This document shows, piece by piece, positions 1 through 64,000 of a DNA stretch of 64,000 nucleotides. The notes under the pieces were generated by a model. That model was not told where the DNA came from, ran no database searches, and saw only the letters and a list, made by a program, of their open reading frames with translations. Made by a program: the position numbers and the translations under genes. Numbering within the stretch: the stretch's first letter is position 1; every line of letters starts with the position of its first letter. Source of the DNA: Amoebophrya sp. A120 (lineage: Eukaryota; Protista; Dinoflagellata). The stretch lies in assembly GCA_905178155.1 (NCBI GenBank), contig CAJINV010000021.1, positions 607,530 to 671,529 on the forward strand, written 5' to 3'.

Positions 1-329
1 ATCAGCTGTAGTTGCACTATGAATTATTATTTGGATCGTAGTTGAAGTTGAAGTAGTTTTCACTGTAGATATTACGAATGCTCTTTTATGCAGAGTCCCC
101 TCCCCCTCGTTCACCTCATCGCGCTTCGACTCCTGTCTTTCACTTCTGTGAACACGAGGACCATGTGCAAAAGCAAAAGAAACCACTACCACATTGACGT
201 TGTTCAACATTATAGATATCCTTCTTACATCGACGCATATCGTCGCGCAGATGAGAACTTTTCTGTTGTTACCATCGTCAACCCTAAGTGCATTGTTTTT
301 TTTTTTATGATCTCTTACTTCATCATACA

Positions 330-3300
330 TCAGCTCGCAGAAGTTTCTTCTTCCAATCGCACTTGCAAGTAACGGTCAAACGCTTTCGACTCTGCCACAC
401 TATCCTGTGCAAAAGTATCGCACTCGTATTGCAATCAAAATCATGCATTGCAAAAAATCTTTTTCTTAAAGGTGAATTCGCATATACAAGTTCTTTTATT
501 TTTCATGCTGAGGAAATCTGTAATGCATTTATACGAGTACGATGCTGTTGCAGTGCATACACACTGTCTCGCTGCAACAGCGCCAGGTACCGGCGGCCGC
601 TGTCGCTCCAGGTAGGAATTCGATCGTAAAAGCCTTGGAACTTGATGCGCCAGTCCTCGAGAAGAAGCTGGACACCAGCTCGTGGGTCGTTGTGCAACAG
701 GCTGGACATAAATGAGGATCGATCTTCGCTGGAGGATGACGTTGGACTTGGTTGAAGAAGGTCAGCAGATGTAGTTGCTGTTGCACTACCTCCAGCGCCA
801 TAGTCATGAGTCTGGACCGCGTCAGAATTATTTTTACCCGCTCGTTCAGAGGACACCTGAGGCACAGGCTCGTCACGTCTGAACCAGTTTCCTGAAGACC
901 CCTGCTGAAACGCCGCGAGTACGGCAATGTGGGCCAGGCAGAAACTGAGTCGCGCCAGGTCCTCGAGGGTGCAACTGCGGGGTAGGAGGGATACGAAAAT
1001 AAATTGGCCGGTGAACAGCACGGCAGAGAACGCTGCGAAAACGGCCACAATCCCGAGGGAAACGAAAGTTGAGGCGACCGGGTCGTCCCAGAGTAGGACG
1101 TTGTAGCACTTTTCGCACACATCCAGCATGCCGAGAAAAAATTCCGCCTGTTCCAGCACGACGGCCGTGGTAGGCAGTTTTTTCGACAGCATCAACGCTT
1201 TTTCTCGCTGGCTCCCCAGGATCCAGTGCAAAATTATCGTTCTCGTAGTATTCGCAACCATGCATGACAAATCTCCCTCACAAGGTACATCACCATGACG
1301 AATTCCCGCCTCTGTCATTCTGAGCTAACTTGTATTGCAAAAATTACGTAGCTTCTACTAGTACCAGTACGATAGTACTATCGCATTTCATACCCACCAG
1401 CGGCGTCCGCTCGTGCTCCCAGACCACCCAGCCTCGGGAGGCGGCGGAGAGAGTCGTCGGGACGTCAGAGCACCAGCGCCCGCCTTGTTCTTGTCCTGTC
1501 GCGGCTGACGACGACGAAGAAGAGCCACGGCTGCCACCTGGGCTACCATTTAATATCACCTGCTCGAAGTAAAGAGGGTTTTTCCGTCGATTCTGGCCGA
1601 CGATGTAGACGAGCAGCAGAGCAAAAGCGAGGGGAAACAGCGTCCAGTGCAGTGCGTAGTAGGCGTATCCAAAAAAAAAACTGTGTAAGTGTAACTTTTT
1701 TGCAGGACTAGCATCACAGATTTGTTTTGCATGACAGAGAACCTGTCATGCGTAGCTAGTACGCGAAAACACGTATTAAAAAAACAGCCTCTGATGCATA
1801 TCCGGCATGACAAGTGTAACTGTTTTGCAATAGCTGCAAGACAAAGTTGCACTTACACAGTTTTTTTCTTGCATAAGGCGAGAAAGAAAAGCCCGTTCCG
1901 GTAAATAATTCTGGTCGTCTGCCTGTAGTACAAGAACGCCGGTCCATGTCTGAGTAGATCATTCTCATTGCTGCTAGTAGTAGTAGTTCTAGAGGAACTA
2001 CTCCTGCTGTGGATTTTTGACAACGGCGCCACATGATCAGACGAAGCTCCGAGCAAATAACCGCGCTCGTCTTCCGCCCGCAGCCATTTTACAAAGTCAC
2101 AGAAAACCTCGAGCGGCAAGTGCCAGTGCAAGTATTGTCAGGAAAAATGTCCCCATCCCATAGTCAAGATGGGAAAGCTGCAACACAAACTCGGAAGTTT
2201 TGGGAGTCATGCATGACAAGTTCCCCTCTGAATTGTAGTGCAGTTTCGCAAGGACAGCCGCATCAGAAAGCCAGCTCCTCATCCTATTTTTAGCATCACA
2301 AATTCCAAAACACGATTGGAAATGGCTCTCGTGGGGATGCGCATTACAAGTCTTCCTGTCCTTGCAAATCAGCATCACAACTCTGGGGTGGGGACGTTTT
2401 TACTCAGCATAGCAAGCGTAGCTGCGTCAGCCGGTTCCGGGATTCGATCGCATCCTCAACCAGTATAACCCGCTCAGGTGTTACAATCTCAAGCGTTACA
2501 ATAGAATCTGGAATTTGTGTTGCAAGACGTGCATGATCTACCCTACTCCCACAGGATTGCGCATGACAAGTTCTGGAGTCCCAATCCGCACTACAATCTG
2601 GCGAAATTTGTATTGCAAAAAGTGGAACGCTGTCCGAGTCTGTCATGTTAGTCATGCAAGACAAATTTCAGATTCTATTGTAACGTTTGAGATTGTAACA
2701 CCTGAGCAGGTTATAACCAGAGAAAGACCCTTTTCGTTGCTCGCGCTCCAGTATGAACTGCAAAAGGATCGCACTCGTATAAATGCATTACAAATTTTCT
2801 CAGCATGAGAAATCAAATTTGTAATGCGGATTTACCTAAAGAAAAAGCTTTGTAATGCATGACTGCAATTACTATGAGTACCTACGATACTTTTGCACAG
2901 GATATCCAGGGGTCGACGCTGACTGTGGGGGCGGGTCGCAGGTAGTGGCGGAAAATAGTTGTACACGTCGCGGCTCCTGTATGCAAGAAAAAAACTGTGT
3001 AAGTGTAACTGTGTGTTGCAGAAAATGCAAAACTGTTACACTTGTCATGCTGGACATGCATCAGAGGCAATTTTCGTACGTGTTCTGTTTCTCGTGCTAG
3101 CTACGCATGACAGGTTTTCTGTGTCATGCAGAGCAAACTTGTGATGCAATTCCTCCAAGAAACTTACATTTGACAGTTTTTTTCCTGGATATCCTGCGGT
3201 CTTCGATAAACTAGAGGCTTTGGCTTGTCTCGCTACTATCGACATCAGCGGAAGAATTTCCAGTTTCAGCTTGACCTTTAGCGTAAAGTCTTATGCGTTG

Positions 3301-5593
3301 CAAATATCTCTGGGTCTGGAAACCTGTGACGCTGCGTAGTGCATCATGAGGAGGCCACAAGTGCTGACTCAGTATGACAAGTTTCTGAGCTTCTAGGTGT
3401 CGCCTATTCGCATTCGGCATGACAAACTGCGTTTCTGCATGACAGAAAAGCGGGGCTCTTGGGTAACGTACATGACAGATTTAAGAGTCATGCCAGACAA
3501 GCATGACAAACATGCGTTCTTCCAGACCCAGATGACATTTTTGCAGTTGATAAGTCTCGATCTTGCGCCATTCCCCCGCCTAGAGCTATCAACTGCAAAA
3601 ATGTCTGGGTCTGGAAGGATGTAACCTGTGATGCGCATTTCAGAACACACAAAAATCTCTCATGCATGGGTAGCAAAAGCTGCCCGCTTTCGGTCACCAA
3701 AATGGGGGATTTGTCATGCGGGTTCGGCATTGCGGAAGCTTCTTGAAAACCGTGATGCTAGAGCTTCCATGCCAGACCTTCCGTGTCATGCAGAAACAGC
3801 ATGACTCTTCCAGACCCAGACATTTTTACAATTGATAACAGCACCGCCAACGCGGTAGCTTGCCGGAAAAAAAGTGTACCAGGTCGACGGAAGTGCGGTG
3901 GGTTGGATCCCTTTACACAACCATGACACGGGCGGAATGTTGCCCGTTAAGAGACTGCTTCGAAGATTGTTGGAAGCAGCAGGACCAGACAACAGCGCGC
4001 CAGCCAGTGGTATGCACACCACATAGTCCGGACGTAGTCTGCCAGCAATGTAGCTCGGGCCCCAGAGATACACCACAATGTCGGTGCGAATGTCCGCAAC
4101 TCGCAGGCACGCCCCAGTGTCTACCGGTTCCAACGTGGTACTTCTTCCAGACGTTGTTGTATCAGTAGAGGAAGAACTCTCATGCGGTGGCCCGCCAGGA
4201 TCATAATCCTCGTCTTCCTCCAGCAGCCCTTTCCTGCGCCGCATGTAGCGCAGGGAAACCAGATCTGACTCCTCCGCGTCGGACAGGACTTGGATGCAAT
4301 ACTTCGCGAGTGGAAACTCCTTTCCGGGCTTCACATCCACGTCAATCGCGTCGATTGTCACATCAACCCTGCAGCTGCACTCGGCGTTAAATTTTTCATC
4401 CTGCTGCACAGTTTTCTGAAAATGTTTTGTCGTCGTTCCACCGCTAGGCGAAGTCGAATGGCTCCTCCTCGTTGAGGACGACCCTCTAATATGCTCCGCC
4501 GCGTCATCATTCTCGTCTTCTTCTCCAGCAGCAAGATGAAGAGCCCCCTCCTTTTCATCATCATCCCCAAATATTGACGATGACCCCGGGTCGTGGTTTA
4601 TTTCTACTTCCATACTATCCTCCGCGACGGTGATGGTGTGGAGTCTCCGAAAGGGGGACTTGGACCGGTTCGTCACCCTGTTGCGCTGCCGCAAGACGGA
4701 CGATTCCGAATTATCGAGATCGTCACTTGACGCAGGAATTCTTTCCTGGTTGATCTTCGCAGCATCGTTGGTATTGGTTCCAGTTGTACCAGTTGTACTT
4801 TTGGTAGTAGATGAGCTCAGGAGCTCTTCGTCTTCAACCTCCGCTACGGTGTCGCTCCCTCGACGCATCGCAACCATCCGACGCCGCCGCGGCTCCGATC
4901 TGGCTCGTGTAGAAGTCCCTCCATCGCCTTCTTCAACACCTGAAATAATTATTGGGTTGAAATAAAAAAAAATTGTCGGGATATTTATATCTTTATCTCA
5001 TTCTCGACGTTATAAAGGATAAGAAAGAAGCAAAGCTGGCGCATAGTCTCCTGCTTACAAACAGAGTAGTTATATAAAGTACCAGTCTGACCGCCTTCCA
5101 AATTTTCGTAGAGCTTCGCGCGCAAATTTGCCATGCTTTTCTCGTAGTAAGTGAAGCCCGCCGCGATGCCCTTGTGATACAGCCGCTTCAGCGGGCTCAC
5201 TATCCTGTATGAAAACCTGGTCCCCACGACCGCAGAGTCAAGATGCCGACTTTGCTACAGAAAGCAGCAAGCTTTGGCTTTTGCGCATGACAAGTCTGAG
5301 CTCGTACAACTAGCGTACTTAACTTTTTACTCCTGTTTAGCTAGTGCAACCGCAACCGCATCACAAATCGACTGCCTCTATCCTGGTTCCAGAATGACAA
5401 GTCCCAAAATAGCGTTGGAAAATGCTCCTCATAGGGTTGCGCATAACACAGAGAAATTGAGGCATGTCCTCGCTTTGCATTGCAACTCGAACTCGTCTGG
5501 GGCGGGGAAGTTTCTGCACGGGATACTCGCTTTCTCCTCGTCATCATTGTGCCTCGGGATGTCGTAGCGGTACGAAGGTCCGATGTTGGCTGG
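330..5593 (-). CDS. Multi-exon MCTP-like protein (C2 domain, transmembrane segments, PRT_C-like C-terminus); 5' end not resolved
   Basis: Removing 10 TIR elements (each with one direct-repeat copy) and a GT-AG intron at 4940-5082 gives one continuous frame: ...WYTFFP...DFTLKVKLKLEIL (C2-like end)...LAYYALHWTLFPLAFALLLVYIV (TM)...EKCYNVLLWDDPVASTF...FYDRIPT (PRT_C-like)...ETSAS, stop at 330-332. Family call is by motif recognition only. Confidence 0.75.
401..559. mobile_element. Introner-like TIR element, family A (~160 bp)
   Basis: TATCCTGTGCAAAAGTATCG...CGATGCTGTTGCAGTGCATA; direct repeat CACAC/CACAC; removal gives DSV-AESKAF in frame. Confidence 0.9.
1220..1392. mobile_element. Introner-like TIR element, family A-like, degenerate left end
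   Basis: GATCCAGTGCAAAATTATCG...TCGCATTTCATA; repeat CCCAG/CCCAC; removal gives PLVG-SQREK in frame. Confidence 0.8.
1666..1875. mobile_element. Introner-like TIR element, family B
   Basis: TATCCAAAAAAAAAACTGTGTAAGTG...CACTTACACAGTTTTTTTCTTGCATA; repeat AGGCG/AGGCG; removal gives FFLA-YYAL. Confidence 0.9.
2133..2411. mobile_element. Introner-like TIR element
   Basis: TATTGTCAGGAAAAATGTCCCCATCCCA...TGGGGTGGGGACGTTTTTACTCAGCATA; repeat GCAAG/GCAAG; removal gives LRL-HWHL. Confidence 0.9.
2464..2715. mobile_element. Introner-like TIR element, family E (TIR ~60 bp)
   Basis: TATAACCCGCTCAGGTGTTACAATCTC...GAGATTGTAACACCTGAGCAGGTTATA; repeat ACCAG/ACCAG; in-frame join. Confidence 0.92.
2752..2904. 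mobile_element. Introner-like TIR element, family A, opposite orientation to 401-559
   Basis: TATGAACTGCAAAAGGATCG...CGATACTTTTGCACAGGATA; repeat TCCAG/TCCAG; in-frame join. Confidence 0.92.
2980..3191. mobile_element. Introner-like TIR element, family B, opposite orientation to 1666-1875
   Basis: TATGCAAGAAAAAAACTGTGTAAG...CAGTTTTTTTCCTGGATA; repeat TCCTG/TCCTG; in-frame join. Confidence 0.9.
3292..3552. mobile_element. Introner-like TIR element, TCTGGGTCTGGAA family
   Basis: TATGCGTTGCAAATATCTCTGGGTCTGGAA...TTCCAGACCCAGATGACATTTTTGCAGTTGATA; repeat AGTCT/AGTCT; removal gives QDRD-FTLKV. Confidence 0.9.
3587..3837. mobile_element. Introner-like TIR element, TCTGGGTCTGGAA family
   Basis: TATCAACTGCAAAAATGTCTGGGTCTGGAA...TTCCAGACCCAGACATTTTTACAATTGATA; repeat AGAGC/ACAGC; in-frame join. 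Confidence 0.9.
4940..5082 (-). other. Canonical GT-AG intron in the MCTP-like gene
   Basis: Minus strand ACT G|GTACTT...ATTTCAG|GT GTT GAA joins ORF 4985..5227 to ORF 3786..4877 in frame. Confidence 0.7.
5201..5525. mobile_element. Introner-like TIR element (diverged)
   Basis: TATCCTGTATGAAAACC...GAAGTTTCTGCACGGGATA; repeat CTCAC/CTCGC; internal GCATGACAA; removal gives EEKAS-PLKRL. Confidence 0.75.
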
Positions 5594-5763
5594 CTATGGC
5601 GTTTCAAGCGTTGCGCTCTCAACTGCTATGATGAGTTTGTGATGCTGCAAGAATAGCAAATAAGAACCACTCCCCACGACTGCGTCGTGGGGCAAGCATT
5701 GTATTTGTTCTTCCCGTCGATTGTGAAAGAAAAAAGAACTTCACTGCCGCACCGGAAAACAAG

Positions 5764-6090
5764 GAGTGAGATCTGCTCACAACTTTTTTAAAAATGGCAC
5801 TTTCGGGCGGCCCAAAGGTGAGAATTCTCAGAAAATGAGATCTCAGAGAGCTCTCACTTTTTTCAAAATCTCACTTGGCGGCCCAAAAGTGCGATGGCTC
5901 AGAAAGTGAGAGCTCAGCGAGATCTCACTTTTGTCAAAGTCTCGCTTTTGGGCCCTCTCGGAGAAGTGACTCGGACCGTGAGACTTCTTTAGAAAGTAAG
6001 ATCTCGCTGGGATCTCACTTTTTTCAAAGTGAGACTAACTGAAATCAATCTCACTGAGATCTCATCGAGAGCATCTTACTTCTTTCACTT
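5764..6090. repeat. Degenerate array of AAAGTGAGA / (GAGA)TCTCACTTT motifs in both orientations
   Basis: Repeated GAGATCTCAC, TCTCACTTTT, AAAGTGAGA and GCGGCCCAAA; no ORF. Confidence 0.7.
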
Positions 6091-6373
6091 TTTTTTCCAA
6101 TTTGTTATCTTTCCATCGCCAGACTGATGCGGCGTAGCGGTTCCTCGTCGAGTAGCTGCGTCGGACGCGGCCGAAGGCCCGAAAGCGAAAATCTTCCCCC
6201 AATAAGACCAGCGAAAATTTTCCGCCGAGCTATTCTATCGGGAGGCTCCGAGCCATGAAAAAAAAGCAACTAGAACAACAAGCGCTTCATCGAATTATAG
6301 GTAACATTCATTTTTGTCGTCTGCGCAGGAAAAAAACAGCAGCTGCGCGCAAGAAACGCAAAAAGCGGCGAAG

Positions 6374-7008
6374 CTTCTGAAGAGCTTCTGAAGGTTTTTT
6401 TCATTTTTTGAGCACTGGCTGTCACAAAAGAAGCCTTTTTTAGGCGAGGAAACAGTTTCGCGCGCATCAAAAGCGCCGATTTGTGTAATATCTTCTGGAG
6501 AGTCTTCAGAAGGTTCACCTTCAGAAGAATGACAAATCAAATTCTTCTGAAGGTGTGCGAATTTTAATTTTTGCATTTTTTCAAAAACGAGACAATTTTT
6601 GAAAAACCTTCAGAAGATTTTTAGTCTTCTGAAGGTTTTTGTAGGTGTTCCGATTTTTGTTCATTTTTTGCGTGTAAAAACTCGCAACCTTCTGAAGGTT
6701 TGCAATTTCATCAAACGAAGCAAACCTTCAGAAGAATGCCTACCTTCTGAAGGTTTTTCAAAGTCATTTTTTGGCCTTCTGAAGGTTTTTTTGTCGAAAA
6801 ATCGAAAAAATTCTTCAGAAGGTGAAAAAAAACCTTCAGAAGGCTAGACCTTCTGAAGGTTGTAAACAATGAGCCACAATTTGATTTGCGCGAGCTAATT
6901 CTGCGTTTTTAAAGATGAAAAGTAGCCGACTATTTTTTTTGACCTTCTGAAGCTTGAAAATCAAATTTTGAGCGTCAGAAGGTCTTCAGAAGGTCAAACC
7001 TTCAGAAG
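6374..7008. repeat. Array of about 17 CTTC(A/T)GAAG interrupted palindromes
   Basis: Counted by eye at about 6374, 6385, 6504, 6519, 6544, 6608, 6626, 6689, 6726, 6744, 6776, 6813, 6834, 6850, 6944, 6984, 7000. Confidence 0.85.
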
Positions 7009-8318
7009 CTTTGGGAGGAGCAAATGCATATCTTGCCCCTATAGTATATAGATTAAGCGATAGGGCGGGGCGGGGGACCTTGCGCATCTTGCATCATACA
7101 GATTTGGCGCGGATAGGTTATGAAGCAATTTAGCACGACGTCAAGAAGAACTTGTCATGCGACGAAGCTTGCTCGTTTGAAGCGTGATAGTGATTCTGTG
7201 TGACCATGACAAATCACGCAACTACAGTTGAGAACGAAACGCTTGCGAGTAATCCCATACTGGCGGTGTCGGGCTGCTAGGAGCACGATCTGATCCCCCC
7301 ATTGCGATTGCGATATTAGTATTACCGACGCTTCTCCTGCATTTATTACGTTACTTTCTGACCACTCTGACGAGCCTGATGACGGTCGTACGGCCGCGCG
7401 CCTGTAGTTGCTAAAAATTCGAGCTCGAGTAGCAGGTGTTACCGACTTATGGGTGGAATTATGCACGACGGCAACTCCATCCGTCGGAAACGGAATGAAG
7501 CGCGCCTTCTCGGTTGCGAAAGCGAGTCTCATCATCTTCGGCATTGCTTGTACTTGTCTGCGATGCGTTCCTCTTCTTGTTCTTTCTCTTTCCTCCTTAT
7601 TGATTCTATGCTGCCCAACGACCAAAATTTGTTCTGCGTACAGACACCCAGCAAGTGCGAGGGAAAACAGAAATAACGATACTGCTCAACACCACACCAA
7701 GTACGCGATGCACGACGACATGATCCATCCTACAATCTGCCCCGGCGCTCCTCTCGTGTGGTAACTGAGTGAAGCCTAATTTCGGTTTATTTGACTTCGT
7801 ACGAAACTGGAAACCGAAACTGCTGCTGGAGACAGAGAAATAAAAACAGCACAGAGGACACAGTTGGTGGAAAAAAACTGTCTGCTCTCTAGGCTCCTAC
7901 CTGTGGTCCTCCCACAACGTCGGGCGTGAGTTCCTCTTGTGACAGCGGAGTCACTCAAAAATACAGGAGTAGAGATACAGAATTAGCTGCTTGTACAAGT
8001 TTTATTATTTCATTTTTTCCATTCTTGTTCATCTCGAAATAAAGTGAGAGCCAGTATTTCTTGAACTACTAGCACTACACGAGCAGGCACGTCCTCGCGC
8101 CTTCTCCTCCGGCCGCGGCCACCGTGCGGGAAACGTAAAAGGTGGCAAAGACAACATGACAGCCAGCAAAATATTACACAAAGTTTCGCTTCGAATGCAT
8201 GGTCGCAGCACAAGAAAAAACATATAGTATTGTTTCAAAGTACTGCTCTATGCAGCTCGCTTGTTTCTACTTCTACTTCAAGTTCTCCCCACATTTCCAT
8301 TTGAGCGGCGGCGGGTCG

Positions 8319-11300
8319 CTACTTGTCGCTGGCAGTAGCCGCGAAATCAATCGCGTGCTTCGCATACCAACTCGCCAGCACATCAGCCTCGATCCACTCC
8401 TTCGTACCCCGGTTCTCAAAGAGGTGCAACGTGCTGTCCGCCTCCGTGACTGACATGACGACAAACTTCAGCGGTTCGTTGGGTAGTTCCAGTTCCTCAT
8501 CGGCAACCTCAGCAGAGTGAGACATGGCTGCGCCGGCCACTCCTTCTTTCGCCGAGTCCTGCTCCAGCGAGGACGCGAATTATGCACTGCAAAAGTATCG
8601 CACTCGTATTAATCGTAGTTATGCATTACAAATCTGTTTGTCAAGGTAATTGCAATTCCGCATTACTATATTTAATGCTGGGCTAATTTGTAATGCAATG
8701 AATAAATTGCCAATTTATACTACTACGATCCTTTTGCAGTTCATACGGATGCTGCTGCAGCAAGTCCTCCTCCAGTGCTGCCGGTTCCGGCACTGGGCTG
8801 TATGCATTGCAAATGTGTCTAGGTCTGGAAGCTTGTCATGCGAAGTCTGCAACTGCATCGTAAAAAAAATTGTGTTGCATGGTTACAGAAAGTTGTCCAC
8901 TTTTGAACAAGTTTAGAGGCAGTTTCTAGTAATGAAGGAGAGGCGTGATAAACAGAGCTCGTCCCACGGAATCTGTCATGATAGATGCTGTATACCAGAT
9001 CCCATGTCATGGGTCTGGGTCGCGGAAAACCTGCCTGACAGAAATCATCAAGTTCAAGACCCAGACGTATTTGCTTTTGATATTGATGGGCTGCGTCTGC
9101 GTTCTTGTGCTACTGCTTTTGGCAACCAGTCGCACCGCCGCACGGACGGCGTTTCTCACGTGCTCCACGTCTTCATCTTCGACGGCCAGTATGGCGCGAA
9201 TGTTTAGCCGATCAGCCCACTTTTCGCAGCGCGTCAGCATGTGCATTTCGGTGTTGAGAAGCCGGCGCCGAAACCCCGCCCAGGATGTCCACAAAAACCT
9301 TTCCCGGAAGACATTGCTCTGCATCTCCGCCACGTGTGTCACGTCCACAACATCTGCCAGCGCTATCGAGTTTTTCTCACGCGTTTACATCGATAGCTGT
9401 TACATGTTGAGTTATTTGAATCCGTGCTGCAAGAGTTGTAGCTAAGGATAAAGTGGAAGGCGAAGGGGGAAGTTTGCGTGTCTTGCATTACATAAAATAA
9501 ATTATCCGATGCAACTACAGCTATCTCCATGCTAACAATCAAGCGCGTCGAGACACTGTCATGCGAAGTAGCTTGCTTGTGTGAGGGGTGATGCTGACGG
9601 TAATTCTGCATGTTGACAAAAAACAATGTAACAGCGAGTAGTGATGTAACGTTTGAGAATGAAAATCCCATAAACACTAGCACTGGCATATGACCCGGCC
9701 CGAGATCCTCACGCAGATTCGTGACGGCACTCGTCGTAGCCTGGCGCACCATGCCACCAAGCCGGCCCCTCCAGCCGTGCGCGACGCGGCCGGCGTTCTT
9801 TAGTGCGTATTCTTTTGCGACGTCCCACATGCGTACACTTTCGCCTTCCCCCGTGCACCGACCCCTCTTGAAGGAGAGTGGCGCCGCGGACACAACGTTC
9901 TGACGGACGTCGGCAGTCTTGTTGTAGCCCTTACCCGCCTCGCCCACCTGCGCACGCTCACCACCGGCAAAATCAATCCCCTTTCGTTCCAGGAACAGCG
10001 TTCCCGCCAGTTGCGCGTTGGTGAACAGAATCGCAGAAACGACATGGTAAATGGCTGCCCCGGCAATCGCCCAAGGGCGTGGAAAAGTCAAGTCTTCAAT
10101 TCTGGGTCTCACCAGCTCAAAAGCGCGACTGATAACCGGTCCCGGAAAGAGGAAGGTCGCGTTTCCATGTTCCTCATAAAGATCGAATGATCTCTCGAAG
10201 TCCCACCCCGGATCGGAGTGCGCAGAAGGCGGAAGGCGGGAGTGCGCTTCCAGGGTTGAAGGCGCCAGCGAGTAGTACTTCTCGTCCAGGTATGGTGGGT
10301 CAAACGTTGTCTCTGGGTTTCGCACACCAATTTGATCCCACCACCACCACGCGCGACCATGGGTGGCATAATTGCTCACTGGACTGCGCTTGATTACTGC
10401 CAAATATTTCCGTGCCAGACTCCGGGCCATCACTTCGTCCACGACGGTGAGGAACGGCTTCCCCGTTGCAATCCCGATCCCATCCGGCATGGAGGTTGAC
10501 GCTTCCTGCTCGTAGCCCTCGGACGCGACATTGTACATCGGCCGAAGAGATGAGGACGAGGGCCGAAGCAGATCCCTGTCTCCACGCGCCGGCACTAAAT
10601 GACTCCTCGCAGTACTATTGTCTTCATCTCCACGGACCACATCCGCTGGGAAAACAGTTGCCACCCAGCTGAAATCAGATCTGTCGGAGCGATAGTACTT
10701 CGGAATGACGCACAGCACAGAGCTCGGCTGTGCCTTGTTTTCTATCGTTCGTCCAGAAGTTGTTGAATTGTTTGCTCTACTACTAGCGCCTCCACTTCCT
10801 GCTGCTGCTGCCTCTAGCGCCGCCTGCACGTCAGCACTGGAGAAAATCCCGGCCCCTGGGACGTCGTGGAGGCTCTGCTTTTGAAACTCACAGTGGTCGA
10901 CTTCCCCCTGCAGGACCTGCAAGCTGATTTTCCCCGACCTGTTAAATTCGCGCGCGGCGAGCTCTGCGTTTGCGATCCGAAGTTGCTCTGCAATAGGGTT
11001 TATCAACTGCAAATGTCGTGTCTGGGTCTGGAGAAACAGAAATGCAGAAAGTTTGTCAACATGCTCGTCTTGGGAATTTTACGGCTGGGCCGCGTGGCCC
11101 CTGCTGTTTGATAAACCTTAAAACGGCACTTACTAGCGGCACTAGTTACCGCCACCTACTCGACAAACTCTAGGTAGGCGGAACACGTTTGGCAAACTCT
11201 CGGCGGAATGCAGGAGTTTGTCATGTAGGTTTTCCACCCCAACCACACAAATGGTGTGGAATGGTGCACGCAAAAGTATTACAGGCTTGGCGGAAGAGGC

Positions 11301-12260
11301 CTCGTGATGCCTATCCCGCATGAGAAATGCGCTATTCGCGTAGCAGTAAATAGTGGACAACTTTTATTCTTGGCGCTCATGATGCAACTAGCCAAGTTTT
11401 TGTGTAGACACAAGTTTTTCTTTTTGTCATGTGGTTCTTGCAATTTTGCTGCCTGATTACAAGTTTGCACCCACCTTCCAGACCGAGACACATCGTTTTC
11501 AATCCATAGGGTTTTTCCACCTGACGAAGTCGCAGATCTCGTTTTTGCACATGGACGCAAAGGTAGTTGCCCCCTCACTCGCCGTCTGTTGTGAAGATCG
11601 TGGACTTGTTGCTGTTGTAGCGCCGGCCATGAAGAGAAAACCGCTTTCGACGTACGCCGCTGGCAGCTGCTGTTGATCCCGTCCCTGCTGCCCCTCCTCG
11701 TCGCTGGATGCCAGAACTTCTGCGGCTTCATCGGAAAAGTACACGGACTGGTCATTCATCACGCGGAGATGAAGATGGGGGTCAAGGACAAGGTCAAGGC
11801 CATCCTCGTGTTGATGCTGACCATCCAACAAGTCCAAGTCGCGTGGCCGTGTGGCCTCACCGTCCGTTGACTTCCCGTGGTTCTTCTTCTTCTTGCTAGG
11901 CGCAGCTTCGAGGAAAGCTACCCCATACTGGTCCACCCCGGCAGCGACCTCGACGGAAGAACTTTGTGACGTAGCAGGAAGCGCAGGCGCTGGCTCAGGA
12001 GGACCGCTTTCGACGCTTTGCTGCAGGGCTGGGCCAGAAACAGAATCGATCTCCGTTGTGCTCGAAGATGACGAGGGCGAAGTGCTTGCTCGCGGCCTGA
12101 GCTTGTCGCGCTTGTTCGCTGCAGCCTCTGCTAGACAAAGACAACATGTTTCGCAGCGGCCACCGTCTATCTCCTGGAGACGAGGGGTCGTCGCAAAAAT
12201 AAATGCGAGAAACGGCGAGAACCTCGGTCGGTGAAGAAGAAGATGGGAGAACATTTTCAT
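8319..12260 (-). CDS. Hypothetical protein with N-terminal hydrophobic (signal-like) segment; 4 introner introns
   Basis: ORFs 11499..12260, 9363..11012, 9007..9348 and 8319..8540 join in frame after element removal (WKNP-IAEQ; PVLV-LADVVDVTH; TQP-SAGTG; AAS-ASSLEQ). Confidence 0.7.
8581..8745. mobile_element. Introner-like TIR element, family A
   Basis: TATGCACTGCAAAAGTATCG...CGATCCTTTTGCAGTTCATA; repeat CGAAT/CGGAT. Confidence 0.88.
8801..9086. mobile_element. Introner-like TIR element, TCTGGGTCTGGAA family, atypical right junction
   Basis: TATGCATTGCAAATGTGTCTAGGTCTGGAA...TTCAAGACCCAGACGTATTTGCTTTTGATA (TIR ends 9082) plus extra TTGA; flanking repeat TGGGCTG/TGGGCTG. Confidence 0.75.
9364..9672. 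mobile_element. Introner-like TIR element (diverged)
   Basis: TATCGAGTTTTTCTCACGCGTTTACATC...GATGTAACGTTTGAGAATGAAAATCCCATA; repeat AGCGC/AACAC; in-frame join. Confidence 0.75.
11001..11508. mobile_element. Long (508 bp) introner-like TIR element, TCTGGGTCTGGA family
   Basis: TATCAACTGCAAATGTCGTGTCTGGGTCTGGA...TCCAGACCGAGACACATCGTTTTCAATCCATA; repeat GGGTT/GGGTT; in-frame join. Confidence 0.85.
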
Positions 12261-13429
12261 TTATTAACACAAGTTGGCCTCTACTACTTACAGCTTTATA
12301 GCAGCGCAGTGGTGGCCCCGACAGTCGACAATGAGGTCACGACGCTGAAGAAGATTCGTTCTTGCTTTGGGTTTTCGTTTTGATATGAGCTCGTGAATCT
12401 GAATGCTTGTGAAGATACGCGGCACCCCACATCGATACTGCTTTGCTCACGATTGATGGGCACTAACAACTTACAAAAAAACAGCGAGGGCTTGTTCAGA
12501 CGATTTCGATTTCGATTCAAGCACCATCTAGAAATTGGCGTGACTCATTTTCGCACGGCTACGGAGGTGTACTAAGTTTTACCTCCTTTTTGAGAAAACG
12601 ATCAGTAGGCGCACTTCCATACCTCCCTCCTTTTTTTTTACCACGACCCATACAATGCCGACGCTTTTCCGAGAACAAATCTTGGCCAAAAACCCTCCAT
12701 TTGACAATTTCAGACGTCGACTTCCCGAAGTTTGAGATTTATCCATATTAAACGAATCAGGCGAAAACGGAATACATAGATACGCGCAGGCGAGTAATAA
12801 GAGCATAACGAACTACGCGAACAATACACACGACGAGCCAAGCTGGCGAAGCCAAGCTGGCGAAGCAGCGTGCTGGCAAGGACTCCTTTTTGGAGTGCCG
12901 AGGCAGCTTTTGCCAAATAGCAAAAGCTGCCTTAATACCAAAAGTTGCCTCAGACAGCTTTTTCTATTTGAAAAAAGCTGCATGGGACATCTTTTGCTAT
13001 TTGACAAAACCCCCTGAGGCAGCTTTTTTCAAAGAGAAAAAGCTGCCTGCTTTTTTCCAACAACGAACTACGCGAACAATACACACGACGACGCATGCTT
13101 AGCCTACGCATAACCTTTGACCTACCAAGAAAACAATAGAGGGCGCAAAAACCTACCAACCAGAACTACCGTAAGTACCTACTATAGCCAATGCTTCTTA
13201 CCTACCGATACTAACACGACCCTGCTTGGCATTTTGTAAATAAAAGCGACCAGTGTCCACTGAATAGAACCAACCTACCTACATACCAACCAATAGAGAA
13301 TGAGACAATGAGAGATCAAAACCAATACAGATGAGAATGACACTGCCCGCCAACAAAAAATAAAAAGTAAACGATAACCTTTCTCAGGCACAGAATGGAC
13401 GACACAACCCTGCAACATCATCTTTATTA

Positions 13430-13541
13430 CCAACTTACCAACCTTACAACTTACCAACCTTACAACTTACCAACCTTACAACTTACCAACCTTACATCAA
13501 CTTACCAACCTTACAACTCAGAAACCTTACAACTTACCAAC
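13430..13541. repeat. Minisatellite (CAACCTTACAACTTAC)n
   Basis: Tandem 16-nt units visible directly. Confidence 0.9.
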
Positions 13542-13569
13542 CCTGAGCCAAAAAGGAACTGTGGAAAAA

Positions 13570-13591
13570 CTTGAGCCAAAATGGCTACGGA
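13570..13591 (-). other. Dinoflagellate spliced-leader motif (genomic copy or relic)
   Basis: Reverse complement TCCGTAGCCATTTTGGCTCAAG matches the dinoSL consensus DCCGTAGCCATTTTGGCTCAAG; followed by TTTTT (no GT donor) and a degenerate second copy CCTTTTTGGCTCAGG. Confidence 0.9.
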
Positions 13592-15181
13592 ACAATACAG
13601 AGCACAACGAACTACGCGAACAATACACACGACGCCTCCCCCCCCGGGGTCCGGGGGGGGAGGCGGGGGGAACCCAACCTCCCGAAGGCAAGACCCCGCG
13701 TCCCCTTTTCGAGGAAGGGGGACCCGAGCCCGGGTCCGGGATCCAAAACCCCTCCTCCTCCTGTGGAGCACGGATTTTGCATCGGCAGCCTCCGCCTGTG
13801 AAGCAGTACGCCGCACTTAGCCTTTTTACCGGAAAGCGCCTGGGAACTCCAGGTGAGGAGCCATCTTTCTACCGGGACTCTCCCGTGCCCGTTAGGCACA
13901 AACCCCAAGGAATCCCAGCAATGCCGTCCGATTCATTCCTGTTTCCGCCCCGGCTGGGCCGCTTTTTATCGCATTTCCCCCCGTTTTCGCCTGCTGTTCC
14001 CCCTGCTTTTCCAGCGTTTTTCCCTCTTTCCATCTCCTTGCCCCTCTTCGCCCTTTCCTTTTCGCCCGTTCTTGCTGCTTTCTCTCCTTCTATTTGGCAC
14101 CTCCTCCCCGGCTGCCTCCCCCCCTTCGGGCATCCACCCTCCCCTCCGTGTTCCCCTTCCCCGCTTGCTCCCTTCCCCTTTCCCTCCTTTCCCCCTAACC
14201 CCCTTCCCCTGCTCTAGAGTCTGTGGCCCTTGCTACAGCACGCGGCACGGCTGCGCTCAAGTACAAATACTGCGGTCACACGGATAACAGCTAGTAAGAG
14301 CATAACGAACTACGCGAACAATACACACGACGACGCAAGTCATCCACCAGCGCAAGCTCCGGCGCGAGCAATAGTGGTGACCTTCGTACTCCTACTGATC
14401 GACGTAGTTATTGTTATTCACGAGGTCGTTACAAATCGCGTTGACGTTGTGCTGTTGGACTAGGACGTCCGCACCGTAGAAGATTTTTCTTGTGCTGGCC
14501 GCGGCGTTGTAGCAGTTTATTTTTGCATTATTTCTAGTCGTCGCATGTTGGTTGTCAAGAACTGTTGAACTACAGGCATGATGCTGGCTCGGGTCTACAC
14601 AGAGCACAGTTGGCGACGCGGTTGGTAGAGATGCCTCAATTTTCAAATTCAATGTAGTATTTCTAGTATATGGCATCCACAAGCGACTGCAGGCTGGAGC
14701 CAATTTTCGCCCTGTACTACGAGCGACATCAACTTCCGTTTGCAGGATAATACGCTTAGTACCATCATTCATGATCTCACCACTCCGCCGCGACAACATC
14801 TTTTTCTGAAGAGATGAGAGCACCAGTAGACTACACCTACCCTTGGCCTTGGACTTTCTGTGGTCCCGGGGAGCACATGTTACAAATACAAGACCTTCGC
14901 GCACCAGCCTTATTGATGCTGTGAAGATCATTGTTATGCTGATCTGTTCGCCGTCGCGACGGCTTCTTCTACCGTAAACTGTGACGTTGTAGCTTCTTGT
15001 TCTTTCGGATACAACTTCTACGTCTATCATGTTGAAGGCAGCTCTTCTTAGTGTGAGTGTTAACACAAAGACAAAGCTACTACAGCGTCTCCCGTTATGA
15101 TTTACTGCGTGGCTGATCTTCAACGACGATATTATCGATAGTACGCATGTGCTGGTTTTTATCAAGACACTCTCCAGGACA

Positions 15182-15342
15182 TATGCATTGCAAAATCCTA
15201 TCGTACTCGTATAAATGCATTGCAAATTATTTCCTCAGCATGAGAAATCAAATTTGTCATGCGGATTTACCTTAGGAAAAATATGTGTAATGCATGACTG
15301 CAATGAATTACTACGAGCACGAAACTTTATTTGCACAGGATA
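15182..15342. mobile_element. Introner-like TIR element, family A, in the probable SOD 3' UTR
   Basis: TATGCATTGCAAAATCCTATCG...TTTGCACAGGATA; repeat GGACA/GCACA; 11 nt beyond the SOD stop codon. Confidence 0.85.
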
Positions 15343-15353
15343 GCACAAGAACT

Positions 15354-17034
15354 TCAACCATACTTGATTTCTCCGCAACCAATCCGCGCCCCAGCGTTAC
15401 CGGTGGTCTTCGACGTTTTCCCGTTGACGCCCGGCTATCCTCTGCAAAAGTATCGTTCTCGTAGTAATCGTAGTCATGCATTACAAGAACTCTCCTCCCT
15501 TCTTGAGGTGAGCACGCATCACAAATTTCGTTTCTCATGCTGAGAAAATTTGTCAACAGCATGCGACTGATTCTGATACTAGTACGATACTTTTGCAGTT
15601 CATACCGGTTCTGAGTTGTCCCCGCGCCCCAGGTCGTCTGGATCCGCGTGTACCTTGATTTAAGTTTTCAAGAGACGAGGACTTCGACTTCGTTCTAGAA
15701 AGAATGAAGAAACAATCACGAATGGCAACGTAAACAAGATGACCAATCTGAGAAGATGAAGAAGTGTCGCAACAACTTCTACTTGCACAACAGTAGTTGT
15801 AAGTACCATGACACTCCGCCCGACCACGGAGTATGGTCCGGAGAGCTTAATCAGGTGGTCCTTGATATCATGCAGAAAAAAACCCGGCACCAGGGCATAT
15901 TTGTATTTCAATTATGAATTGTGCAAAAGCAAAGAAAACCGACAAGATGAAACAAATCCGTCATGGGCGAGCCCATCGCACACTTTAGTTGAAGGCGAGG
16001 ACATGCAAAAATAAAGTAGATTTATTTTTTAAAGTACTTGTTATTTTCTAGTTTTCTATTATGCGAATATGCCATGCCGGGGGCTTTTTTCTGTATGATA
16101 CTTGATGCTGCCCTTGCTCTTTCCCTCCTTGTCCACGTAGATATTTCCCAAGTCTCCCACATGCCGTTCCTCGTCCTGTGGGCCACCATGCTGCTTGTTG
16201 AAGGGATTGTAATGAGGTCCCGCGTATCAGATGCAAATATCGCAGCTGGATCTGGAAATAGATTGCCAGGTTTGTCATGCATATTTTGCATGACCAGCAC
16301 CCATGACGCCTGTAAAAATGCATGGCCTCCCATCTTCACAGATTTTTAGGAGGAGCCTCTTGATGCATATGCCGTATGAGAAATGCCCCCTCCGCGTAGC
16401 ACAAACAAACTGGGCTCCTGCTCTTGCTGGTCATGCAATACAGGTTTTTTTGGTATGCAAAGACAGCATCACAAGTTCTTCTTCTTGCACTCCTCCAGAG
16501 CCAGACATATTTGCATTTGATACGGCGGAAACGCAGCCCTGGCTGAAGTCCGCCTTCTCGTGCACGTGAAAGCCGTGCAAGCCTTCCTTTCCGCAATTGA
16601 CCAAATCCCACTCGTATGCATTGCAAAAGTCTAGTCGTACTACTTGTACTCCCACTACTAATCGCAATATTTTAGCATCATGTTGACAGAGCAGGTCGCC
16701 TCTGAGAAGTTCTATACCAAAGACGGCATTTACAACAAATTCCACTTTTCATTTATTTGAGAACATTAGTATTCTTCGTACAAGGCAATTTTTTCGTACT
16801 GCTGGTAGACAATTACGATGATCTACTACTTCAACTTCCTTTTGCGATGCATATCTCAATCAGACACTTTTCCCCGTTGTCCACCATTTTGAAAGTCACA
16901 GTTCCCTTGCACCCGGTCTCCTGCGCATTCTGCGAGCAGGGCTTCCCCTTCGGGCCGATGTCGCACGTCGCCGTCAGGGGACGGAGACCCGACAACCCAC
17001 ACAACGGGACACAGAAATCACGGAGGACGTCCAT
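15354..17034 (-). CDS. SOD1: Cu/Zn superoxide dismutase (4 introner introns, 1 GT-AG intron at 15654-15806)
   Basis: Spliced translation ...[47 protein letters not shown]...[19 protein letters not shown]...[19 protein letters not shown] contains the Cu/Zn ligands and the disulfide cysteines. Confidence 0.95.
15436..15604. mobile_element. Introner-like TIR element, family A (in SOD)
   Basis: TATCCTCTGCAAAAGTATCG...CGATACTTTTGCAGTTCATA; repeat CCGGC/CCGGT. Confidence 0.92.
15866..16100. mobile_element. Introner-like TIR element (in SOD)
   Basis: TATCATGCAGAAAAAAACCCGGC...GCCGGGGGCTTTTTTCTGTATGATA; repeat CTTGA/CTTGA; removal gives GSIK-DHLIK. Confidence 0.92.
16225..16522. mobile_element. Introner-like TIR element (in SOD)
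   Basis: TATCAGATGCAAATATCG...CAGACATATTTGCATTTGATA; repeat CCGCG/CGGCG; removal gives CVSA-GPHYNP. Confidence 0.92.
16615..16853. mobile_element. Introner-like TIR element (in SOD)
   Basis: TATGCATTGCAAAAG...CTTTTGCGATGCATA; repeat ACTCG/TCTCA; removal gives CLIE-WDLV. Confidence 0.85.
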
Positions 17035-19452
17035 TTTTGGATATTTACAACGAGCTTAAAAGTCTTCCTTGTTGTATTTTCGACGATTGGATTAGAATTT
17101 TGCTCTAGCAGCTCCTGTCTCGAAACGACTAAATTCTTCTCTTGTACTCTCAGCTCGTTCGTATCATTCAAAAAGGTAGAATTTCTATTTTCACATCACA
17201 CAACTGTAGTCACAACCGTCAATCGTGAACAACCAATTCTAGTTCCAAAATTTCGAGCTACTGATAGAGTGCGTTCCACCTGCCGAAAAAAAACTCAATG
17301 CTTCATCTCACTCTCAACATCACTACATACTCACTTCAATAACTTTAACCGCGAAAACCACAGCCTGGTGGTCGGGAATTTTTGTACGTAATATTTTTAC
17401 CATGCTTGACAATACCGAGAGCTGATGACTCACTCTCAACATGTGACTTTTCAAAATTCCATCCCCGACCCCACGACTACAACAAGCTGATAGATGCTTA
17501 ACGGAAAAAGAAAACACGACGAGACTGCCAAACTACGTAAGATTCTGAGGAACGAACAGAATCTTCACAGGCACGATGTTGGGACGAGGGTCGTGTGCTG
17601 TAGCCCGTGCAACAACTACCTAGAGCGTTGGACCACGATGCGCAGCACTTCTCGCCGCGTTGCTTTAGCTTTGTTTTTCATATATCAGTTTTCTTGTTTT
17701 TTTTTGTTTTTTTCACGTTTTCGAGTTTGAAAAAAGTAGTCAAACTCTGCCCGTAATTGTTATTGTCATGCCACGAGAACCCCTAGGATAGGGATTGTTA
17801 GGGTGCTAGTTCGGCCCATCTAAATACCGGGACAACATCAATAAACGAACGACAAATGTTCGGCTTCTTGACACGGGAACCTAGGAAGAGGTGCAGCTGT
17901 GGTGTTCGCAAAATTTTTTCTTGCGTTTTTTCATTTATTTTTTTTCTCCGTATTTATTACAACGAACTTCCATAAACCGCTCGCTGCCCTCCGCTACCCT
18001 TCAAATAACCGACATCGAGATCGAAATTATTTCGATTAATGGATAATGGGCAGCTTTTCATTTTTCGCAGAAACCAAAAAAGGAATAGCATAGAATGAAA
18101 AGGCTATCAATCATCCATGGATGGTGCGCAAAACAAAAAAGCCAAAACAAAACGGGTCTTGAATTTGGTGTACTACTTCTTGATTTCATTTCTTACAAGA
18201 AGTAGAAGATGTTTTTTGCAGTAGCTGTATTTTGTTGTACAATCGAAGAAGTAGTGACCCATCGAAGGTAATATGTCGCCGTGGGCGGAACAAATCAACC
18301 CCGTCGTAGTCGTGATTTATTTCTTGCCGTAGTACAAGTAGTACGGTAACAGTACTAGCAAAACTATCTGAAATAATGTTTTGTCCTCGATTTCTACTTT
18401 GTTAACGACCGATCTTAGTAGTAAGTTGTAGTCACCAACTCGGCCCTGCTCGCACAGCTCGCTGCTGGTGATTTTTTTCTGCAGCCGGAGCATATCGATA
18501 GGGGTGTGCGCAGTGTGAGTGTCGTGGTCGTAGCAATCAAATCAATCTTTGTAGTGCTAGTGGAGCGAATAAGCTCCTGCAAAGTGCTGTTTCCGCTATC
18601 TCTGGCTTTGTCTGAAAGCTTGTCCTTCTCCTTGCACCGTGATTCGTCCTATACCTATTTCCCAAATGACATAGGCATTTATTTCTAGAAAATAAAGCAT
18701 TTGCATTTCACACACCACCTCCGCATCGTCTTATTGCAGGCTTGAAGCCCCCACCGTACATACCATGAACGCAAGAGCACGTCACGACCAAATAATTTGC
18801 CGTCAACATCTCCTTCTGCTTCGGCTCCCGTAAAAAAATCTACATTCTTCGTAATTTGGCGTCCTCTTAAGGTAGAAATGCTGTTGACCAAAAACGAGCC
18901 CTCTGAGTGGACGTCGGCTCGCTTTCGGCCAATCACCTGCCAGGACTTCTGAGCGAAGACAGATTTTGGCTTCATCTTCCACTGAAAGCCGTGAAACCAG
19001 AATACAACAGATAACCACATACGAATATCATAGGTCCAAAAAAAAAACAACTTTCAATACCTTGTTCGACGGCAAAAAAAACAACAACAGAGCAGACACG
19101 GTAGACTGATTGAGGTTGATGAACAAGACAGTCCAAAGATATTGTAAGTTGTTTTGAGCAGCGAGAATTGAAACTAGCATTCCAAAGTACCTCTTGACTT
19201 CTTAGCACCGAGGTATACTAATATCGCATCCTGCCCGCTCACATCACCCCCGGCGTCGATGCAGAGTTTTAGTTTAGTATAAACAGATAATTTAGAATAG
19301 ATACGTTCACTGCGAGGTTCATTTTATTTTTCCAAAATATTTATAAATTAAAAGCTGTCGAAGTAGATGAAATATACAAGCGAGCTCCTGCTACTTAGCC
19401 AGCTGCATCATCAAAAGATGACAGCCACGGCGTTGACTGCTCGTCCGTACTT

Positions 19453-22400
19453 CTAGTATCCCCCACCGCCGCCCCGATTGTTGTTGTTGTTGTGATTCCG
19501 CCCACCTCCTCCGTAGTTGTTTCTGTTTCGGTTATTGTTGTTTCTGTTCTTTCCACCGCTCCCGCCTCCGCCGCCTCCGCCACCCTTGCCCTTGCCCTTT
19601 CCGCCGCCGCGATTGTTATGTCCACCGCCATTATTGCCCCAGTTGTTATGATTGTTGTTCCCGCCACCACCTCCATAGCCCTATGCATTGAAAATATGTC
19701 TGCGTCTGGAGGGGCTGGAAAAATGTTCGTACGTGGTTTGTTTCGAATGTTGATGAACGCACTGAAAAAACGCCCAGACAACTATAACGATAACGGCCTC
19801 CTGCGTTGTGCGTATAATCATTGCCACATGTTGACATCCTGCGTTTTTCTTTTTGCAGAAAAAAATGAATGCGGTCATGCCCCTATTGCTTTATCTATGG
19901 ACGATCGCAAACTCTCCAGTCATGTTGGAGTTGGACAAGCATGCGCATGACAAAAGCCTTCGCAACCTTCCTGGAAAACTCAGACATATTTGCAGATGTG
20001 ATAAGCCTCCGTGATTTCCGCCACTGCCACCCCAATTGTTGTTACGAAAATTATTTCCGTTGTTTCCCTTTCCGCCTCCACCGCCACCCCAATTTCCAGA
20101 ATTATTGTACTGCTGATAGTTGTTGTTTCCCTTGCCGCCTCCCCCTCCTGCCGGTCCCCAGGAGGGATACTGGTGCATCTGCTGCTGTTGCATGTTGTAG
20201 CCAGCCGCTTGCTGGTGGTGAAGAGGACCTTGACTGCCATGATACTGGTGTCCGCCCATCTGCTGACTCATCCAGTTCTGCATCATGTTTTGATTGCTGG
20301 TATCACCACCAGTGCCGCCCATCATCGCACCAGCAGCTCCGCCGCCCATCATGTCGTCGAGTTCGTGCGAAGCCTTTCTCTGCTGTTGACCAAACGGATT
20401 GCCCGGCTGCTGAGCACTAGTACCAAGAGCTGTGGTTGTGCCAGGGCCCGGTGCGCTAGCGCCGAAAAGCTGGGAGCCAATCGTGGCTGGCTTGCTGTTC
20501 ATCGGCTCGCCCCAATGGTCCTTGTTCTTAACCTTGTTCGTCCCGCCGCGCAAGGAGTCGTTGCTGTTTTTCCGGTCCGCCGGCTGCGCCTGCTGCGGAA
20601 GTTGCTGAAGGCCCGAAGACGTCGGACCTGGCTGGACCCTGAGTATTTCATTCAGTTCAGTATATCACTGGGACATCATTTCTTGTGATTCTCGTCGCGA
20701 AATAACACTACATCACGGAGGACACCTCCGCCACTCTTATTGTGTTGAGCTTCAAAAAAGTCACTGCTATTTCTTGTACTATTTGCACTATTTGATGTAT
20801 AAGAAAACTTACAACTACAACACGCATGCGGTAATCAGTCAGAGGAGCGGAAGATTTTTCCGCTTATAAATTTTATACGCCTTGACTGTCGCCGGTTTAT
20901 TTCCCGATTTATTCTCCACCGCGGAGTCTACTTCATCAATACTGCCCGTCTGCGCTGCCGGAGCTGGTGGTGCCGTGCGTCCTCCTGCGCAGGTAGAAGT
21001 GGCCTCTACTTTCATCTTGTCTCCAGCACCAGTTGTCGCGGCGACCTCCTCGCTCCCAAGTAGGGGCCCGCCAGGCTTCTTGGATCCACCCGGAACTGCC
21101 TTAGCCTTACTGACCGCTTGGCCGACCGGTAGCTGCTCCTGCACTTTATTATGCACGTCCGGCGACGACGTCGACGCCGTGTTGTTGGTCTTTCCCAGCA
21201 TCGGAGCGGCCGCGGAAACCTTTGCTGTGTGCTTCGGCACGTGTTTCGCGTGAGCAGGCGGCGAAGCCTTCTGCTGTTCCACTACTGCTGGCGTCGACGT
21301 CGTGCAGGTCGTGGTTTTGTCATCCTTACTCAAGTCCGGAGTCGTCAACGGTGGAATATTCTTGTCCACTGGTAGTTGCTTTCCAACGGTGGAAGATTTC
21401 GACTTATCCTCCTCCGGAAGCTTGGTCAGGGTAGAAGAGGTGGCTGGAAGGTTCGAGACAAGTTGTCCACCAGCTATCGTTTGAATTTGATTTTTACCCG
21501 ACTCGGGGTCTGCGCCTGGAGATTTCGCTTTGTCTTTGTTCTCCAACACATCCACAGGTGCCGCAGAAGTACTACCCACTTTAAGATTTTCAGCGCCGGC
21601 ACTAGAAGCACCAGGACCAGACTGCAGCTTGTTCTCCGTCAGAGCTGTATTAAGCTTGATGTCCTTCTCTTTCCCATCATCTGTTTTCGATACCAAGGCC
21701 GGCGAAGCGGCTGCCGTCGCGCCGCCTTTCGCTGCTCTGCTGCTTGGGAGCGGCACCAAACCTCCTCCAAACGCCATCTTCATGGGCGGGACCACGTGCG
21801 CAGATTGTTGTAGAGGATTCACCTGCGGTGTCTGAATGTTCGCCCAGTGCTGTTCTTCGTCCTCGAGTTTCGTAGCATCCGACTTTTCTCCCATATTACA
21901 GGGCTTCGCAAGACTGGAAAGACAAAGGCTACCGCTCTTCGAAGCAGCGGCCGCAGCCATGTTGGTCGTGCCTGCTGGTTTCTTACTCGCACTTTTGGTC
22001 AGCGTGTTGCTTGTTGATGCTCCGAGTTGTAGTTGCTTCGCCTGCTCACCGTCGTCCCGGGAGGCGAAAGTCGTGCTGTCAAGTGTAACTGTAGTAGTTT
22101 TCGCTTTTTCATCGTCCTTGTCTGCGGAAGGTTTCTTGTCCTCGGTGGTCTGCGCATTACCTGCTCCGGGTTGCTCCGTATTAGTTACGGGCTTCTTCGG
22201 AGGTGGGGCCGTACGAACAGACGTAGTAGAGGGGCCTTGTTCATTCTGCTTGTTCGTTGGGCTTGGGGCCTCCGTGCTCGGCTTCGCGTCGAAGACCACT
22301 GCTTCATTCTTTTGTTCCGCTTTGGCATTTTTAATATCGTTCTTGCTGGCTGCAATGGCAGTGCTCGTTGAGCCAGCGCTTGAACTAGCTGGAGGAACAG

Positions 22401-25400
22401 GAAGGGGCTCGGGCTTCTCGATCACAATTTTAGTGCCATCAGGGCCCAAAGGCGCTTCCGGTTCTTTCGAACAAGCGGTCTTCTTGTCTTCACCAGTACT
22501 AGCTGCCCGGGGCGCAGATCCTGCGGAAGTAGATTGCAGTTCCGCTACAGCAGCAGCGTTTCTCCCCTGCGACTCCCTGTCAGCAACCGCCTCTGCAGTT
22601 CCGACTTCCTTCTTCGCCACCACGGGTACTGCGAATGGAGCAAGTCCAGTTGCTGTTGCACTAAGTCCGGTAACAACTGGTGACTTTTTCTCGTCTTGAT
22701 GCTGTTTAATATCGTGGTCCTCTTTGGTTTTCTTGACTAGTGGTTGAAGCGCATTTGGATTCGCATTTGCGGCTTCTGTGGGTTGTACTCTTTTGTTGGT
22801 GCTGTCGCTGTTCAAAGCACTATGAATTACAGATGGAGGTGATGGCACCTTCTGCTTGTCGATCGCACCTGTCTGCAGCAGCTGAGGGCCTTGTTGAACA
22901 GGACCTGCTGCCACCAGCGGCGCTGGCGCAACTGCTTTTGGTCGTGTTCCTCCTTGCAGCACCTGCTGCTGCTCCTTCTGTAGTTTATTCTGTTGCTCGG
23001 TTATTTTCGCTGCGTTGAGATTCTTGACTGCGTTTGCTGCAACGCACGCTCCAGAAGTCGCTACTGCACCAACGGTCATCTTCGCACTTGTGAGCGCGGT
23101 TTTATTTTCACCGGGAGCAGGCGCCGGACCAAAGACAGGTGCAGGTGACGGACCTCCCACGACAGGCGCAGGCGCCGTGACAACTACCCCAGGAGCGGGA
23201 GGCGCCGGAACGACCACTGGACCAGCCGCGTTCATTCCAATCTTGCCTTTTCCGCCAATGCCAATAGACGCGCTAAGGTTGACTATATTGCCGACGGAAA
23301 CCAAAGGGCGTGCACTAGTCGATGCAGCAGGTGCGAGTGTGGGTTTTTTTCCTGCAGAGCTGGCGATTTTGCTCGAGATAAATTGGTCAGCCGAGGGCGA
23401 GGAATCGTCGTCGCTCGAAGAAGAACCCGACGCACTATGCAAAAGAAAAAACCGCAGACGCGGCACTGCGACTCTCATGTTGCAAGAGCACGTCGCTGAA
23501 GCTGCATCATTGGGAGCTCCATCATTCGAAAAAAATACAGTAGCAGAGACAGTGACAGCTCCAGTTCTCCTCCTTCACTGGTGTAGAAAATGTAATCATG
23601 CGGCGCGTTACTGTTGTTCCCGAAAGAAGAAAGAAAGTAAGTAAGCGCGCTGACAACAGCAACAGAGGCAACGAGGACTACCTTTCTTGTGCATGTGGTG
23701 ATCATTACAGAATCCAAAGCTGTAGCAGAAATAGTAGTAGAAGAGCCATAATTATAAACTAGCTCCTGCCCACGCCCACCTCTCATGCTCATGCGAAGCA
23801 GCCGCGGTGCATTGTCGACGGTAATCACAAAGGGTCTTTGCTGCCATATGAGTCGCTACCGGCCTTGTCCGCATTCTGAGGCTGTGGGCCTTGCATCAGA
23901 GCCGGAGCTTGATTTTGTCGAGGTCCTTGTTCGGTCATCGGTGGCGGAGCAGAAATGGTTGCTTTTTGCGCAGCAGGTGCAGTTATGCTGTTGTTCTGCT
24001 GCGTACCAACTGCAGCTCCGGGACCCAGACCCAGTGGAGCTGCTTTAGCAAAGTGTGGCTGACCCATTCCGCCGGTTTGTTGGCCCCCGCCGTGGGTCTT
24101 GTTCTGGGCCACCTGTTTCTGTGCGCCGGCAGCTTCACCGTCGCTTTCAGACGATGAAATCAAGTCCTCATCGCGGTCGGGATTGTCATTTCGCGAGGCC
24201 CGGGCACGGTTCGAAGTACCAGTCGGCTGGTTGGTGGAATTTCTCACCGCCGGATTATTATTCGTCTCCTGACCTCCAGTTGAGGACGACATTCCAATAT
24301 CGTTCTTCCCTGTAGAGCCGCGCCCAGCATCAGGGGACCGCGATTTGTCATTTTGGTTGGTCTTGGCGGCAATTGAGGATCGACCCCCTCCTTTTCGTTC
24401 GCGGGAGTCGGTGATAATGCGGGCCTTCCGATCGGCGCGCACGGATCGCGCTCGTGTCATCTGCCGTGGCGCATCTAGCCATTGCTTTCCGCTTCCCTTA
24501 TTCAATACGCCATCTTTCTTGCTTCCCGGGACAAAAGCAGGCCGCTGGAGAACGTCCGACCCAACATCGGATCCCGCCTGCTGTCCGTCTCCATCGGCTT
24601 TACTCAGACTGTTTGGCGAGCCCCGCAACTTCTGTCGGCACTGCGCTCGGGTCCGCAGCGCTACCGCCCTGGTGCCGAAAGTACAGCCATCAGCCCGCTC
24701 TTTATCCTTCCGTGCCTGTTGCGCGGCATGATCTTCCGCGGCTGGTGCACTAGAAGATCCCACTCGTGGCAACACCGGTGGTCCGACGTGGGGATTTTGG
24801 TACTCCCCGGGCGCACCTCCGCTGGCGGCGTTGGCTTGGGGCTGTTGCGCAACATCAAATCCTACGTTTGCATCTTGCTGCGAAGCGGTGGTACTAGTAG
24901 GAGCATCAATACCACCTGTTGAAGTAGCGCTTGTCGCCGGAAAAACGCGACCAGCACCAGCACCGACGGCGCTCTGTTTATTCAAGGTAGCTACTGCGGC
25001 GTCCATCGCTGCCTCGGCTTCTTTTCCATCGTCATCTGAGGACGAAGAATCGTCCGAAGACGAAGAACTGGACGATGAGCTGCCGTTCATCTCCTCCACT
25101 TTCTGTCCACGGCCCTTGTTGGTTTCATCCGCCGCGACGGGTGCGCTTTCGCCAAAATTTCCCGGTCCTCGCGTTCCTGTACCGTCTTTCGGCGATGCTC
25201 CACGACTCCTGCTTCCGCTTTGGCTTTCACCGACGGGGCTGTCCTTGGGGGACGACCCCTCAGCTTTGTCTTCTTCCTCGATAACGAAAGTCCGCACCGG
25301 CTTCCCATTTTTGTCGAGCCTGCCGTTGGAATTTTTACGAGGACCAACGTTGTTCCTGTTGGGCCCTGCGCGTCGACCACGACTTGTGCTCCGTCGTTTG

Positions 25401-28400
25401 GAACAGCGACCTTGAGAATCACTGGAGCGATCACGAGAGCATGCCGCATCTGGTCCTCGCCGTTGTTCACCGCATTCTCCGCGCCTCTGCGCAGGAGCGC
25501 CCTTGACATGGTCACGCCCACCTACGCGTCCAGGAGAAGACTTCCCATCGCGGCGGCGATCTCGCTCTCGACTCATGCGCCGTGGTCCACCGTTACGCTC
25601 CTGGTTAGAAGAAGTATTTTGATTGCTATTGAAGCGACCTCCACCTCTTCCAGGACGAGAATTGGACCTCTTCTTGTTCCTTGGACTCGCCGCGACGTCC
25701 CTCCCGCCCCCTCTGAGATCCTTGCGATGATCTCGTGCGCGGCTATTTTCACCGGGCGGGGGAGACTTTGACTGAGTTCTCTGATTCATCATGCGATCAC
25801 GAAAGCCACCACGCGGTCCTCCGTCATTGCGCATTTGTACATCGTGGTCCCGGGACCTGTTGCTGCGATTAAAAGTATTTTTGTGCTCCATGTTGGTTCC
25901 TCCCCCGGCCCGTCGATCCCGAGAGTCCGCCTTGTTGTTGCGCTGGTCCTGATTTCGGCCGCCGCGATCGCGACCACCACGAGCATTTTGTGACAACATG
26001 CCGTTTTGTTTATTCGCGCCCCGATCTCGGGACGAAGTAGCGCGCGGACTGCGACTCCGGCTGCGCCGCGGCGGGGCGGCCAAAGTTTTACGATGTCCAC
26101 CTCCTTGGCGGCGCTGCTGGTGGTGCGCGCCGTGGTTCATCTTCTTGCCCCGCTGTTGTACCCCGGAAGCAAAGTATCACGACAGAGACAAAACCATATC
26201 ACAAAAAACTATGCGGAAAATAAAGCTGTCATCGGCCGCCCCGGCGGAACGGCAGTAAGCTGTTTCTGGTGTGTGCAGGGGCTGGCTTATAATTTCAACA
26301 CTCTGTTATTATTCATAGACACTTAGAGTGAGATTTATTACCATTACCTTTGCATAATTTACGAATGTGATTTTAGGTTTTTTCTGTTGGGTACAATGTT
26401 GCGTTGGTTTTGACCACGCTGGTGTTGCAAATCGTTGTTGCGGCCACGGAACCTCTGTGCGCCCCGCGGGGGCCCTCGGCCAAAAGTGGCTACTCGAAAG
26501 GGTCGCGGAATCACGCTTGCCTCGGCCTCGCCAAAGTCTTGGCTGATGCCGAGACTGCTGCTCCGACTGTGGTGGTCATCTTTGTTCTCAACGTGCTCCC
26601 GGTGTTCATCGTCGTCAGATCTCCGTTGTTCTTCTCCACCTTCACGGCTATCATCGTCGTCGCTGTGCTGGCCCCCGGCCCGGCGCCGGTCATGATCCTT
26701 CTCGAAATCCACTTTTCGCATCTTGTTCCGGCGCTTGGCGCCGTCGGTACTTCCCGCCCCGTAGTAGTCTTCCACCGAAGGAGAAGACTCCCCCCTACCT
26801 GCAGGAGACGACCGCTTGTTTTTCGCATCAAACGGAGAAAAATGGGCTGCCGAATGTCTCCTCGTGTTCATATTCTTATCGCGGTCCTCCGAGTGCGAGT
26901 TGTGGCCGTCCTTGTTTGCACCGACGACGATCTGCACTTTCTTCTTTGTCCCGTTGCCCCGATTTTTCGGAGGAATGGCATCAACATCAGAAGATTCGGT
27001 GTCGTTGTTGTTGGTCCTGCTCCTCCTTGGGAAAGGCGACCCGCGCCTCCGATTGTTCTGCTGTTCACCTTGATCATGTCCCTCTGCCGCACGCTGATTT
27101 TCCGGCTTCTTCAGAATGCTGGTTTTATTTTTTGTGCCCCCGCCGCCGCGGTCAAGATGATGATCTACTTTATGATCTTCATCATCTTTCTTATCCTCGT
27201 CGTGCTCACTTTCCTCGGAAGAAGAGAGACTCTGATTCTCGCTTGAATTATCCTCGGAAACAGAGCGGTTCGCGTCATCTTGTTCTGGCGCCCCCTTCTT
27301 GTTCTGTTCCTCGTTTACGTGGTCAGCCTCATCCTTCGCGTCCGCCAGCGCAGGCTGATCGACCGGTGCTGAAGCTTCGGCGGCCTTTTTTGCTGAGCCC
27401 GCGATCTCTTGGGAATTCTCTTGAGCGACCTCCTGAGCAGCTCCATTTTTCATCTTCTGCGCTGCATCATCATCCTCGGCGTCGGATGGGCCGGCGCTTT
27501 CCCCAACGTTGGTCTGTTTTGTAGTAGTCTTCGCGACTCCATCTTCCACGGACGAATGCGGTGGAGTTACCGTCACAGGACTGTTTAGAGTTGTTTATCT
27601 TTGTGTGTGTAGAAGTCCTAGCTGCTGCCAATGCAATTTATTTTCATTCGATTCTTCAAAATCAAAATGTTGAAAGTCATGAAATAGAAATCGATTCTCT
27701 GTGGCATTGCCTACTTCGTTGCAGCAACCAGAGACATCAAGAAAAAAAATTTGATTACACGACAATCCACCTCCGACGTAATAATGCAAATCAAAATGTT
27801 TTCTTGAAATTGAAAAGAGCTGTACTTAGCTGGTTTTGGTTTTTGAAAAATCCGCTGAATATTGAAATTGGAGATAGACTCAAAATAATGAAAACGAACC
27901 TGCTCTGTTGGAACTGCGCGGCCGTGTGTTTTTTGTTCGCAGATGCTGCCGGTTCTGCTTGTTCCACAACGCCGACGCTTTCCTGCTTGTTCTGGGCAAG
28001 AACCTCCTCGTGGGGCGCCTCAGACAACAAGACTGGAGTGATAAATTGCGTGGCCGCAAGGGACGTCGAGCCTGTACTCGCTGCAGCAGCAACCGGGATC
28101 GGAGCTCCGGAAGCAGGAGTGCCTGCAGTCGAAGAGGCCAACACCGGCTGAAAAGTGGACGACTGCGCAACTGGCGTGGCCGCCGTAGTAGTCGAGGAAC
28201 AAGCGGCCGCGCCGCCGGCTCCACCTAGTTGATGGACACCTTGATGCTGGGTTGTAGTAGGTTGCTGCAACTCTACCTTCAACAGCTCGTCGATCACCGC
28301 GACTCGTTGGTTACCCAACGAAATTTTCTGGTCCTTGAGTTCCTCGAGAAACTTAATTTTCTGGTCCTTGAGTTCCTCGAGAAACTTGTCCTGCGAATTG

Positions 28401-28441
28401 ATCGCGAGCAGCTTCTGCTCCAACAATTTTTTCACGTCCAT
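19453..28441 (-). CDS. Very large low-complexity, probably disordered protein (N-terminal coiled coil; RG/RS-rich, Ala/Pro-rich, Gly/Asn-rich C-terminus)
   Basis: ORFs 27791..28441, 26359..27576, 23825..26140, 20839..23478 and 19891..20553 link via phase-compatible GT-AG introns (e.g. 20639-20878, 23435-23828) and one TIR element; ends ...RGGGGGY*. Confidence 0.65.
19682..20003. mobile_element. Introner-like TIR element
   Basis: TATGCATTGAAAATATGTCTG...CAGACATATTTGCAGATGTGATA; repeat AGCCC/AGCCT; removal gives NHGG-YGGGG. Confidence 0.88.
28321..28387. repeat. 33-bp in-frame tandem duplication (KFLEELKDQKI x2)
   Basis: AATTTTCTGGTCCTTGAGTTCCTCGAGAAACT occurs twice in tandem. Confidence 0.85.
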
Positions 28442-29687
28442 CTTGTCCTCCTATCTTTATCTATACCCAATACACGACTTGCACAGAGTTGTTGTCAACA
28501 ACCGTTCAGTGTCGAAAGACGACCGACGAAACAAGAAATCATCTTCATACTTGTTTACAGATTGTAGTCACGAAAGGCAAAAGTAGACCGAATACAACTT
28601 TTTTCTACTTACTTAAATGTGTACAATAGCTACTGGAGAGCCAACACATTTAGGTCAACATCAACGGGTGTTCAACAGAAAATGAGACTCTTGTGGGTGC
28701 AAAATTCTCAGCCCAACATTTTTTCTATTTTTGCTTTGAACATGATAACGGGTTGGTTCATCGTTTGTTGTTGAGATACAGGTTCGTTACTCTTCAGATT
28801 TCGAAATTATACGAAAAAATTGGGTGAATAAAAGTTGTTCGTACTACGGGCGAGTAGGAAGGTAAAAATAAATACACCGGTAGCTAGGGCACATCCAGAA
28901 AATCGAAATCATGTCGAATGTTGACGGCGGCAAGATCATGTAGTTGCTCCATGCTCGACTGAAATAGGAAAAAACTTCTTCACACAATTATACTAAACTT
29001 AAAAGTGGCATCTTTTCTCTTTCCTATTCCTCGTTGATGTTGGTGAGACTGAAATTAATTATCCATTTCTTTGCGCTGCGTTTTACGCGAATAAGAGTGA
29101 AAAGCGTGGACGCATTCTTGAGAGGCAAACACAAACTCGACGCTGAGCTAGAGCTTTTTTGGGTTCTTATATCTTTGGAGCGGTTGTTCTTTTCCATTCA
29201 CCGGAGAGAGAGAGAGAGCATCAGCAGGCTGCTACTTGTGATTGACTCTCGTCCGCAATTTTTTGAAACAGGCGCCTCGCTGCCGACGTGGCGCTCTAGT
29301 AGGAGGCAATACGCGTTCTTTTTTATCAAGCTTGCAACGTACGCGTTTGCTTTTCTAAAAAAAAAAGGCGAGCCCTTCAAGAGTACACCAACACCTATTA
29401 TTAATTACGTCAACTTCTTACAAAAATTTGAGTTTCGCTATCACTTGTGCGGTTTTTCTGCCCCAAAATAAAGGCACAATCCACAAACGGGACGGCGCTT
29501 GTATTTGATCTTCAGAAGGGTACTATTATCTGTATATCATCATCATCATCATTTATCCTGCACTAGGGGGGGACGTGCGGAGGGGTTGGGGTTCGAGTTC
29601 GTTTCAAGCTGCATCTCGGGGTTTTGTCACTGCAGCTTCGCACATCGTGGCTCGTCGTGTACTAAGACTACCAATTTATCGAACTCC

Positions 29688-32600
29688 TCAACTCTCCGCA
29701 ACGTCACTAGTGTCGTTCTCATCTTCTTCTTCAAGAATCGGATCGCATTTCAAATCGAGCTTTCTTTGCGCGCAGCACTTCTTTTCGTGCGTCTTCATGC
29801 GTCGGGACGCACCAACTTTCTTCTGGAAATCGCGCGGCCAAGATATCGAGTGCGTCGCGCAGTGCGGACAAATCAGCTGTCGGGCGCTAAACTTCGACGC
29901 CTCTGCCCCGTTGAGAAACCGCTGCGGAGGAAGCACAAAGCGCTGCGATGGCTTGTATTTCGACAGAATACACTGGCCCGACCTCCCATACGCGAATTCC
30001 TCGGCCGGTGTGTAGGACCCATCGCGTTCCGCGACGATGCGGACGAAGTCGTCTTCCTGGTGCAACTTGAGGTGGGCACGCAGGGCCCGCAAAGATCCAC
30101 CAAGCGCCGCCGCGCACTGGTTGCACCACAGGGCGCCTATTCCGTCCTTGCAAGCAGTGTAGATTCCGCCCGAGTTCCGCACAAGCTCGTCCGTCTGCCG
30201 CTCCGAAATTTCGCCCTTCAGTACCGTCTGTTTCGCACGCAGCTCCGCCAAGCTCGGAGTCACTTTGAGGGTCGCCCGCTTGCTGCCGACCCGTGCCCGA
30301 TCGCCGTACGCCGCATCAAACTCCTCACGCGAAATTCCGTTTTTCTTCAAAAGCCGCTCATATGCAACTAAAACGCGCGGCTGCGAAAGTGCGTCACGCC
30401 AGGACGCGAAAAACCAATGCTGCATCGTGGCATCGATATACCACGACCTCGTACGCAGGAACCAATCCCTGCGAGTCTCCGAAACTGCAAACCCGGCAAG
30501 CTCCTGGACTGGAATTCGTGCGGCCGCGCACGCCTCAATGAAAGACTCGTACACAGATGGTAGTCGCGATGGGCGTCGTGGCAGGAGGAACATCTCGGGA
30601 TTGCGATCCGGGGTCGCGTTGGGGTCCACAGCACTGATAATAAAACGGCCGAAAAACGCCTTGCGCGGCAAATAGTCCCGGTCGCGCCGCAACAGATGCC
30701 CCCCGTGTGACAGCCTAGAATAACCTATCTCCGCGGAGATCGGCGCAACGCCGATGTGCTCCCGCAGGTCGCCGTGTGAAACTTTCATGACCTCCATCTG
30801 GGGCAGGGACAGATTGAACAACCGCCGAAGGATCGCGTTGTCAGCAGCAGTGAGGTCGCTGAGCTCCTGCGCCGAAAAAGACCGGCCGTTCGCCCCATAC
30901 AACATTGTACCGCGGACCAGAGCAACTACCACCGCTCGTCTGTGCCATTTATTCAATTCCCCAAACCCGACCAAGTGCCGCTGAGCACCGTAGAAAGCTT
31001 TCCATGATCTGCTGATGCGATTCCGTGTGTCTTTGGTGTCGTCGAGCGAAACGCCCAAAAACCCGCAGTCCAGCTGGTCCAACTGCCCCTCGATGCGCTT
31101 GTCCACATTTTCCTCCATGCGGGCAGAGGCTAACACGTTCAAACAGGAATCCACCACCGAGCGGTCCACCACCCCGGAGACCGATTCACCAAACGAGTTG
31201 GTATCATCGGCGAACTTCACGGTCCCCAGCCGGGTCTGTCCGCACGACGACTGCTGGGACGGTCGCAGGAGGAACTCCAGCTTCTCCTTCTCGTTGGCCG
31301 CGAAAAAATCCCCAGTGGGGTACTTGAGGAGAACACCAGAACTATCCAGATTCGGCGCAGCGGGGGGGAGTTTACTACGGGCGCGGCGGACTGCGGTCGA
31401 GACCACCGCGTATACCAAACTAAAACAGGACGGTGAGGACGGACACCCCTCTTGCAGGCCAAGGGGTAGACCGAAGTCTACCCCTTCCCGCACCTCCCTA
31501 CAGACGACATCCCGATGGCACGAAGCTAGAGCGGACCACGCCAGGGTGCCGGAGATCCCTAAGGCGGTCACCGTATCCTGCGTCACAGACCAGCAAAGCG
31601 AGGGGAAAGCTTTGCGTAAGTCCAGGCACGAGGCCCAGACCGTACAAAACTGCTCCAAATCGGCGAACTCGGCGGCGTCTTCTTTCAATCGCCTCAGGAG
31701 GACGATAGCGTCGGAGCTGTTGCGCCCGGAAACGAATCCGTAGTTTTCAATGTCCGCCAAATCCTCGTCGAAGATTAATTTCTGCAGCCGCCGCGTCATG
31801 ATGTGCGCCAAAACTTTGCAGAGTGACGGAACCACACTGATTCCCCGGTAGTTGTCCAACGAGTCCCGTCGCCCCCGTTTGTGTAAAAGCGAGACCCTCG
31901 TGCGCCTAAACTTCTCGTCGATGCCCCGAAGGCCGTTCCCCGCCCGCAGCTCCTGCGCGAGCAAGTCCAGAAGCAACTGGGTCAGGTCGTCGTCGAGGGC
32001 GGTAAAAATTTCTTTGCTCCAGGACTGGGAATCGGAACCCGCGCGAACCTCCTTAACCGCCGCCTTCCACTCCTCCAAAGCTATCGGCGCATCTAGCGCC
32101 GCAGCACTCGAGTCTGAGACACGGCCGACGAACTCCGAGGCGTTGAAGGTCGAGCACGGCTGCTGCTTCGCGACGACCTTCTCTACGTAGTGCTTCGACC
32201 AACCCATCGGAGCCGTTGAAGGCCCCCGCGACTTCTTCGTGCTCCCGATGTGCTTCCACAGTGCCCGCACCGTGGCCGGTTTGCTGGTGTCCTGCTGTAG
32301 TGCTGGCGGCGCCTCCTGCTGTCTCACCTTCGCGTGCTTCTTGCATGTCGCCAAGCGGAGACCTCGCTCTTGCGCAGTTTCCAAAACTATTGCTTCTCCT
32401 GATGACATCGCACGTAAAAATGATTCCAGGGTGGTCGGCGTGTTCGCGTGCTGGCTCAACTCGGACTTGACATGCGCGGAGTACGCAGCCACGCAGTCCT
32501 GGGTAACGGGGGCCACCCCGGCGTAGCCGCCTCCCCGCTGCTTCGAAGGCTGCTCCTCCTCGTGTGCGTCGGGCGGAAGTGTGAGAGTTATGGTCTTCCC

Positions 32601-35600
32601 GTAGTGGTCCAAGTCGTGGTGGCAAAACTGCCCATCCTTGCCGGACCGAAGCGTTGTCACGTCCCGAAGGTGCTTGCACACGTTAACGCCGTCGACCCGG
32701 CCCAAGAAACGCCCGCTCGTGATGAAACCGTCGATCTCGGACTCCGAACCCTCTCGGAGGTAAGTGTGCCGCGGCTGCGGCATTTCAAAAAAGGAATCGA
32801 CGTGCCGCATGTTATGCTTGGCCAGGCGGCTGACCAACTCCACCCCTTTGTCGTTTGACCGTTTTCCCGAAGCAAACTTCCCAACCACAAACCCCTCCTG
32901 GTCCGCTCCGATGTGGCAGTTGTAGTCCCCTGCCAGAATGAAGGGGATGTTCCGGCGGTTGGTCTTGCGAAGCAAGGCCCGCGTCCATCGCAGCAGCGGT
33001 CGGTAGAAGTTCGCAGCGCTGGCCTTGGGGCTGTCCGCAGGTCCGTACACCGAGAGGAGGGTCAGACGCCTAAAGAGCCCTACTACTACTCTGTCCCGGA
33101 CGAGAAATCGCTCAGCAAGTGCTTCATCTGTCAAGACCACAAGCTCGTCGAAAATGGGCCCCCCTCGGACCACAATACCCGCCCCGTGACCAATGCAAGC
33201 GATAAAACCCGGCCCCCTGGTGATGAAGGACTTCGTATCTGCCGGCCGATCATGCGCGTCGCCAGGGTCGGAGTCGTCGTCTTTCGCTGCGCCGCCCTTA
33301 TGAAGCCGATCCTGGATAATGTCGCCCGAGATATCTAAAACGCCCTCCAAGCCCGCGGCGGATTTCCCCCAGTTCACCTCAGACAGAGCCAGCACGTTGT
33401 AGTCTTCATCGTCGGGAGCGGAGCGGATTATCTTATCGCGCGCGCGATTGCCAATGATACTCTCGCGGCAGTTCTGCGTCGTGATGCGTATCTGCGTGCC
33501 ACCCGTGGTCGCCGGCTGGGTAAAAACGCCGTAATCCGGACATCGGGGACGGTTAAATGACGCGTGGCTGCGTGGGGGGGTGGTCGGGACAGGAGGGGAA
33601 GAGACGGAATCTAGTTGCGGGGCCGCGCCGCTGGATGAGGACGAAGAAGCCGACGAACTTGCCGCCGCCGCCTGTTCACGTTTGAGTTGCCGCGCTTCAT
33701 GCGCCCGCGACATTACCTCCCGGTAAGATGAACTTACCAGCGCCTCGTACTCTGCAGCCCGATTTGCGCGCGCCTCCGTGAAGCGCAGCCGGTATTTCGA
33801 GACCCGAAAAAGCGCAGTGTCGTCGGGTGGGACCGCAAACACCAGCAGGTGGTCCGAGATGCACAGAACGACTTGGAGCAACCGCGCTCCGAAAGACCCG
33901 GCCGCCCCTAGAAACTTCTTATCTTTCTTTCTGTAACATTTCGTTTTTCGCAGACGATTACTGAACAGATTCCAGCTGAATGTGAGAAACTTGTCGAAAC
34001 AGCACCCGAGGCACGCCGGTACTGCAAGTGAGGTATTCCAAAAAACGCGCAGCGACTTTGCTCCTGCAGTAGCAAACTTGTAGATCTGAAAGATGACGCT
34101 GAAACGGAGCAAGCGGCTCTTTGTCCGCAAACACGCGAGTTGTGAAACGGCGACCGCGATGAGACTGCAGCAGGTCGCGACAAAACAGCTGGTAGTAGAG
34201 ATGTCATCCGAAATGTAGTCGCAATTCGATGTAGAGCAAAATGTCCTTCCGCGATCCGTAAACAACGAGAGCAAAACGTGGTCTGTGGTGTACTTCCATC
34301 CGGAGATGCCGAAAAACGCAGAGAAGAAGAAATTTCCGAGCAGAATGATGGTAAGAAGAAATGTGAGCACCGTGAAGAGAGTCGTCTTGCTTAAGCACCA
34401 GGGCTCGTCGCCGGAACCCCGCCGGCCTCGGGACCACTGGTCGTGCCCCCCGACCCTTTTGCAGCTGTCCGCTTCGCCTTGCTCTCCACCTGCCCAGAGG
34501 GACTGCGGCTCCGTTCCCTTTTCGAAATAGGGGCCCCCGTCGCCGCTGGTGGTTCCTCCTGCGGGTTTGATCCCTCTGCAGCTGATACTGGGCTCATGTC
34601 GCTGACTTCGCTCTGCGGAGAAGCCTGGTCGTCCGGTTCGTCGGTGATCTTGAGCTGTGATGTGCGAAAGAACGTCATCGTCATCACTATCATCATCATC
34701 GTCTTCATTGTCGCTTTCGCTCTCGAATACCGAGAGCGGGAAATACTTCGCGCCGCCAATAGCCCCCTTTTGCAAACCAGGTGCTGGCTGCGGAGGTGTG
34801 CGAAATGCGGATGCCTTCACGGGCGGATCTGTCTGCACCGAGATATTAGAAGACGAAGCAGAAACGCTAGAAGTAGAAACAGCGGCCAACTCAAATACCT
34901 GGTTGATTTCCTGCATCATCAGCGTGAAGTGGTTCGTCATCTTGGTCTGGACGTATGACTTCAGGGTGACAAGTCCTGTTTCGGTTGCTGCGACGCGCTT
35001 CTCTAGCTTCGGCACTTCGGCTACGAGCGTCAACGCAGAGGCCGCGTCCTGTTCTACCGTGCTCAAGCGATCCGCGAATGCCCCGACGTTCTTCTGCAGC
35101 CCTTCGCAGGTCGTCCCGTGAGCAGCAAGTTCCTCCCTCAGCTTGCCAACGAGTTCCTCGAGGTCGGTTATGCGTGAGTTGTTGTATTTTTCGACGCGAG
35201 TCAGCACCTGCGCGTCGATGTAGAATTTGATTTCCTCTTCTGTCATGGCCGGTTCCTGCTGTGCCGATCCGCGATGCTGTCCTGATCCCTGGAGAGCCGG
35301 AAAGTCGTCCACCTGCATGCTGAAACCTCGCTGCCCCTCCGCAGGCAGGCCGTTGTTGTACCATGGAGCAGCACTGGTCGAGCCGCTGCCACTCCCCGTC
35401 ACCAGCGGGTTTCCGTCCCGAGTAACAGCGATGATGTCGCGCGCTATCCATGACCTGCTGCCCGTGCTCGGGCGCGTATACTCGTCGATCTGAAACAAGA
35501 TGTGCTGCCCTGGTCGGATGTTGCTGAGCGCAACACCCTGGCGAACGTTTCCCTTGGAGGAGTAGATTCCGGCCGGCCGGCCCTTCTCGTTCAGAACGTT

Positions 35601-35894
35601 TAACCATCTGCCGACGCGTCTGACTCCCACCGGCTGCACGAAGAAATACTGATTCGTTACTTCCTTGGTCTTCGCATCTCGACCCAAATTCAGGACCTGG
35701 CCAAGTACATACCCTCCTTCTCGCAGCGCCCCTGCGGGTTCGACATCCACGTCGGGGTCGAGGGTGGTCGAGTAAACTGCTTCGAAGCCTTCCCATAGCA
35801 GGCCCTGCTGCTGTGCTGAGGATTTTGAAGACGAAGCGGCGGCGCCGGCGTTGTTCGTCTGCATTTCTATATCGCCTGTAGTGTCGGCCACCAT
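29688..35894 (-). CDS. LINE polyprotein: ORF1-like coiled coil, APE endonuclease, reverse transcriptase, C-terminal zinc fingers
   Basis: APE motifs LALSEV, SVYGP, AGDYNCHIG, SEIDGF, DHY; RT motifs DNYRGISV, YGFVSGR, LDLRKAFPS, GLQEGCPSSP, KFADD; RTE-type MLYG...GHLLR...PRK; CNQC..HLKLH and CPHC..HEKKC. Confidence 0.93.
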   Translation of the reverse strand: MVADTTGDIEMQTNNAGAAASSSKSSAQQQGLLWEGFEAVYSTTLDPDVDVEPAGALREGGYVLGQVLNLGRDAKTKEVTNQYFFVQPVGVRRVGRWLNVLNEKGRPAGIYSSKGNVRQGVALSNIRPGQHILFQIDEYTRPSTGSRSWIARDIIAVTRDGNPLVTGSGSGSTSAAPWYNNGLPAEGQRGFSMQVDDFPALQGSGQHRGSAQQEPAMTEEEIKFYIDAQVLTRVEKYNNSRITDLEELVGKLREELAAHGTTCEGLQKNVGAFADRLSTVEQDAASALTLVAEVPKLEKRVAATETGLVTLKSYVQTKMTNHFTLMMQEINQVFELAAVSTSSVSASSSNISVQTDPPVKASAFRTPPQPAPGLQKGAIGGAKYFPLSVFESESDNEDDDDDSDDDDVLSHITAQDHRRTGRPGFSAERSQRHEPSISCRGIKPAGGTTSGDGGPYFEKGTEPQSLWAGGEQGEADSCKRVGGHDQWSRGRRGSGDEPWCLSKTTLFTVLTFLLTIILLGNFFFSAFFGISGWKYTTDHVLLSLFTDRGRTFCSTSNCDYISDDISTTSCFVATCCSLIAVAVSQLACLRTKSRLLRFSVIFQIYKFATAGAKSLRVFWNTSLAVPACLGCCFDKFLTFSWNLFSNRLRKTKCYRKKDKKFLGAAGSFGARLLQVVLCISDHLLVFAVPPDDTALFRVSKYRLRFTEARANRAAEYEALVSSSYREVMSRAHEARQLKREQAAAASSSASSSSSSGAAPQLDSVSSPPVPTTPPRSHASFNRPRCPDYGVFTQPATTGGTQIRITTQNCRESIIGNRARDKIIRSAPDDEDYNVLALSEVNWGKSAAGLEGVLDISGDIIQDRLHKGGAAKDDDSDPGDAHDRPADTKSFITRGPGFIACIGHGAGIVVRGGPIFDELVVLTDEALAERFLVRDRVVVGLFRRLTLLSVYGPADSPKASAANFYRPLLRWTRALLRKTNRRNIPFILAGDYNCHIGADQEGFVVGKFASGKRSNDKGVELVSRLAKHNMRHVDSFFEMPQPRHTYLREGSESEIDGFITSGRFLGRVDGVNVCKHLRDVTTLRSGKDGQFCHHDLDHYGKTITLTLPPDAHEEEQPSKQRGGGYAGVAPVTQDCVAAYSAHVKSELSQHANTPTTLESFLRAMSSGEAIVLETAQERGLRLATCKKHAKVRQQEAPPALQQDTSKPATVRALWKHIGSTKKSRGPSTAPMGWSKHYVEKVVAKQQPCSTFNASEFVGRVSDSSAAALDAPIALEEWKAAVKEVRAGSDSQSWSKEIFTALDDDLTQLLLDLLAQELRAGNGLRGIDEKFRRTRVSLLHKRGRRDSLDNYRGISVVPSLCKVLAHIMTRRLQKLIFDEDLADIENYGFVSGRNSSDAIVLLRRLKEDAAEFADLEQFCTVWASCLDLRKAFPSLCWSVTQDTVTALGISGTLAWSALASCHRDVVCREVREGVDFGLPLGLQEGCPSSPSCFSLVYAVVSTAVRRARSKLPPAAPNLDSSGVLLKYPTGDFFAANEKEKLEFLLRPSQQSSCGQTRLGTVKFADDTNSFGESVSGVVDRSVVDSCLNVLASARMEENVDKRIEGQLDQLDCGFLGVSLDDTKDTRNRISRSWKAFYGAQRHLVGFGELNKWHRRAVVVALVRGTMLYGANGRSFSAQELSDLTAADNAILRRLFNLSLPQMEVMKVSHGDLREHIGVAPISAEIGYSRLSHGGHLLRRDRDYLPRKAFFGRFIISAVDPNATPDRNPEMFLLPRRPSRLPSVYESFIEACAAARIPVQELAGFAVSETRRDWFLRTRSWYIDATMQHWFFASWRDALSQPRVLVAYERLLKKNGISREEFDAAYGDRARVGSKRATLKVTPSLAELRAKQTVLKGEISERQTDELVRNSGGIYTACKDGIGALWCNQCAAALGGSLRALRAHLKLHQEDDFVRIVAERDGSYTPAEEFAYGRSGQCILSKYKPSQRFVLPPQRFLNGAEASKFSARQLICPHCATHSISWPRDFQKKVGASRRMKTHEKKCCAQRKLDLKCDPILEEEDENDTSDVAES

Positions 35895-36154
35895 CTCGCC
35901 TCAGGTGGAGGCGAGCAAAACGCTCGGAAATTACCGTCTTCGGGAGAGAAGAGACAAACGGTAGAATCAAGTCCGCCCAGGTGGGCAGCGGAGACAAGAC
36001 GAACGCAGACCAGACTACATTGTGTGTTTCACAGTGAAGTTGAGAATTACACTCATCTCTCAAAGAGTAAACAAAAGCAAAAAGGCCCAACGTGGGCTCC
36101 CACAAGCGGCGGGCACGGTAAGAGTGTTTCAACCGTGTTTACATAAAAGAATGC

Positions 36155-36175
36155 CTTGAGCCAAAATGGCTACGG
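36155..36175 (-). other. Dinoflagellate spliced-leader motif at the LINE 5' end
   Basis: Reverse complement CCGTAGCCATTTTGGCTCAAG, same strand as the LINE ORF, 260 nt upstream of its ATG. Confidence 0.92.
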
Positions 36176-36266
36176 GCATAAAAAGCTCATACTCTTGTAA
36201 TTTTTTTTAAGCGCAGGCAAAACGCTTGAAACCCATCATGAACACAAAAGTTGCAGCACTCGGGCC

Positions 36267-39200
36267 CTATCTTCGCCACATCTTGCGGCGCCAAAACATA
36301 GAACAGTGACAAAGCAAGCTGGCCAATATGCTCCTGTGGCCGTTGTCGTTGAGTTCGGCTTCGGTAGGCTTCGTTCGTGTTACTTCCAATAGTCGCTCAT
36401 TACTACTTGAAAGGTAGACAGAAAAGTACTGCAAAAGAACACAGTTGAATGAAAGCACTGTCGTTTCGCAAAAAGAAAATCATCCGCAGACGCAGTTCGA
36501 AAAAACAAGGATACAGAAAATAAATGAATAAATGGGTTTTATTGACTCAATGACTCCTCGCCGCTCCAATTTACTTTATTTTTGCCAAAAATGAAGCAAC
36601 TCATGATGCGTCGAGGTGGAAATAAAGCAAAGGGACTCCTGTTTGTATTCATACGTCAAGGTGGGCACGCGTATACACAACCTTTTTCACCCTTACTAGT
36701 GATATTTTAAGAAAAGTCCCTCGCTGCGAAAACGCTGCAAAAATGCCATTGCGACTACTACAAAACTTTACTATATTTAGAGCTAAAGGCAAAGTGGCTA
36801 CACAACCAAGTCCGGCTGTTCAGCTTCATCTTTTTCATTTATCATTACCGAATAAAGTGCTCCGAAGTTGTATCTTCTACCTTTTTCGACATGTAGTTGG
36901 CGATCAGCTCCTTTGCCATCGGGGAAGGCGAGATATCCATTGCAAAAGTATTTTTGCATCGTACACGTACCACTACCAGCTGTACACCTTGCATTACAAA
37001 TTTCCTTAGGATCATGAGAAATCGAGTTTGCCATGCTCATGGACCTTGCGAAGTAGATTTGTCATGCATACCCGCAATGCGTACGAGCCAGCACGAAGAT
37101 ACTTATGCAATGCATACAAAAAGCGCAGAGATGCAGCTACGGCGACGCGGGACGGAAAAATTTCCACAAGGAAAGATCTGATCAGTTGTTTTGAATTGGT
37201 AATGAAAGAGAGATGATGAAAATACAGCTGTATAGCGTAAAAAATAAAAAGATGAGCATTTTTACGTATTTATAGGAACTCAAACTAGAATTAGTATGAA
37301 GAACTCAAAGAGCCACATAATTCCACTACATCAACAGGTGGATCATGATTGGGGGGAGGCTAGCTTACGCAACTTCAACGAACCTGGCACAGCATCTACA
37401 TCACAACGCTGAGAAAAGGAAATGCAGGAAAAGCTGCAAGCCAAGTTTAGTACCTTTCCGTGCCTGTAATAACCCGCTCCGCTCTATTCGCAACTGCTCA
37501 CCAACGCAGCTGCCGCCCTTCTAGCGCTGTTATTTGTACGCGGAGAAGATGAATAAAGCAACTTGCTAAGATTTCTACTGTGAAGAGGAGTTTTCCAGTT
37601 ACTGTTTTCGATTTTTTCACAGGTCGTCTTCATCGATCGAGAGGCTCGCGGTGTTCTGTTCGATCCGGGCCTTGCTAGTGTAAGTGCGGTTCCTGATTTC
37701 CCGGCAATTTATTGTCTGAAAAAGCACGAGCCTCGTTGTAGTAAGTAGATCATGGAAATAATATAAAGTGCTCCTGTAAGGATGCAAAGACCAAAGAGCA
37801 TCTTCTGTGTAAACATTTTGCAGCTGATGTAAGAAAAACGCAAGGCAAATTGCACCGACTTGATGTGTTTTTGCGCTCTTTCAAGATTTCTTGCGCATAC
37901 TTTGCACGAAGATGGTGTGAGGAGGTGTGATTTCCAAGACGATAAAGTCCGGCTGTTCGCGATCTTTCTCTTGCTCCTCGTTGTACATTTCGCTTTCTTC
38001 CTGCTCGCCGTCAATCTTTGCGGTGGCAATGGCGAACAGTTTTGTCGTCGTTACCGCCTCAAACTCCTGCTTCTCCTCGTTCCATTCCGGGGGATAGAAC
38101 GTTGTCAAAAACTGCTGGCAGATCGGCGCCCTTTTTTGTTCCTTCGAACCTTCGTCCTTGTCCATCATCATCTTGCTCACGGGAGTTGTACTGGTCATTT
38201 GGGCCGGCAGCTCGGGGCCTGGCGCCGTCGAGGAGCGGTTCATCTTGTACCTATGCCATGAAAAAACATGCGATATGATCGTCCTGCCTTATTTCGTGTG
38301 CTGGTCCTCATGCGATGACATTTTTCTTGCATGCCAATTCATATTATCTTCATCACGCTTTATTTGGGCATGCGCATGAGGCAGAGGCTCCAAGTCGTGA
38401 AAGGAAATCGAAATAGCAATAGGTTCTTGGTTAAGCGAAAAAATAAAAGTTCCGCTCTGCATCTGCATGTATTGAAAAGTTGTTGAAGATGCGCAACAAA
38501 ATCAAAAAACCACGAGGCTGCAGGGAGCACATAGCGTTTTTCTTCCCATGGGATAAGCAGAAGCGATATCAGTGCTCGTCCCGCCAATGTAGTTTCTCCA
38601 AGTTGTACTGCTTGGAGATGCTCTATGGAAGTGTCAGGATCGAAATTGACAAAGTTAAAATGATTTGTGCTGCATAAAATCGATACCAGTTGGGATCCAG
38701 TTTGGAAGTGGCGCATGACAAATTTTGGCAGCATTGAAATCCAATTTGTCATGCTGTTTAGGCACAGAAGGCTGCTTTTGTCATGCTACTTCAGCAGCTC
38801 CATTTCAAACCCCAAACAGGGCTACAGTTGGCCTCTCTTGCAATACCTGCAACACAGTCACTCCGTGTCTTGCGTTTTGTGCATTGCAAATTATTTGAAC
38901 TTTGTCGATTTCAATCCTCACACCCCCATATGCTCCTGACCAGCATTGTTGGTGCTGTCCTTCGAAAAGATTTGCTGCGCCCGCGGCCGCTGCGCCAGAA
39001 GTTGTGGTCCCTGAAGCGGACGAAGAAGTAGCTGACGACGAAGACGCGACACCTCCTTCGTTTGATGTTCCTAGTGTTGCACCAGATGATGATGGTGGAA
39101 CAAGCGAACTACTCTGCGTCACGTTTTTAGAGCTAGAACTTGAACTACTAGAACTTTTACCGCTGCTGCTTGTGTTTCCCCCACCTGCAGCACCACTAGT

Positions 39201-42200
39201 GTTTCCCCCACCAGCAGCACCACTACCACTATCCCCGCCAAAGTGGTTACTGGAGCCATTCTTGCCAGATGACCCGCCCTTTCCACCGGCGCCCGCGCCG
39301 AAATTGTTTTTACTTTCAGCGTTGTAGTAGTTCGCCGGGACACGGCTTGTCAGTCCGTTCACGTGCACGATCGGGGAAATGCCTTCTGCAAATCTCCGGC
39401 AGCACAAGTGAGTACACTCCTCGCAGCCCACTGGAATGATTTTTCAAATTCAAAATGGAATAATAAAATTTAGCATATTTTTTCAGTGCATAACGCTGAT
39501 CTTCATGTTTCACAAGTACACGCTTACTATCGACGCACTCCTCTTGAAGAGGACTAAAATTCGTACCTAAGAAGTAGCTAGGTACCTACGTACTAGAGTA
39601 ATGCGAAGAACAGCCGAAGTCTACATCTAACGAAAGTACATCTTCAACCATAGCGAAAGAAGCTGCGTTCTCTTTACCGTAGCAGATTGCTTCTGTCGAG
39701 TTGGTCTCGTCCGAGTATTTTTTGTGCAGGGCATCAATTTCCAGGACCGTTTGCTCCGGTTCATTCCGGCTGCAATCATTATCCCCGATGCGGATCCAGA
39801 TGGGAACCCGGTTCGTGTCAATCGACAGGGGGCGGAACTTATCAAATGTAAAAATGTCTGGGTCTGGAAGAGTCATGCTGTTTTTGCATGACACAGAAGG
39901 TCTGGCATGGAAGCTCTAGCATCACAGGTTTCGAGAACCTTCCGCAATGCCGAATCCGCATGACAAGTCCCCTATTTTGCTAACAAAAAGTGGGAGCTTT
40001 TGCTACGTATGCATGAGAGACTTTTCTGTGTTCTGAAATACGCATTACAAGTTGCATTCTTCCAGACCCAGACATTTTTACATTTGATAGAACTTCGTGC
40101 AGTGGTGGTAACGCCAGTCGTATCAAGTGGCAATATAATGTCTGGGTCACTGGAAGAATGCATGTTTGTCATGCTTGTCTGGCATGACTCTTGAATTTGT
40201 CATGCAAGTTACCCAAGAGCAGCTCCATTTTTCTGCCATGCAGAAACGCAGTTTGTCATGCAGAATACTAGGCAACACCTAGAAGCTCAGAAACTTGTCA
40301 TGCTGGGGCAGCACTTGTGGCCTCATCATGATACGCCACCCAGCATCACAAGTTTCCAGACCCAGACATTTTTGCATTTGATAAGTCGTCTCGCGCCGGG
40401 GCTTGCTTGAACTCTTCCAGCAGGAAGGTGATGAAGTCGATGGCTCCCTTCCTCGTGAGGTAATTGTTGTGGCAGTTATGCAATACAAATTTCCTGTACG
40501 TGTACAAAATGCATCACAAACTTCACCAATTTGGGCTTTTTTACCTCTTGTCATGCTAAACTAGAATCGAAGTCCAGTTTTGTCATGCAGAGACCGCATT
40601 TGTACTTGTGCGGGAAATTATTTACTCTGGATAGCAGTGCACCTCGTGAAACTTCATCTCTTGGTCGGGAAACATCTCCTTCCACTGCTTAATGTACTTA
40701 ATCAACGGATCCAGAGTCGTCAACAAGTTCCCGTCGATGCGCCAGACGGAGATCTGGTAGATTTTTTTTTTTTCCTTTTCTAGTATACTATTTGCTCGTG
40801 TTGCATGTACATGTAGTCAACATCTTCTTCAACAGGCCAACAACTTCTAAACTTCTCACGTGCACCAGCTGCACGGATCACCTCTCATCTCTGCACGGAT
40901 CACCTCTATTTGTTTTTCAAGATTATTCAAATACCTGGATCTTTTTTCGCAGAAAGAAATCGATGAGTTTCTCGAACGACTCGTCGTTAAGCTTGATTTA
41001 TGCACTGCAAAAGTATCGCACTAGTAGCGATCGCAATGCAAATGCAGCATGACAAATGGACAATGACAAATGAATGAATTTTTCATGCCGATTTCGCTTG
41101 GAAAGGCAGTTTTCTCCTGCATGACTGCAATTCGTACACGAGTGCGGCACTTTTGCAATGCGTAAGGTTTCCCGCATGTGCAGCTGCCCGCGACACTGCG
41201 AGTACTGTTCTTCCTTGTCGATGAAGTCCTTCGAAAAGGAACCCGCCACACCGCCGGCGTCCACGGGGTACATGTACTCTTCCAGCGATTCGACGAACTG
41301 ATAGAATTCATTTACATTTTCACGACATGTCGGGTTATGTATAATTAATACTAGGATTTTTGATGAATCATGGGGTTGTCAAGCGATGATCTGCAGCATC
41401 TACTTCAAGTACAAGTCACGAGTTCTACTTCATCGGTACACAAATTATTTGCTTTGCAGCTGCTCACTATCAAATGTAAAAATGTCTGGGTCTGGAAGAA
41501 TTCATGTTTGTCGTGCTTGTCTGGCATGACTCTTAAATCTGTCATGCACGTCACCCAAGAGCTCCGTTTTTCTGTGATGCAGAGGCGCAGTTTGTCATGC
41601 AGAATAGGCAACACCTAGGAGCTCAGAAACTTGTCATGCTGAGCCAGCATTTTTAGCCTCATCATGAGACGCCACCCAGCATCACAAGTTTCCAGGCCCA
41701 GACATTTTTACATTTGATACTCACGTCGTGGTGACAACTTGTATAGTACGGCGTCCACGTTGTCTCCAATGTACTTGAAGTCCGGGTGTCCCTCCGGCGG
41801 GGCACTTATGAAAGCCTCAGGTTGGAAATCCTCAAAGTGGAAATAATTTGTGATGCAAAAAAACGACTCCAGTTGAAGCGTCATTTGTAGTCGGCGCATG
41901 ACAAATCTCCCGGGCACTTAAAGCATGTCTGTCATGCAGGTTAAGGCAAAGGGGTGCCCTTCTCTCATGCTAAGCAGCACTCCAATTCTTCACCCCTAGC
42001 AGGACAATAATCGGCCTCCATTGCGTCCTCTGCAATACAGTCTTTTTTGCGTCGCATTCCATGCATCACAAATTATTTCCACTTTGAGGATTTCCGTTCT
42101 GAGGCCTTCATAGCACTCTTGCCGTTCTTGCCCTTGCCCTTCTGCCGGTAGCTCTGTTGGTACACGGGGCAGAAGAAGCAAATGATTTCGGGTCTTTTCA

Positions 42201-45200
42201 GCTGATGTATGCATTGCAAAAGTGTCTGGGTCTGGAAGATTGCAACTTGTCATGCTAAATCCGAATCATGCAAAAAGCTGTGTTGCATGAGTGCCAAAAG
42301 CAGCTGTCCCCTTTCGCCCAAGTTGAGAGGGACTTTCTCATGCAGGAAAGGCATGATAGAAACCTCAGAGAATCTGTCATGCTGGGTCTCGCATTCCAGA
42401 CCTCATGGATCATGGAAAACCTGCATCACAGATCTTCCTTTCTTCCAGACCCAGACTTTTTTACAGTTGATATGATGCTGCAGGTTCTCCACGATCTTGA
42501 TCGAGTACGACCGCGCCACAGGGTTTCCCTGCATCGCCACATATACCGTGCGCAACCGTTACAATCTCAACAAGCGTTACAACTACAGCAATGGAAATTT
42601 GTAATGCAAGTAGTGCAGTTAATCTAGTCTACTGGTACTGTCACAGGATTTTTGCGCATGACAAGCTCTGGAGCTCCAAACGAACCCCATGCATGAGACT
42701 TCTCTGGCGAAAATCTCTAGCGCAAAGCCCTGTATGTTCCTCATGCAATCCATGCAAGACAAAATCCAGACGCTTCTGCTGTAACGCTTGAGATTGTGAA
42801 AGCACCTGAGCGGGTCATACCACAGCAAATCGGTTTTTCGCATCGACTCGCAACAGCTCATTCTCCGCCTTAGAATCTGGACGCTCTGTGGTTGTGGGAC
42901 AAGAAGACGCCATCAGTTTTTTATCATGCTCTCTTCCCGGTTCATTTGAGGAAAAGAAATGTCAATGATGTATTTTGTCACATCAAGATTATCAAACATC
43001 AGTGCTAGTACTCCTGCCTCAAACGACCACAGCTAAGGATCAATTCAACATCACACATCATTTCAAAAAAATTCCTCACCCCATCGCCTCGCACACTTCA
43101 TGTTGACAACGCCATTCGCCCTGTTCGCCGGCGGATTCTGGTTGATCGGGTGTTTCATGGATTCCAACACTGATGGGTTAGGGTTGTTCTCAGAGGCCCC
43201 CTCGGCGCCCCAGGGACCTCGATTTCCTTTTCCCCCTCCCTTGCGATTGTAGTTCCAATTGTTCCAATTGTTATCCCAGTCGTTGTAATTCGAATACGAA
43301 TTGTTCCAGTTGTTGTCGTTGTAAGAACCACCTTGATAATTATTGTAGGTGCTCTGGTACCCACCCCCGGGCTGGTGCACGTGCTGACCGCCCCACATCA
43401 TATTCATACCACTCATGTTATGGGAGTGTCAGGATCGAAATCGACAAAATCGAATCTGTAATGCATAAAAATGCTACGCAAAAAGCGACTCTATTGCAGA
43501 GGATGCAAGGAAGGCGGATTGTAGTCCTGGTAAGGGTTAAGTGTTGGGCTGCTGACTAGCATGACAGAAGGCAGCTCTTTTGCCCTAAACCGCATAACAG
43601 ATTCGCTTCCAGGACGAGGAGGATTTGTCATGCGCCGACTACAAACTGTGGGTCTAACTGGCATCGATTTTGTGCATCACACGTTTTTCGATTTTGTCCA
43701 TTTCGATTCTGACACTTCCATACATGTCCATTCCCATTGCTTGGTTCATCATCATCACCATCCCCATCGGGTTCATCATCATTTGCGGTTGTACCAAGGA
43801 AAATTTTCACTCTCGCGGCCATCCAGAGCAGTTGGTCAAGATGTTGAATTGCGCACGTGACAGACTACGAATTGTAGTACGAATACGAGTACATTATAAT
43901 AAATGCAAAATTCAAATCGAGCACCTAAAGCTCCTTCAACAGCACACGCAAGGAGCTACTCTGCGGGCCCCGATTGGTGTGCTTTAACGTGTGATACCAT
44001 ATTGGCCATCTGGAGTTGCTGGTTTTGGAAAACCAACTGCTGCATGTGCATCTGGAACTGCTGTGGTAGTTTTTGAATGTAGTTTTAGTTTTGCGTCATC
44101 ATGTACTAGGTTGGTACGGTAGATTACTAGTCGAAGTCGGTTGAAGTGGATATCTAAATCTATCCAAACAACTCAACGCGCGCAGCTGCACTCGATCGCG
44201 ATCGAGATCGAAAACAAGGACAGGAGCGCAGTTAATTATTTCCATTCAGTACAAAAAGATGAAAAACAAATAGATATAGAATACAATGCGCAAACACTAA
44301 AGCATACCTGTTGCCCGTCAGTGGACATCATGGTAGAGTCAGTCGCGTTCGTGCTTGCACCTGCCTGCGCAGCGACTGCTCCGACCTGCTCGTTGCTGGC
44401 AGCATTCTCCTTGTTTTCCTTCTGATCGTCGTCGATCTTGGGGCGCTTGGCAGCGGGGATCATGTTGTTGTTGACCTCGTCCTGCTCCACCGGTTCATGA
44501 CCCAGATCGTCGCTCTTGGGGCGCTTGTTGGCAGCGGTGCTGGTAATTTTCTGATCCTCTTCAACAGCTTCCATGTCGTTCATCTTGGCGGTTTTCTTGT
44601 TGCTGTTTATTCCCAAGTCGGCACTATTTTCAGTACTTTCTTTTACGACAGCGACGTTAGCACTCTCCTCCTCCGTTCTTAATACCGTCTCCTGCCCAGA
44701 ACAGGATGAAGCAGTAGCGGGAACAAGTGGACCTACTTTCTTTTCCGCTTCGGCCTTGCACGACTTTTCGACTCCTTCACGGTCAACATCTTCTTTCTTC
44801 GGTTGTAGGTGTTGCAGTTCTTCGACGGCTGGAGCTCCCCCTCCCGCAGCAAAAGCATTCGCCTGCTCGCCTTCAACTTCGCTAAAGGAACGGCCGTCCC
44901 GAAAGGGGTTGTTCGTTCCTTCAATCATTTTCGAGGCAGACGAGGGGGCGGTAGAATATGGAAGCGTCAGGTTTGAAATCGTCAAAGTTGAAATAATCTG
45001 TAATGCATAAAATGCATGGCCCGAGGTACGTGTGTTGCAGAGCAGGCAAGTGAGGCCGACTGTAAGCCTGTTTGTGGTTGCAGCTCGAGCTGCTAAAGTA
45101 GCATGAGAAAATCACTCGTCTTTGCCTAAACAGCATGACAAACTGGATTTAGGGACCACCCAGATTCGTCATGCGCCACTTGGAAACTGGGTTCCAACTG

Positions 45201-48200
45201 GCATCCATTTTATGCATGACAAATTATTTCAACTTTGTCGATTTCAACTCTGACACATCCATATAGAAGGAACAGGCTCCGCGAGAAGGTCGTGGGCTTG
45301 TTCATCAGAAGATTTATTCTTTTCGGAGTTTTCTTCGTCTCCAACCTGAGCCTGTTCATCCGCCTCTGTGGTAGGTTGTGCAGCCGGGGGCAGCTGCTCT
45401 TGTTCGACGTCCAGCTTCTTTGTATCATGTTGACCTTCTTGAACCTCTAGCACTCGTCGTCCTCCCGGCACAACTTCTTCGATCTTCTTGCTTGCCTTTT
45501 CATCAGTACTAGAGGCCGCGCACTTAGTATCTTCATCGACGGCGGATGATCCCTCTACTACTTCGAGTTTACCTTTACTTGTCAGTGCCACTTCTTCGGA
45601 TTCAGTCCTAGCAGGGATATTCTCTTTTTGTTTTACTACGCTTTCCGATTGTTCCACCGCCTGTTGTTCTACCTGTGGCTTATTCGTAACCGCGACGCCC
45701 GGCGCAGTTGCTTTCGCTACCGGAGGACGAGCGCCGAGGCTGTTGGAGCTTGCCGCGCTGGCGTCAATCGTCGCACAAGAAGTCGCAGCCGCTTTATTCG
45801 CCAAAACTCTACTCGCCGCCACTTCCGCTTGCTCCCTACTCACGGCCGCGCCCACGGGAGCGAAGCGCGCTGCCGTGGCGGCCATGGCCTGTTGCTGCTG
45901 AATCTGCAGCGGAGTCGGCATTGTTCCAGGCGCTGGCTGAGAGTTGGCCGGCGGTCCGAACCGGGATCGCTTTTTCTTCGGGCCGGCGACAACCGGCTCC
46001 TCTTGTGCTTCTTGTTCTTGGCCAGCACCGGAGGTTGTTGTGCTAGGAGGATCTTGCTTCTTGGAGCCGGCTTCAGTGGTCTTCTCCTCTTGTTGTTCTG
46101 TACCAAGAACGGGACCAGCTTGCAGGACGCCCCCGACCCACTTCGTGGTCGTCGTAGCACCACTGGTGTCCTTCGTTTCATCCTCCACGCCAGCGAGAAC
46201 TGCGCCGGCGGCGCCAGAAGCGGTAGAAGCACTAGGGTCAGCAACAACATCAGAATCGTGTTCCTCCTTTTCAGTATCATCCTGGCGCCGCTTGTTAGTT
46301 GTTTCGGTCACCAGCAACGTCGTGGAGGGAGCAGCTTTGATGTCCACCTGCTCAGCAGCTTGTTTCAACTCGACCACCTTCATCGACACAGCAGCTTCCT
46401 CCTTCTCTACAACTGCATTAGAGGCGGTTCGGGTTGTCATTTCCAACATTTTCTTCACTTCTTCAGGCTCCGCTTTGTCCTCTGCGTTGTGTCCTCCTTC
46501 CAGAGCCTTGACGCCAGCACCCATGATCCGCACAGCACCTGAAAATGTTGAAAGGTACGTCGAAACAAAAAAAGTCAGAAATGTAGTAGGATGAAAAAGA
46601 AAAATGAAAGTCATGATCTGAACCCCACGAGAAGCTCGAGCTCAAAAATCGACGAAAGCACTTTTTTGATTTACCTTTCTCTGTTTCGTACTCGTCGCCA
46701 TCCTCGCCAAGAACTGCAGCCTCGCTCAGCTGCACCGGGCAAGAACTAAGGCCTGAAGTGGCGGCGTCACACAACTCCGTGGTCTTCGAGTCAATCTTCT
46801 GATGATCCAATACAGGAGCTGCCTCGTTGTTCATTTCGAGCACATCTTCGTCTTTCTCGACAATAGAAGGAGCATCAATAACTACTTTCGCAACGCTCTC
46901 GTCTACCTGATCTTTTCGTAATATTTCGCCTTCGCCAGCACCGACAGCATTTACTTCCTTGTTCTCCACCGCCAGGTAGTCGTCGCCTGAAGTGCCGGCT
47001 ACTTCCAATGCATCCTCGAGCTCCATCGAGCTGTTGCTCTTTTCATCTTCCTCGTGTCCGCTTAATTCAGGCGCGGCGAGGTGGTCATCGTTCTCGTCGG
47101 ACCGTAGATTCTCCTCCTCCTCATCATCTCCCCCGCCTTGGCCGCGAAAGGGATTCGATCCTGACGGGGAAGCCTGTTTCGGCAGAGTCATATTATTACC
47201 AGTCGTTTGCTCATCTGGGAGCGCGACGTTTGCGGTGCTGGACGTCGCGGCGCCATTGGTGTTCTCCTGTTGCTGTTGGTGCACTTCCTCCTGCTGCTCT
47301 TCCTCTTGCGGGAGTTCATTTCCGTCAGATTCGTCGTGTTGTTTTCCAGTACTCGCAGGGGATGAAGCAGCCTCATGTTCTTGGCCGTCGACGTCCGGCT
47401 CCTCCAAGACTTGATCTTCGTTTTCAGCGGGTGCGTCGCTCTCGCTACCCTCAGACGAGTCAGACTTCACGCTAGCGGCGTCGGACTCTTGGGAATCAGC
47501 TTGTTGCTGTTCCTGTTCAGACACTACTTCGGCGTTCGAGCTTGTCTCCTGCCGGTCGTTGTCCAAGTTACTTTCATCTTGTTCAGAGACAGAGCCCGAG
47601 GAAGAGGATGAAGCATCTTCCTCCGCAGGACGAACTTCCTCATCTTCATCCGACTTTGCCATCGGATGATCCTCAGCAGGAATAGGAGCAACGTTTTCGC
47701 TTTGTTGATCATCAGCGGCGCCGTCAGCGGGAACTACAGATGCTGGCGGCGCGAAGAAATCGTAATCAGACATCTCTTGCTGGGGTTCTACTTCAACTTC
47801 TTTTCCTTCGGTCGTATTGGCAAGATGAACTACGGGACCTGCAGCTGCAGCTTCTTCCTGGTCTAGCTGTTCAACAGCAGCAGGCGCTTGTGCACGAGGC
47901 GAGTTCTCTTTTTCCTCGACTTCCATCTGCATCTCATCTTTCTCCCCTAATAATTCTCCCCCGTCCGGCACGGAAGCGGCCGCTGCGCCCTCCTGTATCA
48001 AACGAAAAAATCCCCCCGCCCCATATCAAAACGAAATTTCTGATGCTGGATGTGGATAGACAAACCGCCTTTGTCTTGCAGCAGATGACTGCAGGCACAT
48101 GCCGAGCCTGAGGCGCGAGGGTTTGACGTAGGTGCCTAGCATGACAAACGTCTATGCTGTAGGCCCAGCAGCATCACAAACCGCCTACATAGTGCGGCGG

Positions 48201-48898
48201 ACTCTCTAGAGTTGCTCTCTTGCAAGACAAACAGAATCTGTGGTCAAAAAATCTGCATCACAAATTTTCAGGCGCGTGCGTTTTCAATATGGGGAGGGGG
48301 GATTTTTCCTTTCGATATCCTGATACTTCTTCGCAGTAGCCACCTTCAACAACTGCTGACTACTTTTACGCGACGACGTCGAGTGGTCAGCACCAATAGG
48401 ATGATGCTCAGCGTGTAGTAGTTGATGTTTCGGAGTAGGACCACTGGCAGCAGTAGTATCGTCTTTCAGCAGAACCACCTCTGTAGTTGTCGCCGCCGGT
48501 GGGGTGAAATTCGCAGCACCCAAAAATTTCGCAGCAGCCAAATTCGCAGCAGCAACGGGGTCTGTCGGAGTGAACAAGTCTTCAGATTTATTCTGCGCGA
48601 ACGAGTCAGAGTCCGGCTTACTATCGTCCTGTTCCTGTTGTCCACCAACGCCCGGCATGCTCCAGAGGTCTCCGTCGACAGCAACGCGACTGGCACAGTC
48701 CACTGCCGGCGAGCCCCAGGCCATCACCGGAGATGGTTTCTTCTTCTCATCCTGAGCGGCTTTCAACGTCGCGGCGATGTTGTCCGAACCAATCAGGACA
48801 TCGGCGCTCACGCCGGTAGCCTCGGCCGCTTTCTTGGATTCTGTTTTGTTTTCGTTCGATCGTGCGGACGACGTCGTGCCGGGAAGAACGTGATACAA
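36267..48898 (-). CDS. Large multi-exon protein: acidic/disordered N-terminal part, Met/Gln/Asn-rich segment, LRR-like globular domain; may continue upstream past the copia element
   Basis: In-frame joins after element removal, e.g. ...FHEVHC-HNNYLTRKGAIDF...ARDD-WRYHHCTKF-RPLSIDTNRVPIWIRIGDN; 14 TIR elements plus GT-AG introns; terminal exons tentative. Confidence 0.6.
36934..37116. mobile_element. Introner-like TIR element, family A-like, decayed direct repeat
   Basis: TATCCATTGCAAAAGTAT...ATACTTATGCAATGCATA; flanks CGAGA/CAAAA. Confidence 0.75.
38252..38555. mobile_element. Introner-like TIR element, direct repeat no longer recognisable
   Basis: TATGCCATGAAAAAACATGCGATATG...CATAGCGTTTTTCTTCCCATGGGATA; removing element plus 5 nt restores the frame. 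Confidence 0.65.
38624..38930. mobile_element. Introner-like TIR element, family F
   Basis: TATGGAAGTGTCAGGATCGAAATTGACAAAG...CTTTGTCGATTTCAATCCTCACACCCCCATA; repeat TGCTC/TGCTC. Confidence 0.9.
39840..40089. mobile_element. Introner-like TIR element, reverse-orientation relative of 3587-3837
   Basis: TATCAAATGTAAAAATGTCTGGGTCTGGAA...TTCCAGACCCAGACATTTTTACATTTGATA; repeat GAACT/GAACT. Confidence 0.93.
40121..40383. mobile_element. Introner-like TIR element, reverse-orientation relative of 3292-3552
   Basis: TATCAAGTGGCAATATAATGTCTGGGTC...GACCCAGACATTTTTGCATTTGATA; repeat AGTCG/AGTCG. Confidence 0.9.
40477..40633. mobile_element. Introner-like TIR element
   Basis: TATGCAATACAAATTTCC...GGAAATTATTTACTCTGGATA; repeat GCAGT/GCAGT; removal gives EVHC-HNNY. 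Confidence 0.88.
40999..41164. mobile_element. Introner-like TIR element, family A
   Basis: TATGCACTGCAAAAGTATCGCAC...GTGCGGCACTTTTGCAATGCGTA; repeat TGATT/AGGTT; removal gives MRE-IKLNDES. Confidence 0.85.
41468..41719. mobile_element. TIR element nested at the donor of a predicted canonical intron (41351-41724)
   Basis: TATCAAATGTAAAAATGTCTGGG...CCCAGACATTTTTACATTTGATA; repeat CTCAC/CTCAC (GTGAG in gene sense). Confidence 0.88.
41807..42112. mobile_element. Introner-like TIR element, family F-related
   Basis: TATGAAAGCCTCAGGTTGGAAATCCTCAAAGTGGAAATAATTTG...CTGAGGCCTTCATA; repeat GCACT/GCACT. Confidence 0.92.
42208..42472. mobile_element. Introner-like TIR element, TCTGGGTCTGGAA family
   Basis: TATGCATTGCAAAAGTGTCTGGGTCTGGAAG...CTTCCAGACCCAGACTTTTTTACAGTTGATA; repeat TGATG/TGATG. 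Confidence 0.92.
42542..42819. mobile_element. Introner-like TIR element, family E
   Basis: Similar to 2464-2715 (GTTACAATCTCAA...TTGAGATTGT...CACCTGAGCGGGTCATA); repeat CCACA/CCACA. Confidence 0.88.
43419..43722. mobile_element. Introner-like TIR element, family F
   Basis: TATGGGAGTGTCAGGATCGAAAT...ATTTCGATTCTGACACTTCCATA; repeat CATGT/CATGT. Confidence 0.92.
44957..45263. mobile_element. Introner-like TIR element, family F
   Basis: TATGGAAGCGTCAGGTTTGAAATCG...CGATTTCAACTCTGACACATCCATA; repeat TAGAA/TAGAA; removal gives PVPS-TAPSS. Confidence 0.92.
47996..48317. mobile_element. Introner-like TIR element
   Basis: TATCAAACGAAAAAATCCCCCCGCCCCATAT...ATATGGGGAGGGGGGATTTTTCCTTTCGATA; repeat TCCTG/TCCTG; removal gives KKYQ-EGAAA. 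Confidence 0.92.
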
Positions 48899-49010
48899 AA
48901 TATCAAGTGATCATGGACGGCGACACTAAGTACGACATCCAGATCTTGTTGAAGTATGCAAAGTCATTCAAAAAAAAATCAACAACTACAACATATTAAG
49001 TGTTCATATG

Positions 49011-49387
49011 TGTTGGTCATGGAAATCGATCCCGCACACACGTAACACGATCGCCCCAAATGCAGCCTGTTCCATGATGAAAATGACTGAAGGTTCTGAC
49101 TCAAATCGACCCCGTGACATGCTGCTTTGCCAAGGCCTGAGATCCTTAACGAAATAGCTAACTACGAAGCGGATCTAGACCCTGGAATGTGTTGACATCT
49201 GGTGAGAATGATGCGAGAATCTTGATGAGCCTGATTGAACCAAACCTACAGGATGCAACGCAGCAAGAGACTTGCGTCACTTGCTTGCTTACTTGCAATT
49301 GAGAGAATTCATTGAACTGCTTTTGATAACGAGCTCAGTGGAGCATACGTGTGTAAGTGTGTGCGAGTGTTCTCAAGTCCACTAACA
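49011..49387 (+). repeat. 5' LTR (377 bp)
   Basis: TGTTGGTCATGG...CCACTAACA; about 8 substitutions versus the 3' LTR by eye (~98% identity). Confidence 0.95.
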
Positions 49388-49443
49388 CTACGCTACGCCT
49401 TGAGACTCAAACTGGCTCTTCTAGTCAGATAAGTACTCACAAA

Positions 49444-50625
49444 ATGGGCCAAGAGGCAAAGCTGGTTGAGAAGCTGTCCAGTGCGCAGGACTGGCGCATC
49501 TGGCATCGCGGAGTCACGAACGAGGTTTCTCGCCTCGGACTCCAGGAGTATTGGGGTAATCGTCCTGCTGGTAACCCTCCGGGGATTCCGCAGGCGAACA
49601 ATACCGCCAATAACGCGATCCGGGAGAAGTGGCGCGACCTGAAGGATGCCATCTACAAGTCGCGCACCGGGTCCGTGGCCACGTGGGTCAACAGTCAGCA
49701 CTACATCAACGATGACGCTGCGCAATTGTTCGCGCGTATTCGTGACGTTGGTCGCTTCAATGTTGCCTCCCGTGACCAGCAGCACATCAAGACCTCCTCG
49801 ATCGACGCCATGCACTTCGACAACCGCGATGCGCCGAAGGATGCTCCGACGTTCCTGGCCCAGATCCACGAGCTGATGGAGATGGCGCCGAGTGTCTACG
49901 TCCCGGAGCCCGGGCGTCCGGTCGAAGATCGTCACGTGAAGAACATTCTGGACAAGTTGCCCAAGATGTTCGCGTCGGCCTTCCGCCAGACCATCGACCG
50001 CTGCGTGGACGAGTCCGATCACATCACCTTGCAGGAGATCGGGAACCGTCTCGAGAAGAAGCTCGCGCAGTTGGTCAAGGAAGGTTCCTACAAGATCGAG
50101 AGCCCGTCCCTCGGCAAGGCCTTCCCGGTCATCGAGGAGAAGCCGAAGAAGAAAAAGGGAAACAAGCGCCAGAGAGACGACGACGATGAGGAGCCGGACT
50201 CCGCTGATGATGGTCAAAATGCTGCTTCTGGCAAGGTGTTCTCGGCGAAAGCCTTGAAACGCATGAAAGCCAAATTACGCAAGCAGACCGAAGCGAGTGT
50301 CTTGGCTGCCCATGGCCTGCCCCTGAAGTCTAACGCTAAGGGTGGAAGTGGCCAGAAAGGTGGTGGCAAGACTGGTCGGAACCAGAGCACTCCCTACAAC
50401 ACTGTGACCAAACCCAAATGCTGGATCTGTGGCAAGGAAAACCATAAGGCTGACCGTTGCCGCTGGAATCCTAACAATCAAGGGAAAGGTCAGTGGGGTG
50501 GTGCCTGGGGAAACCAGCAGCCGCAGTGGTGTCCGCCGGTGAACCAGAACCAGATGAACAACCAGAATCAAGGGCAGGGAGCCGGTGGAAACAAGGGTGG
50601 TTGGGTCTGGCAAGGTCCAGCCTGA
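49444..50625 (+). CDS. gag: Copia Gag with CCHC zinc knuckle
   Basis: ATG at 49444; CWICGKENHKADRC knuckle; ends in TGA in frame with pol. Confidence 0.9.
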   Translation: MGQEAKLVEKLSSAQDWRIWHRGVTNEVSRLGLQEYWGNRPAGNPPGIPQANNTANNAIREKWRDLKDAIYKSRTGSVATWVNSQHYINDDAAQLFARIRDVGRFNVASRDQQHIKTSSIDAMHFDNRDAPKDAPTFLAQIHELMEMAPSVYVPEPGRPVEDRHVKNILDKLPKMFASAFRQTIDRCVDESDHITLQEIGNRLEKKLAQLVKEGSYKIESPSLGKAFPVIEEKPKKKKGNKRQRDDDDEEPDSADDGQNAASGKVFSAKALKRMKAKLRKQTEASVLAAHGLPLKSNAKGGSGQKGGGKTGRNQSTPYNTVTKPKCWICGKENHKADRCRWNPNNQGKGQWGGAWGNQQPQWCPPVNQNQMNNQNQGQGAGGNKGGWVWQGPA

Positions 50626-53600
50626 CTAAATGAAGGAGATGCTTACGTCTCGGAGTATGGTAGCTGTATGCTGAACTTCGAGAATTTAGAGGAGTTTCAT
50701 ATAGATTCTTCTAGCTGTTTTATTGCACAGACCAAGGACGAAGCGAGCTTGGTCGATTCATGTGCAAACAAGTATTTATCTAGACACGAATCGGATTTTA
50801 TTGACATCTCACGCAACGTCTGTCGCATCAACGGCACGGCCGGGGCTCGTGATGGTTTTGTCGGAAAATTGAAGGAAAACGCTCTAGGTTTACCCTACGG
50901 CGTCTACTTTAAACATCTACCAAGAGACATTGATCGTATTCTTCCGTGGCTCGGTGAGGACAATCTCAGTGATCGTGGGTGGGATCTGAACTACAACAGC
51001 TCTGGCGGTTCTCTCGTCAACAGGGAATCCGGTCAGATGCTACCAATCAAGAACCACGAGAGGCTGACCCTCCCAGTCCTTGGGTGTGATCTTTTCGTGG
51101 TGGGCCTCCGGGGTCAGGCGACTAGTGACACCGCGGAAGACATTGCATGCATTACAATCGAAGAAAGTATCGCTATTTGTCACCTTACGCGTCTAGAACA
51201 ACATAGAAGATTCGGACACTTTCATGTAGATGGTCTTAATGTCCAGTGTCCGGAATGCGACAAAGCGAAAGGCGCAAGAAGCTCTCACGCCAAGGAGCGA
51301 GACACTAGTAATTACAAACCTGAACCATTGAAACTACTAGCGATGGACTTCGCGGTAGGTATTAAACCTGTATCGATTCGGTCACGCACCTGCGTGCTTG
51401 TGGTCATCTGTGATGCCATCAAGAAGTGTTTCTGTGTCCCTCTTAAGCTGAAAAGTGACTGCGTTGAGGTTTTGGAAGAATTGATCAAAGGCATTCGCCA
51501 GACCTACGCTTTGACCCTCGAGGACAAAGTGGTATGGTTCGTCCGTAGGGACAATGAGCCAGTTCTGGGCAGTGACTCCATGACCAAGGTCATGCAATCG
51601 CTGCGGGTCGGTGATGCTCCTACGGTTCCCTACAACCCAGAGCAGAACGGAACCTGCGAACGCTTTATGCGGACCATATTCGGCGCTGTGCGTCCGATGT
51701 TGGTGAACGTGGGCAAGCGTCTGTGGTGCTACTCGGTCGAGTACGCTGCAGCATGCTGGGACCGCCTTCCGCATAAGTATAGCAAAATGCCTGAGTACGA
51801 CGGGAAGACTCCTGCAGAGATTCTAGATGAGAGAACTGGAAGAAACAGTTCAAAAGTTGGCACAAGGATGCTAAGGAGTTTTGGCTGTCTCGTTTATTTT
51901 CGTGAACAAGTCAAGAAAGGCGAAGCTCATGAAGCTCCTGAGGGGGGAGTAAATGTGGTAGCTCCAAAGCTGTCCGCGCCATTTCGTCGTGGTGTATTTC
52001 TCGGCCTTTGTCCAAAGTCTTCGGGCTGGCGGGTTGGGACGTATGTCACGGATGGCCGGTCCGCCGCGGGACATCGATGGATGGAGTATTCTACCATCGA
52101 CGTCAAGTTCCGTGAGGAGTACCTCGTGAAGAATATTGAAGACCTAGCTCCTAACTCGAAAGGCATTTATGTCGAGCGTGACGCAATCGAGGCCCTACCT
52201 AGTGGAGCGTCGTGCGCGCCATCTCTCCCGTGTGTCGGTCTGATAAAAAGGGCTGAGCACCGGCTGGGGGTGGATGTCTCGGAGCACACTGGTAGGCAGA
52301 CTGACGGCCCAGAAGAGACGTTGGTGGTTGAAAGTCTGGATAGGGAAGATGATCCGGGCCAGATACATCCCGAGCCTGAAGGTGTTAAACCTGAGGAGGG
52401 GAATCTGGACGATCACCCCACTCGCAGCAGCTTATCTAGTCCAAGAAAGGCGAGCCCGTCTCCGGCAAGGATTGTGGCTGGCAACCGCAACTCCAAGCCG
52501 CGAGGTCGTGGTCGTCCCAAAGGGAGAAAGGACAAGAAAAAGCGCGTGAGACATACTAAGAAAGAGCTCGCAGAATTGAGAAAAGACGCTAGTGCGTTTG
52601 CCACAGCAATAGCAGCACAGGATGATCGAGAGGAAGGCGAGGAATTCCTTGACGTCCAGTGTTATTTGACTACATCGGCCAAGTTGGATCCTGCTCGTTG
52701 CAAAGACTCAGTCGAATGGAACGCAGCAACCAACAAGGAAGATTGTAGACTTGGAGCCTATAAAGTGTGGGAGCCAGCTACTGACGAGGAGCTAGCGACC
52801 GCAAAACAGGTCTTGCCTATTGCTATCCTTCTTACCGAGAAGCGTGACGGTACGAAGAAAGCGCGGGCAGTAGTTCTCGGTAATCTAGATCGTTCGGGCG
52901 AGCTGGACACTTTCGCTCCTGTTGTGTCCCATGCCGCTAACAGGTTACTTCTAGCCGCTGCAGCCGCAGACGGTGACGATGTGATCCCGTTCGACCTTGA
53001 TAGTGCGTTTCTCAATGCCTTACTTGATCGCGACGGCTTCTGCCGCTTGCCACCCATCTGGGCGAAGAAGCACGGCGTGGAGATCGTCAAGCTCAAGAAA
53101 GCGCTTTACGGCTTGAAAGACGCCCCCAGGCTCTGGTATAAGAAGTATGAGGAAGCACTGACCAAGCTAGGTTGGGAACCCTGTCCCTCTGCGCCAGGTC
53201 TGTGGAAGAAACCGGGCTTGGAACACCCTGGGAAGTTTCTGAAGTTGGCAGTGTATGTCGACGATAATCTTATCACAGGCCCTCCGACTGGGTCCGAGTT
53301 GGCTGGAGAACTTGCGGAGATCTTGCACCACGTCAAGGGGCGCATGATCGACGTCGAGCTTGTTCCGGAGTTTAACTCTGTGCCCAAGAAGTTTGACTTC
53401 CTAGGGTCAATAGTGTACTACAACTGGAATCTACGAACCGTTAGGATCGTGATGTCAGAGTACATATCCAAGATTTGTAAGAAATTCCACGTCTCAGAAG
53501 CGGGCAAGCCGGTCCACTCGCCAAACTTCGATGAGTCTGAACTCGCTAAAGAAGTTGAAGGAGCTAAAGTTATTGAAGGCTTTCCCCTTCGAGAGGTCGT

Positions 53601-54447
53601 TGGCTCTCTGCAGTGGGCTGCAACCACCTGCAGGGTAGACATTGTTGTCCCGGTTGCCACTGTCGCCAGATATGTGGGCAAGCCGGCGACTCGGCCTGTC
53701 GTAAACGCCTGTAAGAAGATTCTGAAGTATCTACTGACAACGAAGGAGCAGGGTCTGTCGTATAGTCCGGAGATTGAGGAAGAATCCAACAGAATCTACA
53801 GCAAGCGACTGCCCGAAGGGAGAGACTTGCCTGATGTGAATCTGTTTTCGGATGCTAGTTTTGCGAACTGTTGCAAGACCATGCGAAGCACTAGTGGTAG
53901 CACTATGCACTTCCGCGGTTTCCCGATCTGTTGGCGTAGCAACCGGCAGACCGTGAGGGCGTACTCCACGGCGGAGGCGGAGTATATAGCTGCTTCCGAC
54001 ACTATTGAGCTGAGCGAGCAGAATGACTTCACAGAGTTCTTCAAACCTCTACCCACTGTCATGGTGGAAAAGCCGAGTGGCTTATCTCCCTCCCTGGGTG
54101 ATGCCATATTGTGGATCGACAACCAGTCCGCGATAACTACAGCTAAGAGCACAGACAACAAACCGAAATCGAGGCGCTACGCACTGCGATATCTCCGCGT
54201 GAGAGACGCAGCGAGCCAGATCATGTTCTGCCCGACCTACCTAATGAAGGCAGACGGTCTCACGAAGCTCGAGCGTAGTGTGCCGCAGAGACGCGGACTC
54301 TTGCACCATATTGATAACCCAGACCCTAAGTCTTTTATTTGTGACTCCTCTGACGATGAGGATGATTTAGACACGTTTATTGAGGGGAATCATAAGAAGG
54401 GCAAGGCTAAAGTAGGCTATACTTATTCGATTTACTTTGGTTTCTAG
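50626..54447 (+). CDS. pol: Copia Pol (protease, integrase, RT, RNase H)
   Basis: LVDSCA protease; HRRFGH..CPEC and MD..DNE..NGTCER integrase; DLDSAFLN, LYGLKDAP, YVDD RT; FSDASFA, TAEAEY, IDNQSA, ADGLTK RNase H; open from the codon after the gag stop. Confidence 0.95.
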   Translation, partial: LNEGDAYVSEYGSCMLNFENLEEFHIDSSSCFIAQTKDEASLVDSCANKYLSRHESDFIDISRNVCRINGTAGARDGFVGKLKENALGLPYGVYFKHLPRDIDRILPWLGEDNLSDRGWDLNYNSSGGSLVNRESGQMLPIKNHERLTLPVLGCDLFVVGLRGQATSDTAEDIACITIEESIAICHLTRLEQHRRFGHFHVDGLNVQCPECDKAKGARSSHAKERDTSNYKPEPLKLLAMDFAVGIKPVSIRSRTCVLVVICDAIKKCFCVPLKLKSDCVEVLEELIKGIRQTYALTLEDKVVWFVRRDNEPVLGSDSMTKVMQSLRVGDAPTVPYNPEQNGTCERFMRTIFGAVRPMLVNVGKRLWCYSVEYAAACWDRLPHKYSKMPEYDGKTPAEILDERTGRNSSKVGTRMLRSFGCLVYFREQVKKGEAHEAPEGGVNVVAPKLSAPFRRGVFLGLCPKSSGWRVGTYVTDGRSAAGHRWMEYSTIDVKFREEYLVKNIEDLAPNSKGIYVERDAIEALPSGASCAPSLPCVGLIKRAEHRLGVDVSEHTGRQTDGPEETLVVESLDREDDPGQIHPEPEGVKPEEGNLDDHPTRSSLSSPRKASPSPARIVAGNRNSKPRGRGRPKGRKDKKKRVRHTKKELAELRKDASAFATAIAAQDDREEGEEFLDVQCYLTTSAKLDPARCKDSVEWNAATNKEDCRLGAYKVWEPATDEELATAKQVLPIAILLTEKRDGTKKARAVVLGNLDRSGELDTFAPVVSHAANRLLLAAAAADGDDVIPFDLDSAFLNALLDRDGFCRLPPIWAKKHGVEIVKLKKALYGLKDAPRLWYKKYEEALTKLGWEPCPSAPGLWKKPGLEHPGKFLKLAVYVDDNLITGPPTGSELAGELAEILHHVKGRMIDVELVPEFNSVPKKFDFLGSIVYYNWNLRTVRIVMSEYISKICKKFHVSEAGKPVHSPNFDESELAKEVEGAKVIEGFPLREVVGSLQWAATTCRVDIVVPVATVARYVGKPATRPVVNACKKILKYLLTTKEQGLSYSPEIEEESNRIYSKRLPEGRDLPDVNLFSDASFANCCKTMRSTSGSTMHFRGFPICWRSNRQTVRAYSTAEAEYIAASDTIELSEQNDFTEFFKPLPTVMVEKPSGLSPSLGDAILWIDNQSAITTAKSTDNKPKSRRYALRYLRVRDAASQIMFCPTYLMKADGLTKLERSVPQRRGLLHHIDNPDPKSFICDSSDDEDDLDTFIEGNHKKGKAKVGYTYSIYFGF

Positions 54448-54521
54448 ATAGGCACAGCGCTCAGGAGGGGAGTGTGGTAGGATTATTCCTGATTAGCACC
54501 GCCGCAGCGATTGAGGAGGGG

Positions 54522-54898
54522 TGTTGGTCATGGAAATCGATCCCGCACACACGTAACACGATCGCCCCAAATGAAGCCTGTTCCATGATGAAAATGACTG
54601 AAGGTTCTGACTCAAATCGACCCCGTGACATGCTGCTTTACCAAGGCCTGAGATCCTTAATGAAGTAGCTAACTACGAAGCGGATCTAGACCCTGGAATG
54701 TGTTGACATCTGGTGAGAATGATGCGAGAATCTTGATGAGCCTGATTGAACCAAACCTACAGGATGTAACGCAGCAAGAGACTTGCGTCACTTGCTTGCT
54801 TCCTTGCAATTGAGAGAATTCACTGAACTGCTGTTGATAACGAGCTCAGTGGAGCATACGTGTGTAAGTGTGTGCGAGTGTTCTCAAGTCCACTAACA
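54522..54898 (+). repeat. 3' LTR (377 bp)
   Basis: Near-identical to 49011-49387. Confidence 0.95.
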
Positions 54899-55113
54899 AT
54901 ATGTAAACTAAACGTGCTTGCTATGCATTTTGATCTATCCGAGACAGACAGAAGGATTGAAATTTGATCATCTTTTCTTTTCTGTTGCATATGGAGCATC
55001 ACCATGTATTTTTTGTGCCGGTCAACTACACACAACGGTGGGTTGGAAACACAAAAAAGGGTGTTGCGATATGCTGTTCGTAGTTCTACATTGTTGTCAT
55101 GACGTTCTTTTAC

Positions 55114-58100
55114 CTTCGAGCTGCTTTGAGACTTGCTCGGTGAGAGACGTGATGCAATAGGCGGGGTTCATCTTACCCTCCGTTTGTACAGGCTTGGTGG
55201 CCTTGTCCTCCTGCATCGTGGAAATATTTTCCGCCGAGGTGATAGCGTTTTTCTCTGCAGCTCCAGCTACCGTGCTCGTCGTCGACTTGGACTTTTGGAA
55301 AGTGAAGCTGAAAACCTGATTTTTTATTTTTGTGCGAATAATTTTGCTAGATTTGTCCTTAGTAAACTTGTTCCTGCTGATAAGAAACAAGTATAAAAAT
55401 GCCGAAGATGGCGGGGTTACCAGAAGTACAACTGTTCGAAGCTCAAACTACTACAAAAACTGGAGGATCGCGTGCTCAAGTATCGCTGTGGTGCGTCTCA
55501 ATCTCTACTGCTAAACTCCTACCTTGTTGCCACCCGCCTGCTGCTCCTCTCCATCGTTCTTTCCAGACGTCTTTGCAGCCCGTAGTTTCTTCTGGTCTTT
55601 CTCCCTAGCTCGCCCACGAGAAGGAGACTGCTCGTCATCCGAAGAAGAAGAAGAGGATGCTTCTCTGATCTTTTCCTGCCCGAGCGCTTTCTTATTTTCT
55701 CCTGCTGCTGCCCCTGCCCGCTCGTCGTGATGGGCCTTGTGCAGTCCCTGCTCCAGTTCAACGGTCTTTGTCTTCGCATTCTCTTCGCCCTTTCGCGATT
55801 TCTTCCCAAGAACATCCCTGTCCGAGTCGGTTTCCACCTGAAATCTGCGAAAAGTGCCTTTATCATTGCGGTCGTCGTTCTTGCGATCCCTAGAACAACT
55901 GCGGCGAGGGGAATCCCGACTCCTGCGGCGCCCAACCGGTCCGCGACGCCCGAGATGAGTGGACCCGCGGCCACCAACTGCGCGTCCCGTGGTTGTAATG
56001 TCTCTGCGCTCCGCGGTGCGGTCTCGGGAGCGCGAGCGGCGACGGCCATCACGAAAATTGTCACCTAAATTTGATTTGCGTATAAAGAATAAAGTGGTTG
56101 CTTGAACTACGACAGGAAATCTATTAACCGTAGCATATTTATCGAAGAGGCAAGCGCACGCCGCAACAGTCAGATATCGAAAAGACTAACACACGGAAAA
56201 AAAAGTAAGTACGTCTCCCGCCGTCACGGTCTCCTCTTCCGCGGCCCCTGGAATCCCGGCCCGGTGCGTGGTTCCGTCCGCCGCGTCGTGCAAACCGGCC
56301 TGCTGTCGAGCCGTCCCGATGGCCACCAGCCCGACGGTCGCGCTCTCCAACACGCCGATCGCCACCTGCACGGGAACGACGCAAGCGATCATGCTCGCGC
56401 GAACTTTTGGCACTCTCGTCCCGACTTTTCGTTCTTTCGCGGCGCGGCATGGAGTTTACTCTCCCACCTTCACGACGTGTGTCTTCTTTAGAACTCTTGT
56501 CCCGAGGGTTCAGATTCTGACTGCGACCACGAGAAACACTTTTCAGAACGATCTTCTCAACCCGCGGCTTAGAACTACCGTGGTCTACTTCTCGCCCCTT
56601 CGTAGTAGAGACGCCTTGCTTGTTGTTATCCTCCTCTTGGCGGTCATCTTTGTTCGACATCACTTGTTCTTTCATCTCCGTATCCTTTATTACCTTTTTC
56701 GTCATATTATCCGTGCCATCCTTATTCCCTTTGTCTTCGCCAGAAGCTGTCGTGTCTGCCTTCTTGTCCGCGTCTTTCTTCTGTTCATCCTCTTCCTGCT
56801 TCAGAGCGTCCGAGAGGGAAAGACTGTCAGCGCGAACCGGATTCTTTTTCGACATGTTGCTAACGCCGCTTAAACTGCGTTCAGAGGATGATCTCTTCCT
56901 GTCACGACCGCCCTTATGGCCGTCCATCTGTTCGTCCCGGTGGGAGGGAGAGGACGAATCGTCGGATGATGACTCATCGGAATGATCTGATTTTTTCTTT
57001 TCGCTCTTATCGACGTGGTCCATAGAATCTTCACCCTTTTGTTCCTTCTGAGTCTTTGTCTTACTCTTCGCCTTCGACGGAGTGGAAGAAGGTAGTTTTA
57101 ATTTCTGCAGCTCGAGCTCTTCCTTCGCGTTTGCCTTGGTTTTCTTGTCATCCGCAGTTCCGGCGGAGGTCTTGGTTGGTTTTCTGCCGGCAGCAGCGTC
57201 TTTCTTATCCGGTTGCAGCTGCAGCTTGTTCGCAGTCTGATCTTGCTTCGAACGGCGACGAGGAGGGGATGACAACGCGTGACCCGAGGACTTCATCAGC
57301 TTCATGTCAGCAGCACTAACGATTTTATCCTGCCCCACTTCTTTCCTGCCCATTTTGGTGGTTATGAGAGTGCACAACCCCCCCTCCCCGCCCTCATTTG
57401 TATGGCATGAACAGCAACACAAAGAACAACAGAAAAGGGGCTTTCGCATGACAAACCTGGATGTACTAGATTGTAGTTACTATTTGAGAGAGTTCTTCCA
57501 AAATCATTTGTCATTCTAACAGGGCTTACGAGCTAAGAACTGTGGATTTTGTATTGTGCTTACATTTACAAATGAGGAGGAGGGGGAGTTGTGCAGTCTC
57601 GTAGCATTTCTCAGCACGCGCATGGAGGAAGACGCGCTCGACGAGTTTTTACGGGCGTTGCTCTGTCGTTGTCCCTTGCTGCTCTGCTTACTTGCGCCAC
57701 CGCTCGAAGACGATAAGTCCTCGCTGTCACTGTTCCCGCGGCGACCGCGACGCCGTTTCTTGGCAGGCGGCTTCCTACTCTTCTTGCTCTTCTTCCCCTC
57801 CTCGCTAGAAGAGAAAGGCTCGTCTGATGCCTCGTCTTTCCCCCGTTTGGAGGTGGTCTTCCTTTTGGTTCCCTTTTTCTTGCTGTTGTTTCTGCCGTCC
57901 GCTTCACTGCTGTCTTCAGCATCTTCATTATCGGAGTTGCTTGTGTTATTTTTGTGCTCCTGTTTTTCTGGTGCAGCTTGGGGCTTAGATTTATCTTTCC
58001 TAGTGCCTTGCGTTCCAACGTCGTTATCTTTGCTGGTAGTTTTCTCAGCCAGTTTGCTTTTGCTCCGGGGGGCAGGACCAGCGCCAGCGTTCATCTCCGC

Positions 58101-61100
58101 ATCACTTCCATCCGCGTTGTCTGCTTTGGTCATCGCCGCTCCTTTTTCCTCGCCGTCTTTCTCGGCACCGGCGGGAAAAAGCTTCTTCTTCGGCTCGCGG
58201 GGGTGATTGGTTCCCTCCAATTTCCGCACGAGGCGCGTCCTGCTGTCCGTAGGGGAAGGGCTTCCCGCGCTCTCACCCTCCTCCCGGCTCTTCCCTGCCA
58301 CGCGCCGCTGGAACCGTTCCGGTCGGTTTTCGCGCTTCTGCGGCGGGGCGCGCGCCTTGTCCAGCCAGTCTTTGTTGTTTTTATTTCCGGTGGAGGACGA
58401 GGCCTTCTTTTGGTTGTTCGCCGCGTAGAAATATCAAATGCAAATATGTCTGGGTCTGGAAACTTGTGATGCGAAGAAGGGAGTAGTGAGCTCACTGTAA
58501 TGCGCTGCCAAGCATGACAAGTTTTTTTCATGGTACTGAGTTGCGTATTCCGGCGCATGAGACGCTGCGTTTTTGCATGACAGGGAGGAAGAGCTCTTCG
58601 CGGCCACGCAATACAGAGTTCAGAGTCATGCCAGATTATGATTAATTGCGTGACAAATCTCGCAATCTCTCAGACCCAGACATATTTGCAATCGATAAGG
58701 AAGCAGGCTTCTTTCCTCCAATCGCGGACACCACACCAATTTCCGACTCGTCGAGCGCTTCTCCGTCGTCGTCTAACAGGTCGGCTTTATTGTTCTTCAA
58801 GACAGGTCTACGCCGGTCGCGCCGCGAGGGACTTTTGCTTGTTCCCTTCTTGTCAACAGAACTCTTTTTACTCATCTTCGTCTTCCTGCTGCTGATGCTT
58901 TTTTTGGATTTCGATTTCTCGTTGTGGGATGAAACAGCCGCGCCGCGGGAAGATTTAGATGAGTGCCGCGAAGACGAGTTTTCATTCCGCCGAGATCGTC
59001 CTCGTTTCATCTTCCCGGGTTTCTCCTCATTGTTTCTTTCGGAGTCGGATTTATGGACATTTTCTTCCGAAGATGAACCTCTGCGCGATCGGTGTGATGA
59101 GTCCGATTCGGAACGACCGGAATCTGCTTGCTTGGTGAGCTTTTTCGACGATTGCTTGCTCTTCGCCTCATCATCTTCGTCAGAGGAGCCCCGGTGGTCG
59201 CTGTGTTGACTAGCAGCGCTCTTGGAAGAATGTTCGTCCATTTCGTCGTCGTCCACAGATTTGTCATCTTGCTCGCGCGAGGAATCTTCTTTGTCCGAAG
59301 GCAGCAACTTCTCAGGCTTCGATTTCTTCTCTGCGCCAGATTTCGCGTTGTCGCGGTTCGCGTCCGCAGTTCCACCTGGTTGATCTACCTTTTCCTGGTC
59401 CTCGTCCTGCTCCACCTTGTCGACATTAGCATTACCGTCGCCGGCCTCCGCATCATCTTTTTTGGCCGCCAGCTGTGGTTGTGGAGCGTTCTTACCTTCA
59501 TCTCCCGAAACAACCGCGTCCACTTCGACAATCACTGTCTCCTTCTCGACGTCCTTCTTCCCGTCGTGGTCAAGAGGTTGATTCCCAATTCCTTTGCTCC
59601 CACCAGCAGGAGCCCCTGTCTCATGGACGCGAGATGGACTGTAGTTTGTCCCACCGCGGCGCTGGCGCTGGTGTATGCATTGCAAAACAAGTCGTATCGG
59701 ACAAGTATAAATCGCATCACAAATTCGCTCAACATGACATCAAATGGAACTTGTCATGCTGAATTGCCTAGGCAACCAGATTTGTCATGCTGGCGCAAGA
59801 TTGGTATTTACACGAGTACAGCGACGCTTTTGAAATGCATATGTTGCCAGTCCCGGTTATTTCCACGATCACCTCGGAAACCACCTCCTGAGAAAAATTT
59901 GATTTCTTGCAAAAAGTGATGTTCTTCTTGCCAGCATCGATTATGTTTTCTAGTGCCTGCTCCTCATCAACAGTTACAGTAAGCGCCCTTACGCGAGGAC
60001 GAGCAGGTTTCCGTCACTAGAACGAATCTTCTCAATCAGACAAGCAGCGAACGAGCCGACGGTGGCGTAGAGTGGATCTAGATACAAAATTAATTTCGCC
60101 CAACACGAAAACGCGGCCGGCTTTATCATACATTATTTCCTGTCGGCGAGCACCAAAACTAGGCTCTTAATATGCATTGTAAACCATACCTTGCTGTTGG
60201 CCTCGGCGATCATGCGTGTGGTACGCGGTGTGGCCCCGGCCGCCGCCACGATGGTCCCCTCGGTCGCGACGGTCTCGCCCGCGGCTCCGACTGCTTCGCG
60301 TGAAGTTGTTCCGGCCGTGATTGTAGTTGTCTCTCCCGACGCCGCGGCCCCGAGTAAAGCGATGATCCCGGGTTGTAGTGGTATCCCTGTTGAAGCTCCT
60401 ACCAGTAGCAGCAGTGTCACGGCGATCGCGATGGTGAAAGCCATTTCCTTTCCCGCCCCGGTCATCATTCCCGAAACGGCTGCCGTCGCGGGCGGAGCGG
60501 GAACGAGAGCGGCGAGTAGAACGATTTCTGTTATTCGTTCCCGTGGTGTTTCTGTTTCCGTCGCGGCTTCTATTTCCTCGCAGATTGTTAGCCGGGTTCT
60601 CCTGCAAGTTGATGTTTGTGCTGTGCCTGCCCGACCAGTCGGACTGCTTGCCACGACCTTTGTTCGCTCCGCCGCGTCCGCGACCCCCTTTCGTCCAGTT
60701 ATTTTTCCCCGCCCCTTTGCGGTTGCTCCGATCGCCACCCTGATTCCCTTTCGAAGACGCGTCTCCGCGACGGCGACCACCTTCGCCTTCCTCCGCCCCC
60801 AGTGTGGTTCCTTTCATCTGCTCGCTGCGACTGCGGGAGCTGTTAGAACGGGAAGAAGAGGACCGAGAGTGCTGCCGAGAGCGCGAGCGCACTGGCGATC
60901 TTCGTTGGTCGTGGTTGTCCGGGGGTAAGTTGATGCTCAGAGGCGCAGTTTTCTTGTCGGAGGTGTCTTGCTTTTCGGCGCAACTACCTTGCGTTGCTTT
61001 TTCACCAACATCAGCAGTTGCGGTAGCTGGTTTGCTCGCATTCGTTCCTTCCGAGGCACGACCTCCAACTGGAGTCGCGCCTACCGATGATACCGCCGTC

Positions 61101-61465
61101 GTAAAAGCAGCTTGCTGTACATCAAGAACCGCCGGTGCAGGACCACCACCTCCCGCGGAGGCGGAGGTGCCACCAACGTCTTTAATACCCTTCTCCGACT
61201 CTTTTCCCTTGGATTGCAAGCCGTTATCTGCGTTCTCGGCTAACAAGTTGTTTCCGAGAGAAACAGGAGGCGGGACCTTGTTGGACGAGGATCCTTTACC
61301 GACCTTGGATGAAAAGAACCCCCTTGTATGGGTCTGAAAACTTCTTTCTGAAGCCGGCTGTGATTCATAACACATACGACCAAATTCGATTCTCACGTAA
61401 AAACTGTCGGGACAACAATTACAATGAATGTCATTTTCCGTCGATCGTCCTTTTATTTTATGCAT
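55114..61465 (-). CDS. Large charged Arg/Ser/Gly-rich disordered protein exons; possibly the 5' half of the 36267-48898 gene
   Basis: Series of long minus-strand ORFs; joins checked at QQQG-GGFRG (GT-AG), DWQ-QRQRR and KPAS-YAANN (elements); start and some junctions unresolved. Confidence 0.55.
58432..58697. mobile_element. Introner-like TIR element, TCTGGGTCTG family
   Basis: TATCAAATGCAAATATGTCTGGGTCTG...CAGACCCAGACATATTTGCAATCGATA; repeat AGAAA/AGGAA. Confidence 0.9.
59674..59841. mobile_element. Introner-like TIR element, family A-like
   Basis: TATGCATTGCAAAACAAGTCG...CGACGCTTTTGAAATGCATA; repeat TGGTG/TGTTG. Confidence 0.88.
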
Positions 61466-63763
61466 GATTGTTGTTTTTGTAAGTACTGAGAAGAATCGAA
61501 TTTGGTGGTGCTGGCACCAACCGACAGAACGATGAAATGCTCACTCTGCATAATCCACCGAGGAGCCCGACGAACTGCGGTCACTCACCATCTTGTTGCG
61601 AAATTTATAGCAAGGAAGTCGTGAGATAGAAGTTAGCTCGCGGTATTGAAAAAAGCGTGAGGGTGGGTATACGGTAGTAAGTATTTTTTCAATGTTGCTC
61701 TTGAAAAATGTTCAGGTACTTTCGGATTAGGTTACCTTGTTCCTAGACAGAAGCTAATGCGTCCTCAATTTTAGCTGCTTAATGGAAAAACAAAAGTTAA
61801 ACAGGGCACAAGTACCTTGATAAATTCGCAGAAGCTTGTATGTCTATGGTGTACAAGTGACGCTACAATAGAACGGTGGAACAAATCACACAACTTTCAA
61901 ATTCTTAAATCTTGAAAAAAAGATTATCGCACTCAGAAGTGCTCGAAAGTCCAAGTCTAGTTACAAAAAAATTCTTAAGGATAACAGAGAACTCAACCTT
62001 CATCAAATATTTTTTGCGAAAACGGTAAGGATCGTAGATACTCCATCGAAAACAAATGTATGGAAGGCGCAAAAAGTTGTGAAAAAAACACAGTTTCAAT
62101 CGTCGATTGTGGCTACTCTTTTGTGTCTTTTCGATCGTTTGTGAGTGAAGATTTTCCTACTTTTGGTCGTGACGAAAGATATTTTTTCCGATTCCGGTAT
62201 TCAGTGTAACAACAACTTTCTTTGTGGTGAACTACAAAAAGTGCCGCCACACGGAACAGATGTGCTACTGATAAACAGATCACAGAGGAGTGGTCGCGCG
62301 CTCCACGTACGGCAGAAAAGAAGACTTTTGTTGAGAAAAAATCAAACACAAACAAGATGTCAACAGTGTCGATTAGAAGATAAAGTGCCGGATTTTCTAT
62401 ACCTCTTTTGATATTTTTATCGATACGATAGTGATAGAAATCGCATAGACGACTCACGTAAAATTTAAAAACTTTTCACAGTTTGATAAGTAGTGAAGTC
62501 CCTCTGGACTGATTACTTACAATTAGTCGCTGTATTCATTGTCGTTCATGCCACGCGAGCTCGTCTCGGTTCCTAATATGTTTATTTTTGTGAAACATTC
62601 AATACCCTCCGTGCTGCCTTGGTAGGTAGAGATAATTGCCACCTGTACAGCGCCACTGTACAGGCTTCATGGGCACCACTCATGGAACATAGTCGCACGC
62701 GCAGTCTTGACAATACCCTACTCATACTAGTGAAAGTAGTCCTCGGATCGTCTCTATCTTCGCGAGCCCATACCGGTACCAGCAATGGAAAAAATCTTCT
62801 TCTCGTCATGCTCATACAAAGATAGAGGTATGTGACTGCAAGAACTATCGCTTGAATATTGAGATCATGTTCATGATCGCGCCGCTTCAAATCATGAAAA
62901 CAATTAACGTTGAGGATTGACTTTCCTGACAGCTGGCTTGCTGGAGAAAAAAAGTGCAGACCACTTTCAGACGTTTACCTCTACGAAACCACTTGAATGA
63001 AGGATCCTGACTTCTGTATGCTTCCTAGATTGAACAACAAGAATCTTGTGGAGAGAAAAGCAAGAAAAAAATATGCCACAGCAACAACAAACAGTGATAC
63101 TTGTTATGAGCACCGCCCAGGTGTTCGTGTTACTACATCCGGGGCACCGCAGCTCCTTCTAATTTTGCAGGTGTTCAAGCATTATTGATTTTGCTTTCGT
63201 CGTGACTTTCGATACATAGTACAAGTTGATGATGTCGTGACGCGTTTCATTTTCTACTCACCACTGCTGGGTAGCACGACAGTGGTCTGGTTCTTAATAA
63301 CCATGTACATATTCGTATTATAGTGTTCTGTTTGTCTGTCAAGTCGTTTTGTTCTTCTTTCCGAGGTTATGTTGAAATTCCAATTTCTATCTTGCCAGGC
63401 CGTTGCCGGCTTGCTAAGCCACCACGAACTGCTTAGAAGTTCATTTTGTTTGGAAAAATAAAAATTCAAACAGGTCGAAGTCGAAATCTGATGAAAAGTT
63501 ACTTACATTGATTTGGCCATCGTACAACAGAAAAATCCTACTTAATTCATTGTGACGAGAAAGTAGCGAGAAACATACTTACTTGAAAATTCTTTTTCAT
63601 CTCGTTGACCGTCTATCTTGCGATATTTGCACCATGACACAACTCCCCTCTACACGTGCAGGCGCTTTTCTATTGGAAACAAAAAGTATGAAACCACAAG
63701 AAATAAATGTTCCGCCCTCCTCGTCGCTGCAATGATTTGATGAAGCAGAAGCGCAGAGCGGAT

Positions 63764-64000
63764 TCAACTAAAATCGTAGCTGCTGAACCCCACGCCTCGT
63801 TGAGGTCGTTCCTGCTCCAGCACAACGGGAAGAACTGCTGCGACATCTTCAATCCCGGTAGTAGTTGCTGCACCCCCGCTAGCACCAGCTGCAGAACTTG
63901 TTCCGCCGCCGTAAGTATGCACCAGATCCGGCTGCGGCACGAGCCTCGGGGCGAAAAATTCCTCTTCCCCAACAACCGACGTTCCCTCGCGTTTCCGGAC
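63764..64000 (-). CDS. Probable 3' end of a further minus-strand gene (partial)
   Basis: Frame open from the window edge: VRKREGTSVVGEEEFF...GFSSYDFS*; composition like neighbouring exons. Confidence 0.4.
   Translation of the reverse strand, partial: VRKREGTSVVGEEEFFAPRLVPQPDLVHTYGGGTSSAAGASGGAATTTGIEDVAAVLPVVLEQERPQRGVGFSSYDFS

Follow-up and report, generated by a model that had tools for sequence, protein, structure and literature searches.

The TAT...ATA elements of the window, by which we mean the whole 64,000-nt stretch of Amoebophrya sp. A120 DNA analysed, share an internal word of the form GCA(T/A)(G/C/T)ACA(A/G) that recurs on the same strand at a spacing of 31-33 bp. Judging from sequence, these elements are probably non-autonomous mini-transposons acting as introns, with the paired word as the likely subterminal double-stranded DNA site of one trans-acting transposase. 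The code is at its strongest in the 31-33-bp pairing, which the original prediction did not state. A120 introners comprise tens of thousands of non-canonical introns, and the word bears on both their spread and their removal. The principle of subterminal transposase sites is already known from hAT and MULE elements; the shared word with 31-33-bp pairing across introner families appears to be new.

The elements match published A120 introners in having inverted ends of the form TAT...ATA and a 5-bp duplication, and in being removed together with one copy of it in likely-RNA contigs. As described in the text of Farhat et al. (2021; PMC7789003), A120 introners are non-canonical repeated introns of many families with no transposase inside, whose inverted repeats begin with TAT and then an A-run, with direct repeats of 3-5 nt; the same inverted repeat, a border direct repeat, non-GT-AG removal and repeated families are found here. 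In the window 38 elements were counted (9,587 nt; remainder 54,413 nt), ranging from 401 to 59841 and thus more widely than in the original prediction. Together with 330 elements from related contigs they form a sample of 368 in 37 families, 13 of them multi-copy. The loci (at least 167) were picked around one family 0 TIR pattern, and since this biased the sample towards family 0 (178/368 elements), statistics were family-weighted and repeated without that family. The same pattern had 0 matches in viral contigs and 1 in prokaryote genomes, at a locus without BLAST likeness to the elements. The end logo was TAT[CG]...AAAA with the A-run at nt 11-15, TAT being also a search criterion. Perfect 5-bp duplications bordered 77% of 171 strong-TIR pairs, other lengths from 2 to 10 reached at most 6%, and a perfect 6-bp duplication was found in 0/171.

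Exact copies of GCAT[GCT]ACAA number 64 in the 9.6 kb of elements and 3 in the remaining 54.4 kb, which corresponds to 6.68/kb versus 0.055/kb on both strands of the 64-kb window and to a ~120-fold enrichment. Whole-window totals of the three forms on both strands were 40 for GCATGACAA, 16 for GCATCACAA and 11 for GCATTACAA (sum 67). These counts are independent of the weight matrix (orientation-competitive EM), which was trained on the same elements and gave 18.4 sites/kb scoring at least 9 in elements versus 0.53/kb outside; first-order Markov resamples of the elements yielded 1.25/kb, leaving the elements ~15-fold above. The exact word was present in 29 of the 37 families. The word positions in the original prediction were exact in 14 of 15 cases, 48138 being off by one (48139), and as proposed they fall in elements with differing TIRs (families 0, 3, 5, 6 and 12, as sampled). 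Its impression that the word looks rare in exons agrees with the few copies outside elements.

Same-strand word pairs 31-33 bp apart occurred in 291/368 elements and 17/37 families. The family-weighted value for this spacing was 21.6 versus 3.3 +/- 1.3 under the null, with a maximum of 8.2 in 300 shuffles. General helical phasing was rejected, peaks at 10, 21 and 42 bp being absent. Length shifts of at least 2 nt affected 51 of 547 copies of pairs versus 69 of 416 other site gaps (p=0.0008), and the per-base indel rate showed no reduction within pairs relative to other gaps (0.48 vs 0.53 per 100 nt). Family 7, with 9 copies, is a case of sites without pairs; its decayed window copy (7040..7324) lies in an apparently non-coding context. 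As to spacing from the ends, also raised in the original prediction, sites were modestly more frequent 37-41 and 46-52 nt away from an end and otherwise spread through the interior, and at 30-55 nt from the ends there was no overall bias towards inward or outward orientation. A search of viral contigs with the motif-pair pattern gave 65 matches, none with BLAST likeness to the elements, which were treated as chance.

In the left part of the window, pairs (strand of the sites in brackets) are carried by introners of family 2 at 1666..1875 (1789/1820, -; 1805/1836, +) and, in the opposite orientation, 2980..3191 (3011/3042, -); of family 3 at 2133..2411 (2180/2211, 2260/2293 and 2341/2372, +; host gene on the minus strand); of family 4 at 2464..2715 (2608/2640, -); of family 1 at 2752..2904 (2819/2850, -); and of family 0 at 3292..3552 (triple 3437/3470/3501, +) and 3587..3837 (3626/3657, -). 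A family 1 copy at 15182..15342 has the pair 15254/15285 (-). Further right, paired introners belong to family 5 (47996..48317; 48038/48071, -; 48139/48171 and 48222/48255, +), family 4 (57363..57603; 57414/57446, +), family 0 (58432..58697; 58575/58608, +) and family 1 (59674..59841; 59751/59782, -). The family 3 copy at 5201..5525 contains 4 plus-strand sites and no pair at threshold. Additional family 1 introners lie at 401..559 (perfect 5-bp TSD; excision opens a long minus-strand ORF), 1220..1392 (left end decayed) and 8581..8745, and a family 0 introner at 8801..9082 has an irregular right end and TSD. A singleton at 9364..9672 lies within an 885-codon minus-strand ORF once excised, a long family-0-like element of 508 nt (11001..11508) has a perfect TSD, and an old family-0-like element (19682..20003) has one site. 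The Cu/Zn SOD gene region harbours a family 1 introner (15436..15604) and a family 0 introner that interrupts the Sod_Cu profile at position 48 (16225..16522; pair 16435/16466, +). Two further elements there have no site scoring at least 9: a singleton in the coding region with intact TIR and TSD and two sites of ~8 (15866..16100), and an old element in the SOD ORF (16615..16853).

Transcript evidence spans 36500-48500; elsewhere an intron call denotes ORF restoration alone. Contigs of the likely-RNA runs X1 and X4 skip 4 canonical introns and 9 elements, each of the latter as its length plus 5 nt. Skipped introners belong to family 1 (36934..37116, 183+5 nt, pair 37028/37059, -; 40999..41164, 166+5, right end GTA instead of ATA), family 6 (38624..38930, 307+5, pairs including 38746/38778, -; 44957..45263, 307+5, pairs 44998/45030, -, and 45101/45133, +), family 0 (39840..40089, 250+5, pairs 39886/39919 and 40011/40042, +; 40121..40383, 263+5, pair 40166/40197, -) and family 12 (40477..40633, 157+5, pair 40548/40580, -). 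Two skipped old copies have no pair: a TAT...ATA element outside the 38 counted (37710..37944, 235+5, one site) and an element with two overlapping sites that fixes the cut register (38252..38555, 304+5). The only register fitting all 4 informative joints has no GT-AG borders. Selection for GT donors was also rejected, since the inferred first intron base was G in 74/212 elements against a background of 0.32 (p=0.38, no enrichment). One contig piece stops at 43413, adjoining the TSD of a family 6 introner (43419..43722; pair 43559/43592, +). Exon accounting for 40090-44307 against the contig-implied 1158 nt gave no canonical-intron solution, and removal is individually putative for a family 0 copy that, judging from sequence, is likely nested beside a canonical-intron donor (41468..41719; triple 41508/41539/41572, -), introners of family 6 (41807..42112; 41929/41962, -; 42032/42063, +) and family 0 (42208..42472; 42247/42278, -; 42391/42423, +), and a family-4-like element with shortened left TIR (42542..42819). 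Raw-read runs X8 and X9 yielded no joints; their coverage was limited to 3 and 7 of the 30 bins, where it fell on repeat copies.

Within families the word changes slowly. Mismatch was 0.059 at core bases versus 0.175 at neighbouring bases (~3-fold), with the core lower in 16/16 alignable groups. Relative to other interior bases, the motif changed at a rate of 0.24 on internal branches and 0.46 on terminal ones (Fisher p=1.6e-6). A ~2x conservation of the motif persisted on terminal branches and in nearest-neighbour comparisons (ratios 0.41-0.50), which would fit active lineages outside the sample and equally some host selection after insertion. The conservation ratio was no higher in more diverged copies and showed no rise for copies with a mismatched TSD (0.36 vs 0.33). 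Site density did not vary significantly with age on a clock of TIR self-identity (rho 0.08 and 0.12), and even the oldest class stays far above background, at 1.66 sites per 100 nt. Pairs were present in 46/46 copies with a near-identical relative versus 8/30 without one. Once the motif was masked, 4/101 cross-family pairs of interiors aligned at z>4. Altogether, enrichment, slow decay and poor masked alignment support one shared recognition word; neither a lack of enrichment nor decay at the pace of the neighbouring bases from a single ancestral sequence, both envisaged in the original prediction, was found. Its description of the families as unrelated goes too far, as all families have TAT ends, the A-run at nt 11-15 and the 5-bp duplication in common, and a few share faint interior patches.

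Since the word is common to most families, keeps a fixed spacing and is under measurable purifying selection, a single mobilising system is implied. We propose that one putative transposase moves all families via the word pairs, and that within a multimeric complex two DNA-binding domains would each contact one of the sites, which would lie on the same DNA face at a distance of three helical turns. Propagating copies would be those with intact pairs, and after insertion the word would decay while the copy is still spliced. Splicing may instead rely on the paired ends, with transcript cuts placed 1 nt upstream of TAT and 4 nt downstream of ATA. Two signals would thereby be separated, the internal word likely for spreading and the paired ends likely for splicing. 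The paired word could serve as a defined 41-bp bait in DNA pull-downs and as a signature by which to recognise autonomous partners.

Sites were sense to the transcript in 541 cases and antisense in 552 among 212 strand-called elements, the calls being model-based with ~10% error (161/177 agree within loci). Family 3, with nearly all sites on one strand, was sense 6 times and antisense 5 times. The absence of strand bias, the constraint on internal branches and the pairless old copies that are nevertheless spliced favour recognition of a putative binding site on DNA for transposition over a splicing mark. Of the two options originally proposed for a single trans-acting protein, a DNA-binding mobiliser is favoured, whereas the variant acting as an excision mark on RNA is disfavoured.

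Strand independence, fixed spacing and internal-branch constraint would be expected equally if a host protein (a transcription or chromatin factor, or a transposition co-factor) bound the word on DNA and pair carriers escaped silencing or were bent for synapsis. The authors of the genome paper detected no transposase in A120, and its text argues against transposase mobilisation and reports no family-specific motifs (PMC7789003). We nevertheless consider such a protein unlikely, because the near-absence of the word elsewhere, including intergenic DNA, is unlike a general host regulatory site.

It is likewise unlikely that the word marks the element for excision through a factor on the pre-mRNA, or co-transcriptionally on DNA, that recruits a non-canonical splicing machinery. 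This would fit removal without GT-AG borders, the residual conservation on terminal branches and, according to the text of PMC7789003, the failure to detect U1 snRNA in the two strains of the genus. Moreover, sites occupy both strands in 190 of 212 exon-called elements, so a sense copy is available in most of them whichever way they are inserted. However, 8 of the 212 have antisense sites only and 3 none, and their pairs are antisense-only in 62 and missing in 44; family 3 is exon-inserted in both orientations, old copies are skipped without a pair, and the 4 contig-supported canonical introns (840 nt) lack the word, with 2 matrix sites scoring at least 9. Nor was there extra conservation in exonic copies, a comparison suggested in the original prediction: the motif/interior ratio was 0.33 in 145 exon-called versus 0.34 in 22 non-coding-like copies. 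We regard as speculative, and rather improbable, a bolder version in which one protein recognises a two-part 41-bp code (a pair of GCATGACA-type words separated by three helical turns) and thereby unites hundreds of TIR-diverse introner families in a single mobile system, while this element-derived machinery, or a copy of it that was domesticated, also licenses U1-independent, orientation-blind RNA removal at the fixed 1-nt/4-nt offset. If true, a transposon recognition code would have turned into an intron-definition code.

A role purely in RNA structure, with forward and reverse copies pairing into a fold that brings the ends together, is very unlikely. In 8/16 group consensus folds, on both strands, about half or more of the pairing probability of the motif core was with another motif, and the minus strand of 2128-2416 folds far better than shuffles (z -5.9). 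Against this, motif-motif pairing was at most 0.05 in groups 4, 8 and 9, the sites of family 3 lie nearly all on one strand, the dominant spacing joins same-strand copies that are unable to pair, and pairing requires no fixed sequence across families. Equally remote is a relic without function, left by a 31-32-bp tandem repeat or a common module in the ancestor of all families. Shared ends and TSD imply common ancestry, the faint patches in 4/101 cross-family pairs point the same way, and spacers show a slight excess of identity with the unit next to them (0.289 vs 0.252), but the spacers carry little information across families and the slow change of the core bases, 4x slower than neighbours on internal branches, largely refutes this explanation. 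Chance or a compositional artefact is refuted by the ~120-fold enrichment, the 15-fold excess over Markov resamples and a spacing beyond all 300 shuffles.

The terminus TATGCATTGCAAA, taken in the original prediction for a variant of the word, does resemble it, but is exact at 61/736 element ends; TATGCA.TGCA ends are confined to 10/37 families, and none of the ends in families 3-8 qualifies as a site by score.

Neither the shared internal word nor its 31-33-bp pairing appears in the sections of PMC7789003 considered, and GCATG has 0 matches in the text of its supplement, figures excluded. Gozashti et al. (2025; PMC12130899) list A120 families of 105-350 bp, mostly as TIR DNA elements of unassigned superfamily (41/58 A120 rows of dataset file 8), and treat families as diverse in origin, our comparison with them being by description, not sequence; neither the sections considered nor these rows mention a shared internal motif. 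No description of the motif was found in the Amoebophrya and introner literature searched, and for the word itself the best 20 of 1,501 matches were unrelated. The layout resembles hAT elements, in which unlike interiors are combined with shared ends and short transposase-bound words whose phasing matters: as reported in the sections considered, TIRs and subterminal hexamers are all that maize Ds1 has in common with Ac (PMC3260210), and the BED domains of Hermes require exactly phased subterminal repeats (PMC10368747). This is a likeness of layout, not sequence, and binding is putative here. Repeats in Muta1 are described to raise binding and excision (PMC5499845). Ac/Ds has an 8-bp TSD, an 11-bp TIR and 4-6-bp words, in contrast to the 5-bp TSD, ~30-bp family-specific TIRs and 9-bp paired word found here, and unlike hAT elements the present copies are precise introns. 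Euglenid nonconventional introns share TIR-paired ends, TSD-like repeats, non-canonical junctions and a MITE-like origin, but their end consensus differs and no internal motif code is mentioned in the pages concerned (PMC11282704).

Ends and duplication type suggest hAT5-like or Ginger/IS3EU-like enzymes as candidates for the putative transposase. A 5-bp TSD is of the hAT5 type, versus 8 bp in typical hAT (PMC12730594, as excerpted). The descriptions of IS3EU/GingerRoot in PMC10045372 and PMC12730594 give TA..TA termini, comparable to TAT...ATA, and for fungal IS3EU the ends TAYGG..CCRTA and TIRs longer than 30 bp; a 6-bp TSD is usual in IS3EU/GingerRoot, in contrast to 5 bp here, and these descriptions include no subterminal word. 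Neither a transposase nor an autonomous partner turned up in this analysis, and a tblastn search with the Copia pol protein of the window gave no match in the 167 sampled loci. Family 38 in PMC12130899 (808 bp) is noted there as Ginger, with a 5-bp TSD and TA/TA termini, and our sampled loci contain 4 long TAT...ATA elements of 500-1104 nt.

Within the window, 38 elements totalling 9,587 nt were delimited by TAT...ATA ends, inverted repeats (TIRs) and flanking duplications. The exact word GCAT[GCT]ACAA occurs 67 times, 64 of them inside these elements and three in the remaining 54,413 nt. The positions cited for the word in the original prediction were accurate in 14 of 15 cases, the occurrence placed at 48138 lying at 48139. 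A family-weighted matrix gave the motif core as GCA(T/A)(G/C/T)ACA(A/G)(A/G), frequently with a T just before it. At scores of at least 9, site density is 18.4 per kb in the elements, compared to 0.53 per kb outside and 1.25 per kb in Markov-resampled elements, and two sites fall in the four canonical introns with contig support (840 nt).

The elements themselves are already published: their anatomy matches the description of Amoebophrya A120 introners (PMC7789003), and by this match the source organism is likely Amoebophrya A120. A 20-nt TIR pattern from one family, searched in metagenome contigs, yielded at least 167 related loci (about 463 kb of unique sequence), all from contigs prefixed JACKZZ01, which contributed 330 further elements; the shuffled control contributed none. 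Among 171 strong-TIR pairs, collected with no prior filter on the duplication, 77% had a perfect 5-bp duplication (TSD), other lengths accounting for at most 6%.

The resulting 368 elements form 37 families, 29 of which carry the exact word in their interior. With motifs masked, cross-family consensus interiors aligned with z>4 in 4 of 101 pairs (median z 0.5), and within-family interiors aligned in 11 of 19 cases. With so few masked alignments across families, they cannot be aligned as copies of a single ancestral sequence. Nevertheless, the common ends, the A-run, the TSD and a few shared patches speak for a single lineage and against unrelated origins. Hence the word is shared among families as predicted, but to call these families unrelated goes too far. 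Likewise, the proposal that the common terminus is a variant of the word is borne out by exact TATGCATTGCAAA at 61 of 736 element ends, but only for a type limited to 10 of the 37 families; no such ends were found in families 3-8 among the 736 examined. Judged from these end sequences, the TIR varies in this segment, terminal TATGCATTGCAAA being one of the variants and no general terminal copy of the word.

The sites follow a spacing rule. Same-strand sites 31-33 bp apart reached a family-weighted value of 21.6, compared to 3.3 ± 1.3 in 300 shuffles (maximum 8.2). Of 1,922 sites, 867 take part in this pairing; they lie in 291 of the 368 elements and in 17 of the 37 families, among them 12 of the 13 with multiple copies. 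The peak remains when the analysis is restricted to exact words. Spacers between paired sites have little information in common; their identity (0.289 versus 0.252) gives weak support to a tandem-repeat origin. As same-strand sites in the 368 elements showed no peaks at 10, 21 or 42 bp, general helical phasing was rejected in favor of a fixed bipartite site. The first site mostly lies 37-41 or 46-52 nt from the element end, with no overall orientation bias.

Conservation was assessed in 16 collinear groups of at least five copies, comprising 256 of the 368 elements, the other 112 being left out. Mismatch to the consensus was 0.059 in the core compared to 0.175 at other interior bases, and the core was lower in all 16 groups. 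On trees, the ratio of motif to interior change was 0.24 for internal branches, compared to 0.46 for terminal ones (p=1.6e-6); constraint is strongest along the lineages that propagated. Terminal-branch and nearest-neighbour ratios hold at 0.41-0.50, which counts against purely neutral decay after insertion, and the ratio does not increase with TSD mismatch. When only a few hundred copies are sampled, terminal branches include unsampled active ancestors, so that the terminal constraint fits such active lineages and host selection after insertion equally.

A codon model assigned the gene strand for 212 of the 368 elements (161 of 177 calls concordant within loci; in the window, two calls run against the known strand). 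Insertions occur in both orientations within families, with 541 sense and 552 antisense sites. Pairs were sense-only in 61 elements and antisense-only in 62; 45 elements had them on both strands and 44 had none. Family 3 has nearly all of its sites on one strand and occurs as six sense and five antisense copies, both classes backed by ORF extents. The motif/interior ratio was equal in exon-called (0.33, n=145) and non-coding-like copies (0.34, n=22). All 46 copies having a near-identical relative carry pairs, versus 8 of 30 lacking one, with the same trend outside family 0; TIR self-identity as a second clock correlated only weakly with site density. The old contig-skipped elements 37710 and 38252 (named by start coordinate) have no pair, and elements 15866 and 16615 of the superoxide dismutase ORF have no site of score 9. 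Motif-motif RNA pairing differed between groups, with high values in part of them and almost none in groups 4, 8 and 9. Taken as a whole, these results favor a putative recognition of the word on double-stranded DNA during spread.

The word is probably a subterminal transposase-binding code. With 10.5 bp per turn of the DNA helix, paired sites stand three helical turns apart and could be read by two domains of a multimeric transposase. Subterminal binding codes of this kind are described for Ac/Ds1 (PMC3260210), Hermes (PMC10368747) and Muta1 (PMC5499845). End and TSD type fit hAT5 (5-bp TSD) and the Ginger-labelled A120 family 38 (5-bp TSD, TA/TA ends), while IS3EU/GingerRoot fits in its ends but not in its 6-bp TSD. 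No transposase turned up in the analysis, and tblastn with the Copia pol protein of the window matched none of the 167 loci searched. Binding of the word by a host DNA-binding factor is unlikely, and so is a role as excision mark, the other reading originally offered. Neither the internal word nor the 31-33-bp spacing is described in the text examined from papers and supplements on A120 introners or in the literature retrieved by searches.

Removal from transcripts was followed in contigs, likely RNA, of runs X1 and X4. Over 36500-48500 they skip nine elements, each as its length plus 5 nt. Four canonical introns of the minus-strand gene that holds these elements are likewise missing from the contigs, an argument for spliced RNA as their source. 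All four joints with mismatched duplications (36934, 37710, 38252 and 40999, within 36928-41166) fit one register only, with the transcript cut 1 nt upstream of TAT and 4 nt downstream of ATA and no dinucleotide preference; one removed element in this interval ends in GTA instead of ATA. Outside the contig-covered region, excision of the element with one duplication copy left open reading frames of 890, 885 and 1044 codons; in the Cu/Zn superoxide dismutase gene the Pfam profile then runs on across element 16225. This gene (15345-17034, minus strand) is interrupted by four or more elements and apparently by a further intron that lacks a clear TIR. Length plus 5, sorted by remainder modulo three, gave 76, 58 and 78, so that it is not confined to multiples of three. 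At 41299-41724, element 41468 apparently inserted directly behind a canonical-intron donor, and on the minus strand its duplication has the form of a GT donor. At 43723-44307 the contigs imply only 126 exonic nt, which no combination of canonical introns accounts for; the interval may hold an intron that starts with GT but does not end in AG.

Longer TAT...ATA elements with perfect TSD (508-1104 nt; window 11001-11508 and, in loci from related contigs, L027:505-1608, L035:632-1465 and L070:3862-4492) are possibly nested or enlarged copies. A Copia-type LTR retrotransposon (49010-54898) with two LTRs and a 5-bp flanking duplication has a 394-codon first ORF, one stop codon and a 1273-codon RVT_2 ORF; its single motif-like match is likely due to chance. 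The uninterrupted, introner-free 1983-codon ORF at 29952-35900 (minus strand, RVT_1) is likely a non-LTR retrotransposon. Short repeated units, palindromic or in tandem and unrelated to the motif, form intergenic arrays at 5760-6070, 6360-7010, 12880-13050 and 13430-13545, with GAGATCTC-like, TTCAGAAG/TTCTGAAG-like, GCAGCT-like and 14-nt tandem units.
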